Positions 1-64,000 are shown, counted from the first letter of the stretch. The stretch: 64,000 nucleotides of DNA from Candidatus Aenigmatarchaeota archaeon (GCA_016198755.1 JACQIB010000004.1:32001-96000); one strand, 5' to 3'. Numbers and translations: made by a program. The notes: generated by a model not told the origin, from the letters alone.

Positions 1-3000
1 ATATTTGTAAAGTTTGCTATAGTAGCTGTGTAAATCGTGCTCCATGTGCCATCCTCTCCTATAACCTGTACATAAGCATACTTTAACCCTCCGCAGCCCG
101 CAGAAACCGTATTTTCAACAGAATCTTTCAACAGTGCTCCAAATCTTACCTCTTGTGTTGGCAATAGCTCTGTAGGTCCTGTTTCAAAACCAGATGCTGT
201 GGGTTTGATCCTTTCTATGCACTTCTTTGGAGACAGTGTGAATTTCGAGTCTTGCTGATTCTTATTTCCAGCCTTGTCAAACACAACAACAGTAAATGGA
301 ACTTCCGCATTTGATCCGGTCTTGTAGTATTTGTTCCAAATCTCTTCTGTTGCATTCACAGTGAAGTGTGCATAACCCAACAGCCTGTTATCATTCCCTG
401 AATATAGCTGCACTTTGCTCTCTTCCTTTCCGTTTACAGAGACTGTTGCATAATCCAGACCAATATTGTCTGTTGTTTCCGCAAAGAAACTCACAGGCTC
501 TCCAATGCTGCCCTCAAGCTTTGCTCCTTCCCCAGAGATACGATTAATTTTCGGGATTGTAACATCCTTTACTTTAACTACATCATTTGATTTAGCCCAT
601 GCTGAGCTCATACCTGCCATGTCAATTACCTGAGTGCTGAGCTTTACTATGCTTCCATCCTTTCCAGCAGGTATTGTTATTGAGGTATCAGCATTCCCAT
701 TTCTGAATGGTATGTTTTGAGTTATTGTTTCTGCTTGGTATCCATCAGGTCCATAAAAGTCAAATACAAAAACTGCTTCTTTCAGATTCACATTATCATT
801 TGCACTTAATGTAGCTGTTATCTTCTCCTCCGGATTGAGTTCTTTCAGAGATGTGATAGTGGGGCCAGATGTTATAGTTGGAGCTATAGTGTCCCTGACA
901 AGGAAGCAGAATGGCTTTGTTTCTGATGTTAAGTCAGCATCATTTCCCCAGTCAGAAGCCCTGTCTGTTACACTGATCTTCCAGCAAAGTCTCTTTCCCT
1001 GCTGGTCAGTTGTTGGTCTGTACTCAAACTCAGTTGTATCTTCAGTTGCATACACTTTCTTGGGTTCACCTACTTGATTTAAGGTTCCCCCCTCAGGCCC
1101 AACAAAAAACTTTGTATTCCTCAATTCCTTATTATCCTCAACAATCGCTCTGGCCATAAGCCATGTAAATCCATCGCTGCTCTCTGGCGGGAACACATCC
1201 TCCCCATATATTTTTGGCGGCTTATCGTCTCTGACTGCAACCTGAACAACCTGTAGGCTCTTTGTTTCAGTCTCTCCTTGGTTTCCATTATAATCAAGGG
1301 CAACCATTTTCCACTTTACTGTGCCTGTTGAAGCTACAGGCAGGGCAAATGTATGGCCAGCTCTGAATTCCTTTCCATCTTTGTTCACAGAATTCTCCTT
1401 TATTTCACTTGCTCCCCAGGCCTTTGCAATAATGAATGGCTCTGGTCCATCCCCGTCATAATCAACAAGAAGCCTTACTGTTTTGACTGCAAACTGGTCT
1501 GACCAGGTAGCACCAAAGCTTACTGGAGTCTGATCTTTTATCCCAAATTGATCTGCAGACTGGGAAACATCATCAGCCACAGGAGGCCTTGTGTCTGTTG
1601 TATAAACATAAATATTATCTGTCCCTGGGAAGAATACCATCCTGTTTGAAAGTGCTGGTGAAGCAGGCATATAGATATTGTTGTTTGCAAGCACGTTCTT
1701 GAACACAATCTCTGGTGTAAACTCCCCCGATTTTGATCCTTTGAGTACATATGCTGTCCTCTCCTTCCCGACACCTATAAAGTAAACATAATAGTTTCTG
1801 TCAGGTTCATTTGAGATTGTAACCACAGGCTGCCCAAGTATATACTCATTGGGCTGCAGTTCAAACTTCCATACAACTTTCCCGTCCTCATTCAGCATTT
1901 TCAGCTCATTAACAACCGCAGATGTTGTAGTTGTTTTTATTGTGGTTGTTGTAACAGCAGTGGTACTTGAGTTGTTTCCTTCTGTATCCACTGTTACAGC
2001 CCCGCCGGAAACAGCAGCCACGGTTGGTATTGTTGTAGTTGTGGGGGAATTAACAGGTGTATTATAAGTGATGCTTTTAACATAGTCCTGCACAAAGTAA
2101 ACATACTTTCCAGTGGATGTTTTAACAGCAACAGGATTCATTACTGTTGGTATGGAAAGAGGCACATTCCCTATCTGATAGTTCAGTTTAAACCTCTCTA
2201 AAAGCTTTCCGGAGCCAACCTTTTTCCCTTTCATTGAAGAGTCAAGCTGCGAAACAGTTAACTCAGCATTAGCCTTGTCTTTCGGAGCAGTTATCATAAC
2301 AATGTTTGTATCATTTGTTCCCCCAGGAAGGGATGGGATAACTGGAGTTGTGCGCCAGCTATATACTGAAATAGAACTCTTGTCTTTTCCTGTTTCTCCA
2401 GGAATCCTGAATCTTGATACTGTTGTGAATGTGTTTGCATCTATAGTGTTTACTACACCGGTCTCTTCAACAATATAAATGAAGTTGTGTTCTGGTTCAT
2501 ATACAGGACCTGCAACTATTGTTTTCAATCCTCTGGCTTTCCTTCCGAATATCTGCTCCAATTTTCCATCTCCGTTTATCAAAAAGAACTGCCCGTTTGA
2601 AACAACTCCTATAGAATCAAAACCATCAGGGTGATCTTTGTTTTTGTAAGCTTTTATTTTCAAAGGTGCTGATGTTACATTTGGTATGATTGCTCCGGGA
2701 TTGTATCCAGAAAACTTCCTCTTCCAGACAATTTCTCCTGTTATCTGATTCAGGGCTGTTACAATTCCGTTTGCAGAGCTTACAACAACAGAATCAACAA
2801 GTTCTCCACCCGTTGTTATAGCTTTTTCTCCTTCATCTGTCTGTATCTTTGTTACATTTATAGGAACGCGTGCAGCAAAATCTGTAACAGGTTCATGCAG
2901 CAATATCGCCTCATCCAATTTTGTTTTCCATAAAATACTCCCGTCTGTTGTAAGGGAAAATATCCAGCCATTATGGGTTACTATATAGGCCTTCCCGTTG

Positions 3001-4760
3001 GATATGACTGGTGAAGCACTTACTATAACTGGTTCTCCTGCTGCAGCAGAAGCATCAAAAGTCCAGAGTGGGATAGGTGAAAGTTTTTTCCCTTCCTTTA
3101 CCAACAATTCATCAGTATAACCGCTGTGCTTTCCACTCCCCCCAAAGTTACTCCAGTCTACATATGGCCTCACATCTGCTTCTGGCAAATCAACATCAAG
3201 CTTATAGGCTAAACTATACAAAGGCTGCTCTTCAGCTCCATGATAAACGCTCCCTTTCCTCTCCTTTCCTCTTGCCCAATATAGTTTTTTGCCAACTCCC
3301 CCCTTTATGTATATCAAATAGGTCTTTCCCACATTCAGCTCCCCGCTCTTAACTCTGGTGTCAAAAGAAACTGATTTCCAGCCAGCAGAAACACTTACAG
3401 GTTTGCTTACCCAGACAGGCCTGCTTTCTGTCCCCCCTTCAAGTGTATAAACATATGCTGTTAGTTCTTGATCTTCTTCAGAATTGACATATACCTGGAT
3501 TTTTCCAATTGGTGCAGCATGCTGTGCAATAAATGACTGTGTGGTTTTGAAAGCTGCTCCCAATGTAGCTTCTGTTGTTACAGATACATCAGTTGCAAAA
3601 TCTATATCTTCTCCGGTTTTTACCCAGTTTTTTTCACCAACCTTTTCCCATCCTTCTCCCCTATCATAAGACTGCCCCATCATCCATTCCACAGCACCCT
3701 TTCCTTTATCCTGAGTGCTCAAAACAATATAATATTTTTGCCCTGCTTCTATGTTTACAGAGCTTGTACCAGCTACTCCAACCATGCCCGGAGTGAAATC
3801 TATCCAGTCCCAATCCCTATTTGTTATAGGTTTTTGCATATTTCCAATAGAGTCACCTGTTGCACTGCTTACGACATCTACAAATACAGTCTGGTCTACA
3901 TCGCTTTTCAGGTATAATTTAAGTCCTGTTAAAGTACCTCCGTATGTGGATACAAAACTCTGTCTCAGACTCCTGTCAACAGAAGGGTCTATTTCCACTT
4001 CAGTAGCAAGGCTGTTTGATACCCCTTCTGCTATATCAATTTTATTCCCTTCTATATACAGCTCAGAATCCTCTGTAAGCCCCCTTATTGGGCCTAAGTT
4101 GTCTCCAGAACCAAGATCCCAATAAGCTTTGCTCCCCTGAACAACCTTTGTTGCTATAACATACTGTGATCCCCTATCCACCTCTACTCCACTCAATGCT
4201 CCAGCCGCTGTCCAGTCATAAGAACCTGTCAGTTCATTTCCTATGTAAGTTTCAAGTATTGGGTTGCCGTTTAAGAATCCATCAAGCGTGTATATTCCAA
4301 GTTGTATCCTTACTGTTTCACTCGGAGAACCCTTCATATAAAGCCTGATAGATTTGATTATTCCGGATTCCGGCGCACTAAATGTAACGCCAACAAGCTT
4401 GTCTTTTACAAGAACATTATTTTCAACAGCTGTATCAGAGAGAGTGCTTCTAACTGTTATTTTATGTAAAATAGATCCTGCGCTCGATGCAGAAGGGGGC
4501 ATTTCAGGTACTTTTATTGGAAAAGCTTTCAATTCTGATGTTATATCTTCGCGTCCGCTATCAGGAGTTGATATAGCATCTGTTCCGGTTTCAGTAAAAA
4601 GCACAAATCCACTCGAGCTTGCTGCAAAGTTTAGATTTGTAGATTTCTCTCCAAAATTGGCTGCAAAAATCCCCACCAATAACAGCGGTACTAAAAGCAG
4701 GATATAAAAAATAGCTGAGTGATGACCCCGCCCTCTATGTAAATGAGATTTGTGCTTCAT
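1..4760 (-). CDS. Giant (>1586 aa) surface protein with PQQ-like beta-propeller and Ig-like repeats; 3' end runs off the window
   Basis: ATG at 4760 (MKHKSHLHRGRGHHSAIFYILLLVPLLLVGIF...). The same frame still reads open at positions 3-90 (...GEDGTWSTIYTATIANFTN). It is absent from the ORF track, consistent with no in-window stop. Contains WTFD/SASPVISNGKAYI/WKTKL propeller motifs and D-N-x-G-L...D-K-A-G-N Ig-like repeats. Confidence 0.85.
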   Translation of the reverse strand, partial: MKHKSHLHRGRGHHSAIFYILLLVPLLLVGIFAANFGEKSTNLNFAASSSGFVLFTETGTDAISTPDSGREDITSELKAFPIKVPEMPPSASSAGSILHKITVRSTLSDTAVENNVLVKDKLVGVTFSAPESGIIKSIRLYMKGSPSETVRIQLGIYTLDGFLNGNPILETYIGNELTGSYDWTAAGALSGVEVDRGSQYVIATKVVQGSKAYWDLGSGDNLGPIRGLTEDSELYIEGNKIDIAEGVSNSLATEVEIDPSVDRSLRQSFVSTYGGTLTGLKLYLKSDVDQTVFVDVVSSATGDSIGNMQKPITNRDWDWIDFTPGMVGVAGTSSVNIEAGQKYYIVLSTQDKGKGAVEWMMGQSYDRGEGWEKVGEKNWVKTGEDIDFATDVSVTTEATLGAAFKTTQSFIAQHAAPIGKIQVYVNSEEDQELTAYVYTLEGGTESRPVWVSKPVSVSAGWKSVSFDTRVKSGELNVGKTYLIYIKGGVGKKLYWARGKERKGSVYHGAEEQPLYSLAYKLDVDLPEADVRPYVDWSNFGGSGKHSGYTDELLVKEGKKLSPIPLWTFDASAAAGEPVIVSASPVISNGKAYIVTHNGWIFSLTTDGSILWKTKLDEAILLHEPVTDFAARVPINVTKIQTDEGEKAITTGGELVDSVVVSSANGIVTALNQITGEIVWKRKFSGYNPGAIIPNVTSAPLKIKAYKNKDHPDGFDSIGVVSNGQFFLINGDGKLEQIFGRKARGLKTIVAGPVYEPEHNFIYIVEETGVVNTIDANTFTTVSRFRIPGETGKDKSSISVYSWRTTPVIPSLPGGTNDTNIVMITAPKDKANAELTVSQLDSSMKGKKVGSGKLLERFKLNYQIGNVPLSIPTVMNPVAVKTSTGKYVYFVQDYVKSITYNTPVNSPTTTTIPTVAAVSGGAVTVDTEGNNSSTTAVTTTTIKTTTTSAVVNELKMLNEDGKVVWKFELQPNEYILGQPVVTISNEPDRNYYVYFIGVGKERTAYVLKGSKSGEFTPEIVFKNVLANNNIYMPASPALSNRMVFFPGTDNIYVYTTDTRPPVADDVSQSADQFGIKDQTPVSFGATWSDQFAVKTVRLLVDYDGDGPEPFIIAKAWGASEIKENSVNKDGKEFRAGHTFALPVASTGTVKWKMVALDYNGNQGETETKSLQVVQVAVRDDKPPKIYGEDVFPPESSDGFTWLMARAIVEDNKELRNTKFFVGPEGGTLNQVGEPKKVYATEDTTEFEYRPTTDQQGKRLCWKISVTDRASDWGNDADLTSETKPFCFLVRDTIAPTITSGPTITSLKELNPEEKITATLSANDNVNLKEAVFVFDFYGPDGYQAETITQNIPFRNGNADTSITIPAGKDGSIVKLSTQVIDMAGMSSAWAKSNDVVKVKDVTIPKINRISGEGAKLEGSIGEPVSFFAETTDNIGLDYATVSVNGKEESKVQLYSGNDNRLLGYAHFTVNATEEIWNKYYKTGSNAEVPFTVVVFDKAGNKNQQDSKFTLSPKKCIERIKPTASGFETGPTELLPTQEVRFGALLKDSVENTVSAGCGGLKYAYVQVIGEDGTWSTIYTATIANFTN

Positions 4761-4821
4761 AATCTCAGGATTTAATACGCAGAGCAGGTATTTAAGCCTT
4801 TATTTCTGTTTTTTTAATAAA

Positions 4822-7620
4822 TTACGCCTGTTCCCCCCCATAAACTATTGGGGCAGTTTTTTTCTGGCTGCGTTTCACAATAATCAAAACAATAGCAACC
4901 ATAACCAGAACAAGAGCCCCCCCAACCACATAATATATAGGTATCGGTATAACAGTTTCCCTACCGCCGCAGCTTCTCTCCTCCACAGATCTGTCATATT
5001 GATTGCTCTCTGCATTGCATTTGTAAACAACTCGTGTCTGTTTTTCATTTATACATTCAGACCATCCAGAGGGTTCAGGAACCTGTCCTGCGCACTCGGA
5101 TATAGTTGTAGTTGTTTCTGGAATAATATTGGCTTTTGCAATGAAGGTTTTTGAATCAGTAACAAAGCTGTTTCCCGCAGAATCAAAAAGATATACTTTC
5201 CAGACGTAGTTTCCATCCTCTTCCGGAGTGAACTTGAACTCAAGTGTATCAGATGTTCCAGAGAGCTGTTTTTCTGTGATATTTTTTTCGTTTATCTCCA
5301 AAATAGCTACCCCTAGTCCAATGTTATCTATTGCTTTTACAGTTAAAACAACCTCAGTGCCAACTCTTACTGTTTTCGCTGTCTGAATTTGCTCCAAAAC
5401 AGTGGGCGCTTCAGTATCCACAGAAATTTTAAAGCTCAGCTCAGAAGAGTATTTTGAGTTTCCAGCCTTATCAGTTGCCTTTACTCTCCATTTTACAGCA
5501 GTTCCTCCATTCGCACGGCTTATATAAGTAAAGTTGCTCCAATAGCTGCTCCCGGTCAGGTTAACAACGGATTTTTCCATATATCCTCCCCCCTCATTTA
5601 CCTCCAAAAATGCCTGATCCAGTTCTGAGTTGTCAGTCCAGAGAACCCCGAGATTCACAGGAACACCCTTTGCGACTTCCTGGGAAGACTGCAGTGATTT
5701 TACTGGAACTGGCGGAGAATCATCCAAAAGAACCCTGATACTCTTCTGATCTGAAACAATCCAGTTCCCAGCGGTATCGTTTATATACACCCTCCATTTT
5801 ACGGTTGTTCCGTCTTTTATGCTCCCATTCCTCCAGTTGAATGCTATATTTGCAAAATTATCTCCTCTTAGGTTTACAGGACTCCCATAAACAGTTTTAT
5901 TTCCGAATATTCCTGATTCATCTGTCTCCAATGTAGCCCAGCCAAGGGCAGCATTGTCTGTAACATTGATATTGATGAGAACAACAGCTCCTATACCTGC
6001 GATATCAGTGCTCTGTTTAATTGCAGTTATTACGGGAGATTCTGTATCTTCTATAACGAACTGTTTTTCAGTTGTTGAATTTATGTTTCCTCCAACATCA
6101 TATCCTGCAAACTTCCATTTTACTGTAGAGCCATGTTGCAGGGTCTTGTTTGGATCTGACCAGGTAAAATTAGACTGTGCGCTTGTCCCAGACAAACTTA
6201 TTTTTGCAAAATCAACCCACTGTTTTCCGCTTGAGTTATACATCTGCAGCACTGTGTATGAAAGTCCTGTATTATCTGTCCATGCAGCTGAAACAGTCAC
6301 ATTTTCCCCGAGCTTTGGGGAAGCTGTAGATTGCTGGACAGAAGAATATGCCGGAGGGAAAATATCAGGCCCTATTGCATACAGTTTCCCGTTGTCAGAT
6401 CCGAAATAAATTCCGTTTTTGCTTACTGCCGGGCTGGAAAATGCAGTAGAACCATAATTGTACTTCCAGAGCAAATCCTTCTGGTTGCCTCCATTATCCT
6501 TTTCAAGCCCCTCATCCACTCCATCAGAGGGATCAAAATCATATGAATAAACAAAACCATCATTTGAAACAACATACAATATATTGTTAGAAATAACAGG
6601 AGACGAGATGATTTGCCCTCCAACAATTGCGCTCCATAATATCTGCCCCGCGCTTGTAACAACTTTAACTTCTCCGCCATTATTTGTGAAAACAATTTTG
6701 TTCCCCGATATTGCTGGAGAAGCATATGGCCATGCTCCGGCTGAGGCTATAAACAGGACCGCGCTCCCGTCAGAAATCTTTCTTACATAATACCCCTGCC
6801 CAGCCCCAGAACCCCCGCCTATTGCAACTATTTCCCCCCCAGCAGAGGAGGCCGCAGGAGTTGAATAAAATGTTCCTCCGCCCCCGAAATTAGAAGACCA
6901 GATTTTTGTGCCATCAGAGTCCTTATAGGCTGCCATATAGCTCTGGAAAGCTGCTATAACCTTATCCCCATAGACAGTTGGAGCTGCGTCTACAAATTGC
7001 AGATTAACATCATTTACAGACCATATTCTACTCAAGCTTAAATCATATTTGTAAATATTTTGGTTCGAGCCAATATACAAATAACTACCTGCAGAAGCAA
7101 TGGCTGGCCTGCTTGTAAATGCCAGCTGGGCTGAGGTTTGTACACCCCCATCCCTCATCTTTATCTTATAAATTAAATTTGGGTTCCCACCAGTGGTTGC
7201 AACATAGATAAAATCATTCACAATAACCGGCGATACAGTTATGGGAAGTCCGAGATTTGTTTTCCATATTAGAGTCCCGCTTATTTGATCCAAAGCATAC
7301 AAATATCCATCATCCCCCCCGAAAACAACCTTCCCCCCAGCAATAACAGGATTTGTCTGTATTTTTTTACCTGAACCAGTGTCAAAAATCCATCTTGTCA
7401 TATTTTCATTTGCCCCAGGGCCAGGCCATGGGCTTTCTCCCGTATGGTTTGCCCAGCCCCTATGCTGAGTCCAGTTCTGGAAAACACTAACAGAGGCTCC
7501 ACCAACAACTCCGCCCCCACCTCCGCCGGGAAACCCTATCTGTGCTGTCCCTTCCTGTGATAAGTAAACAAAAACGAGCGTTATTGTAATAAACAAAATC
7601 ACTGCAAACTTTTTGAGCAT
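4822..7620 (-). CDS. Membrane-anchored PQQ-like (BamB-type) beta-propeller protein with four Ig-like repeats
   Basis: Signal peptide; repeated SSPAV/G-x-x-DG-x-LYA-D/LW motifs; four W-x-DN-x-GL...VKW...D-x-AGN repeats; C-terminal TM helix with basic tail. Confidence 0.85.
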   Translation of the reverse strand: MLKKFAVILFITITLVFVYLSQEGTAQIGFPGGGGGGVVGGASVSVFQNWTQHRGWANHTGESPWPGPGANENMTRWIFDTGSGKKIQTNPVIAGGKVVFGGDDGYLYALDQISGTLIWKTNLGLPITVSPVIVNDFIYVATTGGNPNLIYKIKMRDGGVQTSAQLAFTSRPAIASAGSYLYIGSNQNIYKYDLSLSRIWSVNDVNLQFVDAAPTVYGDKVIAAFQSYMAAYKDSDGTKIWSSNFGGGGTFYSTPAASSAGGEIVAIGGGSGAGQGYYVRKISDGSAVLFIASAGAWPYASPAISGNKIVFTNNGGEVKVVTSAGQILWSAIVGGQIISSPVISNNILYVVSNDGFVYSYDFDPSDGVDEGLEKDNGGNQKDLLWKYNYGSTAFSSPAVSKNGIYFGSDNGKLYAIGPDIFPPAYSSVQQSTASPKLGENVTVSAAWTDNTGLSYTVLQMYNSSGKQWVDFAKISLSGTSAQSNFTWSDPNKTLQHGSTVKWKFAGYDVGGNINSTTEKQFVIEDTESPVITAIKQSTDIAGIGAVVLININVTDNAALGWATLETDESGIFGNKTVYGSPVNLRGDNFANIAFNWRNGSIKDGTTVKWRVYINDTAGNWIVSDQKSIRVLLDDSPPVPVKSLQSSQEVAKGVPVNLGVLWTDNSELDQAFLEVNEGGGYMEKSVVNLTGSSYWSNFTYISRANGGTAVKWRVKATDKAGNSKYSSELSFKISVDTEAPTVLEQIQTAKTVRVGTEVVLTVKAIDNIGLGVAILEINEKNITEKQLSGTSDTLEFKFTPEEDGNYVWKVYLFDSAGNSFVTDSKTFIAKANIIPETTTTISECAGQVPEPSGWSECINEKQTRVVYKCNAESNQYDRSVEERSCGGRETVIPIPIYYVVGGALVLVMVAIVLIIVKRSQKKTAPIVYGGEQA

Positions 7621-7686
7621 GTTCTCCCCCCGCGCTAAAAGAAAGTTAGCAAAGCCCGTATATAAACATTCCTTACTATGTCCCGT

Positions 7687-8388
7687 CTAATATTCTTTCT
7701 CCAAAACTTCCCTTATTTTCTGTGCCAGCTTTTCCCCTATTCCTTCCGCTTCTTTTAGTTCCTGCTCAGAAGCAGCAAAAATCCCTGCAGGGCTTCCAAA
7801 CTTTTTCAGCAAAGCCCTGGCTTTAACATTGCTAACCCCCGGCAACCCAGCTACAATAAACTCCTGCACATCTTTCACGGTTTCTGCTTTTTTCTCCCCT
7901 CTAACTGCAAGTTCCCTTCTCTCTGTCAATTGCTCCCTCCTTGCAATCCAGTTTATTAGTGCTGCCGATTCCTGCGGGTTTGCACTCCACATTATTGGTA
8001 TTCCATAATCGATAGCAATGCTCGCCAGCGCTCCTCTTACACTGTTTGGGTTTAGTCTACCGTATAAGTCATTCCCTTCTATCAGTAAAATTGGTTTCTC
8101 AAAACTTTCTTTTAATGCTTCCGCCTGCTGGAAAAGCCTCTGGTCTGTTATAGAGTTTAAAAAATCCTGCGCAGCCTTCCTCTCTATCCCCACTCTCTCA
8201 GAACATAGATAATCTGCAACCTCGAGTCTCTTGCTCTTGACAATACAATCAAACTTTCCCAGAGCTTCCACAACAGGTGAGTAAAATTCCCTTGAATCCA
8301 CAAAAATCATTGGTTTTGGTGATTCAGGCTTTTTCAAAACCTGTTCCCCCAGAAAATCCAGATGCCCAGCTTTCTTTTTTTCAGCCAT
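7687..8388 (-). CDS. ERCC4/XPF-family structure-specific nuclease with HhH domain (Hef nuclease half)
   Basis: VDSRE, ADY, ERKAAQDF nuclease motifs; C-terminal LPGV...GIG HhH pair. Confidence 0.93.
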   Translation of the reverse strand: MAEKKKAGHLDFLGEQVLKKPESPKPMIFVDSREFYSPVVEALGKFDCIVKSKRLEVADYLCSERVGIERKAAQDFLNSITDQRLFQQAEALKESFEKPILLIEGNDLYGRLNPNSVRGALASIAIDYGIPIMWSANPQESAALINWIARREQLTERRELAVRGEKKAETVKDVQEFIVAGLPGVSNVKARALLKKFGSPAGIFAASEQELKEAEGIGEKLAQKIREVLEKEY

Positions 8389-8409
8389 ACAACAGAAATG
8401 TACATAACC

Positions 8410-9906
8410 TTATTTATCCTTTTGTTCCATACCTTTTCCAATCCCTTCCAGCTCTTCCCTCATTCTTCTCTCTTTCCTTTTTGCTGTATACAGGTTTGCT
8501 TCATCTCTCGTCCCTTTGTTAACAAGCACAAAAACCCTCCCAGCCTTAATTCTTCCCACGCGACCGCGGCGCTGTATCGTTCTTATCTCAGAGGAAACAG
8601 GTTCATAAAAAACAGCAATATCAGCACTCGGTATATGCAATCCTTCCTCCCCCACAGGGCTTGTAACAAGAATATTGTAAACTCCGGCTGTAAAGTCTTT
8701 TATAGTATCTATCTGTTCTTTCTGGCTCTGTCCTGTCTCCCCCCCCTGCCCTACTAAAACAGCAGGTTTACACCCTTCTATATTCTTCAGTGCAGAAAAA
8801 ACAGTGGAAATATTGTCCCTGAAATGGGAAAAGACTATAATGCTTGCCTTAGGATTTTCCTTTACTAACTTTTCTAGTAATATAAATTTAGGGCTTTCAA
8901 ACCCCTCTACTTTCAGTTCTTGAGCAGTTCTCAATGCGTTCTGCACTTTTAAGTCTTGTAAGGCTCTTTCAGCAGCTTTATTCCCCTGTGTTCTTAACTT
9001 TTCCAAATACAAACAAAGAGCTGAAATACTCTGTGTTTCCAAAAGCTCAAGAGCATGCCATATTTTCAGTGTCTCTGCACAGAGAGACAATATACGGAAG
9101 TTTGCAGGATTCCCAGCCCTCAGTCCGGAAGCAGCCCTTTTCTGTGCCAGCAATAAATCAGTTTTGCTGTAAACATTAACTTTACACTGTTTCAGTTTTT
9201 CTACTCTTTCTTTCAGTGCAGCCTTAAGCGAGGATTGTATTTTCAGCATTTTCTCTGGTAATTCAGCTCTCAGAACCTCAAATTTTGATTCCTGTATATA
9301 GGGTTTTATATCCTCATCCTCTTCTGTTCTCATCTCAACAGCTTCCGTCCCCAAATTCTTGCAAACCTCCTCAATCTTTTCTTTTGTGCTCCCCGGGCTT
9401 GCTGTTAATCCCAGAACCCTAGGGTTTTTTGCCTGCTTCATGTAAACAGAAACTATTATAGGATAAGCATATTTTTTCACAGATCTGTGACACTCATCCA
9501 CAACCAGCAAGCTGAACTCTGCGAGCGAAAGCCTGCCCCCGTGCAAATCATTAGCTATTGTCTGCGGTGTAGCTGCAATAATTTTTGCTTCTTTGTAAAT
9601 TTCTTTTCTCTCCAGCGGGTTTACAACTCCTGTAAGCACAACAATTTTCTCTTTTTCTATAGTCAGCATATTCTGGAACGCAGAACAGTGCTGCTCAGCC
9701 AATGGTCTTGTGGGAGCCATAATTAGAACCTTTCCTCCGAACTTTTCCATTCTCTGTGCAGAAAGCAAAACAGCAAGCGCGGTTTTACCAGTCCCAGTAG
9801 GCAGAACACATAAAGTATTTTTACCCACAGCAGTATTCAGTATTGAAGACTGATACAGCCTCTCTTCTATGCTGTTTGGCTTTATCAGAGGATGTGTTAT
9901 AAACAT
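8410..9906 (-). CDS. Hef/FANCM (Mph1)-like SF2 helicase without nuclease domain (alternative GTG start at 9915)
   Basis: LPTGTGKT, DECH, GLTASPG, GEEGL, QRRGRVGR motifs. Confidence 0.92.
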   Translation of the reverse strand: MFITHPLIKPNSIEERLYQSSILNTAVGKNTLCVLPTGTGKTALAVLLSAQRMEKFGGKVLIMAPTRPLAEQHCSAFQNMLTIEKEKIVVLTGVVNPLERKEIYKEAKIIAATPQTIANDLHGGRLSLAEFSLLVVDECHRSVKKYAYPIIVSVYMKQAKNPRVLGLTASPGSTKEKIEEVCKNLGTEAVEMRTEEDEDIKPYIQESKFEVLRAELPEKMLKIQSSLKAALKERVEKLKQCKVNVYSKTDLLLAQKRAASGLRAGNPANFRILSLCAETLKIWHALELLETQSISALCLYLEKLRTQGNKAAERALQDLKVQNALRTAQELKVEGFESPKFILLEKLVKENPKASIIVFSHFRDNISTVFSALKNIEGCKPAVLVGQGGETGQSQKEQIDTIKDFTAGVYNILVTSPVGEEGLHIPSADIAVFYEPVSSEIRTIQRRGRVGRIKAGRVFVLVNKGTRDEANLYTAKRKERRMREELEGIGKGMEQKDK

Positions 9907-9932
9907 TATTCTCACGTTTTCTTAGAGTAATT

Positions 9933-11195
9933 TTACCCTTTCTGTTTCAGCGCAGAAGGAGTTGAGCCTGCATGCCAGCTCTGCCTCATTCTAATCTGTA
10001 CATTGAAAAGTCGCTCAGAATTATCATCTAAAACAACAGCAGAGCCTTTTGTTTTGGGCAGGTCTGTAATATTTTTTCTCAAATCCTCAAGCAAATAGGT
10101 TTGCATTATTCCGGATAAAGCTTCCATATCAGGTTTCGCTGTTAAACGATGGGCTATAACCAAATCAGCCTGTGCTATAGCATCCTCATGCAGCTTATTC
10201 GGCCTTTGGGTGGCAAGAACAAGGGAAATTCCAGGCTGCCTTCCTTGGCGAAGCAAGGTCAGGAAAGGACCTGTAGATGCTGTTTCGCGCTCAGACCCTA
10301 TAAAGTTGTGCGCTTCATCCACCATTATCCATGTTAACGGAACCTTTCTCTTTTCTTCCCCTGCAATAAGTGCAGACTCTTCTTCGCGTCTGGCAGAAAT
10401 GCGTACAGAATAGATTTCCCTTGCCAAAAATCCTAAAAATAACGAGCGCACAGCCCAGTCCATTAAACTCACATCTAATATCGTAACAGAGCCGGGCTTC
10501 ATTATATCCTCTATTCTAAGATCTTTATCTGAAAAAATCCCCCAGTTTTCAGCCCCATAGAATCTGTTTTCCAGCGATAGCCTCTCTTTCTCTCCTGATT
10601 TTTTATCCCCTTCTATTTCTTTTAGTATATTCTCCAGACCATATTTTTTTCCTTCCAATTTTTTCAAAGCCCTTTGCAGTAAAATTCCCTCAGGTTCTGT
10701 AAGCTGGATACCAAAGGTCAGTGCCCAGTCTCCAGCAGATAAAGCTGAAGGCTGTAAAGAAAATGCCCCGTCAAATCCCAAATGTTTTTCTTTGTATACC
10801 TGTTCAAACCCTTTTGGAACAAGATTCTGAACTGGAAATCCCTTTGGTTGCACCCCCCATTCCCTTAACTGCAGCAAAGCAGAATCATTTGCAATTTTCA
10901 TGCTCCAGAAAATTCCCATTGTATCCACAATCAAAACAGAAAGACTATCCCTTACATCAGCAGGCAGGTTCATAACTTCCTCAGCCATCAAAGCCATTGT
11001 AAAGCTCTTTCCACTTCCCCTTTTTCCAACAATCAAAGCCACATGCGGCTGTGCCATATCCAGAAAAACAGGATTAGTTAAATTATAGTCAAATCCAGCT
11101 TTCACCAAATGTTTTCCAATATAGGCCGTTCCTCGCTTCCCGAACTTCTTCAGGTCACTCTGTTCCCTTCCCAATATAATCTCTTCCATAGGCAT
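9933..11195 (-). CDS. HerA/FtsK-superfamily (DUF87) ATPase
   Basis: Walker A GKRGSGKS, Walker B IMVDEAHNF, RQGRQPG and ATQRP motifs. Confidence 0.85.
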   Translation of the reverse strand: MPMEEIILGREQSDLKKFGKRGTAYIGKHLVKAGFDYNLTNPVFLDMAQPHVALIVGKRGSGKSFTMALMAEEVMNLPADVRDSLSVLIVDTMGIFWSMKIANDSALLQLREWGVQPKGFPVQNLVPKGFEQVYKEKHLGFDGAFSLQPSALSAGDWALTFGIQLTEPEGILLQRALKKLEGKKYGLENILKEIEGDKKSGEKERLSLENRFYGAENWGIFSDKDLRIEDIMKPGSVTILDVSLMDWAVRSLFLGFLAREIYSVRISARREEESALIAGEEKRKVPLTWIMVDEAHNFIGSERETASTGPFLTLLRQGRQPGISLVLATQRPNKLHEDAIAQADLVIAHRLTAKPDMEALSGIMQTYLLEDLRKNITDLPKTKGSAVVLDDNSERLFNVQIRMRQSWHAGSTPSALKQKG

Positions 11196-11265
11196 AAAAG
11201 AAATTGCTGCTACAGGTTATTAAATAAAGTTGTTATGGGCTTTAATGTGATTATTGGACTATGTA

Positions 11266-12270
11266 TCAGGCCTTGCAGCAAAGGAACCATACACCAGGAT
11301 CATTTTTCCAGTCCACTGAGCCACCACATGCTTCATCATACCCTCTCCAGGATATACTGGCGATCTGCAACCCTCCAGCATTTGAAGGGAAATTCCCACC
11401 ACAGCTCTTGCAGAATGCACATGAGTTCAAAACACCGCCTGCAACCTTTTCCTTTGTAACAGCTCCGTTTGCCAGCTTTGATGTAGCCACAGCTCCGTCT
11501 CCTATTTTTGATGAAGTAACAGCATTATCAGCCAGTTCAGTTGTGCTAACACCATTATTTTCTATCTGCAGTGCTCCAACAGAATCAGCAGCCAGCTTAT
11601 CTTTTGTTACAGTGCTGCCAAATAATTTTGCGCCAGTTATAGTTCCATCAGCAATTTGTGTTGCTGTTATAGTTCCGTCCTGTATTTTAGAACCCTTTAC
11701 CTTCATGGCAGAATTTGTTCCGCAAGCATCTGCATTTATATTACTTACAGCTGCACCACAAATAAGCCTATCTCCCTGTATGCTCCCGCCCTTTATTTTG
11801 CCATTTGTTACAGATTCATCTGCCAGCTTTCCTGTTGTTATAGACCCGTCAGCCACAGCAAAGTTTTTCCTTGCTATAAAAGCCCCCGGAGCAATAATAA
11901 TCCTTGGGGAAAGTTTGTTCCCGCCAATCTCCAGCTCTGCATAATATTCCTTATCAAATGTTATAGAATTTGGGAAAGCCTTTGTTTTTCCAAGGCTTGC
12001 AAACCAAGTCCCTTTTTTCACAGAAATAGTCTGGGTTTCTGTAAACAATGCTGTCCCAGCAGTTGCAACATCATACAAATTAAATGTGATGCTCAAATCC
12101 TGTGTTACAGGTTTCCCAGTAGAATCTTTAAGGAACCCCTGAAGCGGGAGCTGCTCTTTTACAACAGCTTGCCCTGGTTGTGTTGTGGTTGTCTGTGCAA
12201 CAGCTAAAGCAGCCATTATTGCAAATACAGCCAGAACAGAAAACAAAACAACTTTTGCACTCCCTTTCAT
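11266..12270 (-). CDS. Secreted tail-fibre-like protein with 10-residue (A-D-G-S/A-V/I-T-x-x-K-I/L) repeats and Cys-rich tip
   Basis: Signal peptide; QG-F-L-KDSTG-P...F-LYD-ATAG...ETQ-I-V-KG N-terminal domain; tandem decamer repeats. Confidence 0.7.
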   Translation of the reverse strand: MKGSAKVVLFSVLAVFAIMAALAVAQTTTTQPGQAVVKEQLPLQGFLKDSTGKPVTQDLSITFNLYDVATAGTALFTETQTISVKKGTWFASLGKTKAFPNSITFDKEYYAELEIGGNKLSPRIIIAPGAFIARKNFAVADGSITTGKLADESVTNGKIKGGSIQGDRLICGAAVSNINADACGTNSAMKVKGSKIQDGTITATQIADGTITGAKLFGSTVTKDKLAADSVGALQIENNGVSTTELADNAVTSSKIGDGAVATSKLANGAVTKEKVAGGVLNSCAFCKSCGGNFPSNAGGLQIASISWRGYDEACGGSVDWKNDPGVWFLCCKA

Positions 12271-12302
12271 ACAAATCACTCTGCTTTTTACATATAAATA
12301 CT

Positions 12303-13475
12303 TTATCTTTTTGATTGTATAGGAAGTTTTTCAACCGTAGCAGTATGTTTCCTGCTGTATATATAGTATCCAAGACCTCCAGCAACTGCAACAGCAGCTA
12401 TTATTATAATCAATGGAAGCAGCACTTCAGTTGAAAGCCCGCCCTTTGGAAGTGTGGATGTAGTATCTGGTACAGATCCAGTTGTTGTTGATTCTTCTGT
12501 AGACAGTGTTGTTGTAGTCCCTATTGGAGCCGCTTTCACAGTCAGGCTAAAGCTACCAGATTCTGTTTTTAATCCTGCCCCGTCCTCCACAGTTATTTTC
12601 CAGTTAATTTTAGCTCCGGCCTTCAGTTTTGAAGTATCATACTTGAACTTAACAACAGTTTTTGTCTTCCCTCCTATATCTGCTGTCTGCACAACATTCC
12701 CACCCACAACCAGCTGCGCCTTTTTCAATCCAACATTATCCTCCACTGTTGCAAACAAAAGTATAGAATCCCCAATAACAGGTTCCTCCGGAGTTGCTGT
12801 AGCATCTTTTATGGTTGGAGCAACAGTGTCCTTACCCCCTATAGTGAAGCTTCCTACATCACTCTCAGCAGAGTTATCAGAAGTATCATATCCAATCATT
12901 TTCCATTTTACAACCGTGTCTTTAGGAACACTTCCTGACCATGTATAGGTTGCTGTAGCTCTTGTTCCAGTAAGAGTTATTATTTTTGCCTGCTGGAAAC
13001 CAGCTCCTTCATCTATAAAAACAACAGCCCTGTCCAATCCTGAATCATCTTCCCACTCAACAGAAAATGTAACGGCCTCACCAACATTAGGGAGGGTTTT
13101 ATCTTGTGTTGTGTTCTGTGGGACTGGAGGTGTAGAATCTCCGGAAGAGAGCGGCCCGAAAACAGCTGTATAATCAGAAGAGGAAGCCTCTCCAACAGGT
13201 TCGTCTGTATATGTTGCTATTCCAGAATAATCAGAACTGGAACTATCAGAAGGAGACCCACCAGCAGAACCGCTATCAATCACATATTCCTCCCCGCCGG
13301 AAACAACATAAGCTGTTGGCTGGAAAAAAGAAGAAGCAACAGAGAATGCAACAAAAAGGGAAACCACAATACCCAGCATTGCAACAGGTATTGAAGGATC
13401 CTGATGTGCATGCCCAATCCTGTATTTTGCATGTCTTACAGAATGTCTGCCTGACTTTGAATATCTTTTTGCCAT
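12303..13475 (-). CDS. Membrane-anchored surface protein with two Ig-like repeats
   Basis: N-terminal hydrophobic segment, Ser-rich linker, WEDDSGL...VKWK...D repeats, Thr-rich stalk, C-terminal TM. Confidence 0.8.
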   Translation of the reverse strand: MAKRYSKSGRHSVRHAKYRIGHAHQDPSIPVAMLGIVVSLFVAFSVASSFFQPTAYVVSGGEEYVIDSGSAGGSPSDSSSSDYSGIATYTDEPVGEASSSDYTAVFGPLSSGDSTPPVPQNTTQDKTLPNVGEAVTFSVEWEDDSGLDRAVVFIDEGAGFQQAKIITLTGTRATATYTWSGSVPKDTVVKWKMIGYDTSDNSAESDVGSFTIGGKDTVAPTIKDATATPEEPVIGDSILLFATVEDNVGLKKAQLVVGGNVVQTADIGGKTKTVVKFKYDTSKLKAGAKINWKITVEDGAGLKTESGSFSLTVKAAPIGTTTTLSTEESTTTGSVPDTTSTLPKGGLSTEVLLPLIIIIAAVAVAGGLGYYIYSRKHTATVEKLPIQSKR

Positions 13476-13506
13476 TTATCTCAATCCACTTTATATTTTT
13501 ACATAT

Positions 13507-15348
13507 TTAAGCTTTCTTTGGCGGAGTCTCGTCTACTTTTGGTCCTCCTTTAAATCCTGCTTCTGTCATTGTAACAGTTTTCTGGGACTTTTTCTTCTTT
13601 AAATAAAGGAAAATGCCGGCTCCTGCAGCAACAGCAGCTGCAATTCCAACACCTACAAATACTATAACATTTCCCCCACCCTCTCCCTTTAGCTTTTCCA
13701 CCTGTGACTTTGCTAAATTAAGTTTTGAGGTTGCTTTGGTTTCATCTCCAGCAGTCAATGCAGTCTCTGCTTCGTTTATAATATCCTGTATAATTTCCAC
13801 GTCTTTTCCCTGTGCTTTTAAGGTAGCTATATCAGTTTTAACAGTTTCTATATCATTGCTCAAAGAGCTTACAGCAGTTGTACGTGTTGCCCCTGTGGTT
13901 GTTGTCTGCTTTGTAGTGCTTGTTGCAGTAGTTGTTATGTTCATTGATGAAAAATCCACTTCCCCGCCTCCGGAGAATGAACCATCACTGTCTATATCTA
14001 CACATGCATAGAAGGCTTTTAATCCCTTAACAAACGGGGCTTTGAATGTAACATCTCCATTTCCCTCCCTTAATCCCAGCTCTTCATCTGAGCAGGAGTT
14101 TGCCCGTATATAAACGCTCTTTGATTCACACCCATTCAATCCGGATATTTCTGCTGTAACAGTTGAGCCTGTTTTTGCACTTTCAGGTAAGGTTAATTTA
14201 ACAAATCCTGTGCACGTTCCACCAGTTGTTCCACCAGTCGTACCAGTAACAGCAAAAAAACTAAGTCCTGGGGAAACCGCAGAATATTCAACAGAATCCG
14301 TGCCTTCTGTACCCTTTTTAGCAGCCGTTTTATTCCATGCTGTTCCTGTCCAGCGCTGTAAAAATATCTTTCCAGAATCCACGCTATTCTCGCTTATCCA
14401 GCTGCTGTTTATCTGCAGTTCTATTGTAGCATTTTTAATATTCGCATCAGAAATGCCATCAAGCACAAACTCATAGAACTGGTATATTATACCATCCGGA
14501 TTTACTGAAACTTCTGTTGGTTTTCCTATAAGCTTTCTTATAGTCAGCTTCCCGCTCGGTATATCAACAGCAGGGAAAATGCTTACTTTCTTTATTCCGT
14601 GTTTTGAAAAATTTGTAAATGTAAGAGGAAGCAGCCTCCCTTCTATTGCCGTTGAAATTGTTTTATCTTCCTTTTCTGTGAATGTGGGCCTTTTAATTAG
14701 TGTAAAATTCTGCTCTGCGCATGTTGTTCCAGCTCCGTTTATGTCCTTTGCTATAACCCTCCATTTTATTTTTGTACCAGCTGTTGCACTGCTGTCAGAC
14801 CATGTATAACTCGAAAACTTCAGCGTTGGAGATCCGGTAATAGTTATTTTCTGCAAATCTTTCCAGGGGGCAGCTGTTGTACCGCCAAAATCAGTCTGAA
14901 ACAAAGCTTCAGCCAACCCACTGTTATCACTCATGTTTACCAGAAACTCAACATCATCCCCTTCAAATGGAGCAGATGGAGTTGCTTTAAAGTTTAAACA
15001 TACGGGAGGTGTATTTGATCCAGATTGAGTTGTACTGGTTGCAGCAGCAGAACATGTGCTTGAACCACTGTTCCAGATGCAGCTCGCTCCTGTACAGGCA
15101 GCGCTTGCAGAACAGGCTGCGCAGTTGCTTGCTGAACAGGTTGCGCTGGTTGTACTTGATGCGCCAGATAAAGTTGACTGTGAAATTCCTCCACCACCAA
15201 ATCCGCTACCTGGGTCATAATAACCTCCTCCAATAGGCATTCCGGTTATCGAGCTGGAAGCAACCATGCCTATATAATATAAAATAGATACTGCAAATAT
15301 AACAAAAACTAACGGTGGAAGTTCCCGTTTATCAGCCCTCCTTTTCAT
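13507..15348 (-). CDS. PGF-pre-PGF domain surface glycoprotein
   Basis: IYQFYEF...NATIE...SWISEN...L-RW...Y-A-SPGLSFFAVTG matches the PGF-pre-PGF pattern; one Ig repeat; C-terminal TM with KKKK. Confidence 0.8.
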   Translation of the reverse strand: MKRRADKRELPPLVFVIFAVSILYYIGMVASSSITGMPIGGGYYDPGSGFGGGGISQSTLSGASSTTSATCSASNCAACSASAACTGASCIWNSGSSTCSAAATSTTQSGSNTPPVCLNFKATPSAPFEGDDVEFLVNMSDNSGLAEALFQTDFGGTTAAPWKDLQKITITGSPTLKFSSYTWSDSSATAGTKIKWRVIAKDINGAGTTCAEQNFTLIKRPTFTEKEDKTISTAIEGRLLPLTFTNFSKHGIKKVSIFPAVDIPSGKLTIRKLIGKPTEVSVNPDGIIYQFYEFVLDGISDANIKNATIELQINSSWISENSVDSGKIFLQRWTGTAWNKTAAKKGTEGTDSVEYSAVSPGLSFFAVTGTTGGTTGGTCTGFVKLTLPESAKTGSTVTAEISGLNGCESKSVYIRANSCSDEELGLREGNGDVTFKAPFVKGLKAFYACVDIDSDGSFSGGGEVDFSSMNITTTATSTTKQTTTTGATRTTAVSSLSNDIETVKTDIATLKAQGKDVEIIQDIINEAETALTAGDETKATSKLNLAKSQVEKLKGEGGGNVIVFVGVGIAAAVAAGAGIFLYLKKKKSQKTVTMTEAGFKGGPKVDETPPKKA

Positions 15349-15438
15349 AGGGTAAAATAGCAAATCCAGCTATTTATAATCCTTCCTTGCGAGCAGCTCC
15401 CTTTAAATCTGGGCGCGCGAATACATTCCTCGGTAAAA

Positions 15439-15696
15439 ATGAAGCATGAGAACACAGCTTTCCTGTTTTACATTGTTCTGGGTATTATAGTTGGTTCTGT
15501 AAGCCTCTACCTTCCCAGTCCTTTAATTTCCCTTGCTTTGGCAGTTATAATGTTTTTTGCTGGAGGTTTCTTATTATCAAAAATAACAAAAGAAAAGAAG
15601 GAACTTCGCTGGCTTATAACAAATGGCGGCTGGCTCTATTTCTTTGTCTGGCTTTTGATATGGATACTTTTGTTCAACCTTTTCCCACATCCTTAA
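15439..15696 (+). CDS. Small multi-pass membrane protein (DUF5379/EMC6-like)
   Basis: Three hydrophobic segments ending GG-WLYFFVWLLIWILLFNL. Confidence 0.6.
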   Translation: MKHENTAFLFYIVLGIIVGSVSLYLPSPLISLALAVIMFFAGGFLLSKITKEKKELRWLITNGGWLYFFVWLLIWILLFNLFPHP

Positions 15697-15722
15697 TAAA
15701 CCAGTAGGGAGGAAGAATAATT

Positions 15723-17060
15723 ATGGAAGAACTTGGTGAATGGAGCAGAACACATTATTCAGCAGAGCTTTCCCCTTCTTTAGAGGGGAAAGAAGTAATT
15801 TTAGCTGGCTGGGTTAGGGAACTCAGGGATATGGGAAAGCTGAAGTTTGTGCTTTTAGCTGACAGGGAAGGCTCAATACAGATAACAGTAAAGCAGGGTG
15901 AAACAAAGCCTGCTGTTCTGAAGAAGTTTGAAAAGCTTGGGAAGGAGTTTGTTGTTGCAGTTAAAGGAACAGTTAAGGCAAACAAAGCAGCTCCCAGTGG
16001 GCTGGAAATAATTCCAATAGAGCTCAAAATACTGAATGAGTCAGAATCTCCTCTCCCATTAGAGCCGCGCTCAAAAGTTGTAGCTGACCTTCCAACTAGG
16101 TTGGATGCTCGTTTTTTGGATTTAAGAAAGCCTGAAATTGGGGCAATTTTTAAGGTAAAAGATATGGTTACAACAGCTGTGCGCAATTATTTAGAATCCA
16201 ACAGCTTTATTGAGATCCATACACCGAAAATTATTGGTGAAGCATCAGAAGGAGGTTCTGAAGTGTTTTCAGTTACCTACTTTAACCGCGAGGCTTTTCT
16301 CGCTCAAAGTCCGCAGTTTTACAAGCAGATAATGATGGCTTCAGGCTTTGACAAGGTTTATGAAATAGCGCCTGCTTTTCGTGCAGAAAAATCCCATTCC
16401 ACCCGCCACGTAACAGAGATAATAATGTTGGATATGGAAATGGCTTTTATACACGGTATAGAGGATGTTCTTTCAGTTCTGGAGAATTTAATGAGAGCTG
16501 TTGTTTCCCACGTTTCAGAACAGGGGAAGGAAGAGATAAAAGCTCTCGGAAAATCCCTCTCCCTCCCCAGCATACCCTTTCCCAGAATAACAATGGAAGA
16601 AGCGAAAGCTTTGCTTAAGAAAGAGCGCGGAATGAAGTTTTCCCCTGAAGATGAACTGGACAGTGCAGGTGAAAAAGCTCTGGGGGAGCTGATAAAACAA
16701 AAACAGGGGCATGATTTTGTTTTCCTTACAGAATTTCCATGGTCCCAGGCAAAGTTCTACCACATGAGGAATGAAAAAAATCCAAAGGTTACTGTGCGCG
16801 CAGACTTGCTGTTTAAGGGGCTTGAAATAGCAACAATAGCCCAGCGCGAGCACCGCTACCCAATTCTAATGAAGCAGGCAAAAGAAATGAAAGTAACCCC
16901 TGAAAAAATACAATTCTATATTGATGCTTTCAGGTTTGGAATGCCCCCGCACGGTGGCTGCGGAGTTGGAGTAGACCGCATTGTTCAACAACTGTTAGAC
17001 CTGCCAAATGTGCAGGAGGCTATACTGTTCCCCCGCACTCCCGAAAGGCTCAAACCTTGA
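15723..17060 (+). CDS. aspS: Aspartyl-tRNA synthetase (archaeal type, probably non-discriminating)
   Basis: RTHY N-terminus, OB fold, LAQSPQFYKQ, FRAE, GMPPHGG, LFPR. Confidence 0.96.
   Translation: MEELGEWSRTHYSAELSPSLEGKEVILAGWVRELRDMGKLKFVLLADREGSIQITVKQGETKPAVLKKFEKLGKEFVVAVKGTVKANKAAPSGLEIIPIELKILNESESPLPLEPRSKVVADLPTRLDARFLDLRKPEIGAIFKVKDMVTTAVRNYLESNSFIEIHTPKIIGEASEGGSEVFSVTYFNREAFLAQSPQFYKQIMMASGFDKVYEIAPAFRAEKSHSTRHVTEIIMLDMEMAFIHGIEDVLSVLENLMRAVVSHVSEQGKEEIKALGKSLSLPSIPFPRITMEEAKALLKKERGMKFSPEDELDSAGEKALGELIKQKQGHDFVFLTEFPWSQAKFYHMRNEKNPKVTVRADLLFKGLEIATIAQREHRYPILMKQAKEMKVTPEKIQFYIDAFRFGMPPHGGCGVGVDRIVQQLLDLPNVQEAILFPRTPERLKP
17040..17060 (+). repeat. Direct repeat copy 1 (aspS last 7 codons, PERLKP*)
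   Basis: CCCGAAAGGCTCAAACCTTGA, 18/21 identical to 17619-17639. Confidence 0.8.
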
Positions 17061-17075
17061 TATAGTAGATTTATA

Positions 17076-17105
17076 TACTATCGTATACTATAGTAAACTA
17101 TGGTA
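17076..17105 (+). promoter_or_regulatory. Three tandem 10-bp palindromic operator-like units at the TA promoter/start
   Basis: TACTATCGTA TACTATAGTA AACTATGGTA, directly after TTTATA box at about 17070 and overlapping the antitoxin ATG. Confidence 0.6.
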
Positions 17106-17348
17106 AACATAAAAGAAACAACAATTAAATTGCGCCACGATACAAAGTTACAGTTAGATAAATTTAGGGAATATAGAAGCGAGAGCTATGATGAAGTGGT
17201 TAAAAAAATATTATATATAGCAAAAACCAGCAGGACAGAACCAGAACTTAGCAAAGAAACCATGGAAGCCATAGAAAGAGCAAGAAAGAGAATCAAAGAT
17301 GGCAAGTTTATAACAGAGGCTGAGGCAAAAAAGAGATTAGGATTGTAA
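17100..17348 (+). CDS. Antitoxin (ribbon-helix-helix/CopG-like)
   Basis: TTIKL...TK..L..F....ESYDEVV N-terminus; translationally coupled (TAATG) to relE. Confidence 0.8.
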   Translation: MVNIKETTIKLRHDTKLQLDKFREYRSESYDEVVKKILYIAKTSRTEPELSKETMEAIERARKRIKDGKFITEAEAKKRLGL

Positions 17349-17623
17349 TGTACGAAATTGCCATAGACAAAGAAGCAATGAAATTTTTAGAACGCCTCCC
17401 CAGACCTGTAAGAGAGCGCATTTTTAAGAAAATAACTGCTGCAAAATTGAATCCCATGCATTTCTTCGAGAATCTGGAAGGAACTAAAGAGCGCAAGTTA
17501 AGAATAGGTGACTATAGGGTAATTGCAAATGTAAATGATGCCACAAAAAGGATAGAAATACTTTACATTGGTCATAGGAAAAATGTGTATAAAAGAGCAT
17601 CTCAGTTACTACACGCTTCCTGA
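17348..17623 (+). CDS. relE: RelE/ParE-family toxin
   Basis: A-KFL--L...RI-KKI...LRIGDYRVI...IGHRKNVY. Confidence 0.92.
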   Translation: MYEIAIDKEAMKFLERLPRPVRERIFKKITAAKLNPMHFFENLEGTKERKLRIGDYRVIANVNDATKRIEILYIGHRKNVYKRASQLLHAS

Positions 17624-17639
17624 AAGGCTCAAGCCCTGA
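17619..17639 (+). repeat. Direct repeat copy 2 of aspS 3' end
   Basis: CCTGAAAGGCTCAAGCCCTGA also encodes PERLKP*. Confidence 0.8.
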
Positions 17640-17669
17640 TTTATATTCTACCCCACAGCTATTTTTCTA

Positions 17670-18794
17670 ATGCCCCGCAGAAAAACCCGCAGGAAAGCCT
17701 CAGCCAAGAAAACAGTTCCAAAAATAAACTCTTTTGTTTCCAACCTATCATTCCTTTACAGGAACGCAAAAAAGGAAATCTGGCTTATGTCAGTCTTGTT
17801 TATTATTGGTATGGTTCTGCCCCTCTTTCTTCCAGTAGAGCAGAAAGCAGAGGCCCTCTCAAGTTTTTCAGATAAAAAAGAAATATTTTCCTTTTTTCCA
17901 GATAAACTCTTATTATTCTTTCTCCCAGCCATCTTGTTCCTGAACAACAGTTACGTTTCTGTACTATCCTTTATTTTCGGCTTCCTCTCCCCCTATCTAA
18001 TATTTAACAATGGTTTTATTGTTGGTTCATTGTTCGATGCCTTGAGCAAAACAGCTCCTGCCTTTCCCAACATCTACCTCCTTCCAATTGTTTCAGTCCT
18101 TCCCCACGCATGGTTAGAGATACCAGCGTTTATTTTGGCAGCAGCTTATGGGCTGCGCACATGGGAAAAAATAGCCTTTTCCAGCAGAATAGAGCCAAAA
18201 TTAAGTAGGTTAAAATTCTTTTTCAAGTACATAGAACCTTTATTCAAAGCTGTTGTGCCAATGCTAATAGCTGCAGCCTTAATTGAAACCTATGTTTCCG
18301 GAGTGCTCGGTGCAGTTATTCCAATAATTCCTGAACATAATCCAGGTAATCTAACAAACCTCCTGCTCACGCAGCAGGACCTTGCAAGCGCAGGTTTTAA
18401 TCTAAACAAAACCCAGCTCCCCTCAATTTTCAGTGATGTTACATCAATGTACAGTAAAAGCTTTCCAGAAGCCCTGAAAATAGAATCGCGCAGCCAGCGC
18501 GACTCAAATTATTTTTCCAATAAAAACACAACTCTTCTTATAACTGTTGTTAAAACAGACGAAGCTGAAAAGCTGGTGCAGCTGCGCAGGGAAATAGCAT
18601 TATTCAAGCTCAGCTTCTACAAGAACCATACTCTCGAGGACTTCGAAACCTATAGTTTGGCAAAAACAGACAAAAAGTTATATTATTTTTCCTTTACAAC
18701 CAAGAACGATTATGCAGTTTTAATAACACTCTGGTCCACAGCTCCGCAGGACTTTCAGAAAATAATCGAGTTGCAGAGGGGAAAGCTTACCTAG
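17670..18794 (+). CDS. Stage II sporulation protein M (SpoIIM/DUF95) family membrane protein with C-terminal soluble extension
   Basis: FLNN...NGFIVG...LPHAWLEIPA...AAALIETY. Confidence 0.8.
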   Translation: MPRRKTRRKASAKKTVPKINSFVSNLSFLYRNAKKEIWLMSVLFIIGMVLPLFLPVEQKAEALSSFSDKKEIFSFFPDKLLLFFLPAILFLNNSYVSVLSFIFGFLSPYLIFNNGFIVGSLFDALSKTAPAFPNIYLLPIVSVLPHAWLEIPAFILAAAYGLRTWEKIAFSSRIEPKLSRLKFFFKYIEPLFKAVVPMLIAAALIETYVSGVLGAVIPIIPEHNPGNLTNLLLTQQDLASAGFNLNKTQLPSIFSDVTSMYSKSFPEALKIESRSQRDSNYFSNKNTTLLITVVKTDEAEKLVQLRREIALFKLSFYKNHTLEDFETYSLAKTDKKLYYFSFTTKNDYAVLITLWSTAPQDFQKIIELQRGKLT

Positions 18795-18812
18795 GCAATA
18801 TTAAGGCGGAAA

Positions 18813-21800
18813 TTACTTTGAATTCCCCTCATTGTACAAATCATTTCTAACCAGCTCTTCTACAGCTATAGCAGCAGGGAACAATACACCTTTTTTCATA
18901 AATTCTTCATATTTCTTCTCCACAGACAGTGCAGCGTCCAGAAAATCCTTATCTCCTGTAACTACCGCCTGCTCCCTCAGTTGTTTAACCAAAAACCTGT
19001 AAAAATCATAAGAATCCTTCCCAATATTATTTGCATACCTGTTATGTACAAAGTCTATGGCACCCAGGTTATTTTTAGCTGCAAAAATATCTGCAGTTAC
19101 CTCATCCAGTGCCCCAACATCATCTACAATTTTATTCATTATCCAGTTCCTTACTTTTTCGGATTTTATATTGAAATAATATATCCAGAAATTTTCGCTT
19201 TCAAGAGCAGCCTTATGCCCAATTTCATGCTTGGCAACAAACCTCGGTACACTTTCTCCAAGCCAATCCTTTACATCACTTTTTAACTCGCTTATAGGCT
19301 TAGTATAAAAGCTGATTTTTTCTGCACTGTTCCCAAACCACCATGTAGTTTGTATTCCACCGACATTCTTTTTATAATCGGACGCCATAGTCCTCCCATA
19401 AATTGTCGTATCCAAAAAGTGTCCCGAACTCTCAGAAAACTCATATTTTGTGCCTTTCTTTAAGTCAGGCAACTCTGCTTCAATTTCTCCAACATTCTTT
19501 ATCATTGCCAATTTTATCCCAGATCCAACAGTTTTTGCACTACTACCCGACAACTCTATAATACCTCCCCCAGTTTTCACAATAACTATCTTGTCTATAC
19601 CTTCCCATTCTGGCATATCCAACTTGTTTGCCAAATCAGATGCCATATTTTCTATGTCTTCCGAACTTATATGAGAGTCCTCTCCAACTTCTATTAAAAC
19701 TGTCTTTGTTTTTCCCTCATAGCGTTTTAGCTGCTGCGCCTTTACGCTTATTCTTTTATAGATGGCATCTGCAACATTTTCTTTGCCAGAATCCCTACCA
19801 ATTCTCGAGTGCTCCACAATCTCATCACCCACTTCAAAATCAGGCCCAGATTTATTTTTCTCGCTTAATATTATCTTTTCCGGGTCTGTTATTGGTTGCT
19901 TTTTATTCGCTATATATCTAGCAAACGCTTCCCTACCCTCTCCATTCTGATTTTTCTCTACAGTCAATATTTTTTTCATTACCTTTGCTGCACCTTCTGC
20001 CTCTTTCTCTGTTAATTTTCTTCCCACATTAACTTCAATTTCCTTTACCAGTCTTCCAACATCATCCCCATATTTTTCTATTATAGTGGCAATAGTTTTC
20101 TCGTTCTTTAGAGTATTAAAAAAAAGTTTTATGGCTTCCGGTAGGTTTTTTATACCTCCCAATGATTTCAAAATCTCCCCCCCAAAGAACAACTGTACAA
20201 TATCCCCGACAAATCTGCCCTTGTTTTCTGCAGATGAGCTGTAATACTCTGCCATACCCTTGCTTAATTCTTTCAATCCTTCCAAAACTTCAATTGGATG
20301 TCCTAATACCCATAGGCCAGCCTTTCCAACAGACACCAAAACACTTGCAATATCTCCTATAGGATCCTGCGAGTTTTTCAGCCAATTTGAAAGATATGCT
20401 GGAAAGTCTGAAATAACGAATTTTCCAGCCAAAACAAGGCTCTTAAAAGAATCGAAAAAGGATTTGAGGAATCCTCCGAGAAATTCAAGCCCATCTTTTA
20501 TGAGCTGTGTGGCTCTATCATAGTAAACCATATAAGTAGAATATTCCACAGGCTTTAACCTCTCCTCCTCTGATTGATTCAGAAAATCGTTCCATTCCAA
20601 AGCTATTGTTTCCATGCTTACGCCTTCCTCAATCATCCTTAGCACTTCATCTTTCGTTTCCCCATAAAGATCTTCCTTTGCCTTTTTAGAAAAATAGTTC
20701 CTGTTCCACTCATCCTGCAGCCTAAGCTCCTCCTTCCACTTCTTAGCTATATAGTCCTTTTTGCTCTCCCTTAGATTTTTATAATATGCTTTTGTTTCTG
20801 TGAAAAGTTTGCTGTCTTTCCCAATCCTGCTGCTTATGCCAGACTTTTTTGGCTGGGAATCCCACTCCACCATCTCCCCGTCTGGAGGCAATACAGCTTC
20901 CTCCTCTTGTTCAGGCGTCCATATTTTGGGAAGTTCTGGCGGGTTTCCAAAATCGATATGTCTGTTTTCTGCCCTCTTTGTTTGAACCGGCAGAATAAAA
21001 TCCACTAGTTTTCCTACCGGAGTTATTGTAACATTCTTTTCCGGACTTTTTACTTCAGGCAAGACTGTGCTTAAAACTTCTGTTACGCGTTCAATAGGGG
21101 ACTTGACAAGCTCAACAGCAGGTTTTATTGCGCGGAAAATAGGCGTTGCCATATCTTTAACAGTTTCAATAACTCCAGAAACCGCTTTTTTAACTGGTTT
21201 CAAAAGATCTGAAAAAAAGCCCTTAAAATCATCTATAACAGGCTTTACAGTTTCAATTGCTTTAGACACAAAATCATTAGCAGTATGCAAAATGCCAGTG
21301 AAAACATCCTTAACGCTGTTAACTATATTTGGGATAATGGGAATTGTTTTTTGTATATCGTTTACAACAGCTTCAAAATTGCTGACGATATTTGAAACAG
21401 GGATGCGCACAGGATCTTCTGTAATCACTGCACGTTTTCTTATATAGTTGTCCCAGGCAGCGCTTGCTTTCAACCTTTCAGCCGTTTCAGTATCAAATCT
21501 CCTTGACCAATACCCATCTTTCTCCTGCTCTATGAAAGACAGAACTGTTTTTGCCTTGTTTTTTAGATATGCTCCGTAGGCTGTGAATCCTGATTTTATG
21601 TTTTTTATCCTCCCTTTCCCTGCAAAAATTCCTATAGCATAAGCTCCGGCTGCCACAGCAGCTGCCCCCGCAGCCAGTGGAAATACAGCTATATCATTGT
21701 TTCCATTTGTCCCTTCATTATTAGACCCGCTGTCCTGTACAAATGGGGACACAACAGCAGCAGCCTCAGGCTCCTCTATATCAAACTCCATCTTCCATAC

Positions 21801-23633
21801 AGTTTTCTTCGGCAGCTCAGAAACCTTTACTGTTTTAAAATCCCTCTTTTCCAGCCAGCAGTAATCATTATGGTTTAAATTTCTCGATCCAGGGCTTGGA
21901 TATGTTTCCTCATTGTCAGAATACCCATAGTTGCAGAATGAGCTCGCATAATCCATGTTAACGCTGCCACAATTATCAGAGCCTGTTATAGTATTCCCAT
22001 TCCTATCGAAAATAATCTGTTTTGTCGTTATATTCCCTACAGGTTCCTGATTTGCACACAAAGTTTCTATATGTTCCCTATAATATCCAGGTCCCTGATT
22101 AAACAGATATCTCAACTGTTTAACAAAATCTGTTTTCCAATAATCAAGAGTATCATCCAAACCATACTTTTCCTTTGGATTTTTATAGGACATTATAGCC
22201 GGTATTTCTATCTGCTTCAGTTCCAGTTTGTAGTGGCCGCCAGAGGAAGTGTCAACTGAAAAATACTGCTGCGGGATGTTTATGATAGAATAATAATGGT
22301 ATCTGGTGTTTGGAGTATAATAGGGATCATAAACGTTCTCATATCTGGTAACTGTTCCAGAATTCCAGTTAAAGGTTTTCAATGTCTCTTCTGTTCCATT
22401 AGGATATGTTATTGTATAGTAGAAAAGGTGCTGGTTTTTGCTATAATAATTCTTGCCTGCAATCTGGTTTTCCGTTATCTCAGAAAACGAATAGGGATAG
22501 GAATTGAAACTGCTGTATTGGTACTTTCCTGGGCTGTACCAGTCTCTCAGGAGTGCTGAAAATGAAGGTGTTGTTATAGGCTCCTCTTCCCCCCCAACAG
22601 AAACAGCCGGTTCAATAACAGAGTACTTCCTTAACCTTATCGTATCTATAAACCCTCCAATACCCTTATCAGCAAGGCAGTCTGAATCCCCCCAAGTTTC
22701 TATTCTCTGTGTTGGATGATCATCATCCACCCGTTTATTTCCCACTTTCCTGATTCCATCTATAGAAATATCAGCATAAGTCCCATCTGTCTTATAGCTG
22801 ATCTGATACCATTTGTTTGGCTCATAATAGCCGCCATCATACCAGTTATCTTTCCAATATCCCTCGTACAAATGACTGGAATAACCCCAATGGCTCACTG
22901 GAATTTCATTTGCTCCACACCTTCCAAACTGCAAAATCGCAGGGCGCGAGCCAGTTCCAATGTTAAGAGCGCCTGCTGTTTGATTTGGGTACAATTCCAG
23001 ATCCAAAACAAACTTTTTCAGCTGTTCTGGCAGAATAGTGTATGAAGGTTCTGCATTATCCGCGGTTCCCTGTACAAGCATACTGTTCTCTCCGCGGAAA
23101 GCTTCCAAATCTGAAACGCTCACATCTGCAAATGCCGAATCCACCCACCCCTGTGGTTGCCTATCTTTGAAATCTGCAGATTCCTTATCAAAATCCTGGT
23201 AAAAATCAAAAGTTTCCTTCCCACTGCTCCCATATTCAGGAATCTCAGCTCCATAGTAGGCATATATATTTTTTTCTCCCCCCGCGGGGATATTATCAAC
23301 TTTAACCCAGAAAACAGTCTCTTTTGTCCCGCAGGTTAAATAGTCTACCCAGAAAGGATAGGGTTTTGTCCAGCTGGAGTTGTCAAAGCTTTTAGAATCC
23401 GTAAACCTTACATCAGCACATGAAGGTGAAATTTTGTCCTCAGCCAAAAGCCTTTCCGTATCCAGTGTAATTTTTACCTGAAAATCCGCAAGCTCCTGTC
23501 CGCTATTCTTTATTGTTATTGGAACTCTATAATCAAACCCTGCAGCAAAAGCTGGAAGGGAAATAAAAATAGAGAAAATAATAAAACAGACCAAAAACTG
23601 CAATTGACGTATTTTTGTTACCAATGTCCCCAC
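18813..23633 (-). CDS. Giant membrane-anchored mosaic protein: DUF2341 + lectin-like + shared domain, TM, pre-toxin region, PD-(D/E)xK-like nuclease, HExxH peptidase
   Basis: Signal peptide; YRVPITI...DFQVKI...DVRFTD...FWVKV...IYAYYG (DUF2341); SPFVQDSG + TM; GPDFEVGDEIVEH...KAQQ; KHEIGH...EVTAD. Confidence 0.8.
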   Translation of the reverse strand: MGTLVTKIRQLQFLVCFIIFSIFISLPAFAAGFDYRVPITIKNSGQELADFQVKITLDTERLLAEDKISPSCADVRFTDSKSFDNSSWTKPYPFWVDYLTCGTKETVFWVKVDNIPAGGEKNIYAYYGAEIPEYGSSGKETFDFYQDFDKESADFKDRQPQGWVDSAFADVSVSDLEAFRGENSMLVQGTADNAEPSYTILPEQLKKFVLDLELYPNQTAGALNIGTGSRPAILQFGRCGANEIPVSHWGYSSHLYEGYWKDNWYDGGYYEPNKWYQISYKTDGTYADISIDGIRKVGNKRVDDDHPTQRIETWGDSDCLADKGIGGFIDTIRLRKYSVIEPAVSVGGEEEPITTPSFSALLRDWYSPGKYQYSSFNSYPYSFSEITENQIAGKNYYSKNQHLFYYTITYPNGTEETLKTFNWNSGTVTRYENVYDPYYTPNTRYHYYSIINIPQQYFSVDTSSGGHYKLELKQIEIPAIMSYKNPKEKYGLDDTLDYWKTDFVKQLRYLFNQGPGYYREHIETLCANQEPVGNITTKQIIFDRNGNTITGSDNCGSVNMDYASSFCNYGYSDNEETYPSPGSRNLNHNDYCWLEKRDFKTVKVSELPKKTVWKMEFDIEEPEAAAVVSPFVQDSGSNNEGTNGNNDIAVFPLAAGAAAVAAGAYAIGIFAGKGRIKNIKSGFTAYGAYLKNKAKTVLSFIEQEKDGYWSRRFDTETAERLKASAAWDNYIRKRAVITEDPVRIPVSNIVSNFEAVVNDIQKTIPIIPNIVNSVKDVFTGILHTANDFVSKAIETVKPVIDDFKGFFSDLLKPVKKAVSGVIETVKDMATPIFRAIKPAVELVKSPIERVTEVLSTVLPEVKSPEKNVTITPVGKLVDFILPVQTKRAENRHIDFGNPPELPKIWTPEQEEEAVLPPDGEMVEWDSQPKKSGISSRIGKDSKLFTETKAYYKNLRESKKDYIAKKWKEELRLQDEWNRNYFSKKAKEDLYGETKDEVLRMIEEGVSMETIALEWNDFLNQSEEERLKPVEYSTYMVYYDRATQLIKDGLEFLGGFLKSFFDSFKSLVLAGKFVISDFPAYLSNWLKNSQDPIGDIASVLVSVGKAGLWVLGHPIEVLEGLKELSKGMAEYYSSSAENKGRFVGDIVQLFFGGEILKSLGGIKNLPEAIKLFFNTLKNEKTIATIIEKYGDDVGRLVKEIEVNVGRKLTEKEAEGAAKVMKKILTVEKNQNGEGREAFARYIANKKQPITDPEKIILSEKNKSGPDFEVGDEIVEHSRIGRDSGKENVADAIYKRISVKAQQLKRYEGKTKTVLIEVGEDSHISSEDIENMASDLANKLDMPEWEGIDKIVIVKTGGGIIELSGSSAKTVGSGIKLAMIKNVGEIEAELPDLKKGTKYEFSESSGHFLDTTIYGRTMASDYKKNVGGIQTTWWFGNSAEKISFYTKPISELKSDVKDWLGESVPRFVAKHEIGHKAALESENFWIYYFNIKSEKVRNWIMNKIVDDVGALDEVTADIFAAKNNLGAIDFVHNRYANNIGKDSYDFYRFLVKQLREQAVVTGDKDFLDAALSVEKKYEEFMKKGVLFPAAIAVEELVRNDLYNEGNSK

Positions 23634-23686
23634 GCACTATTAGTTATCTAAGCATAAAAATAGCTGCTTTTTATCATACGACACTC

Positions 23687-26600
23687 TTAGCGCGGCAATA
23701 TATCCATTAACTGATCCTGCACTTCCCCAGCTTCAGCTTCACTCCCAACTTTCCCTTTGTCTATTGTATTGGTTAGCCAATTGTCCATAATATCCTTTGC
23801 TTCATTGTAGTCGGCTTCGCTGACTTTACCTTTATTTATTAAAGCTTTTATCGGTATGTGCGCTTGGTTAGCAAGCCTGCTATCCCCAGTTCTTTTAGCC
23901 AAAAGCTCCGCAGAAATAATACTTTCAATCTGAGTGGCAGAAAACTGCCTGTCAATATTTTCATTCAAAGCATCCGTTATATCAGCTACCCTGTAATTTA
24001 CCATATCCTTGAATACCTTATCCCCAGCCTTTACTCTAACTAACGCATCAGCTTCCAGTTCATTGAACCAGGTTTTGCTTCCGTGTTCGAATTTCTCCAT
24101 ATAGAAACCTAGATTTCCTTCAAATCTATTCTTTGCAATAAACACATGTCCCATTTCGTGTGCGAAAACAAAGTCTATTACCCTAGGCACTATTGGCGTT
24201 GAGCTTCCAATCCTTATTGTATCAAAGTTTGCCTGTGCAAATGTTCCCTTCTCAACATCCCCCACAACAATTTTATTTGGACTAAACCCAAAGTTTTTCT
24301 CCTGCTTTCTAACAGCTTCCTGCAGCACTTCAAAATCCTCTTTATTGAGTGAGGATAGAGGTTTGTCCCTGCGTATAACACCTACCGCAGCTTCTCCAAA
24401 TGCAAAAACAGACCTGTCTAAAATAGCATTCACTGCGTTGTCCATATCCTCTATAATACCCCCATACCTCCTCTTTCCCTCCTCATTCGCCAGAACCATT
24501 TTCGCAAGTTCGTGATGTGTGGTAAACAACCCCCCAAGGTTCAATGTCATTTTTGCAAAATCAGTTTCCAGTTTTGTGAAAGTTGAAAGGGTATTGGAAG
24601 TCTTTAAGTCAACACCAAGCTCCATGAGATTGTTTCCTTTGACAACAACAATTTTGTCTATGTTTTCCCAACCAAAAGAATCTGCAGTTTTTAAGTCTTC
24701 TAACATATCTTTAGCATCATCCAAATCAAATTTAGATTTTTCTTCTATTTCTATAAGAACAGTCCTTGTTTTGTCCTTTACATATTTTAACTGTTCTGAC
24801 TTGTTTCTTAATCTCCAAGTAATATCTCTGTATTCTGCAGGTGTTCCTATTTTTGTATGTTCTATAACTTCCCCAGGAATTCCATAATCCAATAGTTTTG
24901 GACCGGCTTTAGGTTCTATAACTAAGTCCATGGTGTTGGTTATTGGGACGTCTTTAGTTGCCAGATATTTTGAAACAGCTTCCCTACCTTCCATGAGTTT
25001 TCCTGTAGAATCTCTTGATTCTAACAGTTTTTTACTAACCTTTGTAATGTCTTCAATTTCCTCTTTTCCAAATTTCCTCCCAGATATTTTAACAGTCTGT
25101 TCAACAACTCTTGCAACTTCTACTCCATAGCTCTTGGTTATTTGTTTTAAAATACTTTTAGTCAATCCTGACCCTTTCAGCAACTCTTTGGCCCCCTTAC
25201 TCCCAACACCGCCACCAATAAGACCTAATGGTGCGAACATAGCTCTAGTGGTATCGTCCTCATCAGCTCTTCCAACACTCTCCTTTGCTCCATAAACAGC
25301 CAAATCAGCAGCAGAACTCACAGCTCCCAGCCCAATACCAGCAGCTAGTATTGGAATTCCTATACCACCAACAGGAGTCAACACAACCCCTGCTGCTATC
25401 AACCCAATACCAATCAATCCCATCGCATCTGCAGATTTCTTTATTTCCTCGCTCTTATCTACAACAAAGTCTCTAGCACTGTTCACAGCATTTATAATAG
25501 GCTGCCCAATCAAAGGAATCTTTCCTACAGTATCCAGCACTCCACCAACAAGCTTCTTTGCATTCCCCAGAACATTCCCAAAGAAGCCCATAACATTATC
25601 CAAAATTCCCTTTGGCTCAGCCTTTGCTGGAGCCGAAACTAAAGGTGCAGCAGGTTTTCCTAGCTCAGGAGTATAAACAACAGCAGGCCTTGCTTCAAGT
25701 TGACTCTGTATTTGCATTCCTAAGCCAGCTAACTGCGCAGACAGCTCTTTGTTATCAGAATTCTCAGACAAATACTGCATTCTTTCCACAAACCAGCCAG
25801 GATCCCCCTTTCCAGACTTTAACATGTCTATTGCTTCCTGCGCTTGGTTAGCAGCCCAGATAGTTTGTTTATTTTCCTCAAGCCACTGGGCTTTCTGTTT
25901 CTCAGCCTGTGCTGCATTGAATTGTGCCCACATTGCAGCTTCAGCTCTCATCCTAGCCTCCCAAAGCTTTACCCAGTATCCATTTTTCTCTTCCTGTATA
26001 AAGTCTAAAATTTCCTTTGATCTTTTCAAAAGATTATTCCCATAATCTGTAAACCCTTCCTTTATTCCAGTTATAACTTTTCCAGTACGTGGGCTCCTGC
26101 TTAGCAAAACAATTCCGCCTGCTCCCGCAGCAAGCACAGCTCCGGCAGCTAATGGGATTGCTGCGCCTCCTGCTGCCCCAGCATTTTCATTCCCTGTCCC
26201 GCCCCCTCCAGAATCCTGAATGAACGGGTTTGAAATAAAGTTTTCAGCTACTCCAGTATCCCCGTTATCATAGCTTACAAATATTGGCTGTGAGAATGTA
26301 TCATTCCTCTCATCTGCCCGTGCAACAAATTCTAAAGTATAATCTCCCTCTTCTTGTGGTGAGAACAGGAAAGGATAAGTTGTACTACTCAATTTGGGAA
26401 TATTTAAACTCTCTATATCAGTTTCTGCTTTGTATATTCTAACTTCGTCTATAGCACCCTTGAAGTATTCGTTGTTATTCCAAAAGCCAGCTCCAATAGC
26501 CTGCTGCCTGTTTGTTTTAACCTTCCCTGTCATTGGCCTTTCAAAGTCCAGCTTCCCATCAACATACCCGCGTGCATATACACCATCATAAACATACTCC

Positions 26601-29600
26601 ATCTTGTGCCATTCCCCATTGGAAACAATATTTTGCCCTCCCCCATTATAGAACTGGCCATTTTCTGTTGTTAGGTGGTAGCGCAGAGTGTTTCCGCCAG
26701 CTGTAGCAGCAACCCCAACATCAGTCCAATCCGGCCCGCTTCCATATATCCATCTCCATGTACCGAAATCATCCACCTTGAACCATGCTTCTATTTTGAA
26801 CCCACTCAAGCCATTCAGAATGTTTGGCACTTCAATTCTCTGTTTGCCATCAAAACTGGCAGCCTGCCCTGAAAATCCTCCTGTAAACACAGCCGTATTA
26901 TTAACAATTATTCTAAAATCAGAGATTGTTCCTATGTAGTATTCGTTCTTGTTCCATGTACCAGCCCCGATAGCCTGCTGGCGGGAAGTCTTTACCTTCC
27001 CGGTTATCTGCCTTGAAAAGTCTAATTTCCCGTCTATATACCCTGCTACAACATTTCCATCATACACATATCTCAGATGGTATACTTTTCCTGGAACAAG
27101 TTGGGTTATCCCATTCCCATCATAGAATGCGCTGTTTTCTGTTGTCATGTGGTAGCGCAAAATGTCCCCGCCAGCCGTAATAGCAACCCCAACATCAGTC
27201 AAATCCGGCCCATTCCCATATATCCACTGCCAGTTTGCCTGTTTATTGTATGTAAAATATGTATTTATCTCGAAATTCCCAAGTCCGTTTATGACATTTG
27301 GAACATCCATTTTCTCAGAGCCACCAAAAGCAATATTACCCATGGCAGAATACAAAACTGTCCCAATAAGATTGCCATTTCTCTCCCCAATGCTGTCTAT
27401 AAAGTTCCCATCAAAGCTCCAGTTTGCTAATAGTGTGTATTTCGGGGGCGTGCGGTTTTTGGAGAGCATATTTGAAATATACGCATTCATGTCCATCGGG
27501 CCCTGCGGTCGCATCCCAACAAGGTAAGTATTGTCTCCATAAGCAGGCTGCAAAAGCTCGGGGTTAGAAAAATCGCTTTTCAGAACCAAATCCCCTTTAT
27601 CTACAGTCAACTCAGAAAGCAGGAAAGAAACCCTCAACTCCCCAAGAGCACGCACTTCAGCACTCCCAGGCTCCGGAGGCTGGCTCAATGCCTGCTCCAT
27701 TACTTTATTTCCATCCAGAAGCCAGACAACCTTGTCTTTGTAAACATCCAGTTCAAATGTGTGTTCTGTTCCTGACAAGTCCCCTAAAAATACTGATGGA
27801 GGCCACTGCTGCCCAACAGGTATTACATCAGAGACAGCATAGAGTCTCCTGTACCATCCATCCCAGAAAAATCCCAGAAAGTTGTTCATAGGGAAATTTT
27901 CTTTGGTTCTGTACATCATTTGTATATTGTTATAGTTCAGCTCACTATACCCAGCTTCTATAGTTCCTTTCCATTTGATTTTTACAGGATAACCAAATTT
28001 ATCCTGTGTTTTGAAAGTTGCAGAGCTACTATACCAGCCGCATCCATTAGGATCACCACCACACCCATGTCTATCATATCGTGATTCTGGTGAAGGTTGT
28101 GCCGGGAAATTTGTGCCTCCGGAAAGCTTTAGTTTTCCATTCTGCAAAATATAGGGTTTCCCCCACTCGGGCTCTGAAATTATAGAGAATGTATAGCTTG
28201 AATATTTATCCACTGCAGCTTGGTTGCTTGCAGTAAAGTTCAGGAATTTATCTCCCCCATTAATATTTCCTGTAATCTGTCCGTCTCCCAAATCTATTTG
28301 GAACTCTTTTAGCTGGAATTCCACTGAACCCCCATAAGCTATTATTCCAATTCTCGAAGCTGGCAGCGGGTTTGATAGCGCTACTTCGTTAATCTTGTTC
28401 CCATCCAAAAACCAGACAAGCTTATCCTTCAAAACCTGCAGTTCATATGTGTGTTCTTTGTTGACTTCTGGCTGGCCCAAATTAACATTACCCACGTAGT
28501 TTGTATTCATAGCACCGCTATCAAAGGTACCAAGATAAAAACCAATAAAATTCCCATTATTATGTCCCATTGAAAAATCTTCTTGATCCCCATAGACCAT
28601 ATTCACCATACCAGCCTGGTAAAAAGCATATTTTCCCTTCCACTTTATTTTTAGCGGATATGAAAATTTATCAGTTGTAATTATTTTCCTGTATCCTATA
28701 CCATCGTTTGTTATTTTCATAAATGATGTATCCCCCTTTACTTCAGCTCCGAGCTTCAAATAAGAATATTTTTCTTTTGTTTCTTCCGCGGTCTGCGTTT
28801 TCCAAACATTCATTATCAGGCCCGCGGGCTCAGAAGTGTTAATAAAAAAGAAAGCATCCTCAGCAGGCCTGAAAGCAGGATTTGTTTTGCACTCTATATC
28901 CCCGCAAGCTTTAACAGCAGTTATTGTTAAGGGCTGTTTAACATCAAACTCGTGAGTCCAAATAACCCCAACCTGCAAATCCTTTACTTTAATCTTTTCA
29001 AAATTATTTCTTTCAATCCAGCATTTGTCTGTTCTGGCGTGGTTTACATAGCTTCCATACCTGTCATTTTCCGTATATTCATAATAATTATATTTACATA
29101 CATAGCCTGAAGCAGGATTCATGTTATAGTTCCCGCAGCTTGTTGTAGGGTAATTTATTGGGCCATATCTGTTTACTGTCACAGCTGTTTTCAGAGTAAT
29201 GTTACCAACAGGTCCCTCTGCTGCACAATTTTCATCCCTATACTCTCTCCACCAATCCCCATTGTTCCATGAAGAGGAATAGTACATCGTGTTTATGGTT
29301 TCTGCCCGCCATTTATCCAGCTTATCCTCAAGATTATAATTTTCCATTGGGTTCTTAGACAACATTATTTTCGGTATTTCAACCCTTCTCAATTCCACTT
29401 TATAATGTCCATAATCCGATATATCGGCAGTAAGATTCATAGCTGTGATATCTATTTTTGAAGTATAGTGGTACCTGTATTCCGGTATCCACTCAGGAGT
29501 CATTTTCACATAATCAGAACTCGTTGCATCTGCAGTGTTTATTCTCTGCTCATAGAGAACCTTTTCAGTACCGTTAGGATAAACCAGAACATAATAGAAA

Positions 29601-29881
29601 ATATTATAACCATTTCCATAGTTGTTGCTTCCTGCAAGCTCTCCCCTAACTTCCCTATGGGAAAACGATGAGCCATCTGGAGCAGAATAATGATAAACGT
29701 AGTCCCCTTCAGAGTACCAGTCCCTGAGCACAGCTGAATAGGACGGGGCTTGAACTGAATAGGTATCTACTCCAGTTCCCTTCTCTATAACTTCAGCTGC
29801 AGCAAACTGGGCAAAAAACCCTAAGAAAACAAGGGCAAATACAGCTGAAATAATCACTTTTCTATACATTTGTCCCCCCAT
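23687..29881 (-). CDS. Giant membrane-anchored mosaic protein: shared domain + 2 ConA-like + 2 LamG domains, TM, glycine-zipper, nuclease-like domain, HExxH peptidase
   Basis: Signal peptide; duplicated lectin domains (YDG...GY-DGKLDF...AIGAG; FKGAIDEVRIY); NPFIQDSG + TM; LLDYGIPGEVIEHTK...KSEQ; AHEMGH...ELEAD. Confidence 0.8.
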   Translation of the reverse strand: MGGQMYRKVIISAVFALVFLGFFAQFAAAEVIEKGTGVDTYSVQAPSYSAVLRDWYSEGDYVYHYSAPDGSSFSHREVRGELAGSNNYGNGYNIFYYVLVYPNGTEKVLYEQRINTADATSSDYVKMTPEWIPEYRYHYTSKIDITAMNLTADISDYGHYKVELRRVEIPKIMLSKNPMENYNLEDKLDKWRAETINTMYYSSSWNNGDWWREYRDENCAAEGPVGNITLKTAVTVNRYGPINYPTTSCGNYNMNPASGYVCKYNYYEYTENDRYGSYVNHARTDKCWIERNNFEKIKVKDLQVGVIWTHEFDVKQPLTITAVKACGDIECKTNPAFRPAEDAFFFINTSEPAGLIMNVWKTQTAEETKEKYSYLKLGAEVKGDTSFMKITNDGIGYRKIITTDKFSYPLKIKWKGKYAFYQAGMVNMVYGDQEDFSMGHNNGNFIGFYLGTFDSGAMNTNYVGNVNLGQPEVNKEHTYELQVLKDKLVWFLDGNKINEVALSNPLPASRIGIIAYGGSVEFQLKEFQIDLGDGQITGNINGGDKFLNFTASNQAAVDKYSSYTFSIISEPEWGKPYILQNGKLKLSGGTNFPAQPSPESRYDRHGCGGDPNGCGWYSSSATFKTQDKFGYPVKIKWKGTIEAGYSELNYNNIQMMYRTKENFPMNNFLGFFWDGWYRRLYAVSDVIPVGQQWPPSVFLGDLSGTEHTFELDVYKDKVVWLLDGNKVMEQALSQPPEPGSAEVRALGELRVSFLLSELTVDKGDLVLKSDFSNPELLQPAYGDNTYLVGMRPQGPMDMNAYISNMLSKNRTPPKYTLLANWSFDGNFIDSIGERNGNLIGTVLYSAMGNIAFGGSEKMDVPNVINGLGNFEINTYFTYNKQANWQWIYGNGPDLTDVGVAITAGGDILRYHMTTENSAFYDGNGITQLVPGKVYHLRYVYDGNVVAGYIDGKLDFSRQITGKVKTSRQQAIGAGTWNKNEYYIGTISDFRIIVNNTAVFTGGFSGQAASFDGKQRIEVPNILNGLSGFKIEAWFKVDDFGTWRWIYGSGPDWTDVGVAATAGGNTLRYHLTTENGQFYNGGGQNIVSNGEWHKMEYVYDGVYARGYVDGKLDFERPMTGKVKTNRQQAIGAGFWNNNEYFKGAIDEVRIYKAETDIESLNIPKLSSTTYPFLFSPQEEGDYTLEFVARADERNDTFSQPIFVSYDNGDTGVAENFISNPFIQDSGGGGTGNENAGAAGGAAIPLAAGAVLAAGAGGIVLLSRSPRTGKVITGIKEGFTDYGNNLLKRSKEILDFIQEEKNGYWVKLWEARMRAEAAMWAQFNAAQAEKQKAQWLEENKQTIWAANQAQEAIDMLKSGKGDPGWFVERMQYLSENSDNKELSAQLAGLGMQIQSQLEARPAVVYTPELGKPAAPLVSAPAKAEPKGILDNVMGFFGNVLGNAKKLVGGVLDTVGKIPLIGQPIINAVNSARDFVVDKSEEIKKSADAMGLIGIGLIAAGVVLTPVGGIGIPILAAGIGLGAVSSAADLAVYGAKESVGRADEDDTTRAMFAPLGLIGGGVGSKGAKELLKGSGLTKSILKQITKSYGVEVARVVEQTVKISGRKFGKEEIEDITKVSKKLLESRDSTGKLMEGREAVSKYLATKDVPITNTMDLVIEPKAGPKLLDYGIPGEVIEHTKIGTPAEYRDITWRLRNKSEQLKYVKDKTRTVLIEIEEKSKFDLDDAKDMLEDLKTADSFGWENIDKIVVVKGNNLMELGVDLKTSNTLSTFTKLETDFAKMTLNLGGLFTTHHELAKMVLANEEGKRRYGGIIEDMDNAVNAILDRSVFAFGEAAVGVIRRDKPLSSLNKEDFEVLQEAVRKQEKNFGFSPNKIVVGDVEKGTFAQANFDTIRIGSSTPIVPRVIDFVFAHEMGHVFIAKNRFEGNLGFYMEKFEHGSKTWFNELEADALVRVKAGDKVFKDMVNYRVADITDALNENIDRQFSATQIESIISAELLAKRTGDSRLANQAHIPIKALINKGKVSEADYNEAKDIMDNWLTNTIDKGKVGSEAEAGEVQDQLMDILPR

Positions 29882-29971
29882 CTATTTGTATAGACAGTTT
29901 TAAAAACCTATCTTTTGTGGCAACACTGCTCTGGAAACCGCATATTTATACATTTCTTTCCAATTCTGTAC

Positions 29972-30316
29972 ATGATTTTTCCGGATTCTGGGAGGCGCCC
30001 AACAAGCTGGGACCAAGTTAGGATTTTTGATGACTTGGTTTCGTCTGAGGATGCAGAAAAGACAAGAGCCATACTATCCGGAGCTGAAAGGCGGTGCCCA
30101 TACCTTAAAATGCAGGGAAAATGGCCTTATTGTGGAAAGGGGCAGGTAATTGAGCCAGATGCACCTCAGCTGAAACCAACCCCAGACAATCCAATCTACA
30201 ATACCCATCTGGGTCATGAGTTTATGGAAATTTTCTGTGCAAGGGATTTTGAGGAATGTCTGGTATACAAGGGCGAAAAATCCCATAGGGCAGATTGGCT
30301 TGAAAACCTGCGCTGA
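29972..30316 (+). CDS. Hypothetical Cys-containing protein (possible metal binding)
   Basis: ATG at 29972 after a TTTATA box; CPYL...YC...C-x4-C pattern. Confidence 0.55.
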   Translation: MIFPDSGRRPTSWDQVRIFDDLVSSEDAEKTRAILSGAERRCPYLKMQGKWPYCGKGQVIEPDAPQLKPTPDNPIYNTHLGHEFMEIFCARDFEECLVYKGEKSHRADWLENLR

Positions 30317-30353
30317 CTGTACAATGGAGGCTTTCCAATAAAATTCCAATATA

Positions 30354-32453
30354 CTAAATATTCCTGTTCCTTGGTCCCCCTAATGTTCCTTTAGAATAAT
30401 AAGACCTTGCTGCTGTTGAGCTTACAGTAGACGTGCTGGGATAGGTGGACTTGCTAACAGGGCTTTGACGATCAGAGGGGGATATGGGCATATCTCTTGG
30501 ATAGGTGGACTTTGTAGGCGTATCATACATCACATACCCATCTGCTCTGGTATAGTCCTTAGTAGCGTCCCTTGCAGAAGGGCCAGTCCATTTCTCTGCT
30601 GTCGTATAAAAATCAGATACAGAAAACCTTTCCAAAACTGACAACACTTCAATTCTGCTCGCTGTTTTCCACAACCCTGCGTTTGCCACATTAAGCCATA
30701 ATCCAGTTTCATTCTCGGGGGCATATGTAACGTTAGTGTTTATGTATTTTTGATTATTAATTGACCATAAAACCGAGAGATCTAAAGTGTTGTTAGTGGC
30801 TCCAGTCGTATAGGTTCCCAGATCAACTTTCTGCGGCATTACATTGCCAAAATAGCGTTCTCCTGGTCTTTGTTCTGGATTTGAATAATTGAGTATGGTA
30901 TTAAGTACACCAATGTAGGAAGAGAACAGTGTAGAGGCGACAGCAATTATTATATTTCTTGTATCTCTGAGTGCATAGTCCCATTTCTGTTGTTTTATAC
31001 TTATATCTAAATCGCGGCTGTTAGATATGATTCCAAATAGCGTACCAATAAATGGTATATTACCTAGTTTATCTATATCATCAGGTCTTTTCTCAATACC
31101 TGTGGCGTATACAAGTTCATCCTTTAGATTTGAAATCCTATTTTTTATACCGCTCCATTCTTTGGACTTTTCAAGGGCAAGGGAAGGATTAGGGTGGGTT
31201 TGCCACCCAATATAAGGTTCATATGCTTTTCTTACGTTTTCTTCTTCATAATTTAGTCTAGCAGCGAGCTTCTGAGCCTCGCTAATGGTCATCCTAGTTC
31301 CTAAAATTCTTTCTCTTGTTTGATAATAAGAAATCAAATTTTCTACCATATCGATTGCACTTGTATTGTAGGACTCGCCATATATTCTTACAAGTCCCAT
31401 TTCTGGATCTACAAGGGATATGCTGACAGGTTTTATCTCATTTTGTTCTCCAAAAGGAGACGATTTAAAATCTATAATGCTCCCCTTCTCTTGTCTCACA
31501 TTCTCAGAACCAACAAAGCCACCGCCAGTTCCAATACTATTCATCATTGTAGCGCCCGTTTTCAAAAGAAATCTACCATATCCAGTTCGCACAGCAATAT
31601 AGACACCTGCAACGGCGACAGTTCCGATAACACCTGCCACAGCTAACGGCAAAGCACTGCTGGCAGAGCTGCTGTTAGAATTGGTTTTTGTTTCCGAGCC
31701 AGAAGGGAAAACAAAGGGAGATGTTACCAAACCTGTTGCATCGGATCCATCAGCAGGAAAATAAGCGTCTGTTCCAGTTCCGTTAATAAAGTTCCAGCCC
31801 TCTTTAACAGGCTGATAGCCAAACCCAGAATTTTCCACTCTGTACAGATCCCATTTATCCACAGTAGTGTTTTCCCAGTGCGGATCGGATTTCCACCTAT
31901 AGTAAGATACATCTTGCCTGATCCAGCCCGAAGTTTTAATTATTGCCAAAATCTTGGCATTTGCAAGCTGCAGCCGGTGGCAACTGCTTTGCGTATCAGA
32001 ATCTACGCCAGCACCACCACATTGTTTCCACCAGACACGCCCATCTGGCCAAATCTCATAATATAATGCATAAATGCTATAGCCCCAATGCAGCCATTCA
32101 GCTTTTATCCATTCGTATTCCCCCTCTACAAAAATAGTTTCATTTTTCGGCCTGTTCTCATAAGAAAAATAATAATCATTATATTGTCCATATCTCCAGC
32201 TTGTATTACTGTAGTTAGTAACTGTTCCCAGAGGCCAGTTTACCACTAGTAGTTGGTGTGCAACAACGGTCTTTCCATCAGCATCATTCTCAATAACACT
32301 TGCAGGTGCTGAAGAATAATATTCAAAGTGAGGTTGGTCTGTTGATGCCTTGAAGGAATAATCTGCTGCAAAAGCTGGCAAGGAAAACAAAATAGCTAAC
32401 ATTAAGCCAAGTGTTGCTATAAAAATTGTTCTGTTAAAAGCTTTCGTGTACAT
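30354..32453 (-). CDS. Membrane-anchored protein of the same PFxxxSG family with unrelated C-terminal region (alternative ATG at 32477)
   Basis: Signal peptide (..LPAFAA), SPFVFPSG linker, LPLAVAGVIGTVAVAGVYIAV TM; TTTAAA box about 25 nt before the ATG at 32453. Confidence 0.75.
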   Translation of the reverse strand: MYTKAFNRTIFIATLGLMLAILFSLPAFAADYSFKASTDQPHFEYYSSAPASVIENDADGKTVVAHQLLVVNWPLGTVTNYSNTSWRYGQYNDYYFSYENRPKNETIFVEGEYEWIKAEWLHWGYSIYALYYEIWPDGRVWWKQCGGAGVDSDTQSSCHRLQLANAKILAIIKTSGWIRQDVSYYRWKSDPHWENTTVDKWDLYRVENSGFGYQPVKEGWNFINGTGTDAYFPADGSDATGLVTSPFVFPSGSETKTNSNSSSASSALPLAVAGVIGTVAVAGVYIAVRTGYGRFLLKTGATMMNSIGTGGGFVGSENVRQEKGSIIDFKSSPFGEQNEIKPVSISLVDPEMGLVRIYGESYNTSAIDMVENLISYYQTRERILGTRMTISEAQKLAARLNYEEENVRKAYEPYIGWQTHPNPSLALEKSKEWSGIKNRISNLKDELVYATGIEKRPDDIDKLGNIPFIGTLFGIISNSRDLDISIKQQKWDYALRDTRNIIIAVASTLFSSYIGVLNTILNYSNPEQRPGERYFGNVMPQKVDLGTYTTGATNNTLDLSVLWSINNQKYINTNVTYAPENETGLWLNVANAGLWKTASRIEVLSVLERFSVSDFYTTAEKWTGPSARDATKDYTRADGYVMYDTPTKSTYPRDMPISPSDRQSPVSKSTYPSTSTVSSTAARSYYSKGTLGGPRNRNI

Positions 32454-32595
32454 ATAAGAATAAGGTGCTTCAGACATTTAAAGTATGCCTATCATGTTCG
32501 TCTTTTGCTTTACTCTATTTCCATCAGCCTTTCTCGCACTTCCTCAGCTTCTGTGAAAATAATATCTTAAAATAAGTCAACTCCGAATAGAATTT

Positions 32596-33582
32596 ATGGT
32601 AAAGTTTGTTGGGAGGGGGAGCTACAAGCCTCCTGAAAATCTATCTTTACAGAGGCAGGTTGTAAGGGAGATGATAGGGCAGGTTATTCCTGTGTATAGG
32701 GAGGAGTTCGGAGGGTATGCGGGAGCCTATAGAGCTGGTGTGCCAAGTCTGCAAGTGGAAAGGGGCAGCAGACCATGGTTATATGTTTGCGCGAATGGAG
32801 GGGACAGTTTTGATAGGGATGGGGTAAATGAGGACACTGTAAAAAAAGTAGATGCTGCTCTGGAGCGTATAGAGAATAGGGTACATGCTTTGCTGAGGGC
32901 GCATAGATATTCTAAAAAAGTTTATTGGTGTATTAATAGCGGGGGACGAGCAGTTTCCACACATATAAGGCCATATCATGGAACCTATACATGCTCAGAG
33001 TGCGAAGATACAATAGAGGACAATTTTTCTGTCTTTAAGGCAGGACATGTCCCTGCTTGCGCGAATAGGCACGAGCATACAGTATTTTCCGATCCCCATT
33101 TTACACAGCTTCTTCACTTGAAAGAGCCAAAAGTTGTTTTCGAGGAGGCTGAGAAAAGAGTTTCTAGAGTTGCTCAATTGGACAGGAGAGCTTTCAGGGT
33201 TGCTGAGGAGCTTAATCTTTGCGCTAAAGAAGATGAGAATTCTTTCCTAAGGTTAGATTTGGAAAGATTTTCCAGAGGGGAAGATAGGCTATATTTTCTA
33301 CAAGAGCAGAAGATTCCTGTTGGTTATATCCTATGGAATAATATGGAGATTTCTAATCTCCCGACTGTTAGACAGCTTTTTGTTCAGTCCGATTATAGGA
33401 AAAGGGGGCTGGGAACGCTTTTAATGCGAGAAACTGTAAAAAAGGAGGCTGGAGAGGGGATTTTCGTGGCTGAAAGCCCAAACAGAAAGTCTATTAACAT
33501 TATGTTAAGGCTTGGCTATGCTGAAAAAAACCCGGACGGCAGTATACTGGGAAAGAGAGTCAGTTTTGTATCAGGCATGTGA
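32596..33582 (+). CDS. GNAT acetyltransferase with N-terminal extension and putative Zn-binding motif
   Basis: VRQLFVQSDYRKRGLGT acetyl-CoA motif; CSEC...H...C...H upstream. Confidence 0.7.
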   Translation: MVKFVGRGSYKPPENLSLQRQVVREMIGQVIPVYREEFGGYAGAYRAGVPSLQVERGSRPWLYVCANGGDSFDRDGVNEDTVKKVDAALERIENRVHALLRAHRYSKKVYWCINSGGRAVSTHIRPYHGTYTCSECEDTIEDNFSVFKAGHVPACANRHEHTVFSDPHFTQLLHLKEPKVVFEEAEKRVSRVAQLDRRAFRVAEELNLCAKEDENSFLRLDLERFSRGEDRLYFLQEQKIPVGYILWNNMEISNLPTVRQLFVQSDYRKRGLGTLLMRETVKKEAGEGIFVAESPNRKSINIMLRLGYAEKNPDGSILGKRVSFVSGM

Positions 33583-33588
33583 AAAAAG

Positions 33589-34260
33589 CTACTCTATAAC
33601 AGAGCCCACAAACTTCTCCCCGTGCAGGAAATCACTTAAATTATCAATATTGGCTCCGCGTAGGAAAACAACTTTCAGTCCAAGCTTTTCAGCATCCTTT
33701 GCTGCAATAGGGTCAAAAACAGCATTCAACCCAGGAGTCCACTTATTCCCTATTATTTTTCTAACCTCTTTCCAGCCTGCCCTAACCAAAGGCTTTGCTG
33801 AAGGATCCTTTTTCGGGTCAGCAGTATAAACATAGTCCACATTTGTCAGGTTTATAACAGTTTTAGCTCCAGTTTTCTTGGCAACTTCAACAGCATCCTT
33901 GTCTGTGCTATGTCCCGGAAGGTTCCCTCCGAAAAATATAATTTTTTCTGTTTTCGGCGGTTTATTATCTATAATAACCCTTGTGTAAGCTTCCTTTCCA
34001 AAAACAGCCCTTACAAGCTCAGCATTCAGCCTTGTGGCAGCAATCCCAACCCAGTCCACATCAAGTGAGTTTTTAACTCCCAGCTCCCTTGCAGCTGACT
34101 GGTACTTCCTGCAGACCCTACCTCCACCGCAGATAAGGTAGAATTGTTTCCTGCTTTTCAGGGATAAAACCAAATCGCGAAACTTCCTCAAGAACTCTGT
34201 ATCCACTTCCTCAGGAACGATTATAGAGCCCCCAACACTGATTATAACTTTATCCCGCAT
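33589..34260 (-). CDS. pyrH: UMP kinase
   Basis: ISVGGS, CGGG, D-VGI-ATRLNA, PGHSTD, TNVDYVY-ADPK, FDP. Confidence 0.95.
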   Translation of the reverse strand: MRDKVIISVGGSIIVPEEVDTEFLRKFRDLVLSLKSRKQFYLICGGGRVCRKYQSAARELGVKNSLDVDWVGIAATRLNAELVRAVFGKEAYTRVIIDNKPPKTEKIIFFGGNLPGHSTDKDAVEVAKKTGAKTVINLTNVDYVYTADPKKDPSAKPLVRAGWKEVRKIIGNKWTPGLNAVFDPIAAKDAEKLGLKVVFLRGANIDNLSDFLHGEKFVGSVIE

Positions 34261-34454
34261 GCGAAAGCTTTCCCAGAGCGAGAATAAAAAGCTACTGCTT
34301 TTAATATTGATCAGAGATAAAGCATTTGTTGGTTTAATGAAAGAGTTGTTTAGAAACTACTATAAACATGCAGATGCCGCTTAGGCTATTTTGTATTATA
34401 ATAAAAAGCTTATCTGGCAGAGGGTTTTTATTCATAGAAAAACAAGATAATATA

Positions 34455-35012
34455 ATGATAGAGTTTGAGGTGCGATTCCCCCTGCAAAGGAATGTTTCAA
34501 AAGAGCTTATAAGATTGGGTCTCAAAAAGAAAGATACTTACAGCATGGCAGACCTGATTTTCCACCCGAGAGACTGGCCGCACGGGAAGAAAATTTGCCC
34601 TGGCTATTTTATTGTCAGGATAAGGCTGGTTAAGGGAAAAAAACCAAGGATGGAGATGAAGGAGTTTTTGGACAAGGATAGCTGGAGGGAGACAGGCTTT
34701 GAAATTTCAGATCCTAAAGGAGCCGCAACAATTCTCTCAAAAGTCCTCCTCCCTCTGTACCCTATTGTAAAACAAAGGGAAATTTGGAGAAAAGGAAAAA
34801 TAGAGGTTTCTGTGGATAATGTGGATCACTTGGGAAAGTATATTGAAATAGAAGGAAAGAAAACAGAAGTTGAAAAGGTTGCAAACTCTCTTGGTTTTTC
34901 CATTGAAAGCTCAAAGAGAAACTATGGAACACAGCTGTGGTATCTGAGGGAGAAAGGGAAGATAAAACTGGGCCAAAAAGATATAGAAAGTATTCTGCGG
35001 AAGTTTATATAG
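34455..35012 (+). CDS. CYTH-domain protein (class IV adenylate cyclase/triphosphatase)
   Basis: MIEFEVRF (ExExK-like), VRIR, K-RE-W, VD-V--LGKYIEIE. Confidence 0.8.
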   Translation: MIEFEVRFPLQRNVSKELIRLGLKKKDTYSMADLIFHPRDWPHGKKICPGYFIVRIRLVKGKKPRMEMKEFLDKDSWRETGFEISDPKGAATILSKVLLPLYPIVKQREIWRKGKIEVSVDNVDHLGKYIEIEGKKTEVEKVANSLGFSIESSKRNYGTQLWYLREKGKIKLGQKDIESILRKFI

Positions 35013-35016
35013 TAAA

Positions 35017-36603
35017 TCACCTTGCACATGCCTTTACAAACCCAAAAAACAGAGGAGATGGTTTTTCGAGCCTGCTTTTGAACTCTGGATGAGCTTGGGT
35101 TCCGACAAAAAACTTATGCTTTGGAAGTTCTATAAACTCTGCCAAGTTTTTATAAAAGCCAGAGAAAACCAAACCCTTCTTTTGTAAGAGTGGAACAAAG
35201 CGCGGATTAACCTCAAACCTGTGTCTGTGCCTTTCTACAGCTTTCCCACTCTCATAAAGCCTGCTCACAACAGAACCTTTCTTTAAAACAGCAGTATAAT
35301 CTCCCAGCCTCATTGTCCCTCCTTTCTTTTTTACTCCCCGTTGTTCTGGCTGTAGGAAAATAACTGGATATTTTGTTTTTTGGTCTATTTCAGTGCTGTT
35401 TGCACCTTTCATTCCAACACTTCGCGCAAACTCAGCAACAGCTAACTGCATTCCAAAACAAAGCCCTAGAAATGGTAAATTGTTTTCCCTTGCAAACTTT
35501 ATACAAGCTATTTTCCCTTCTGTACCGCGCGATCCAAACCCCCCAGGAACAATAATCCCGTCAGCTCCTTTCAAAGCATCCTGCACAGAAACCTTCTTTT
35601 CCTCAATATTTGTTGTTTCCACAAATCCCAGTTCAATTTTACAGGAGCAGTGAGCAGCAGCATGTTTCAAAGCTTCAGAAAGGCTGTAATAGCTGTCTTT
35701 CAGTTCTGTATACTTCCCGCAAATCTTTATTTTCACTGTTTTCTTTGGGTTTTCAAGAGAGTTCAAAAGCCTTCTCCATTCCTTCAGATTATAGTCCAGC
35801 TTTATATCAAATTTTTTCTCAAGCAGCTTTGGCACTCCCTCATCCTCAAATATAATTGGTAGTTTGTAAACATTCTCAAGGTTTGGGTTGCTTACAACAG
35901 CTTCTGTTGGCAGGTTAGAGTATAATGCAATTTTCTCCCTTACTTTTTCAGCTAAGTTTGTGTTTGCCCTGCACACGATAAGGTCAGGCTGTATTCCCCT
36001 TTCCCTTAACAATTCAACAGACTGTTGTGTAGGTTTGGATTTTTGTTCCCCAACAGCATCAATAACAGGCACATAAGTTACGTGAACAAAGAAAACATCC
36101 CCCTTATTTTCCATCCATGTCTGCCTTGCAGCCTCCACATACAGTTCATTCTCTATATCCCCAACAGTTCCCCCAATCTCTATCAGCAAAACCTGCGCCT
36201 TTTCTTTTGTTCCAATTTGCCTCCAGAATCCTTTAATTTCATTCACAACGTGCGGTACCATCTGCACTGTTTTCCCTAAAAATTCCCCCTTTCTCTCTTT
36301 TTCTATAACAGAATGAAAAACTTTTCCCATTGTAAGGTTCTGGTTCTTTGTGCATTCAATTCCAAAAAACCTCTCATAATGGCCAAAATCCATATCCACT
36401 TCCCCCCCGTCTTTCAGAACAAAAACTTCCCCATGTTCAACGGGATTCATTGTTCCCGGATCCACATTCAAATATCCATCGCACTTTACAGGAACAACCT
36501 TATACCCCTCAAAAAACCTACCAATAGAAGCAGCTACTATCCCCTTACCAAGTCCTGACAAAACCCCTCCAGTTATGAACACCCACTTCACAAGAGCCCG
36601 CAC
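35017..36603 (-). CDS. pyrG: CTP synthase
   Basis: TGGVLSGLGKG, NVDPGTM-P-EHGEV, KSKPTQ, PGGFG, GLCFGMQ, RHRHRFEVN, QAHPEF. Confidence 0.97.
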   Translation of the reverse strand: MRALVKWVFITGGVLSGLGKGIVAASIGRFFEGYKVVPVKCDGYLNVDPGTMNPVEHGEVFVLKDGGEVDMDFGHYERFFGIECTKNQNLTMGKVFHSVIEKERKGEFLGKTVQMVPHVVNEIKGFWRQIGTKEKAQVLLIEIGGTVGDIENELYVEAARQTWMENKGDVFFVHVTYVPVIDAVGEQKSKPTQQSVELLRERGIQPDLIVCRANTNLAEKVREKIALYSNLPTEAVVSNPNLENVYKLPIIFEDEGVPKLLEKKFDIKLDYNLKEWRRLLNSLENPKKTVKIKICGKYTELKDSYYSLSEALKHAAAHCSCKIELGFVETTNIEEKKVSVQDALKGADGIIVPGGFGSRGTEGKIACIKFARENNLPFLGLCFGMQLAVAEFARSVGMKGANSTEIDQKTKYPVIFLQPEQRGVKKKGGTMRLGDYTAVLKKGSVVSRLYESGKAVERHRHRFEVNPRFVPLLQKKGLVFSGFYKNLAEFIELPKHKFFVGTQAHPEFKSRLEKPSPLFFGFVKACAR

Positions 36604-36643
36604 AAAGATTCAACTGCTGTGCTTTTAAAGATTTCTTTCCAAC

Positions 36644-37483
36644 TCAAACACTCCTCAAAGTCCCCAAGTCAACTTTCACTATCCCAAGTTGGCAGTCTTC
36701 CCTATAGTTTAATCTGCCCAACCCTAAAAGGCTACTGAAGTTTCCATTTATCATACCCATTGCATACATGCTGGCTGGTCTAAATCCTGCAAGGTAGGAT
36801 AAAACACTTTTCATTGTACTCCCCTCGCAAATATCATCATCCACTACAAGCACTGTTTTCCCATTGCAAGGAGAAAGGTATTCTCTTTCGTCTGCAGCAG
36901 CAGGTATTTTTGGTTTGCTATCATGCCTGCGGTTTGGTGAATATCTTACAGGTATTGTTTGTGCTGTTTCAGTTATGTAACCTGCTATGCAGCCGGGTTC
37001 TATCCCTCCAGAACCAATAGGAACTATAATATCAGGCCTTATTTTTTCTAGAATTTCTGGCAGTGCATCAGCATGGGTTTTTAATCTCCAAAACTTGTCC
37101 TTCAGCCACCTGCGCTCTGAAATATCCTTGCTTCCATATTGCACAATCCTGTCTGCATATACTCTAAACTCCTGTCCAATAGCTTCCATATCCACTTTCC
37201 TGCCCCCATAGAACTCTCCTGCAAACCTTTCCCCAATTTTCAAGGATTTTTCTAAAACACGTTTCTGCTCTTTCCATATTTGATCAACATGATTATCTGA
37301 AAGAGGCACCACTAATCCATCCAAAAGCATCTCTATTGTAAGGAACACACCTTCCCTGAAATGGAGTGTTGTTTGCCCTTTCCCAAGATCTTCCAGTATA
37401 TGCTGCAGGTCAGCTATTGGGGGATGATGTAAAGCTTCGTTATTATACCTCTCACGAATATCAAATTCCTGAAGTCTTCTCAT
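36644..37483 (-). CDS. Type I phosphoribosyltransferase family protein
   Basis: VLVVDDDICEGSTM PRPP-binding loop; IVPIGSGG. Confidence 0.75.
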   Translation of the reverse strand: MRRLQEFDIRERYNNEALHHPPIADLQHILEDLGKGQTTLHFREGVFLTIEMLLDGLVVPLSDNHVDQIWKEQKRVLEKSLKIGERFAGEFYGGRKVDMEAIGQEFRVYADRIVQYGSKDISERRWLKDKFWRLKTHADALPEILEKIRPDIIVPIGSGGIEPGCIAGYITETAQTIPVRYSPNRRHDSKPKIPAAADEREYLSPCNGKTVLVVDDDICEGSTMKSVLSYLAGFRPASMYAMGMINGNFSSLLGLGRLNYREDCQLGIVKVDLGTLRSV

Positions 37484-37591
37484 TATAATCAATAAAGGCT
37501 GGGAAACTAACTTTTAAATAGGCTTCACTGCCCAGCGAGTATAACACTGTTATTTATAAATGCTGGAGCAGCCTATACTAGGTAGGTTAAA

Positions 37592-37858
37592 ATGAGTGTT
37601 GGCGTTTTTAACTTAGATATTAAAGGAAACAAGTGGGACCTGGACAGGGAAAAGTGCATTAAGTGCGGGGCCTGCGTAGCTGTCTGTCCATTTACAGCTT
37701 TGGAGCTGCCAGAGTTTCCTGAAGTGAATGAAAAGTGCATTTTCTGCAATATATGTGCAATGGCCTGCCCAGTGGATGCAATAAAAGTAGTAAAAACAAA
37801 CAAGTCTGCTGTTGTGGATAAGAGTACAAAAGATATTTCAACTTTATCAAAAATGTGA
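37592..37858 (+). CDS. 2x[4Fe-4S] ferredoxin
   Basis: Two CxxCxxCxxxCP motifs. Confidence 0.92.
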   Translation: MSVGVFNLDIKGNKWDLDREKCIKCGACVAVCPFTALELPEFPEVNEKCIFCNICAMACPVDAIKVVKTNKSAVVDKSTKDISTLSKM

Positions 37859-39069
37859 TTTCCATGGATGAATTTGATGTAATTATAGTAGGAGCAGGGC
37901 CTGCAGGTGCAAGCTGCGCGCGCCAAATTATGGAGAAGAACCCTTCTCTCAGTGTAATGATGTTTGATCGCAGAGAAGAGTTGGGAGTTCCAGTTAGGTG
38001 TGGGGAGGGGTTGGAGCAGGCTGCTGAGGATTATACAGGTCCAATACCCAAAAGGGCAATTTGCAAGTATATTAAAGGAGCAAGGGTTTATGCTCCGGAC
38101 GGAAGGTTTTTGGAAGCTGATATGACAAAGATGGCTGGGGGAAGGGGCGGATATGTTTTAGATAGAAAAGTTTTCGATAAGTGGCTTGCTTTCGAGGCAG
38201 TTAAAAAAGGGGCTACAGTTCAGTGTGATACCCTAATAACAGATTTGATTGTGGAGAATGGATGGATTCGCGGTGTTCGCGGAATAAACATGGGAAAGGA
38301 GATTGTAGCACGCGCTAAAGTTGTGGTTTGTTCCACTGGTGCTGAGAGCAGATTGGGAATGCAGTCAGGCTTAAAAACTTTCTGCAAAGCCCAGCTAGTG
38401 GATACTTGTGTTGAGTATGAAATGACAGGTTCTCTTGCAGACGAGGAATTTATTCATTTAATGCTGGGCTCGGATATAGCACCGAGAGGATACGCTTGGA
38501 TTTTTCCAAAAGGAGACGGGATTGCTAATGTTGGAGTTGGTGTAATACCTAGTCCGGATCCAATGAAAACAGCACTTATTTATCAGGAGAAGTTTTTGAA
38601 AAAGTATGCGCAGTTTTTTGATGGGAAAAGGAATATAATGGAAATTAAGGGTGGCATAGTTCCAGTAGGGGATTTAATGAAGGATATGGTTACAAATGGG
38701 TTCTTAGTTTGCGGGGAAGCAGCTCATCATGTGAATCCTATACACGGGGGAGGAATTAAAGAAGCTATAGTTTCAGGGCAGCTTGCAGGGGATGTTGTTG
38801 CAGGAGCTTTGGGAAAGAACGATTTCAGTAAACAAGGGTTAAGTTCATTTAACCCCCTCTGGTGGGAGGTTAGAGGGAATCATTTGAGAAATGTGGAAAA
38901 ATTAAGGGAGGTTTTTGAAAAATTCAGCGATAAAGATCTGAATGATTTGGTAGATGCTTTAACTCCTGAGGATTTGATAGACTTCAGCCGCGGGCAAAAA
39001 TTAGGAACTCTTGCAAAAATTTTGCTGCGCAAGCCCTCACTCATGTTTTTAGCAAAGAAACTTTTATAA
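37855..39069 (+). CDS. Digeranylgeranylglycerophospholipid reductase (GGR family)
   Basis: VGAGPAG, PVRCGEG, APRGYAWIFPKG..ANVGVG, NPIHGGGI. Confidence 0.88.
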   Translation: MISMDEFDVIIVGAGPAGASCARQIMEKNPSLSVMMFDRREELGVPVRCGEGLEQAAEDYTGPIPKRAICKYIKGARVYAPDGRFLEADMTKMAGGRGGYVLDRKVFDKWLAFEAVKKGATVQCDTLITDLIVENGWIRGVRGINMGKEIVARAKVVVCSTGAESRLGMQSGLKTFCKAQLVDTCVEYEMTGSLADEEFIHLMLGSDIAPRGYAWIFPKGDGIANVGVGVIPSPDPMKTALIYQEKFLKKYAQFFDGKRNIMEIKGGIVPVGDLMKDMVTNGFLVCGEAAHHVNPIHGGGIKEAIVSGQLAGDVVAGALGKNDFSKQGLSSFNPLWWEVRGNHLRNVEKLREVFEKFSDKDLNDLVDALTPEDLIDFSRGQKLGTLAKILLRKPSLMFLAKKLL

Positions 39070-39091
39070 CAGTTCCAACAACTCAGATTTC

Positions 39092-39826
39092 TTAGGCTTC
39101 TGCTTTTCCATAACGTGTAGTAAGCCAGTCAACATATTCAAAAGGATCAGCTAGCGGAGGGCGGTGCCTGAAAACAACAGGACTTTCCCTTAAAGATTTC
39201 TCTGCCTCCCCAAGCTGCTTTTCAGTGTTTATTGAAAGCCAGCGCCCCTTATACTTATGTTCTTTCAGCCTCACCTGCTTGAATGTGGTGGTTTCAAAAT
39301 CCCCGTTTTCAGGAAGTGGAATGCCACGCTGGAAAAGGTATATTCCAGTATTTGCCCATACATCAGGGAGAACAGGCTTCTGGTCAATTTTTATCCATTC
39401 ACCGTCTTCTCTGAAAACAATTCCATACTGTTGTGGAAATAGCGAAGATACGAGCGCATTATGCCCTGTACAAGCCTTTCCAAACTCAGCCAGATCCAAT
39501 TCAGAAAAAACATCATCCCCGTTTATAACAAAGAATTCCGTATCAGTTACATGATCCAAAGCTTTTCTCACAGCCCCCCCCGTTCCCAAAGGGTTTGTTT
39601 CAATTGAGTAAGTAAATTTTCCGTTTCCATAATAGTCTTTTATTATATCATTCCTGTAGCCAGCAGCTAAAATAACATGTCTTATACCTGCAGCATCCAT
39701 CATTTCCAGATGGTAATCAAGCAGTGGTCTCCCGCCAAGTGGTGCCATACACTTTGGTATTGTTTCTGTTAAGGGCCTCATTCTTTTTGCAAGCCCGCCG
39801 CATAGAACCACAGCTGTTTCTGGCAT
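39092..39826 (-). CDS. NDP-sugar pyrophosphorylase / nucleotidyltransferase
   Basis: LCGGLAKRMRPLTETIPK, E..PLGTGGA, INGDD. Confidence 0.88.
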   Translation of the reverse strand: MPETAVVLCGGLAKRMRPLTETIPKCMAPLGGRPLLDYHLEMMDAAGIRHVILAAGYRNDIIKDYYGNGKFTYSIETNPLGTGGAVRKALDHVTDTEFFVINGDDVFSELDLAEFGKACTGHNALVSSLFPQQYGIVFREDGEWIKIDQKPVLPDVWANTGIYLFQRGIPLPENGDFETTTFKQVRLKEHKYKGRWLSINTEKQLGEAEKSLRESPVVFRHRPPLADPFEYVDWLTTRYGKAEA

Positions 39827-39906
39827 GCGAACTATACTGCAAAAAGGGATTTAAGCCTTATGCACTTCTAAAAAAAGCTTATAAAGTTCTGTTACCCATT
39901 CCCAGT

Positions 39907-40194
39907 ATGGTAACAAAGCAGGATGTGGAAAAGGCTCTTAGGCAGGTATTTGATCCTGAGCTCAATGTGGATATAATGAGTTTGGAGCTTATCTATAATA
40001 TAGATGTGAAACAGGATAAGGTTAGCATACGAATGACTTTTACAAGTATAGGGTGTCCATATGGGCCTGAGCTGAAGAACGAAGTTTCAAGAAAGGTTAT
40101 GGATATCCCAGGGGTCAAGGGCGTGGATATAGATATTGTTTTTGACCCTCCATGGCAGCCCTCTGAGGCTGTAAAAGCAATGTTTGGGCTCTGA
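39907..40194 (+). CDS. Metal-sulfur cluster assembly factor (DUF59/SufT/PaaD-like)
   Basis: V-DPELNVDI--L-LIY, MTFTSIGCP, FDPPW; start at the internal ATG of the longer ORF. Confidence 0.9.
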   Translation: MVTKQDVEKALRQVFDPELNVDIMSLELIYNIDVKQDKVSIRMTFTSIGCPYGPELKNEVSRKVMDIPGVKGVDIDIVFDPPWQPSEAVKAMFGL

Positions 40195-40230
40195 TTCTGC
40201 AGGAGACAAATCTTTATATAGGACTAAAAT

Positions 40231-40265
40231 TCAATTAAAGTTGACTTTAAATCAATAAGAGTTGT
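40231..40265 (+). promoter_or_regulatory. Paired operator-like sites upstream of the wHTH-smc operon
   Basis: TCAATTAAAGTTGA (inverted TCAA/TTGA) and TCAATAAGAGTTGT 21 bp apart, between a TTTATATA box and the ATG. Confidence 0.5.
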
Positions 40266-40269
40266 TAAA

Positions 40270-40557
40270 ATGACAGATATACCCAATCTATTGGGCTCTG
40301 AATCAAGGGTAGCAATACTCAGAAAGCTATGTTCTACACCAGCTCAGGATTTTGCTGTTTCTGACCTTTCAGAAGAGCTTAAAATAGACAAAGCTCTGGT
40401 TTCCAGGCTTGTTAACGGCTTTCAAAAGGATGGACTTGTTCTTGTAAACAGGAGGAGGAACCTAAAATTATGCAAAATAAATCCTGAGAGTGCAACATAC
40501 CAGTTCCTGCGCAAAACATTTGAGAATGAGAAGCTTTTGGATGGTGGGAAAAAATGA
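40270..40557 (+). CDS. Winged-helix (ArsR/MarR-like) transcriptional regulator
   Basis: GSESRVAIL...VSDLSEELKIDKALVSRLV...GLV; ATGA overlap with smc. Confidence 0.75.
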   Translation: MTDIPNLLGSESRVAILRKLCSTPAQDFAVSDLSEELKIDKALVSRLVNGFQKDGLVLVNRRRNLKLCKINPESATYQFLRKTFENEKLLDGGKK

Positions 40558-43055
40558 CAAGGATAACAAAGCTGGAGGCTCAGGGATTCAAGTCTTTTGC
40601 AAAGAAAACATATTTAGAGTTCCCAAAGAACCTTACAATTATATGTGGTCCAAACGGATCTGGTAAAAGCAATGTTCTAGATTCGCTGGTTTTTGTTTTA
40701 GGCAGAACTTCAGCAAAAAGCATCAGGGCAGACAGGATTTCTGAAGTTATTTTCAACGGGGGAACAAAAGCCCAGCCTGCAGATCAGGCCCGCGTAACAA
40801 TAACATTTGACAACAAAGACAAGACATTCAAAGTGGATGCTCAGGAGATTGTGATTAGCAGGAGGGTTAACAGGAACGGGGTTTCAATTTACAAGTTAAA
40901 CGGGGAAACTTCAACGAGAGAAAGGATTCTGGAAATCCTGCGCGCTGCAAACGTCCATCCAGACGGGCACAACATAATACTGCAGGGGGATATTACAGAA
41001 ATTATTGAAATGAGCCCTTCAGAGAGAAGGGAAATTATAGATGAAGTTTCAGGTATAGCTGAGTTTGATGAGAAAAAGGAAAAGGCTGCGCGTGAGCTGC
41101 AGACAGTGGAAGAAAGGGTTAAAGAATCAGGAATAGTTCTGGAGGAGAGGAAAATACAGCTGGAAAAGCTTTCCAAAGAAAAGGAGGGTGCTGAAAAATA
41201 CAACAAGTTTACCGCTGAATTAGACAGGCTGCGTGCAAGCCTTGGAACAAAGAGGCTTGCAGAGGCTGAAGAGGCATTTTCATCCCTGCAAAAGAAAATA
41301 ACAGAAAGGGAAGTGGAAACAAAAGCTGCGTTGAAGGATTTGGATTCTATAGACAAGGATTTTGGAAAAGCAGAGAAGAAGATGGAGGATGTTAACAAGA
41401 AGCTTATAGACAGGAGCGCTGCCTTTGCAACTGTTAAGGAAGCTGAGAAATTAAGGGCAGAAATCTCCGGAAAGCGTTTGCGCATTGATTCGGGTGCAGC
41501 AGAGATCCGCAGGCTGGATGATCTTGTAGAGCATTTGCAATATTTAAAACAAAAGCAGCTGGAAGAATCTGCTTCAGCAGCAGTCCAGTCTGTCCTGAAG
41601 CTTGGGAAAGCAGGTGTTTATGGAACAATAGCAACCCTATCCAAAGTTTCCCAGCAGTACCAGACAGCAATAGAAGTCGCAGCAGGTTCCCATATGCACG
41701 ATATTGTTGTGGATAATGCTGAGAAGGCTGTTGAATGTGTAAATCATCTAAAGAAAAACAGGATTGGACGCGCAACTTTCCTTCCACTGGACAAAATAAG
41801 GGAGCGCATAGCAGACAAAAAACTTTTAAATAAGGAAGGTGTTGTGGGTGTTGCAATAGATTTGGTAGAGTTTGATAAGAGATATTGGCATGCATTTTCC
41901 CATATTTTCGGAGATACAATTGTTGTGGATAAAATTGAAACAGCAAAGAGAATAGGTATTGGGGAGGCAAGGTTTGTAACATTAGACGGGGATTTGATAG
42001 AAAAAAGCGGTGCAATAATTGGCGGTTTTTACAGGACAGACAGGGGGACTATACTGGCTGCAGAGGATATTGGAAAATATGAAAAGCAGAGGGAGGCTTT
42101 GAAGGCTGAAATTAAAAGTTTTGAAACAGAACTTATACAGGCTGAAAAAAGGCTTTCAGATATACAGAAAAGAGAAGCTGAGGAGAGTGTAGAGGCAATT
42201 AAACTGCAGAAGGAAAGGGAGGAACTGGAGAAAAGTTTGCAGGAACAGAGACTGAAAAGGAAAGATATAGCGGAGAATAAGCTGACTGCAGAGGAGGAAT
42301 TAAACAGGCTGAAAATAAACAGAGCTAGGTTGGAAGCTGAATTGGAAAATGTGAAATCTGAGTTTGCAGAATTTATAGGAAAGGGCAAACCTGCTCCATA
42401 TTCAGACCAGCCTCCAGCACAATTGCAGGCAAAAATCCGCGACACTCTAACTTCAATCCAGTTACTAGGTCCAATAAATCAGCGTGCTTTGCAGGAGTTT
42501 GAGGAACTATCAGTTGTTTACAGGGAACTGAAAGAAAGGGTAGATAAACTTACAGATGAGAGGGACAAAATATTGACTGTAATAGCAGAGGTTGAGGGAA
42601 AAAGGAAGGAAAGCTTTAGAAAAACACTTACTGCAGTCTCAGAGCAGTTCAGGCTAGTTTTCCATGATCTTACCGGAGGGAGAGGGGATCTTAGATTGGA
42701 AGGGGATAATCTGGAGGAGGCTGGGCTAATAATAGAGGCAAGCCCCCCAGGAAGGAGAGTGCTGAATATAGATGCAACTTCAGGCGGAGAAAAAACCCTT
42801 ATTGCTCTGGCTTTTCTTTTTGCAATACAGCGTTTCCGTCCTGCCCCATTCTATATACTGGATGAAATTGATGCTGCGTTAGACAAGCCAAACACTAAAA
42901 AAGTTACAGAATTCCTGAAAAAGAACTCTGCCACAGCCCAGTTCATAATAATCTCCCACAACGATACAACAATACAGGTAGGTGATTGTGTATACGGTGT
43001 TTCCATGCAGGAGGGTGAATCAAAGGTTGTCGGGATAAAAATGCCGGAGGCTTGA
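40554..43055 (+). CDS. smc: Chromosome segregation protein SMC (short-armed, 833 aa)
   Basis: GFKSF, GPNGSGKSN, ILQGD, hinge GRATFLPL/G..IGG, SGGEK, PAPFYILDEIDAALD, ISH. Confidence 0.95.
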   Translation: MTRITKLEAQGFKSFAKKTYLEFPKNLTIICGPNGSGKSNVLDSLVFVLGRTSAKSIRADRISEVIFNGGTKAQPADQARVTITFDNKDKTFKVDAQEIVISRRVNRNGVSIYKLNGETSTRERILEILRAANVHPDGHNIILQGDITEIIEMSPSERREIIDEVSGIAEFDEKKEKAARELQTVEERVKESGIVLEERKIQLEKLSKEKEGAEKYNKFTAELDRLRASLGTKRLAEAEEAFSSLQKKITEREVETKAALKDLDSIDKDFGKAEKKMEDVNKKLIDRSAAFATVKEAEKLRAEISGKRLRIDSGAAEIRRLDDLVEHLQYLKQKQLEESASAAVQSVLKLGKAGVYGTIATLSKVSQQYQTAIEVAAGSHMHDIVVDNAEKAVECVNHLKKNRIGRATFLPLDKIRERIADKKLLNKEGVVGVAIDLVEFDKRYWHAFSHIFGDTIVVDKIETAKRIGIGEARFVTLDGDLIEKSGAIIGGFYRTDRGTILAAEDIGKYEKQREALKAEIKSFETELIQAEKRLSDIQKREAEESVEAIKLQKEREELEKSLQEQRLKRKDIAENKLTAEEELNRLKINRARLEAELENVKSEFAEFIGKGKPAPYSDQPPAQLQAKIRDTLTSIQLLGPINQRALQEFEELSVVYRELKERVDKLTDERDKILTVIAEVEGKRKESFRKTLTAVSEQFRLVFHDLTGGRGDLRLEGDNLEEAGLIIEASPPGRRVLNIDATSGGEKTLIALAFLFAIQRFRPAPFYILDEIDAALDKPNTKKVTEFLKKNSATAQFIIISHNDTTIQVGDCVYGVSMQEGESKVVGIKMPEA

Positions 43056-43759
43056 AAATGTTAACAGATAATGATATGATAACATTGGTTGTGAATGAAC
43101 CCAGCTGGGAGGATGTTATTTTAAAAATTGTTGCTGAGGAAGGGATGGATCCATGGGCAGTGGATTTGATTAAGCTGGCAGATGCTTTTAATGTATATTT
43201 GCAAAAGATAGGGGAGATGGATCTTAGAGTTCCGGCGCGTTTTATTCTAATTGCAGCGATTTTGCTGAGAATGAAATCTGATATTTTTGCTGCCAAAAAA
43301 CTACGAACAGTTTTATCAGATTCTGAAAAGCCCCCTGATCCTATGTTAAAAATTTTGGCTGAAGTACCCCCATTACAGCCCCCACTCAAGAGAATTCCTC
43401 TGGGTTCAGTAACAGTAGATGAGCTTATATCAGCACTGAAAAAAGCCTTTGAGGTAAAGGAAAGGAGGACAATAAGAAAAGACAGGCTGCGCAGGGCAGT
43501 TGCCCAAGTACTGCCTGTGGATCAGGAAGATATAACAGACAGGATAGAAAAATTATATTCCCAGATAAATTCTTACTTAACAGAACTTCAGTGTTCTGTT
43601 GAGTTTTCAAAACTTGTTAAAACATGGGAACGCAGGAGTATAGTCAGGACTTTATTACCCCTTTTACACTTAACTCAGGAGGGAAAGGTAGATTACAGGC
43701 AGGAGCAGGTCTGGGGAGAAATTATAGTGGAGGGGAAAAAGAATGAAAGTAAAGCCTAA
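43052..43759 (+). CDS. scpA: Kleisin ScpA
   Basis: MDPWAVDL..LAD, AAILLRMKS, LPLLHL..EGKV...QE..GEI. Confidence 0.9.
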   Translation: MKMLTDNDMITLVVNEPSWEDVILKIVAEEGMDPWAVDLIKLADAFNVYLQKIGEMDLRVPARFILIAAILLRMKSDIFAAKKLRTVLSDSEKPPDPMLKILAEVPPLQPPLKRIPLGSVTVDELISALKKAFEVKERRTIRKDRLRRAVAQVLPVDQEDITDRIEKLYSQINSYLTELQCSVEFSKLVKTWERRSIVRTLLPLLHLTQEGKVDYRQEQVWGEIIVEGKKNESKA

Positions 43760-44177
43760 CAGGCTTGGGGCAGCTGATATAATAATACAGAAGCCGGGAA
43801 AAATAGTTTTGCTGAAGAGCGCTGTTGGCAGCTTTAAAGGAAAATGGGAAATACCTGGAGGCAAAATGGATAAGGGGGAAGCTGTTGAAAAAACGGCTGT
43901 GCGCGAGGCTTTTGAGGAGACAGGATTAAGAGTAAAGATTATAGCTCTGCTAGGCGTTTATTCTGACCCGCGGCGCGACCCGCGCTGCCCTTCAATGTCA
44001 GCAGCCTTTATAACAAAGCCTGTGGGGGGAAAGCTTAGAGGAAGCGGGGAGGGTGAGGTTTTCTGGGTTGGTATTTCAAAAATAAATAGGCTGAAATTCG
44101 GATATGACCATAAGAAAATACTGAAGGACTACAAAAAATGGCTTTCGCGCGGCGGAACTTACTGGAGTGGGAGATAA
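43743..44177 (+). CDS. NUDIX hydrolase
   Basis: PGGKMDKGE...AVREAFEETGL Nudix box; YSDP-RDPR. Confidence 0.9.
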   Translation: MKVKPNRLGAADIIIQKPGKIVLLKSAVGSFKGKWEIPGGKMDKGEAVEKTAVREAFEETGLRVKIIALLGVYSDPRRDPRCPSMSAAFITKPVGGKLRGSGEGEVFWVGISKINRLKFGYDHKKILKDYKKWLSRGGTYWSGR

Positions 44178-44699
44178 ATGGTACAAAATAAAAAGGCTGT
44201 TATAGAGGCTGTTTTGTTTATGAGCAGCGAGCCTGTATCTTTTGAAAAGATCCTGAAACTTTTGCATACCCAGAAAGTAGAGGAAGTAGCAGGAATACTC
44301 AAAAATATGCAGGAGGAGCTGAAGAAGGAGGAACATGGAATACATTTGATTGAAACAAAGGAAGGTTGGGTTTTGAAAGTAAAGGCAGACTACCAGAACC
44401 TTGTCAGGCCTTTAACTCCCTATCAGGATTTGAGCAGAGGTTTGCTGAAAGTTCTGGCTCTGGTTGCTTACAAGCAGCCAATAACACAGTCTGAGATTGT
44501 AAAGGTTATAGGAAACAGGACCTATGAATACGTGAAAATACTGCAGGAGAAAGGATTGATTAATACAATTAAAACAGGTAGAACAAAAGCCCTTGTTGCA
44601 ACAAAAGAGTTTGCAGAATATTTCGGTCTGGAAACACCAGAGGATGCAAAAAAACTTTTCGAATCCCTTCCTTTAACAAAAGAAAAACAGGAAGCTTAA
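44178..44699 (+). CDS. scpB: ScpB (KITE)
   Basis: IEAVLF-S-EP, LALVAYKQPITQSEI, TKEFAEYFGL. Confidence 0.93.
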   Translation: MVQNKKAVIEAVLFMSSEPVSFEKILKLLHTQKVEEVAGILKNMQEELKKEEHGIHLIETKEGWVLKVKADYQNLVRPLTPYQDLSRGLLKVLALVAYKQPITQSEIVKVIGNRTYEYVKILQEKGLINTIKTGRTKALVATKEFAEYFGLETPEDAKKLFESLPLTKEKQEA

Positions 44700-45175
44700 G
44701 CCTTTCCTGGAGGAGTTACACTCTGTATTTGCCCAACAAGCTTTCCTGTATTATCATAGAAAGCTATTGTATCTATCCCATTTCCCAAATCTCTGTATAA
44801 AGAGAGGCTGCCATCCACGCTCATCGTTCCATTAATGCATGTTGAACAGCCTAAACCAGCCACTTTCTTTAGCGTAATCTCAAGTACACTTCCCTGAACA
44901 GTATATTCTGCCTTTATATCATCACACATAGAATCAACTGCAACATATCCCTTTATGGAAAAATCTTTTATACTCAACCCATCTTTTCCTACAGCAGGCA
45001 GAATGCTTATTCTTGTTTCAGGGTTCTTTAAATCACATGATGGAACACCCTGATGGAGCTCAAAGTTCTTTACTGTAAGATTACCCGTATATTCAGGCTC
45101 CTGTCCTACACAGCCTGAAGCAGCTATTGCTACAGTCAGAGTTAAAATGCCCATCAAAACCACAACCCATTTCAT
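44696..45175 (-). CDS. Putative lipoprotein
   Basis: Hydrophobic N-terminus ending AASGC (archaeal lipobox). Confidence 0.65.
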   Translation of the reverse strand: MKWVVVLMGILTLTVAIAASGCVGQEPEYTGNLTVKNFELHQGVPSCDLKNPETRISILPAVGKDGLSIKDFSIKGYVAVDSMCDDIKAEYTVQGSVLEITLKKVAGLGCSTCINGTMSVDGSLSLYRDLGNGIDTIAFYDNTGKLVGQIQSVTPPGKA

Positions 45176-45210
45176 TCCCCTATCTACCTCTGCACAAGAA
45201 TTTAAACTTT

Positions 45211-45666
45211 CTATATGCGTTTCCTATACCTTATTCCAATGGGCCTGAACTTAAGTTTCCTATAGAATGTATTTGCTTTTTTGTTTGCCAAGTAAGTATT
45301 CAGTGAAACTGTTTTGCACCCCTGTTTTTTGAACCATTTTATGAGCTCTGTTGTTAAAGCCTTCCCAACACCTCCGCCCCTGAAAGGCCTGCTTACATAG
45401 AGCGTATCAATATAACCTTCCTTGTATTTTGCACCAATAACAACATACCCATTGGCAAATCCAATAACTTTCCCTTCTTCAGCTACCAGAAACCTGCCCT
45501 TAGTACGCAAAAGTTTTCTGATAGATACAATACTTCTTTTCTCTTCCCAATTTTCCTGCATATACCTAATTTCCCCGTCAAACAAGCCAAGTTCATACTT
45601 TCGCAGCTCATCAAAGAAGTATTTTATTGTTTTTGCATCAGTTTGCTTTGCAGTCCTTATTATCAT
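45211..45666 (-). CDS. GNAT N-acetyltransferase
   Basis: LYVSRPFRGGGVGKAL, N..A..FYRKLKF. Confidence 0.9.
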   Translation of the reverse strand: MIIRTAKQTDAKTIKYFFDELRKYELGLFDGEIRYMQENWEEKRSIVSIRKLLRTKGRFLVAEEGKVIGFANGYVVIGAKYKEGYIDTLYVSRPFRGGGVGKALTTELIKWFKKQGCKTVSLNTYLANKKANTFYRKLKFRPIGIRYRKRI

Positions 45667-45730
45667 GTTAATATTTGCAGTTTCTGGATTAAAAATAAGA
45701 CTTATTTAGTACCCAGCATAAACATTTTTC

Positions 45731-47152
45731 ATGGTTTCTGCAGCAGCAATAGGGAAATTGGGGGGGGAAGAGTTCTACAGATTTTATAAGAGAATTGTTG
45801 AAACAGATACAACAAACATGGAGGATATTTCCCGCGGGATAGTTTTAAAGAAAAACTATATAAAATGCTCAAAAATAATTGCTGCCCAATGCAGGTCCCT
45901 TGGAATGGAAACAACTATTTTCGAGCCAGTTCGGGAAAAAATCTTCAAACCTATAGACAAGAAACCCCGCCCAAATGTTATAGCAGATATTGACAATGGA
46001 AAGAAAAAAACAGTCCTTATTTTATCCCACTATGATGTTGTACCAGTTCCAAAAACACAGAAGTGGAACACAAATCCATTCAAGCTGGTTTTTAAGAACG
46101 GAAAGTTCTTTGCTAGAGGCTCTAGTGATGATAAGGGTTCAGGCGTTCTCTGTACACTTGCTGCACTCTCTGAGATGGAAAATATACCTGTAAATGTGCG
46201 CGCGATTTTTGCGTGCGATGAAGAAACACAGGGATCTGGAGGGTTGGAATCAATAAAAATCCATGATAGACTGAATCCAAAGGACAAAATTTTAGCAGGA
46301 GATTTGGCACTTCTGCCAGATGGAGATCCGCACGTTTCAGGCGGGAGCAGCGGGGTTGTTTTTGGGGATATAGAGTTTAACGGAAACTTCCCGGTTTTCT
46401 TGAAATTTCTAAAGAATTTGATAGCCTATAAGCAAGTCAGGGAGAAAATGAACTCTGTTTTATCAGCTCCGGACTGGCCCAGCTCTCCCAGCAGAAAAAT
46501 AACAGGCCGCTTTACAGTTACAAAACTGTTCTGGGCATCAAAAAAGGCAAAACTTAGCAGCGGCGGCAATTCAAACAACACAATTCCAGATATGGTTTTG
46601 GGAAAGATAGGCTCTGGAAAAATAGAAATTCTTGGAAAAGGAGGGCACGCAGGCTTACCTCACTGTTTCAAGAATCCAATAGAGCTTTCTATCCCTGTTA
46701 TGGAAGAGCTAAAAATAGCTGAATCAGGAACAGGAAGAATAGGATTTGATATGCGGTTAATACCAGAGGAAGACCCAAACAAAGCTTTCAGGAAGTTTTT
46801 AGGCTTTTACAGGAGCATTAAACCCAGTGGAGCAAAATTAACAGCTCCTCCAGAGAGAAGAAAACACGGCTATTTTTTAAAACCAAAAGATCCTGCTGTA
46901 GTTTTATTGAAAAAATCTTTCGAATCTGTAACAGGCAAAAAACACAAAGTTCTGGGTGACTATGGAGGTTCTGATGCAACTAGTTTTATTGGTTTAAAAA
47001 CCCCAGATGGAAAGCCCCTGAAAGCTTTATTGTTCGGTTCAGAGGGAAAGGGAACAAATATTCACGGAGCAAATGAAAACGCTCCCCCATCAGCACTAAG
47101 GAAGAATATGGAAATTATAAAATGGCTTCTCAGGAACTCCCAGTTTCTTTGA
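45731..47152 (+). CDS. M20/M25/M40 metallo-hydrolase (ArgE/DapE-like)
   Basis: SHYDVVP, RGSSDDKG, DEE, GGSDA, IHGANE. Confidence 0.85.
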   Translation: MVSAAAIGKLGGEEFYRFYKRIVETDTTNMEDISRGIVLKKNYIKCSKIIAAQCRSLGMETTIFEPVREKIFKPIDKKPRPNVIADIDNGKKKTVLILSHYDVVPVPKTQKWNTNPFKLVFKNGKFFARGSSDDKGSGVLCTLAALSEMENIPVNVRAIFACDEETQGSGGLESIKIHDRLNPKDKILAGDLALLPDGDPHVSGGSSGVVFGDIEFNGNFPVFLKFLKNLIAYKQVREKMNSVLSAPDWPSSPSRKITGRFTVTKLFWASKKAKLSSGGNSNNTIPDMVLGKIGSGKIEILGKGGHAGLPHCFKNPIELSIPVMEELKIAESGTGRIGFDMRLIPEEDPNKAFRKFLGFYRSIKPSGAKLTAPPERRKHGYFLKPKDPAVVLLKKSFESVTGKKHKVLGDYGGSDATSFIGLKTPDGKPLKALLFGSEGKGTNIHGANENAPPSALRKNMEIIKWLLRNSQFL

Positions 47153-47414
47153 TTTTCTTTGCTCTATCTTCCATTATTTTCTTTGTTTCTCCCTGCAGCT
47201 CAGAAGCCTCAGAATGTATAGAACCCACACCGCCTCTTGCCAACCAAACAGAATTTTCCAGTGGCTCAAACAGTTCTTTCGGATCCCCGCTTACAGGACA
47301 GCACCAGTCCTCAGGAACATTATCCCATTTTGTGCCAGCAGCAATATTCTCTTCTTTCCTTCCTTGCTCTTCATCATAGACAAACCCGCAACCCACACAA
47401 ACCATTTTTGCCAT
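47130..47414 (-). CDS. Rubredoxin-like protein with C-terminal extension
   Basis: CVGCGFVYD...GT-W--VPEDW-CPV. Confidence 0.8.
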   Translation of the reverse strand: MAKMVCVGCGFVYDEEQGRKEENIAAGTKWDNVPEDWCCPVSGDPKELFEPLENSVWLARGGVGSIHSEASELQGETKKIMEDRAKKIKETGSS

Positions 47415-47466
47415 CTGAAGCCTTTAGGGCGCAGGCTTTTAAAGCTTTCCAGCCAACAAAATTGTT

Positions 47467-48006
47467 ATGGTAGAAGCGGATGTAAATGGGTTTTTGAAAT
47501 GTGTTCTAGTTGGACACAGAAAAACTGCTGTTAATATACTATATAATCTCAACCCGAATGTTGATGGACCAGCGTATGCTGAGCTGGTAGGAAAAGTTAA
47601 AGAGCTATATAGTGGTGCAGAAATAGATTATGTTTCAGAAGAAAAAGGCATAACATTGCACTTTTCCTTAACAGAAAAAAATGCAGGTTCAGCTTTTTTG
47701 CAGCGTAGATTTATGGTAGGTGGCGGAGTTCCGGATGAAAAACCAGTTGATGTGTTACTAACTGCAAATAGCTTAGGTCTGGATTTGCCGGGTTATATGG
47801 CTGAGATTATACCTGATGGAAGTGGATGGAAGTTGAATATAGCTGGGAGAAAGGGTGGTGCTGTTCAGGAAAATCCAGATGGTATGGGATTTACTGCGGA
47901 TGCAGAAGAGCCGGCTGGTCCACGGGCAATAACAGATGTGCAATTAGCCTTACTTACAATTGGAAAAGTATACGGTTTTGAAACAGAAGAGCCAGCACCA
48001 GCCTAA
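47467..48006 (+). CDS. Hypothetical protein
   Basis: 179-aa ORF filling the gap, TTTTAAA box upstream, no recognised motif. Confidence 0.6.
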   Translation: MVEADVNGFLKCVLVGHRKTAVNILYNLNPNVDGPAYAELVGKVKELYSGAEIDYVSEEKGITLHFSLTEKNAGSAFLQRRFMVGGGVPDEKPVDVLLTANSLGLDLPGYMAEIIPDGSGWKLNIAGRKGGAVQENPDGMGFTADAEEPAGPRAITDVQLALLTIGKVYGFETEEPAPA

Positions 48007-51000
48007 ATAACATTGTTCTTTCCAAAGAAGTTTTTAACTTTATCAGCAGCCCTATCGTATATGCTGCGCGGTTTGTCTATAACAAATCCCTCTGCTTTTG
48101 AAACTTTAACATCCTTTGATATCTGCCCTCCAAAGTTTCCTGATAATGCTTTCCCATCTACCCCACGCGGAGATTTAAATATATCAAACAGCTCTGCTAT
48201 TCTCTCTTCAGCAGCAGCTTTGTTTCCAATCCTGCCCTTGTCAATAGTGTTTTTAAGCCAGTTATTCATTGAAATCTGAAGTTGAGCATACTGTTCTCTT
48301 GTTATCAATCCTTTATCCACAAGCAATTTGGAAATACCCTGAGACTTCCTTATTAACAATTCATCTCCTGTCCTTATAGCAAGCAGTTCATTTGCTACTA
48401 CATTTTCTATTTCCCTCTGATTAATTTTAACTCCGTCCAAAAGCTTTGCAGCATCATCTGCTTTGCTCTCTTCCACTAATAATTCTACTCTGTTTCTGAA
48501 AACATTCTCACCATCCCTTACATTTATCAGCGCGTCAGCTTCTAATTCTGCAAGGTAGGATTTTTTAAAAGCCACAGGCCTGTAATTGAAATCCAATTTT
48601 CTTGCAAATCTCTTCTGTGCAACTTCCATATGGGCAAACTCATGGGAAATTGTTCCCCTCCTGATCAGTTCCGCAGCTGATGTTTTCTGGTCTATGAAAA
48701 GTGTATCATAGCTTGATCTAGCCCATGCATCATTCTTTCCGAAATCCCTATATTCTATATTTCCCAGTTTTACATTATAATTTCTTGCACCCTTCCCTAT
48801 CTCACCCCTAATCATTCCTAAATGGGATTTTTGCAGGTTTGTCAGAGTATCTGATGATATTTTCCTCCCACTCCAGTCTGTTACAGCTCTTGATACAGTT
48901 ACTTTCTCCCCTTTAACAAGTATAGTTTCCACTATTTCCGGAATTTTAGCAGCCCGCGCTGCAGCAACCCCCCCAGCCCATGGAAGACTCATCACAGGCA
49001 ATCCAGCATGCCCTGCTTTTCCATAAATTCCATTCACGGGTTTTACTTTTTCAGTTTCCTTAAGCAGCCCTAAAGTTATTTGGCGTGTTTCCTCATCTCT
49101 TACTTTTTTTTGTATTAGTTTCTCCAATATATCCTGCACATCTTTCTTTGAAGCGCTCTTCTCTATAGGTATACTAATTTGCTTTCCGAACAATGTCACT
49201 TTCTTATCGTATTTGTAACCAAGTTCACTCATTTTTTTCAAATAATTCAGATAGGTTTCTCCACCATATTCTAAAGCTACCAAATCTGCAAGTTCCTCCT
49301 TAGCTTCGTTAAACATTATATTTCGCATACTTGATTTCATTATAACGTCATTCTCTTTCAGTATGTTTTCAGCAACAATAATCCCCTCCGAAGTATCTAT
49401 AAACGGGTGTGCAACTGCATGTTTTAACACCGCAATATTATCTGGTGTAATAGCTTCTCTGGTCAGAATTATTTGCACTTTTTTTGTGCCAGGTATATAG
49501 TAAATAAATTCTTTCTCTATAACATTCTTACCTTCCTTTGTTATGGTATCTACTACTCCGACTTCAACATCCCATCCTTTCAATCCCAATTTTTCAATTT
49601 CTTTTTTTGCCATATTCTGTATTAATTTTGGAGCCTTTACGCCACCTGAAAATTCTATTCCACCCTTTCCTGCGGTTTCTATTGCCATTTGAAATTTATT
49701 TTCCCAACTTGTCTTGCTAAGGCCTTTTTCAGCATCCTTTAGAACAGTACCGGCTTTTTTTGCATCTACAACTTTATTAATTTTATTTCCAGCTTTTCCC
49801 AACTTACCAGCCGTTTCAACTCCTTTTCCAATTTTCCCAGCTGCATTTGCAGCCTTGCCTGCTTTGCCAGCCAAACTGCCTGCTTTCCCTGCTTTAGCTG
49901 CACCCCCCACAGCCCCGCCTCCAACAAACAGCTGCGCAACCTCTCCTACACATTCACCTGCATTTTCAGCAGAGCCTGAGCAGTAGTCCCAAGCTTTGTG
50001 CGCCAGCTCCTTCACTTTTTCTTTGACTTCATCAGGATGGGAAGCAACCCATTCTACTTTTTCTTTTGCAGTTCCAAGCGCTCCCTTCACATCTCCCCAA
50101 TGATCCTCGCTTGTGATTGCCCATTCATAGCCAGCTTTCCCCACATTATAAACAACCTTTGGGAGATCGTAAACCAGTCCCTTCACAGTATTGTAAACAG
50201 ATTTTACAACACCCACCTGGAATTCTGCAATTTGCATTGTTGAATAGAAGAGGTTTCCTGCTAGAGATGTCCCCTTTGCAGTATTAGCTGTCTGCTTCAA
50301 TTTATTCCAGCCATCCTGAACACTTCCAACAAATCCCGCAGCTTTATCCTTCAGCTTTCCCCAGAAACCTTTCTGTGGCTGCTCAGTATACAATTCCACT
50401 TCAGGAGCCGGAACAGATGAAAAATAGGCTTTAGGCTCTAATATCACTGTTTTAACAGGTGGTTCAGGCCGCGGGAAATATATTGAGTTTGGGTTACGCT
50501 CTATTTTTAATTCAGGCTGGGGCTCAGGCTTCGGGAAAATCCCCAGAGCAGCCCACTTAGCATTTGTCTCAGCTCTGCGCTGCGCGCGATAGGCGCTCGC
50601 TTCTCTTCTTGCTTCCGCTTCCCTTTCTCTCTCCCTCTCCAATCGTATCTTCTCCAGCTCTTTCCAATATTTGCTTGTGCTTGTTGATTCTGCAAACTTT
50701 TCTTCAAAGCTTTTTGTTGGCTGGTTTTCGGTTTCAATCTCCTGACTTGTTTTTGCATTTATTTTTCCAATCCAATCTCCTATAGAAGATCTCCTTGTTA
50801 AAGCAACTCCAGCAGCAGCCGTCCCCCCAAAAAGTAAAAGAGAGAGCAAAGGATTTTCCTGCGCAAATGCTGTTGCATCTCCAGCCAAGTCAAACTCATT
50901 TTCACTTCCTTCACCGCTTGCCAGAATAAAAGGATTAGAAGCTGGGGTGAACAGCGGTTCCTCCTGCGCGTATAAGGCAATATTTCCTATATTTCCCATT

Positions 51001-52994
51001 GTAGAAGAGTTAAAAACAATTGGAACCTCGCAGGTTTCGTTTCCGTCACAATTTTCCAGATAGCTGTTCACAGTTTCCGCAGGAATGCTAACTTTTACCC
51101 AGCCTGTTTGTGTTCCATAAAGGAAATCATCTATCTCCCCATCTCCTACAAAGTCAACAGACAGGTCTGAAACATAGGTTGGCGGAACATAAGTCTTCAA
51201 TCCTATATAGTTTACATACATTGGAACTCCATCTTTCGCATCCTCTGCAACAGATATTGTGTTCAGCCCATCGTTCAGAGTGCTCAGACTGAGCGGTACC
51301 TCAATTGTTTTGTTCCCATAAGGAAATGACAGGCTATTTGATGCAGCGAATGTGCAGTCGTATGTGGGATAAGAGCCTGCAACCCTCCAATAAGTGACAC
51401 GAACATAACACTGCCCATTACACCATAAGCCATCTATACCCTCACATGCGCCAGAAGTATAGTGACAATCTGAGTCTCTATTGCAGCTACCCCAAGGATT
51501 TTTTGTGTACTTCCCAGCCCAACTTCCACATATGTATGATTGCCCAACTACTGAGCAGGCTCTGTTAAGGAAATAGAATAGATTTCCATTTGCATTTGTC
51601 AATGCCTCTGCATTTATAACAAGCCCCACAGAACTTATTTTTGATTTGTCTATTGTTATGTTGAAGTCCGAATAATCACAATAATTATCCAGATTGTCTT
51701 CACAGTACCCGGTTATTGAAGATTTTAAGGCAGGATTCAAAGAACCGGAAAGTTTGTATTCTATATAGTTCTTTGGCTCTGACTTTAGGTAAATGTCAAA
51801 GGTTTCAAAAGTTTTCCCTTTTGGAAGATTCAGGAAAAGAATTTCGTTCTTTCCTGAAAACGACAGGCTCTTGTTCAAGTATACGGCTTCTTCCGGAAGG
51901 TTATTTAATACCTCTTGTTTTTCTTTCAGCTCATAAGCCATAACGTTCAGTATTCCTATGTTTCCAGAGCTGAAGGAAACAGGAATAGTGCAAATCCCTT
52001 TTTCATCTGCTGTACATTTATCCAGTGCATCCAGCACAGTTCCTATAGGTATTTCAACAGTTCTCTGCCCAAGTATATTACCGTTAGCCAAAGCCTCGGA
52101 AAACCCATCGCCATCAAAATCTATTTTCACGTCCGAAGGGTATGCATCAATGTTTGAAGTATCCAACCGCAGGCTTACATTGTCTACATACATTCCAGGA
52201 TCTTTCTGGGAATCTGAAAAGGAAAATACATTCTTTCCCTGCTTTAACGTCCCGCTTTTCATAGAGATTGTCTTGTAAGAGCCTGTATGCTCGAATCCTG
52301 ATACAAGTCCCCATTGGGTTGTGTTGCACCTGTAGCTTACACTTGAGTCAGGGAAGGGTGAAGGGCAGTAGCTGTATTTGTCCTTAGTAGGTTCCCAGAC
52401 CTTTTCCCTATTAACAAAATAATACATGTCTGAAGGCGGGTAACCCATAGCATGACCATTTACAATAACCTGTGCAGCTGTTACTTTTGACATGTCCATA
52501 CTAATATCTGCTGTAAAATCATCTGTATTGCAGTAAACATTGTAGCCTGTTGAATCACAGTATACTACATCTGCAGTATCAGACGGCGTGAGCCAGTCAC
52601 TTCCCGCTGCGTTCCAAGGCCTTGAGTGCAGTGGCAGGCGCACATCCCGTCCAAGTATATACTCTGCATAATCCTGCTGATACCCCCTCATATATACTGT
52701 AAGAGAAGAGACATCAGCCCATTTTTTAACTTTCAAATTGAGAATCTGTAAACTGGAATTAGTAAAGGTAATATTTTTGTTCACTGCTGTCAAAGTTGGA
52801 ATATTGTTGCAGCTTTCTATTTTAACCCAGCCGCTTGGAACAGATTGAGGCGAGCCAAATGTCTGGCACTCGAGAGTTTCTGGATTGAAAGCATCTGCCA
52901 AAATCTGTATACCAAAAATAGCTGCGAAAGAAACCCCAGCGCTCAGAATAAGGAAAGCCAGAACTAAACCCCCCAGGAGAGCGTTTACCCGCAT
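48003..52994 (-). CDS. Giant membrane-anchored mosaic protein: duplicated Cys-rich ectodomain, TM, pre-toxin region, degenerate and intact HExxH peptidase domains
   Basis: Signal peptide; two copies of MYV-----L...SD---DF-GDG...C-(I/V)P--F-S; NPFILASG + TM; HPDEV...SAENAG..VG; HAVAH and HEFAH...ELEAD. Confidence 0.8.
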   Translation of the reverse strand: MRVNALLGGLVLAFLILSAGVSFAAIFGIQILADAFNPETLECQTFGSPQSVPSGWVKIESCNNIPTLTAVNKNITFTNSSLQILNLKVKKWADVSSLTVYMRGYQQDYAEYILGRDVRLPLHSRPWNAAGSDWLTPSDTADVVYCDSTGYNVYCNTDDFTADISMDMSKVTAAQVIVNGHAMGYPPSDMYYFVNREKVWEPTKDKYSYCPSPFPDSSVSYRCNTTQWGLVSGFEHTGSYKTISMKSGTLKQGKNVFSFSDSQKDPGMYVDNVSLRLDTSNIDAYPSDVKIDFDGDGFSEALANGNILGQRTVEIPIGTVLDALDKCTADEKGICTIPVSFSSGNIGILNVMAYELKEKQEVLNNLPEEAVYLNKSLSFSGKNEILFLNLPKGKTFETFDIYLKSEPKNYIEYKLSGSLNPALKSSITGYCEDNLDNYCDYSDFNITIDKSKISSVGLVINAEALTNANGNLFYFLNRACSVVGQSYICGSWAGKYTKNPWGSCNRDSDCHYTSGACEGIDGLWCNGQCYVRVTYWRVAGSYPTYDCTFAASNSLSFPYGNKTIEVPLSLSTLNDGLNTISVAEDAKDGVPMYVNYIGLKTYVPPTYVSDLSVDFVGDGEIDDFLYGTQTGWVKVSIPAETVNSYLENCDGNETCEVPIVFNSSTMGNIGNIALYAQEEPLFTPASNPFILASGEGSENEFDLAGDATAFAQENPLLSLLLFGGTAAAGVALTRRSSIGDWIGKINAKTSQEIETENQPTKSFEEKFAESTSTSKYWKELEKIRLEREREREAEARREASAYRAQRRAETNAKWAALGIFPKPEPQPELKIERNPNSIYFPRPEPPVKTVILEPKAYFSSVPAPEVELYTEQPQKGFWGKLKDKAAGFVGSVQDGWNKLKQTANTAKGTSLAGNLFYSTMQIAEFQVGVVKSVYNTVKGLVYDLPKVVYNVGKAGYEWAITSEDHWGDVKGALGTAKEKVEWVASHPDEVKEKVKELAHKAWDYCSGSAENAGECVGEVAQLFVGGGAVGGAAKAGKAGSLAGKAGKAANAAGKIGKGVETAGKLGKAGNKINKVVDAKKAGTVLKDAEKGLSKTSWENKFQMAIETAGKGGIEFSGGVKAPKLIQNMAKKEIEKLGLKGWDVEVGVVDTITKEGKNVIEKEFIYYIPGTKKVQIILTREAITPDNIAVLKHAVAHPFIDTSEGIIVAENILKENDVIMKSSMRNIMFNEAKEELADLVALEYGGETYLNYLKKMSELGYKYDKKVTLFGKQISIPIEKSASKKDVQDILEKLIQKKVRDEETRQITLGLLKETEKVKPVNGIYGKAGHAGLPVMSLPWAGGVAAARAAKIPEIVETILVKGEKVTVSRAVTDWSGRKISSDTLTNLQKSHLGMIRGEIGKGARNYNVKLGNIEYRDFGKNDAWARSSYDTLFIDQKTSAAELIRRGTISHEFAHMEVAQKRFARKLDFNYRPVAFKKSYLAELEADALINVRDGENVFRNRVELLVEESKADDAAKLLDGVKINQREIENVVANELLAIRTGDELLIRKSQGISKLLVDKGLITREQYAQLQISMNNWLKNTIDKGRIGNKAAAEERIAELFDIFKSPRGVDGKALSGNFGGQISKDVKVSKAEGFVIDKPRSIYDRAADKVKNFFGKNNVI

Positions 52995-53056
52995 AATAAA
53001 GTAGTATCTAGCAGGAATTTAAACCTTGTGGGCAGGAATTTTAGCACAGTTATTTG

Positions 53057-54076
53057 TTAATCAGTCTCTTTGTAGGGGTTTCCAACCTTTGTTATTCTCT
53101 TTGGATGGTCTATATCCCTTCCCAAAGCATTTACAAGGTTTCTTACAAGTGCCCAGCCGCCTGAAAGCAGACAGTAATTATCAAAAGTTTGGTTCAATTT
53201 TATGTCCAAACCAGCTATATCTGACCCAGATCCAATACCAAAAAGCATAGCGCCAGTAACCTGCTGGAACTTTTTGAACTTGTCAGCATATTCTGAGAAG
53301 TGTGGATGATGTATAACAACAGCACACCCTTTATTCAGCCCTTCTTCAAGCCCATGGAAAATATGTGTATCAGGATAGTAAACAGCCATTTTACCAGTTG
53401 TTTCACAAAGTTTAAGGGAAAGCTCTGCAGCAACTCCAGTCTCCAGTCCAACAAAATAGAATTGCTTTTCTTTAGAAAGTTTTTCCAGAATCGCAGGTTC
53501 AATATCTAGCATGATGTTTTTCTCTATTTTTTTCCCAGCATCCTCCAAATCTTTCTTTAGCTTTCCAAAGTCTATTTTCTTCCCCTGTAAAACAGCTAAA
53601 TTAAAAATAATTGAATCGCAGATCAATCCCTGTTCAATAACACTTTTAGTTGCAGCAATGCCCTTTTCAAACCCGCATTTCATTAGAATTTTTCTGTCTG
53701 CTTTGTTTGCCAGTGGAGAATCTGGAACAGCTGTAATTGCCACACATGTTCCCCCATGCTTTTTTGCATGTTCCAAAAGCAAAACAACTTCTTTTGTTTT
53801 TCCTGAGTTGCTGAACAAAAAAAGGTATGTATCTGAAAAATCTGTATATTGCATTAAGTCAGAGGAAAAGTAAGCTTCTACCCTGTTCTTTATGTTAAGT
53901 TTCAGAGCCCTGTTCTTTGCATTGTTGCCCGGAAACAACAGGCTGCTTCCCATACCAGTAAAAACAACTCTTTTATCCCCAATTTCTTTTGCGATATCTT
54001 TTGTAAGTGAAAAATCAAATTTCTCACAAACTCCCCCGCTCTCCAGCATCTCTTTTACAGTTTCTGACTGAACCAT
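53057..54076 (-). CDS. SIS-domain sugar-phosphate isomerase (GlmS isomerase-like, no glutaminase domain)
   Basis: TGMGSS, SNSGKTKE, SPLA, E-GIAATKS, ELSLKL-E, R-ID-P--ITKV. Confidence 0.85.
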   Translation of the reverse strand: MVQSETVKEMLESGGVCEKFDFSLTKDIAKEIGDKRVVFTGMGSSLLFPGNNAKNRALKLNIKNRVEAYFSSDLMQYTDFSDTYLFLFSNSGKTKEVVLLLEHAKKHGGTCVAITAVPDSPLANKADRKILMKCGFEKGIAATKSVIEQGLICDSIIFNLAVLQGKKIDFGKLKKDLEDAGKKIEKNIMLDIEPAILEKLSKEKQFYFVGLETGVAAELSLKLCETTGKMAVYYPDTHIFHGLEEGLNKGCAVVIHHPHFSEYADKFKKFQQVTGAMLFGIGSGSDIAGLDIKLNQTFDNYCLLSGGWALVRNLVNALGRDIDHPKRITKVGNPYKETD

Positions 54077-54102
54077 GTTCAGGATTTAGGTTGGTTCAAT
54101 AT

Positions 54103-54558
54103 TTAAGGCTTTTCAACCTTACAGACCAAGGGTTTTGCAGAAAAGTAGATTGAAACCAATAAAAGCACTATACTCAATAATTGGAACTCTGCACCTCCAA
54201 AAGGCAGAACAGCCAGAGCTGTTGGTATGCCTGCTGCTGTTAGTATAAGAGGGTAGCAGATAGGGCATGCGCTTGTAAATAAGCCTGCAAACATTCCTGC
54301 AATTCCCATTCCCTTTCCTGATAGTTTTCTGGCCTTGTTAATATTAAGTGTTATTGCAGTTGAAGAGAGGAATATGAAAATTATAAAGAAAATAATGCTT
54401 TGCAAAGTTGTTGTTTCTGTGAACAATATTTCTCCCTGCAATAATCCAGGCAGGCTTATAAAATTCATAAGAAAGGCTGCGGCAATTCCCATTATTAGGG
54501 CTGAAATTAAAAAACTCTTTCTCTTTTCAGAAACAACAGAAAAAATCTCCTTTATCAT
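54103..54558 (-). CDS. Membrane protein with CxxC (putative metal/copper handling)
   Basis: ATGA overlap with upstream cupredoxin gene; SACPICYP in TM region. Confidence 0.65.
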   Translation of the reverse strand: MIKEIFSVVSEKRKSFLISALIMGIAAAFLMNFISLPGLLQGEILFTETTTLQSIIFFIIFIFLSSTAITLNINKARKLSGKGMGIAGMFAGLFTSACPICYPLILTAAGIPTALAVLPFGGAEFQLLSIVLLLVSIYFSAKPLVCKVEKP

Positions 54559-55517
54559 ATTACCACTAAGGTTCCGCGGGCCATGTTCATTGAACATCTG
54601 AACTGGTATGTACCAGCTTTTTCCGGTGTAAACTGCACGGTATCAGTGGAACCAGGGTTAACAGTCTTTCTTATATTAAAATCAGGGAAAACAATAGAAC
54701 GTGTACAGCCTGCATCTTTCGCAGCCTGCAGGTTTATTTTAACAGGAGATCCTTTATTTACAGTTATTGTTGAAGGCTCATATGCAATTGCCCCCATTTT
54801 CAAATTAACCTCCTGTATACCATTGTTTGTCGGAACAATAGTATTTCCTGTTGGTTCTCCGCTTGGTTGTGCAAATAAGCTTCCGCTGGCTGTTCCAATG
54901 TTGCTATAATCAGCAAAAACAGAAGTTGCAAGAGCTGCAATTGAAATCAAAATTCCAAGTCCAATAAGATTTTTTGAAATGTTCCTGTTAGCATGCTGAT
55001 ATATAACATAAACCATCTCCCAGACCGTTAAAATTATAATGAAAATAAAAAATGGCATAAACAACTCCACATTATAAAATCTTATCATTATTCCCAACAT
55101 CCCCCCCATCATACCTCCCATTGGCCCAGCCATTACTCCTTCCATTCTGCCCAGAGCAGAGCCGCGTCCCATTCTTCCCATGGGAATACCGAAAACCAAG
55201 CCTGCTGCTGTTCCAATAACAATCCCAACAAGGAAATCAGCTGTTACCAGAGCAGCAAGAGTTCCAACAAAGAAACCTGCTGTTATACCAAAAACCATAC
55301 CGCTCATCATGCAGCACATCTCGCTCAGGTCTGTTTTCTTGGAGAGTGTGTAGTAAGCAGCCCAGCAAAGTAAAACCATTGAAAATAAAAACGGAGCTGT
55401 AAAAGGAGATTTCATGTAAATAATGCTTATAATAGCAGAAACAGCAACAACAGCCCCCAAAATAATAGTTGCAGTTGACTTCTTCAGGGACAATGAAACT
55501 CCTTTCTCCTCATCCAT
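54555..55517 (-). CDS. Met/Gly-rich multi-pass membrane protein with C-terminal cupredoxin domain
   Basis: MCCMMSGM, GMMGGMLG TM segments; Y-P--ITV-KG-PV...GC...F-CSMNM-RG. Confidence 0.85.
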   Translation of the reverse strand: MDEEKGVSLSLKKSTATIILGAVVAVSAIISIIYMKSPFTAPFLFSMVLLCWAAYYTLSKKTDLSEMCCMMSGMVFGITAGFFVGTLAALVTADFLVGIVIGTAAGLVFGIPMGRMGRGSALGRMEGVMAGPMGGMMGGMLGIMIRFYNVELFMPFFIFIIILTVWEMVYVIYQHANRNISKNLIGLGILISIAALATSVFADYSNIGTASGSLFAQPSGEPTGNTIVPTNNGIQEVNLKMGAIAYEPSTITVNKGSPVKINLQAAKDAGCTRSIVFPDFNIRKTVNPGSTDTVQFTPEKAGTYQFRCSMNMARGTLVVI

Positions 55518-55553
55518 ACAAATCCTTTCTATCTAAGTGTTTAAATACCTTTC

Positions 55554-56150
55554 TTAGCCTTCCACCATATCAGGCAAATGCTTTACAAGTCCAGCCTTCT
55601 CCAGCATAAGAAAAGCATACCCGCGCGGTGATAATTTTATACTCTCTATACCAAGTTCCCTTGCAAATTCCAGCAGCTGTCTCCTAGTCTCATCCACACC
55701 TCCGAAATCCTCCAGAGCCTCCACTTCCATAAAATATCCTAAATCTTTTACTGTATCCAGTGCAATTTCAAACTTGTCCTGAAAAACAAAAACCTCCCTA
55801 TATTTTTCAACTGTAACAAGTTTTTTTAAGTTAATTGCAGCAAAAATCTTCTCCAGCCTTGTACAATCTGCAATTTCCGTCTCAAACTCATCGCAGTGGG
55901 TTGTAACAAGAGCATCCTCAGGATAATAATGCTTATAGCTAAGTATTGTTTTTCCGCCCCTCTTCCTTATGCTTAACCACTCAAATGGAAGGTCTCTGAC
56001 AAAATTCCTATGTGGAGGATTATAATAGTCATCCACCTGTTCGCTTGTTTTTACAAACTTTGCTATTTCCCTTACTTTTTCCCCAATTCTCTCAAATTCC
56101 TCTTTAGTTAAAACCAACTTTATTTCCACTTCCACATCGTTCTTTGCCAT
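55554..56150 (-). CDS. Class IV adenylate cyclase (CyaB/CYTH)
   Basis: EVEIK, Q-D-YY, LSIRKR, EFET, V-K-R, LD-V--LG-F-EVE. Confidence 0.88.
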   Translation of the reverse strand: MAKNDVEVEIKLVLTKEEFERIGEKVREIAKFVKTSEQVDDYYNPPHRNFVRDLPFEWLSIRKRGGKTILSYKHYYPEDALVTTHCDEFETEIADCTRLEKIFAAINLKKLVTVEKYREVFVFQDKFEIALDTVKDLGYFMEVEALEDFGGVDETRRQLLEFARELGIESIKLSPRGYAFLMLEKAGLVKHLPDMVEG

Positions 56151-56185
56151 TAACAATTCCCTGTTTCAACAAATAAAAAGGCAGT

Positions 56186-56310
56186 TGGAGCCTCGGGCGA
56201 GATTTTCCAGCAGGAAAGGATCTCCCCTTCCTGCGCATCGAACTCGCGACCTCGTCCTTACCAAGGACGCGCTCTATGTCTGCTCGCGCAACCGACTGAG
56301 CCACCGAGGC
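56186..56310 (-). tRNA. tRNA-Thr(GGT) with two non-canonical introns (D-loop about 15 nt, T-loop about 34 nt), CCA encoded
   Basis: GCCTCGG/CCGAGGC acceptor, GCTC/GAGC D stem, CGTCC-TTGGTAA-GGACG anticodon arm, GCGAG/CTCGC T stem; removing 15+34 nt from 125 nt gives 76 nt. Confidence 0.92.
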
Positions 56311-56342
56311 AGAAATAGGTGTGCAGTTACAGCTTAAAAGAT

Positions 56343-56657
56343 TTAGGCTTCAGGTGTTTTATCTTTCTTTTTCTTCCCGCCCTTGAGCTTGGGTACTTTA
56401 ATCTCAAATCCACAGTGCTGGCATTTTGTGGAAAATTTGTACATTGCAGCCTTAGAAACAGGTTTCCACTCCTGCTGGTTAAACCCATATTTTTTGCATG
56501 TAGGGCAGGTATATTCTATATTTAATGTTGTACTGCCTTTAACAAGAAGAGCTCGCAATTTTCCCCCATCTTCCAGTTCCCTTATTGTATGGTACTCGCA
56601 GTCTGCTGCGTGCAATCCTTTTTCTTTTATAATACCTGCAATCTTTTCAAAATCCAT
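56343..56657 (-). CDS. Small zinc-ribbon protein
   Basis: YTCPTC...KCQHCG, Lys-rich tail. Confidence 0.7.
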   Translation of the reverse strand: MDFEKIAGIIKEKGLHAADCEYHTIRELEDGGKLRALLVKGSTTLNIEYTCPTCKKYGFNQQEWKPVSKAAMYKFSTKCQHCGFEIKVPKLKGGKKKKDKTPEA

Positions 56658-56706
56658 ACACAGCTATTGAAAATACTCTCTTAAAAAGATATGGGAGCTC
56701 AAAAAC

Positions 56707-57528
56707 CTATTTTATAAGCCCTGCAAGAAAGGCAAAAATTCCCACAAACATCCCAATTTTCATTAGTTTCTGTGCTTTTGCCGGATCTGAGAAGCTAAGT
56801 GCTAATGAATATAGGTTCAAAATAAAGACAGGCACAAGGAGTACGATATAATATACTCCCAGAGCTCCCAGTAAATATGGTATTGGAGCTATAATCAATG
56901 AAACAATTATAAGTGCAGCTGCTGTGTGCGGAGCATATTCCCCAAGCAATATAGCAAGAGTGCGGATTCTGGCTTTTTTATCACCTGCTATATCCTCTAT
57001 TCCCTTCACAGTTTCTCTTGCAAGGTTTGATAAAAAGCTAATTGCAAAAATAATCCATACAGTTGGTGTTATAGAGTTTGTAAGCAGGGAACCGAACAAA
57101 AAGCTTGAGGCTGCTAACCAACTATCCACGGGATGCCCTGTTACTGTTCTCTTGATTTTTGCATTGTAAGCTATTAGCAAAGCAGAGTTAACAACAGCAA
57201 AAGCAAGCATGTAAACATTTGTAAATGCAGCTAATATAATTCCTAAAATTATCAGTGCAAATCCAAACAATCTTGCCCCAACATCAGAAACCCTGCCGGA
57301 TGGTATTGGCCTTTCAGGCTTGTTTACCTTATCAATCTCCTTATCATAATAGTCATTAAGAGTGTTCCCGCCCGCTGTTATCAGCATTACAGCTGCTACA
57401 GCAGCAAAGAACGGAAGGGAAAAAGGTGGAGCCACACCCCCGAGTAAAGCTCCAACTAAAACAGCAAACCCACTTAAAATCCAAACACTCGGTCTTGTTA
57501 TTTCTATCCAGGCAAACATTGATATCAC
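56707..57528 (-). CDS. UbiA-family prenyltransferase, probably digeranylgeranylglyceryl phosphate synthase
   Basis: GGN-LNDYYD-EID-VNKPERPIPSG, RE-VK-IEDI-GD, multi-TM. Confidence 0.87.
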   Translation of the reverse strand: MISMFAWIEITRPSVWILSGFAVLVGALLGGVAPPFSLPFFAAVAAVMLITAGGNTLNDYYDKEIDKVNKPERPIPSGRVSDVGARLFGFALIILGIILAAFTNVYMLAFAVVNSALLIAYNAKIKRTVTGHPVDSWLAASSFLFGSLLTNSITPTVWIIFAISFLSNLARETVKGIEDIAGDKKARIRTLAILLGEYAPHTAAALIIVSLIIAPIPYLLGALGVYYIVLLVPVFILNLYSLALSFSDPAKAQKLMKIGMFVGIFAFLAGLIK

Positions 57529-57550
57529 ACAAGAATTAGTTTCCGGCTTA

Positions 57551-57727
57551 TTAAACTTTCCTTTCTTTGTTCTTCTGCCTTAATCCATGGTAACCGCACT
57601 TTCTGCATTTTACTTTTCCAGACTTAACCTGTCCTGAATCAGCGCGGATTTTAGCGTTGCATTTCATGCAAACCCAGACTCTCTCGTAAATCCTGTTGAA
57701 TGCTGCAGCCATTTTTACCTTTGCCAT
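57551..57727 (-). CDS. rpl40e: 50S ribosomal protein L40e (58 aa, below ORF-track cutoff)
   Basis: Manual translation MAKVKMAAAFNRIYERVWVCMKCNAKIRADSGQVKSGKVKCRKCGYHGLRQKNKERKV. Confidence 0.9.
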   Translation of the reverse strand: MAKVKMAAAFNRIYERVWVCMKCNAKIRADSGQVKSGKVKCRKCGYHGLRQKNKERKV

Positions 57728-57769
57728 ATAAACCAGAGAATACTGTGTACAGAGAGGTTAAATAGGTTA

Positions 57770-58375
57770 CTATAGAGCACCAATGTGTATCGTAATTTTT
57801 ATGAGGAAAATAGCAGCTATTATTAATAAAATAGCTGCGGGCAGTGCCCAACTTAATATTGCTTTTAGAATGCTAAATCTATGAGCTTCGTGTATGGCTG
57901 CTGTCAATGGATAAAAATAGTATGCTTCAAAAAGGTATATTAAAGGTATACCATATATATTGATAGACGATATAAAAGATATTAAATTAGTAACTATAAC
58001 GATAGGAACAGTATAAAGAGCTACCAAATATAATTGTGTTGTAAAACAACCTTTACCGCTAAGTATCTTCGCAAATATATGGCAAAGCCCAGAGAAAATT
58101 ACCGAACCTAATAATACGAAAAGAAAAGCTAGAATAAATTCCCCTAGGAATAACGCAGCATTTCCAGATGATGTTACAGTATCTGATAAATGTAAAAAAT
58201 TTACAAATGAAAAGCTATCGGGTTGCAATATAGTCCTAAGTCCATCCAATATACCAGCGAGTGTTCCCCCAATAAGTATAAGTTTTATGCTACCTTGCAA
58301 ACTAGCATCCTTGGTAATGTGTCTAAAAGTATCAAACGGCATAAGTAACGCAAATAACAACGTCTTAAAATCCAT
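57770..58375 (-). CDS. Yip1-family membrane protein
   Basis: L-P--TF..I, five TM segments, H--AK-L-GKG-F, AIHEAH-FS--KA. Confidence 0.75.
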   Translation of the reverse strand: MDFKTLLFALLMPFDTFRHITKDASLQGSIKLILIGGTLAGILDGLRTILQPDSFSFVNFLHLSDTVTSSGNAALFLGEFILAFLFVLLGSVIFSGLCHIFAKILSGKGCFTTQLYLVALYTVPIVIVTNLISFISSINIYGIPLIYLFEAYYFYPLTAAIHEAHRFSILKAILSWALPAAILLIIAAIFLIKITIHIGAL

Positions 58376-58471
58376 AAAAATTCAAATCTATTAGAGCTAA
58401 AAGCAATATAAACCTTCCACTCTAGTTCACTTTTTCCTAGCAAGCCCGTGCACAATCTTGTTAATGTAAAT

Positions 58472-59293
58472 TCAGCGCATTTTCATTTCTTTCAGCTTTC
58501 TAATTCTTTCCTCTATTGGAGGATGGGTAGAAAACAAACCTGCAATCCAGCCTGCTGAGAAAGGGTTTACAATCCATAAATGGGCTGATGCAGGGTTTCC
58601 CTTGATTGGATGTGCTTTTGCAGCAGCCCCAAGCTTCTGGAGAGCTGAAGCCAAACCCAGAGGATTTTTTGTAATCAATGCTCCAGTATAGTCAGCCTGC
58701 AGTTCTCTCCCCCTGCTGATTGCCATCTGTACCAGAGCAGCAGAGATAGGAGCTAAAATAACCAAAGGCAGTAGATAGATAAAACCCCCCTTTCTGCTAT
58801 CCCCTCCAATAGAGAGCCACCATGCCATGTTTGCTAAAAAGGAAATAGCTCCCCCTACTGTTGCTGCTATTGTAGAAACTAAAGTATCCCTGTTCTTTAT
58901 GTGCGAGAGCTCGTGAGCCAAAACACCTTCAATCTCCTCATCATTCATCAGCTCTTTCAGTCCCCTTGTTACAGCAACAGCAGAATGTTCTGGGTTTCTT
59001 CCTGTTGCAAAAGCATTTGGCACAGGCAAGTCAACAAAATAAAGTTTTGGAACAGGTATTTCAGCCCCTTTAGCTATCCTCTGAACCATACCTTCTATTT
59101 TCTTGTCCTTCAAGGGCTGCGCTCTATAAATTCCTAGAACAATCTTGTCAGAAAACCAGTAGCTTACAAAGTTAATTAGAAGAGCAAAACCAAAAGCAAT
59201 GGCAACTCCCCCTGTCCCTCCCAAGAGAAAGCCAAAACCAAGTAAAATTGCTGTCAGTATACCCAAAAGCAGTGTTGTTCTTAATATAGCCAT
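58472..59293 (-). CDS. htpX: Zinc metalloprotease HtpX (M48)
   Basis: PNAFATGR, GVLAHELSH, SR-RE--AD, FSTHPP. Confidence 0.95.
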   Translation of the reverse strand: MAILRTTLLLGILTAILLGFGFLLGGTGGVAIAFGFALLINFVSYWFSDKIVLGIYRAQPLKDKKIEGMVQRIAKGAEIPVPKLYFVDLPVPNAFATGRNPEHSAVAVTRGLKELMNDEEIEGVLAHELSHIKNRDTLVSTIAATVGGAISFLANMAWWLSIGGDSRKGGFIYLLPLVILAPISAALVQMAISRGRELQADYTGALITKNPLGLASALQKLGAAAKAHPIKGNPASAHLWIVNPFSAGWIAGLFSTHPPIEERIRKLKEMKMR

Positions 59294-59817
59294 TAAACCA
59301 ACCAATCTATCTGTTTTCTCTTTACCTTCTGCCCTTTAAAAACCTTTTCTGTTCCACTAAAGGCAGAGTTCACAGAACTTGTACAGTCAAATTCGTACAC
59401 AGCAGAATGTTTTTGTTTTGCTTCGCAGGAAATTACTCCCACAAGCTCAGCTTCCATATTTTCCTTTATCTTTATTTTTGAGTACTTCCTTTTTTTCAGT
59501 CTTTTCTCTAAAACAATAGGAGAGCAGCGCAGAACAATAACAGCACTCACAAGCTTTGTTGGTAGTAAGTGGGAAAGGTGGGAAACAACTGCAATCCTTT
59601 CATTTTTCTGCTTTCCTATCCATAATTTTACATATTTGTTTATTTTTCTCTGGTCTGCAATGTAGCTTTTTAGTTTCTTATCATAGCCAGAATAAAGTTT
59701 CTTCCTGACAACAGCCCTGTTAAGCTCTAGCACAGCCCAGCCTTTGCTCTTCAGTATTTTGGCAAGTGTGCTCTTTCCAACTCCCGGAGTACCAGTTATT
59801 GCAATTATCTTCCTCAA
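59293..59817 (-). CDS. Adenylate kinase 6 / Fap7-family NMP kinase
   Basis: ITGTPGVGKST, SHLSH, VLRC-P--L--RL--R-Y---KI-EN-EAE. Confidence 0.88.
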   Translation of the reverse strand: MRKIIAITGTPGVGKSTLAKILKSKGWAVLELNRAVVRKKLYSGYDKKLKSYIADQRKINKYVKLWIGKQKNERIAVVSHLSHLLPTKLVSAVIVLRCSPIVLEKRLKKRKYSKIKIKENMEAELVGVISCEAKQKHSAVYEFDCTSSVNSAFSGTEKVFKGQKVKRKQIDWLV

Positions 59818-60404
59818 ATTTTCACACCCATTTCCTTCAGGTCATCCACAAGCTTTTCATATCCTTCAAATTTTAAAACCTTAAATCCAAGCAGGCGTGC
59901 AGGAAGAAGATTTCTTTCATGGTTATCAATAAACAAACACTCACCGGCAGGAACAGCCAAATCTTTCAAAACCTTCTGGTATATTGAAAGCCCGGGCTTT
60001 ATCATATCAAAATCAGAGCTGATAAAAGTTTTATAAAAAAGCCCGCTTATTTCAGCCTCAACCCAGTCGCGTGCATAGTTGCTGAGCGCAACAACCTTGT
60101 AACCCTTTTTATCCAGCCTTTTAATGAGCCTGCGCACGCGCGAGTTTGGTTTAAGCTTGCTTTTCAGTATCTGCTCAAGCTTTTCCGGAGGCATTTCCAG
60201 CCCAAGGCTCTGAACAATGCCGCGGAAATACTCTTCAGGAGTTATCTCCCCCTTTGATACTTTATTCCAGTAGATTGCTGCCACAGTCCTGACTTTCCAC
60301 CAGTTTTTCCCATGTTTCTTGGAAATATAGTCAGCTGTTTCAGGTGTAAAAAAATCAGGTATCAAAACCCCGCCCAAATCAAATATTACAACTTTTATTG
60401 TCAT
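59814..60404 (-). CDS. HAD-superfamily hydrolase
   Basis: IFDLGGVL, LSN, KP, FID. Confidence 0.9.
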   Translation of the reverse strand: MTIKVVIFDLGGVLIPDFFTPETADYISKKHGKNWWKVRTVAAIYWNKVSKGEITPEEYFRGIVQSLGLEMPPEKLEQILKSKLKPNSRVRRLIKRLDKKGYKVVALSNYARDWVEAEISGLFYKTFISSDFDMIKPGLSIYQKVLKDLAVPAGECLFIDNHERNLLPARLLGFKVLKFEGYEKLVDDLKEMGVKI

Positions 60405-62209
60405 TTAATCCACCCAAGGGAACGGAAGAATTCTGTTATAGCTTTTATAAGTTCCTCCCAGAAACTCTGTAACTGTGGAACAGGCCTTTCAATTACAGTT
60501 ACAATTATAGAGCTGGAAGTTGAAAAGCTTTCAGTTGAGGCAAAAACCTGTATTACACCATCTGTCTTGTCAGAAGGAACAAACCTTATTTTAACTGTTT
60601 TTGTTCCATCAGGCTCAAGAAAAACAGTAGATGTTTCATTTTTCAGCTTTAGTCCTATTGTCTGGGCAACAGACAGTTTACTTGTCAGCAAAACAGAAAC
60701 ATTGTAGGGATCTGCTGCAAACATTGTTTCATTTGCTGAAACCGTTATATCAAACGGTTTTTTTGAGATGACTGTTATGTTCTGCTGGGAAAGGGCGCCT
60801 GCAGCATATGCATAGACAGTGAAATTATCTTTTCCAGCTACAATAGTACCATCATACAGGAGTTCATCCCCCTTGCTCGTGAAAATTCTTGAAAACGGAG
60901 CAGAAACCTGCATTTGTTCCCCGAGAACAACAGATGTTTTGCTTATGCTCAGCTGCGGTGGCGGTGCAATGCCTCCGCCAGTAAATGCAAAACTAACACT
61001 CTTGTCTTCCCCTGAGCTTGTATAGACAGAGAGCGGACAGGTATACTTTGTGCCTTTCTGTATGTCTGGCAGCTTAAAGAACGAATAATAAGTTTTATTT
61101 CCGCAGATTGTTACAGGAACATCCTTTTCCCCACCCTTCATAAACTGGCTTCCCTGATAAACGCAGCTCTGTGCAGTAAACTTTGTCTGGACGCAGGAAT
61201 CAGAGCTGAGTTTTGTCCTGAGAACAGCCCAGCCAGCCCCAAACCCAGAGTCCATTAGACTACTGTCTAATTTAACAACAGGCGCTTCCTTGAACTCCAA
61301 AATCCTGAATTTTGCATCCACTTCGTTTATGTTTATGCCGAGGTTTCCCCTTCCCCTGACCTGTGCTGTTGCCTGCGGCACAGAAATATCCGGAATAGAA
61401 GCAAACTTTATATGGGTTGCATCAGTAAATCCTATCTCAGACCATGTTGGATCTGATGGATAACCTCCAACTTCTGTCCATGCATGAGGCACAAAATCCT
61501 GGGCAATTTTAAATCCCCTCCCATATGCATACCCATAATTATAGGTTGCCTGCAGTCCAATGCTTCTGGAAAGTGCCATTAAAAGCGTGGAAAACTCATC
61601 ACAAACCCCTTTTCTAATATTTAAAACAGTTTTTGCGCTTAAGTTTACATCAGAGTAATTCAAATCATATTCTATATTGTTATTAACCCACTGTGTAAGG
61701 GAAAATACTCTGTCCATTTCCGAACCAGTGGCAAGTGTTTCAGCCAGAGCTTTTATTTCAGGATCAGCAGATTGTATTGCATCCGTGGGTTTCATCCATT
61801 CCTCTCCAGTTCTTATCTGGGCAGAAGTCTGCTTGTGGTTTTCCACAGTAGTTTTTACTGTAAACATAGGGCTTTCTTTTGGGTTCTGCCACTTTATCTG
61901 TATAAGAGAATTACCCCAGTTGTCATTTACAATTGAATAGGCACATATATTCTCAAAGTTTTCAGAAAGCTTGCATAATCCTGTTTGATCTTTTACTTCA
62001 GTTATTTCTGTTTTCTGAGACTCTGTATTTTGAGGTATATAGATTTTGGCCTGCAGTGTGGAAACTTCCCCAGTTATTGTTAGTGTTCCTGACTGTTCCA
62101 CAGCTGTTTTAATATAGTTGACTTTAGTTGCATCCTTTATCTCCTGCGCTCCAGCAGGCAGCGAAACTAAAATAAGTGCAATAAAAACTGCAAAAACCAC
62201 TTTCCACAT
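60401..62209 (-). CDS. Secreted transglutaminase-like domain protein
   Basis: Signal peptide; GVCDEFS, PHAW-EV, DPTW (Cys-His-Asp triad). Confidence 0.85.
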   Translation of the reverse strand: MWKVVFAVFIALILVSLPAGAQEIKDATKVNYIKTAVEQSGTLTITGEVSTLQAKIYIPQNTESQKTEITEVKDQTGLCKLSENFENICAYSIVNDNWGNSLIQIKWQNPKESPMFTVKTTVENHKQTSAQIRTGEEWMKPTDAIQSADPEIKALAETLATGSEMDRVFSLTQWVNNNIEYDLNYSDVNLSAKTVLNIRKGVCDEFSTLLMALSRSIGLQATYNYGYAYGRGFKIAQDFVPHAWTEVGGYPSDPTWSEIGFTDATHIKFASIPDISVPQATAQVRGRGNLGININEVDAKFRILEFKEAPVVKLDSSLMDSGFGAGWAVLRTKLSSDSCVQTKFTAQSCVYQGSQFMKGGEKDVPVTICGNKTYYSFFKLPDIQKGTKYTCPLSVYTSSGEDKSVSFAFTGGGIAPPPQLSISKTSVVLGEQMQVSAPFSRIFTSKGDELLYDGTIVAGKDNFTVYAYAAGALSQQNITVISKKPFDITVSANETMFAADPYNVSVLLTSKLSVAQTIGLKLKNETSTVFLEPDGTKTVKIRFVPSDKTDGVIQVFASTESFSTSSSIIVTVIERPVPQLQSFWEELIKAITEFFRSLGWIK

Positions 62210-62264
62210 AGGAAAACTTATGGTTAACCCTTAATTTAAATCTCTTTAACCCCAAAAGAAACCC

Positions 62265-63206
62265 ATGACAGACCTCTGGATAGAGAAGTATAGACCACAC
62301 TCCCTTTCTGAAGTATATGGGCAGGAAGCTGTGGTAGAAAGGCTGAAAGGGTTTTTGAAGAAGGGAATTCCGCACATGATTTTTGCTGGACCTGCAGGCT
62401 GCGGGAAAACCTCAGCAGCATTAGCTTTGGCGCATGATATGTTCGGTGAGAGCTGGCGGGGCAATCTTTTGGAACAAAATGCAAGCGATGAAAGGGGGAT
62501 TGATGTTATAAGGAACAAAGTAAAGGATTTTGCGCGCACCAAACCTCTGGGTGTTCCATACAGGCTTATTCTGTTAGATGAGGCAGATGCATTAACAGCT
62601 GATGCGCAGCATGCTCTCCGCAGAACAATGGAAAAATACTCTGAGACTGCAAGGTTTATTTTAATTGCAAACTATTCAAACAAGCTTATAGATCCAATCC
62701 AATCCCGCTGTGCAATTTTCAGGTTCAGGCCCTTGGACAGGGAGAAAGCAAAACAGTATTTGGTTTCTGTACTGGAAAAGGAGGGAATAAAAGCCAGCGC
62801 CGGAGCCATAGAAGCTGTTCTGGATATAGCAGAAGGGGATATGCGCCGCGCGTTAAATATTATGCAGTCCTGCTCATCTACATCTGATTCTATAGAAGAG
62901 AAAACTGTTTATGAAACTGTTGCAGCAGCTGAACCCGGTAGAGTGAAAGCAATGATTGCACTTGCACTGAAGGGGGAGTTTATTGGCTCCCGCACAGTGC
63001 TTTTGGAACTTCTGGGCGAGGGAATAGCCGGAGAAGACATAATGCGGGAAGCAGCAAAGCAACTTTACTCTGTAGAAATGGAAGAACCCAAAAGGGCTGC
63101 AGTAATAGAAAAGGCTGGAGAGTTTGAGTGGCGTTTAGCTAGCGGAGGAAATCCACAGATACAAATAGAGGCATTTTTAGCATTCTTAGCAGCGCAGCCG
63201 AAGTGA
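62265..63206 (+). CDS. rfcS: Replication factor C small subunit
   Basis: WIEKYRP, GPAGCGKT, NASDERGID, LDEAD, IQSRC, GDMR. Confidence 0.96.
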   Translation: MTDLWIEKYRPHSLSEVYGQEAVVERLKGFLKKGIPHMIFAGPAGCGKTSAALALAHDMFGESWRGNLLEQNASDERGIDVIRNKVKDFARTKPLGVPYRLILLDEADALTADAQHALRRTMEKYSETARFILIANYSNKLIDPIQSRCAIFRFRPLDREKAKQYLVSVLEKEGIKASAGAIEAVLDIAEGDMRRALNIMQSCSSTSDSIEEKTVYETVAAAEPGRVKAMIALALKGEFIGSRTVLLELLGEGIAGEDIMREAAKQLYSVEMEEPKRAAVIEKAGEFEWRLASGGNPQIQIEAFLAFLAAQPK

Positions 63207-63246
63207 AAACATAAGCTTTATATAGCTTTCTTTCCTATTGCTTCGC

Positions 63247-63567
63247 ATGGAAGGACTACCACTAAAGTATATAGCAATCGTGCTTGTGGCTGCGATTGTG
63301 ATTGTAGCTGTTTACTCAGTAGCCAGCACATTCACAGGTCAGGCTTCACAGGGCGGTTCACAGCTAAGCAATGTAGTCGGCGGCGGAGTTAATGCAACTG
63401 GCCAGGATGCCTGCGCAAAGTTGGGTGGAGAATGGTTTATGGCCAAAGCACCAAGTCCAAATGTAGGGAAATATGCCTGCGTATACAGCCAGACAGACTG
63501 TGAGCAGAACGGTGGAACCTGGCCTACGGGAACCACTACTACAGGAACCAACCCTAAGTGCACATAA
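63247..63567 (+). CDS. Pilin-like membrane-anchored protein
   Basis: MEGLPLKYIAIVLVAAIVI N-terminal helix; two C---GG-W motifs. Confidence 0.5.
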   Translation: MEGLPLKYIAIVLVAAIVIVAVYSVASTFTGQASQGGSQLSNVVGGGVNATGQDACAKLGGEWFMAKAPSPNVGKYACVYSQTDCEQNGGTWPTGTTTTGTNPKCT

Positions 63568-63631
63568 AACCGCTGACAAGGCTTCATTATTTCTTTTGGA
63601 GCCGTTTTCCTAGCTTTGCAAGGGGTTTGGA

Positions 63632-63880
63632 ATGAGAATAGAAGTTAAAGCTAAACCAGGTTCCAAAGAGGAAAAGGCAGAGTTTAGGGATGGGAAATTG
63701 ATTGTTTTCTTAAAAGAGCCTGCTGAAAAGGGAAAGGCTAATATTGCTTTGATAAAGCTTTTATCAGGAATTTTCGGGAGTGCAAGGATTGTTTCTGGTG
63801 TAAAATCAAAGAAAAAGGTTGTTGAGCTGCCACAGGGTTCTATAGAAGAGATAAAAGCTCAGGCAACCTCTACATCATGA
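63632..63880 (+). CDS. DUF167 (YggU-like) protein
   Basis: VKAKPGS...P-EKGKAN-ALI--L...IVSG-KS-KK. Confidence 0.88.
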
Positions 63881-64000
63881 GCACCGCTTTCCTTCTTCCC
63901 TGCTTCTGAAATTTTAACAAACTCAGAGTTCTTTTGCAGTTCAGCTATATTCTTTGCACCAGAATAGCTCATTCCAGAGCGCAGACCCCCAAGCAATTGG
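63859..64000 (-). CDS. guaB: IMP dehydrogenase / GMP reductase family, C-terminal end (partial)
   Basis: [46 protein letters not shown]. Confidence 0.88.

Follow-up and report, generated by a model that had tools for sequence, protein, structure and literature searches.

Exchanged outer and inner modules in a family of giant membrane-anchored proteins of a DPANN-like archaeon

A groundwater archaeal (DPANN-like) genome of 0.89 Mb carries eight genes, three giants among them, for membrane proteins whose modules have very probably been exchanged among copies and strains through recombination. Binding parts on the outer side and enzyme parts on the inner side were swapped between copies of this private family, in a manner much like that of bacterial contact toxins, which makes its members likely tools turned towards a host cell. 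Positions below are those of the window, the whole 64 000-nucleotide stretch of DNA that was analysed.

Family plan and modules shared between pairs

The genome is in six contigs and was searched using tblastn and BLASTP. Nine family ORFs were found, two of which are a single gene split at contig ends and were rejoined via an exact 71-nt overlap. The initial annotation had described three giant paralogues; these exist, but the genome's set comprises eight genes. All members are built alike. Each begins with a signal peptide of the Sec type (the N-termini of the three giants are signal-peptide-like) and continues with an adhesin-like ectodomain that varies between members (DUF2341, LamG/ConA-like, E1 module and others). 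Next come an acidic Ser/Gly stalk, which is conserved (xPF[VI]xxSG in all three giants), a single membrane helix and then a charged linker. The remainder is a junction, either type I or type II, with between one and three enzyme cassettes behind it; these cassettes are nucleases of probable restriction-endonuclease fold, HExxH zincins of two types or modules of no recognised kind. The terms 'receptor', 'effector' and 'pre-toxin' (the junction) are inferred labels. The features are given in Table 1.

Table 1. Features of the three giant genes and the basis of each assignment
Feature	Position	Strand	Basis
G1606 (1606 aa), whole gene	18813..23633	-	ORF and translation
G1606 aa 72-156, DUF2341 ectodomain	23166..23420	-	Pfam PF10102, E 1.9e-15
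G1606 aa 339-628, shared ecto module E1 (YPNGTE...GHYK..E..IP)	21750..22619	-	BLASTP E 1.2e-51 to G2064 aa 31-323
G1606 aa 629-671, stalk (SPFVQDSG) and membrane helix	21621..21749	-	Hydrophobic segment 653-671
G1606 aa 1040-1165, junction type II	20139..20516	-	Alignment; type II clade support 100/100
G1606 aa 1166-1363, helical adapter (YG..V..LV....GRKLT) and PD-(D/E)xK-like nuclease	19545..20138	-	AF2 model, Foldseek, VIA, sub-cut-off Pfam CdiA_C
G1606 aa 1385-1606, HExxH zincin type B (HEIGH...EVTAD...VTGD)	18816..19481	-	Motifs; BLASTP to G1074p E 1e-19
G2064 (2064 aa), whole gene, 53 nt upstream of G1606	23687..29881	-	ORF and translation
G2064 aa 31-323, ecto module E1	28913..29791	-	BLASTP
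G2064 aa 324-1160, ConA/GH16-like region and two Laminin_G_3 domains	26402..28912	-	Pfam PF13385 E 1.3e-26
G2064 aa 1218-1260, stalk (NPFIQDSG) and membrane helix	26102..26230	-	Hydrophobic segment, stalk motif, flank charge
G2064 aa 1437-1560, junction type I	25202..25573	-	Alignment, tree
G2064 aa 1561-1760, adapter and nuclease module	24602..25201	-	BLASTP to G1606; alignments
G2064 aa 1830-2064, HExxH zincin type A (HEMGH...ELEADAL...RTGD...NWLTNTIDKG)	23690..24394	-	AF2, VIA, Foldseek
G1663 (1663 aa), whole gene	48003..52994	-	ORF and translation
G1663 aa 26-686, own ectodomain, two similar halves by eye	50937..52919	-	Translation; weak Pfam match only
G1663 aa 687-733, stalk (NPFILASG) and membrane helix	50796..50936	-	Hydrophobic segment, stalk motif, flank charge
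G1663 aa 900-1045, junction type II	49860..50297	-	BLASTP to G1606 and G2079; tree
G1663 aa 1046-1374, middle cassette, no assigned kind	48873..49859	-	No Pfam match
G1663 aa 1375-1615, HExxH zincin type A	48150..48872	-	BLASTP, motifs, alignment

PF13385 matches two stretches of G2064 (best 1011-1151) and GH16 matches weakly (E 0.013); the ConA/LamG region matched the PDB arabinanase 5hon with E 4e-6. The E1 module of G1606 had no match in Pfam or Atlas. For the middle cassette of G1663, Pfam gave nothing at E<=0.05 and the Atlas leads were all below 0.9. By eye only, an ectodomain like that of G1663 is also present in a relative (G017 locus L003).

The pairwise sharing described in the initial annotation was reproduced by BLASTP. 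The ectodomain module of G1606 and G2064 aligns at 37% over 296 aa, and the matched segments enclose the 21780-22575 and 28940-29745 first noted; as stated there, its position differs, after ~340 aa in G1606 and directly behind the signal peptide in G2064. The same proteins share the nuclease-like domain (aa 1044-1361 and 1437-1755, 30.5% over 334 aa, E 1.2e-25, covering junction and nuclease-like part) and also match at 627-876 and 1216-1507 (E 3e-11). The terminal peptidase assigned to G2064 and G1663 was recovered at aa 1842-2064 and 1384-1610 (32% over 230 aa, E 7e-27), with HExxH, ELEADAL, ELLAxRTGD and NWLxNTIDKG all legible in the translations; G1606 likewise carries a C-terminal HExxH (HEIGH at 1469), with its motifs in the same order. 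The pre-toxin region ascribed to G1606 and G1663 aligns at aa 1050-1149 and 924-1023 (37% over 100 aa, E 1.9e-12), and the G1663 junction also matches that of G2079 (43% over 201 aa). The pairwise matches are thus real, but the further statement that each pair shares a different module holds only in part, as the signal peptide, stalk, membrane helix and a junction are common to all three, the junction of G2064 being a second, divergent type relative to G1606 and G1663.

A junction profile gave ten matches among 1,835,955,588 representatives at E<=1e-3: five from the same genome, four from clear relatives (P0012, P0013, P0015 and P0016) and one doubtful. The junction was found in two of 371 genomes of the class, the own genome counted, and zincin A in one of 42 genomes of the order, the own genome only. 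Judged by these searches, the family is confined to its own lineage.

Exchange of modules among copies and strains

Recombinational mixing at both ends of the proteins, as proposed in the initial annotation, is the best reading of conflicting module trees, an abrupt identity drop, an E1 module placed differently in different members and missing LamG domains. In per-module phylogenies compared by the AU test, the junction data reject the groupings from the ectodomain and membrane modules (p 3.9e-4, 1.4e-4 and 8.6e-4) and, conversely, the grouping by junction fails on the stalk/membrane module (p 1.5e-55), the tested groups having been named only after the BLAST tables were seen and the trees being small with long branches. 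The exception to this incongruence of neighbouring modules is the zincin A (peptidase) tree, in which common descent of G2064 and P0013 is not rejected (p 0.35).

Sliding identity was calculated between G2064 and P0013, which are likened by protein, with no equivalence of locus implied, as the relatives' proteins come without contigs. Identity is 76-94% at aa 286-760 of the ectodomain, followed by a gap over 786-1136, and mostly 64-94% over 1161-1436 (two windows at 50-52%). Beyond ~1436 it is 8-24% over 1461-1800 (junction and nuclease) and 26-60% in the zincin; the fall from 86-94% to 22% takes place inside ~50 residues. The clearest breakpoints lie just ahead of the junction, with others within the ectodomain.

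Other members are mosaic in the same manner. The C-terminal half of P0012 is G1606-like (36% over 593 aa) and its ectodomain is different; P0015 has a G1260-like N-terminus (65%) and a G2079-like C-terminus (32%); P0016 resembles G1279 (50%) except at its C-terminus, which is like that of G1074p (36%). The E1 module lies at aa 31, 339, 805 or 51 depending on the member. In G1279, nt 1060-1865 (an 806-nt tract) are 93.5-96% identical to the split gene, and both flanks are diverged. The two LamG domains of G2064 are absent from P0013 and from a contig that joins 26347 to 27503; another contig, 90% identical, joins 18793 to 23694 and is without G1606. Each of these two joints is carried by one low-depth contig (4.7x and 3.9x), one with just 32 letters on one side.

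A history of plain duplication, in which the copies diverged and lost different modules but never exchanged any, would agree with the zincin A tree; tandem cassettes also exist (P0013 has two HExxH modules), so that a many-module ancestor is conceivable. We regard this history as very improbable, because neighbouring modules reject each other's groupings reciprocally, identity collapses within so few residues, a tract of ~95% nucleotide identity stands within otherwise diverged paralogues, and junctions of different types occur where both partners have one, which loss cannot yield. That the mosaics are misjoined metagenome contigs has a negligible chance of being correct: the genome is in six contigs and a repeat breaks one of the family genes, but a single 68-kb contig of run X1 spans window positions 17500-30500 with 0 differences, three further runs cover the same interval in overlapping identical pieces (the four runs, all from one study, may be source samples), the ORFs are unbroken over 4.8-6.2 kb, and the mosaics seen in relatives stem from data obtained elsewhere (ENA, NCBI, Logan).

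Enzyme cassettes

The AF2 model of the nuclease has a pLDDT of 61.3 overall and 64-86 within the module. Its top match was 4g6v_A both in Foldseek (E 7.7e-3, prob 1.0) and in VIA (Z 8.3, r.m.s.d. 3.6 Å, 118 of 132 residues), and further VIA matches were three more CdiA-CT chains (Z 6.1), a type IIS enzyme (6.2) and NucC (6.1). These fold scores are borderline: the best VIA Z is typically 7-8 even for models with no clear match, all Foldseek E-values exceed 1e-3 and the models were built on five-sequence alignments. Pfam PF18451 (CdiA_C) matched with 16.3 bits (E 0.011), below the curated cut-off of 26.6, and the sequence had no match among solved structures in the PDB. The pattern PD...E[IV][IV]EH[ST][KR] is conserved in all three close nuclease modules, with PD and E..EH[ST][KR] on neighbouring strands of the model. 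The module probably adopts a restriction-endonuclease-like fold with a PD-(D/E)xK centre, closest to CdiA-CT toxins.

The HExxH domains are in all likelihood zincins. The AF2 model of zincin A from G2064 (pLDDT 80.9, pTM 0.78) gave VIA matches to BepA (Z 8.2), HtpX (8.1), Ste24 (7.3-7.4) and BlaR1 (5.3), and its Foldseek list consists mostly of zinc peptidases. H109, E110, H113, E142, E144 and D146 (E142-L-E-A-D146) are invariant in five of five sequences; in the model, helices 100-121 and 140-153 place HExxH on one helix and the Glu ligand on the following one. This is the gluzincin pattern of HExxH and a later-helix Glu, and the modelled core appears M48/minigluzincin-like. The search of named families gave only Reprolysin_2 (Pfam, E 0.14), the structural Z of 8.2 is indecisive, and no solved structure was matched by sequence. 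The model of zincin B from G1606 contains the helical core; hhalign gave a probability of 16% for zincin A against B, too low to establish that the two types are related.

Topology, proposed function and known systems

The 20 aa before the membrane helix contain 0 K/R and the 20 aa after it 2-5 in 12 of 12 proteins (0 and 5 in G1606). By this charge rule the C-terminal part is probably cytoplasmic, with later release possible. Since the prediction places the cassettes within the producing cell, the sequence does not point to a classical exported toxin. No immunity gene was recognisable beside the family genes: convergent genes follow G1606 and G1663, the small ORFs after other members have neither a Pfam family nor paralogues, and behind G1894 lies a HicAB pair of the ordinary kind. 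No cassette was seen in orphan form.

As an overall explanation, we lean slightly towards a host- or competitor-directed system. The ectodomain would bind the surface of a host or competitor, and the membrane helix would anchor the protein so that its last 900-1000 aa face the cytoplasm. Junction and cassettes together would be the payload that acts, with the protein's own zincin as its processing enzyme, and the payload would pass into the partner cell via cell-to-cell contact or act there; that it is directed at another cell at all we hold at somewhat below an even chance. Shuffling would diversify both the binding target and the action. Only tentatively, the family can be pictured as a polymorphic effector system that DPANN archaea keep anchored in the membrane, in which a shuffled outer adhesin is tied by one helix to a shuffled inner toxin cassette that is cut loose on contact and passed into the host through fused or bridged membranes. 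The junction, which in type I of G2064 has a Gly/Ala-rich hydrophobic hairpin (aa 1489-1529), would then be an entry or release device, and neither a secretion machine nor a neighbouring immunity gene would be needed because the payload would be latent until processed or the producer would lack the target.

In BlaR1, a sensor on the outside is linked to a zincin on the inside. It is possible, if unlikely, that the family members are BlaR1/MecR1-like transmembrane sensor-transducers acting on their own cytoplasm, in which ectodomain binding activates the cytoplasmic zincin and the zincin then cleaves its own protein, cleaves a regulator or sets the nuclease free, for instance for suicide or defence against a virus or hostile contact. 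The predicted N-out, C-in topology of all 12 proteins and a zincin core nearest to membrane-associated M48 enzymes, with BlaR1 also listed, are consistent with this, and latent enzymes would need no immunity gene. Against it, no PADLOC model matched in the four of eight members scanned, the neighbourhood shows no obvious DNA-binding partner or target, and swaps of junction cassettes together with eight divergent copies in so small a genome typify conflict or host-contact proteins, not signalling.

An equally doubtful proposal is import processing, in which the ectodomain holds the host while the tethered cytoplasmic nuclease and peptidase digest entering host nucleic acids and proteins for food or safety. 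The topology and LamG-bearing ectodomain are as in SPEARE, for which its authors proposed that role (PMC6642349); the genome is small (0.89 Mb), and a tethered, local nuclease would need no immunity gene. However, CdiA-CT toxins rather than type III restriction enzymes are the nearest relatives of the nuclease by fold, the Pfam searches gave neither a ResIII nor a helicase family, and feeding explains neither the wholesale replacement of cassettes at a conserved junction nor the rarity of the family among relatives.

The family was compared with known systems as the papers cited describe them. Bacterial polymorphic toxins (CdiA, Rhs, MafB and others) carry a signal for export at the N-terminus, an adhesion region in the middle, built-in peptidases and, ahead of a variable end, a conserved junction; their C-terminal nuclease and metallopeptidase domains are replaced by recombination (PMC3482391). 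The present family similarly has an anchoring/secretion signal, an adhesion part (LamG_3, DUF2341), wholesale C-terminal replacement after a conserved junction and a nuclease whose closest fold is that of four solved CdiA-CT toxins. It differs in that a membrane helix lies between adhesin and cassettes, so that the toxin end is predicted inside and not exported, in that the ectodomain is shuffled as well, and in the lack of a recognisable downstream immunity gene; no Pfam pre-toxin or toxin family exceeded its cut-off. According to the same paper (Zhang et al. 2012, PMC3482391), archaea generally lack systems of this type; the bearer here is a DPANN-like archaeon.

SPEARE proteins of Nanohaloarchaeota, as described by Hamm et al. 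2019 (PMC6642349), are likewise giant DPANN proteins in several copies per small genome, with a variable extracytoplasmic part bearing laminin-G/adhesion domains, a single membrane helix and, on the cytoplasmic side, a nuclease part at the C-terminus. Their conserved inner part is type III restriction-enzyme-like, and outside they have a serine protease and a BC-toxin-like region. Compared by that description, the inner part here is variable (a CdiA-CT-like nuclease and zincins behind the junction), and the corresponding ResIII, serine-protease and BC-toxin Pfam families were absent from the three proteins at E<=0.1 and from pieces at E<=10. With BlaR1/MecR1 (M56) and the M48 zincins (HtpX, Ste24, BepA) the family shares the gluzincin core, HExxH with a later-helix Glu; unlike them, zincin A has no sequence match to these enzymes and is soluble, C-terminal and far from the membrane helix, behind the nuclease.

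Archaeal polymorphic toxin loci have DUF4157 as their signature, and PD-DExK nucleases and Zn-dependent proteases as hallmarks, according to PMC6393860, which cites Makarova et al. 2019 (mBio). DUF4157 was not matched here (E<=0.1 on the three proteins, E<=10 on pieces). This family too has a PD-(D/E)xK-like nuclease and zincins, and it may overlap with one listed by Makarova et al. 2019.

Family members and predicted architecture

The three giant paralogues named in the initial annotation, G1606, G2064 and G1663 (1606, 2064 and 1663 aa, all on the minus strand), and all three of the pairwise similarities described for them were recovered by BLASTP far beyond chance; the coordinates given lie inside the BLASTP alignments, and the translations contain the motifs that were quoted. 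The pairwise sharing of modules stands, and the picture is wider: further features are common to all three and there are more members. The common features are a signal peptide, a stalk (the motif xPF[VI]xxSG, then a run of Ser, Gly and acidic residues), one membrane helix and a junction region; the C-terminal end of G1606 is an HExxH domain too. Additional family ORFs are found in the source genome on contig 3 (G2079 and G1894), contig 2 (G1279, G1260 and G1074p) and contig 5 (G470p). Because contigs 5 and 2 overlap exactly inside a family gene, they are neighbours, and G470p and G1074p are halves of one gene of about 1520 aa, which gives eight family genes in the genome. The break in the split gene falls in a repeat shared with G1279.

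The genome, 89% complete and assembled as six contigs with a total of 890,842 bases, is archaeal; it contains an archaeal SSU rRNA and genes for replication factor C small subunit, Hef nuclease and digeranylgeranylglycerophospholipid reductase. No tRNA genes were found in the window. Genomes of relatives measure 0.3-2 Mb, most of them 0.5-1 Mb. The window DNA is carried by four groundwater metagenome runs from one study; there were no RNA runs among the sequencing runs listed for it. Its archaeal genes, the genome sizes of its relatives and the groundwater source are the grounds for calling the organism DPANN-like.

The membrane helix is single and Gly/Ala-rich, and most members have (I/V)PLAAG at its start. 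Lys and Arg are absent from the 20 residues preceding it and number two to five in the 20 following it in 12 of 12 proteins (eight ORFs of the genome and four from relatives), and the signal peptide ahead of the ectodomain looks cleavable. On this basis the ectodomain is predicted to lie outside and the C-terminal 900-1000 residues inside, a cytoplasmic location that we consider likely. The ectodomain of G1606 contains DUF2341 (E = 1.9e-15) and that of G2064 contains two Laminin_G_3 domains and a ConA/GH16-like region, while the shared ectodomain module (E1) matched no Pfam family and nothing useful in the Atlas (best score 0.79). A charged linker and then the junction follow on the inner side of the helix. 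The junction tree separates two types, each supported 100/100: type I (G2064, G1074p and P0016) carries a hydrophobic Gly/Ala hairpin and type II (G1606, G1663, G2079, G1894, P0012, P0013 and P0015) carries W..HP.E...C.GSA.NAGEC.GE.AQLFVGGG; the P-numbered proteins in these two lists are from relatives outside the genome. In most members a short helical adapter (YG..V..LV....GRKLT..EA) comes next, followed by the enzyme cassettes. G1074p also has a second hydrophobic helix and, after it, an HEYGH...EESWAD domain that by the topology rule would be outside again.

Several neighbouring genes were recorded (see table). Giant genes are densely packed in the first 85 kb of contig 2; two of another kind lie upstream and are weakly similar to each other and to a further window segment, and ORFs of 1105, 1534 and 1071 aa lie further up. 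The 346-aa ORF downstream of G1074p weakly matches a phage tail-fibre C-terminal domain and has one paralogue in the window. The 707-aa ORF, with a sub-threshold family match, could belong to the same unit as G2064. An ordinary HicB/HicA pair lies directly downstream of G1894.

Coordinates of features discussed in the text (G000, source genome; C, contig; L, locus)
Feature	Coordinates	Strand	Details
Contig ends in the split gene (G470p/G1074p)	C5 end (L017); C2 start (L015, L028:1-3226)		exact 71-nt overlap inside membrane helix
Second helix and HEYGH...EESWAD domain of G1074p	L015; G000:C2:2186-3226		aa 729-1074; helix aa 729-747
346-aa ORF	L028:4632-5672 (G000:C2)		Gp53-like_C, E 0.0018
Paralogue of 346-aa ORF	window 11266-12279		27% over 275 aa, E 4e-20
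G1279	L014; G000:C2:16450-20289		tract shared with split gene: gene nt 1060-1865
Two giant genes of another kind	window 3-4760 and 4822-7620 (G000:C2:30173-39620)		2195 aa (full), 932 aa
Segment similar to these two	window 12303-13475
Positions joined in X2 contig	window 18793 and 23694
Positions joined in X4 contig	window 26347 and 27503		1155 nt skipped
707-aa ORF	window 30354-32477	-	472 nt upstream of G2064, same strand; DUF6425, E 1.6e-4
HicB/HicA pair	L030:3537-3990 (G000:C3)	-	Pfam E 1.9e-10, 1.3e-17

Exchange of modules between copies

Recombinational mixing had been proposed from the pairwise similarities, and a small-scale comparison of per-module trees (13 sequences) favours it: the modules have very probably been shuffled between copies. 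As BLAST detected no junction in G1260, G1279 and G470p, these were kept out of the junction tree; the stalk/membrane tree omits the split gene, and the doubtful relative P0017 is in none of the trees. In the E1 tree, G1606, G2064 and P0013 group together (99/99), and the stalk/membrane tree pairs G2064 with P0013 and also contains a G1279/G1260/P0015/P0016 group. Three groupings are rejected by the junction data: G2064+P0013 (p-AU = 3.9e-4, a difference of 40 log-likelihood units), G1606+G2064+P0013 (p-AU = 1.4e-4) and P0015+P0016+G1074p (p-AU = 8.6e-4). Conversely, the stalk/membrane data reject the G2064+P0016 grouping of the junction (p = 1.5e-55), and the two modules are at most about 200 residues apart. 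For E1, a grouping with no bearing on the shuffling question was also tested and gave p = 0.105. Counting against shuffling, the tree of zincin A (one of two HExxH domain types) does not reject a common origin of G2064 and P0013 (p = 0.35).

In E1, G2064 and P0013 are 22-62% identical, and at aa 286-760 the value is 76-94%; P0013 lacks both G2064 LamG domains (786-1136), and at 1161-1436 identity is mostly 64-94%, with two comparison windows at 50-52%. Past 1436 it drops within one such window to 8-24% (junction and nuclease), and the zincin is 26-60% identical. P0013 instead has a type II junction (42% identical to that of G2079), then a zincin-B-like module, a second partial junction and zincin A. 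P0015, P0016 and P0012 show comparable mosaicism. Within the genome, a tract of ~806 nt in G1279 is 93.5-96% identical to the split gene; it spans stalk, helix and linker, with ectodomains 20-88% identical at the protein level and unrelated C-terminal parts, and looks like recent gene conversion.

Two metagenome contigs, each the single one of its kind, carry variants of the window sequence. The 478-nt contig from run X2 (4.7x, ~90% identical) joins two distant window positions, so a related strain would lack the whole 1606-aa gene and its spacers; at the joint eight letters fit both sides, and ggcaata is present at both ends. The contig from run X4 (3.9x, 32 letters on one side) skips the LamG region that is also absent from P0013.

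Enzyme cassettes

Zincin A of G2064 was modelled with pLDDT 80.9 and pTM 0.78 and shows three strands, the HExxH helix and a helix bearing an invariant ELEAD. Matches in Foldseek were weak (best E = 0.036), and nearly all were zinc peptidases (M61, an M48-like enzyme, abylysin, selecase with prob 0.99, Ste24, ACE and IrrE). A wide structure search returned BepA (Z = 8.2), HtpX (8.1; r.m.s.d. 2.6 A over 80 residues) and Ste24/ZMPSTE24 (7.3-7.4), as well as M1 enzymes, minigluzincins (6.0-6.5), thermolysin, Wss1 and BlaR1 (5.3). From fold, motifs and these matches, zincin A is a predicted gluzincin. A PDB sequence search with its alignment (A5) gave no match, and a word-based search with A5, weak evidence with 8000 candidates scored, returned only P0013 and the genome's own P0018 at 'longer' lengths and nothing at 'near' lengths. 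Zincin B occurs in G1606, G2079, G1074p, P0012, the middle of P0013 and P0016. Alignment of the two types by hhalign gave a probability of 16% and did not join them; because they have the same motif order (HExxH ... E.xAD ... TGD), we think that they may be distant kin.

The nuclease-like part and terminal domain of G1606 were modelled from a five-row alignment (mean pLDDT 61.3, 64-86 across most of the nuclease part). A combined nuclease and zincin A alignment (A3) was misaligned by MAFFT and excluded, as was that of whole relatives (A2). The first Foldseek match was 4g6v_A, the CdiA-CT toxin of Burkholderia pseudomallei (E = 7.7e-3, prob 1.0), followed by MUS81. An independent all-against-all structure aligner also ranked 4g6v_A first (Z = 8.3, r.m.s.d. 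3.6 A, 118 of 132 residues), with an XisH-like protein (6.6), a type IIS restriction enzyme (6.2), three more CdiA-CT toxins (6.1) and NucC (6.1) lower; these scores are borderline, and by the aligner's own caution a best Z of 7-8 is a common value. Pfam CdiA_C fits the same stretch below the cut-off (E = 0.011), and a PDB sequence search with the nuclease alignment (A4) gave no match. In the model, neighbouring strands carry PD and E[IV][IV]EH[ST][KR]; G1606, G2064 and P0012 retain both, and G2079 and P0015 have a canonical D...E.K. The module thus probably adopts a restriction-endonuclease fold and, we conclude from these borderline scores, would be nearest to contact-toxin nucleases. For the middle cassette of G1663 the best Atlas score was 0.83, and the matches (phage 'Peptidase', LPD23 and Tox-MPTase4, the last in 15% of members) are leads only; a word-based homologue search with aa 900-1663 of the 1663-aa protein P0003 (8000 candidates scored) returned the query alone.

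Range, proposed role and known systems

The junction profile matched ten of 1.84 billion representatives at E <= 1e-3, namely five of the genome's own proteins, four evident relatives and one doubtful protein. The last, P0017, is a repeat protein of 748 aa and another build that matches five stretches of the profile (E = 5e-4), probably by chance via low-complexity columns. The junction was found in two of 371 genomes of the class (the source genome and G011) and zincin A in one of 42 genomes of the order. Searching the relatives with whole G2064 gave LamG matches alone in 11, hits to the junction in G011 and G017, and a single weak match in G006 to aa 1160-1260 (E = 7e-4). The loci in G017 (L003; G017:C22) and G011 (L002; G011:C25), from other families of the same order, are single genes with the family plan. 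Both encode a signal peptide, an ectodomain (almost none in G011), a membrane helix and a type I junction. Besides these, the gene in G017 (at least 895 aa) has the stalk and zincin B, and the ORF in G011 reaches the end of its contig ahead of any cassette. JGI metagenome scans gave 92 pattern matches and no relatives with alignment A6, and at least 599 pattern matches, one tblastn hit (L031) and no relative with A5; L031 was rejected as a bacterial chain-length-regulator-like gene. PADLOC and NCBIfam scans of four of the eight members found nothing except a weak TafC match. No published description of the family was found, although it may be listed in a 2019 mBio survey of archaeal toxins. 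This narrow range limits generality and suggests fast turnover of host-contact genes.

From the toxin-like build and SPEARE-like topology, the favoured reading is that the ectodomain would be an adhesin anchoring a payload aimed at a partner cell, and that the built-in zincin would release it. Two findings speak against a classical toxin. One is the predicted location of the payload inside the producer. The other is that no immunity gene was recognisable downstream: the genes following G1606 and G1663 are convergent, and the ORFs downstream of other members are unique and without known family. With the enzymes acting at home, the proteins might be BlaR1-like sensor-transducers, which we consider unlikely, or SPEARE-like digesters of imported material, which seems improbable; sequence alone cannot separate either from the adhesin-anchored payload.

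Few candidate molecules are known by which a DPANN archaeon might hold, feed on or harm its host, and the family offers a concrete, testable set: enzyme domains with conserved catalytic motifs, a topology prediction and natural variants swapped at a known border. Polymorphic toxins, according to PMC3482391, have an export signal, an adhesion part, a junction, a peptidase and a C-terminal nuclease swapped by recombination, and the family build fits this template. SPEARE proteins of Nanohaloarchaeota, according to PMC6642349, combine a LamG-bearing variable outer part with one helix and a nuclease part in the cytoplasm, and their outer and inner portions were recovered from gel fractions of different size; the predicted topology of the family agrees with theirs. 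The family also indicates that cassette exchange of the polymorphic-toxin type, thought rare in archaea, operates in a symbiont genome of <1 Mb, and at both the binding and the enzyme ends. We rate the family as combining this exchange with a SPEARE-like membrane-spanning build, both ends shuffled, in a DPANN-like archaeon.
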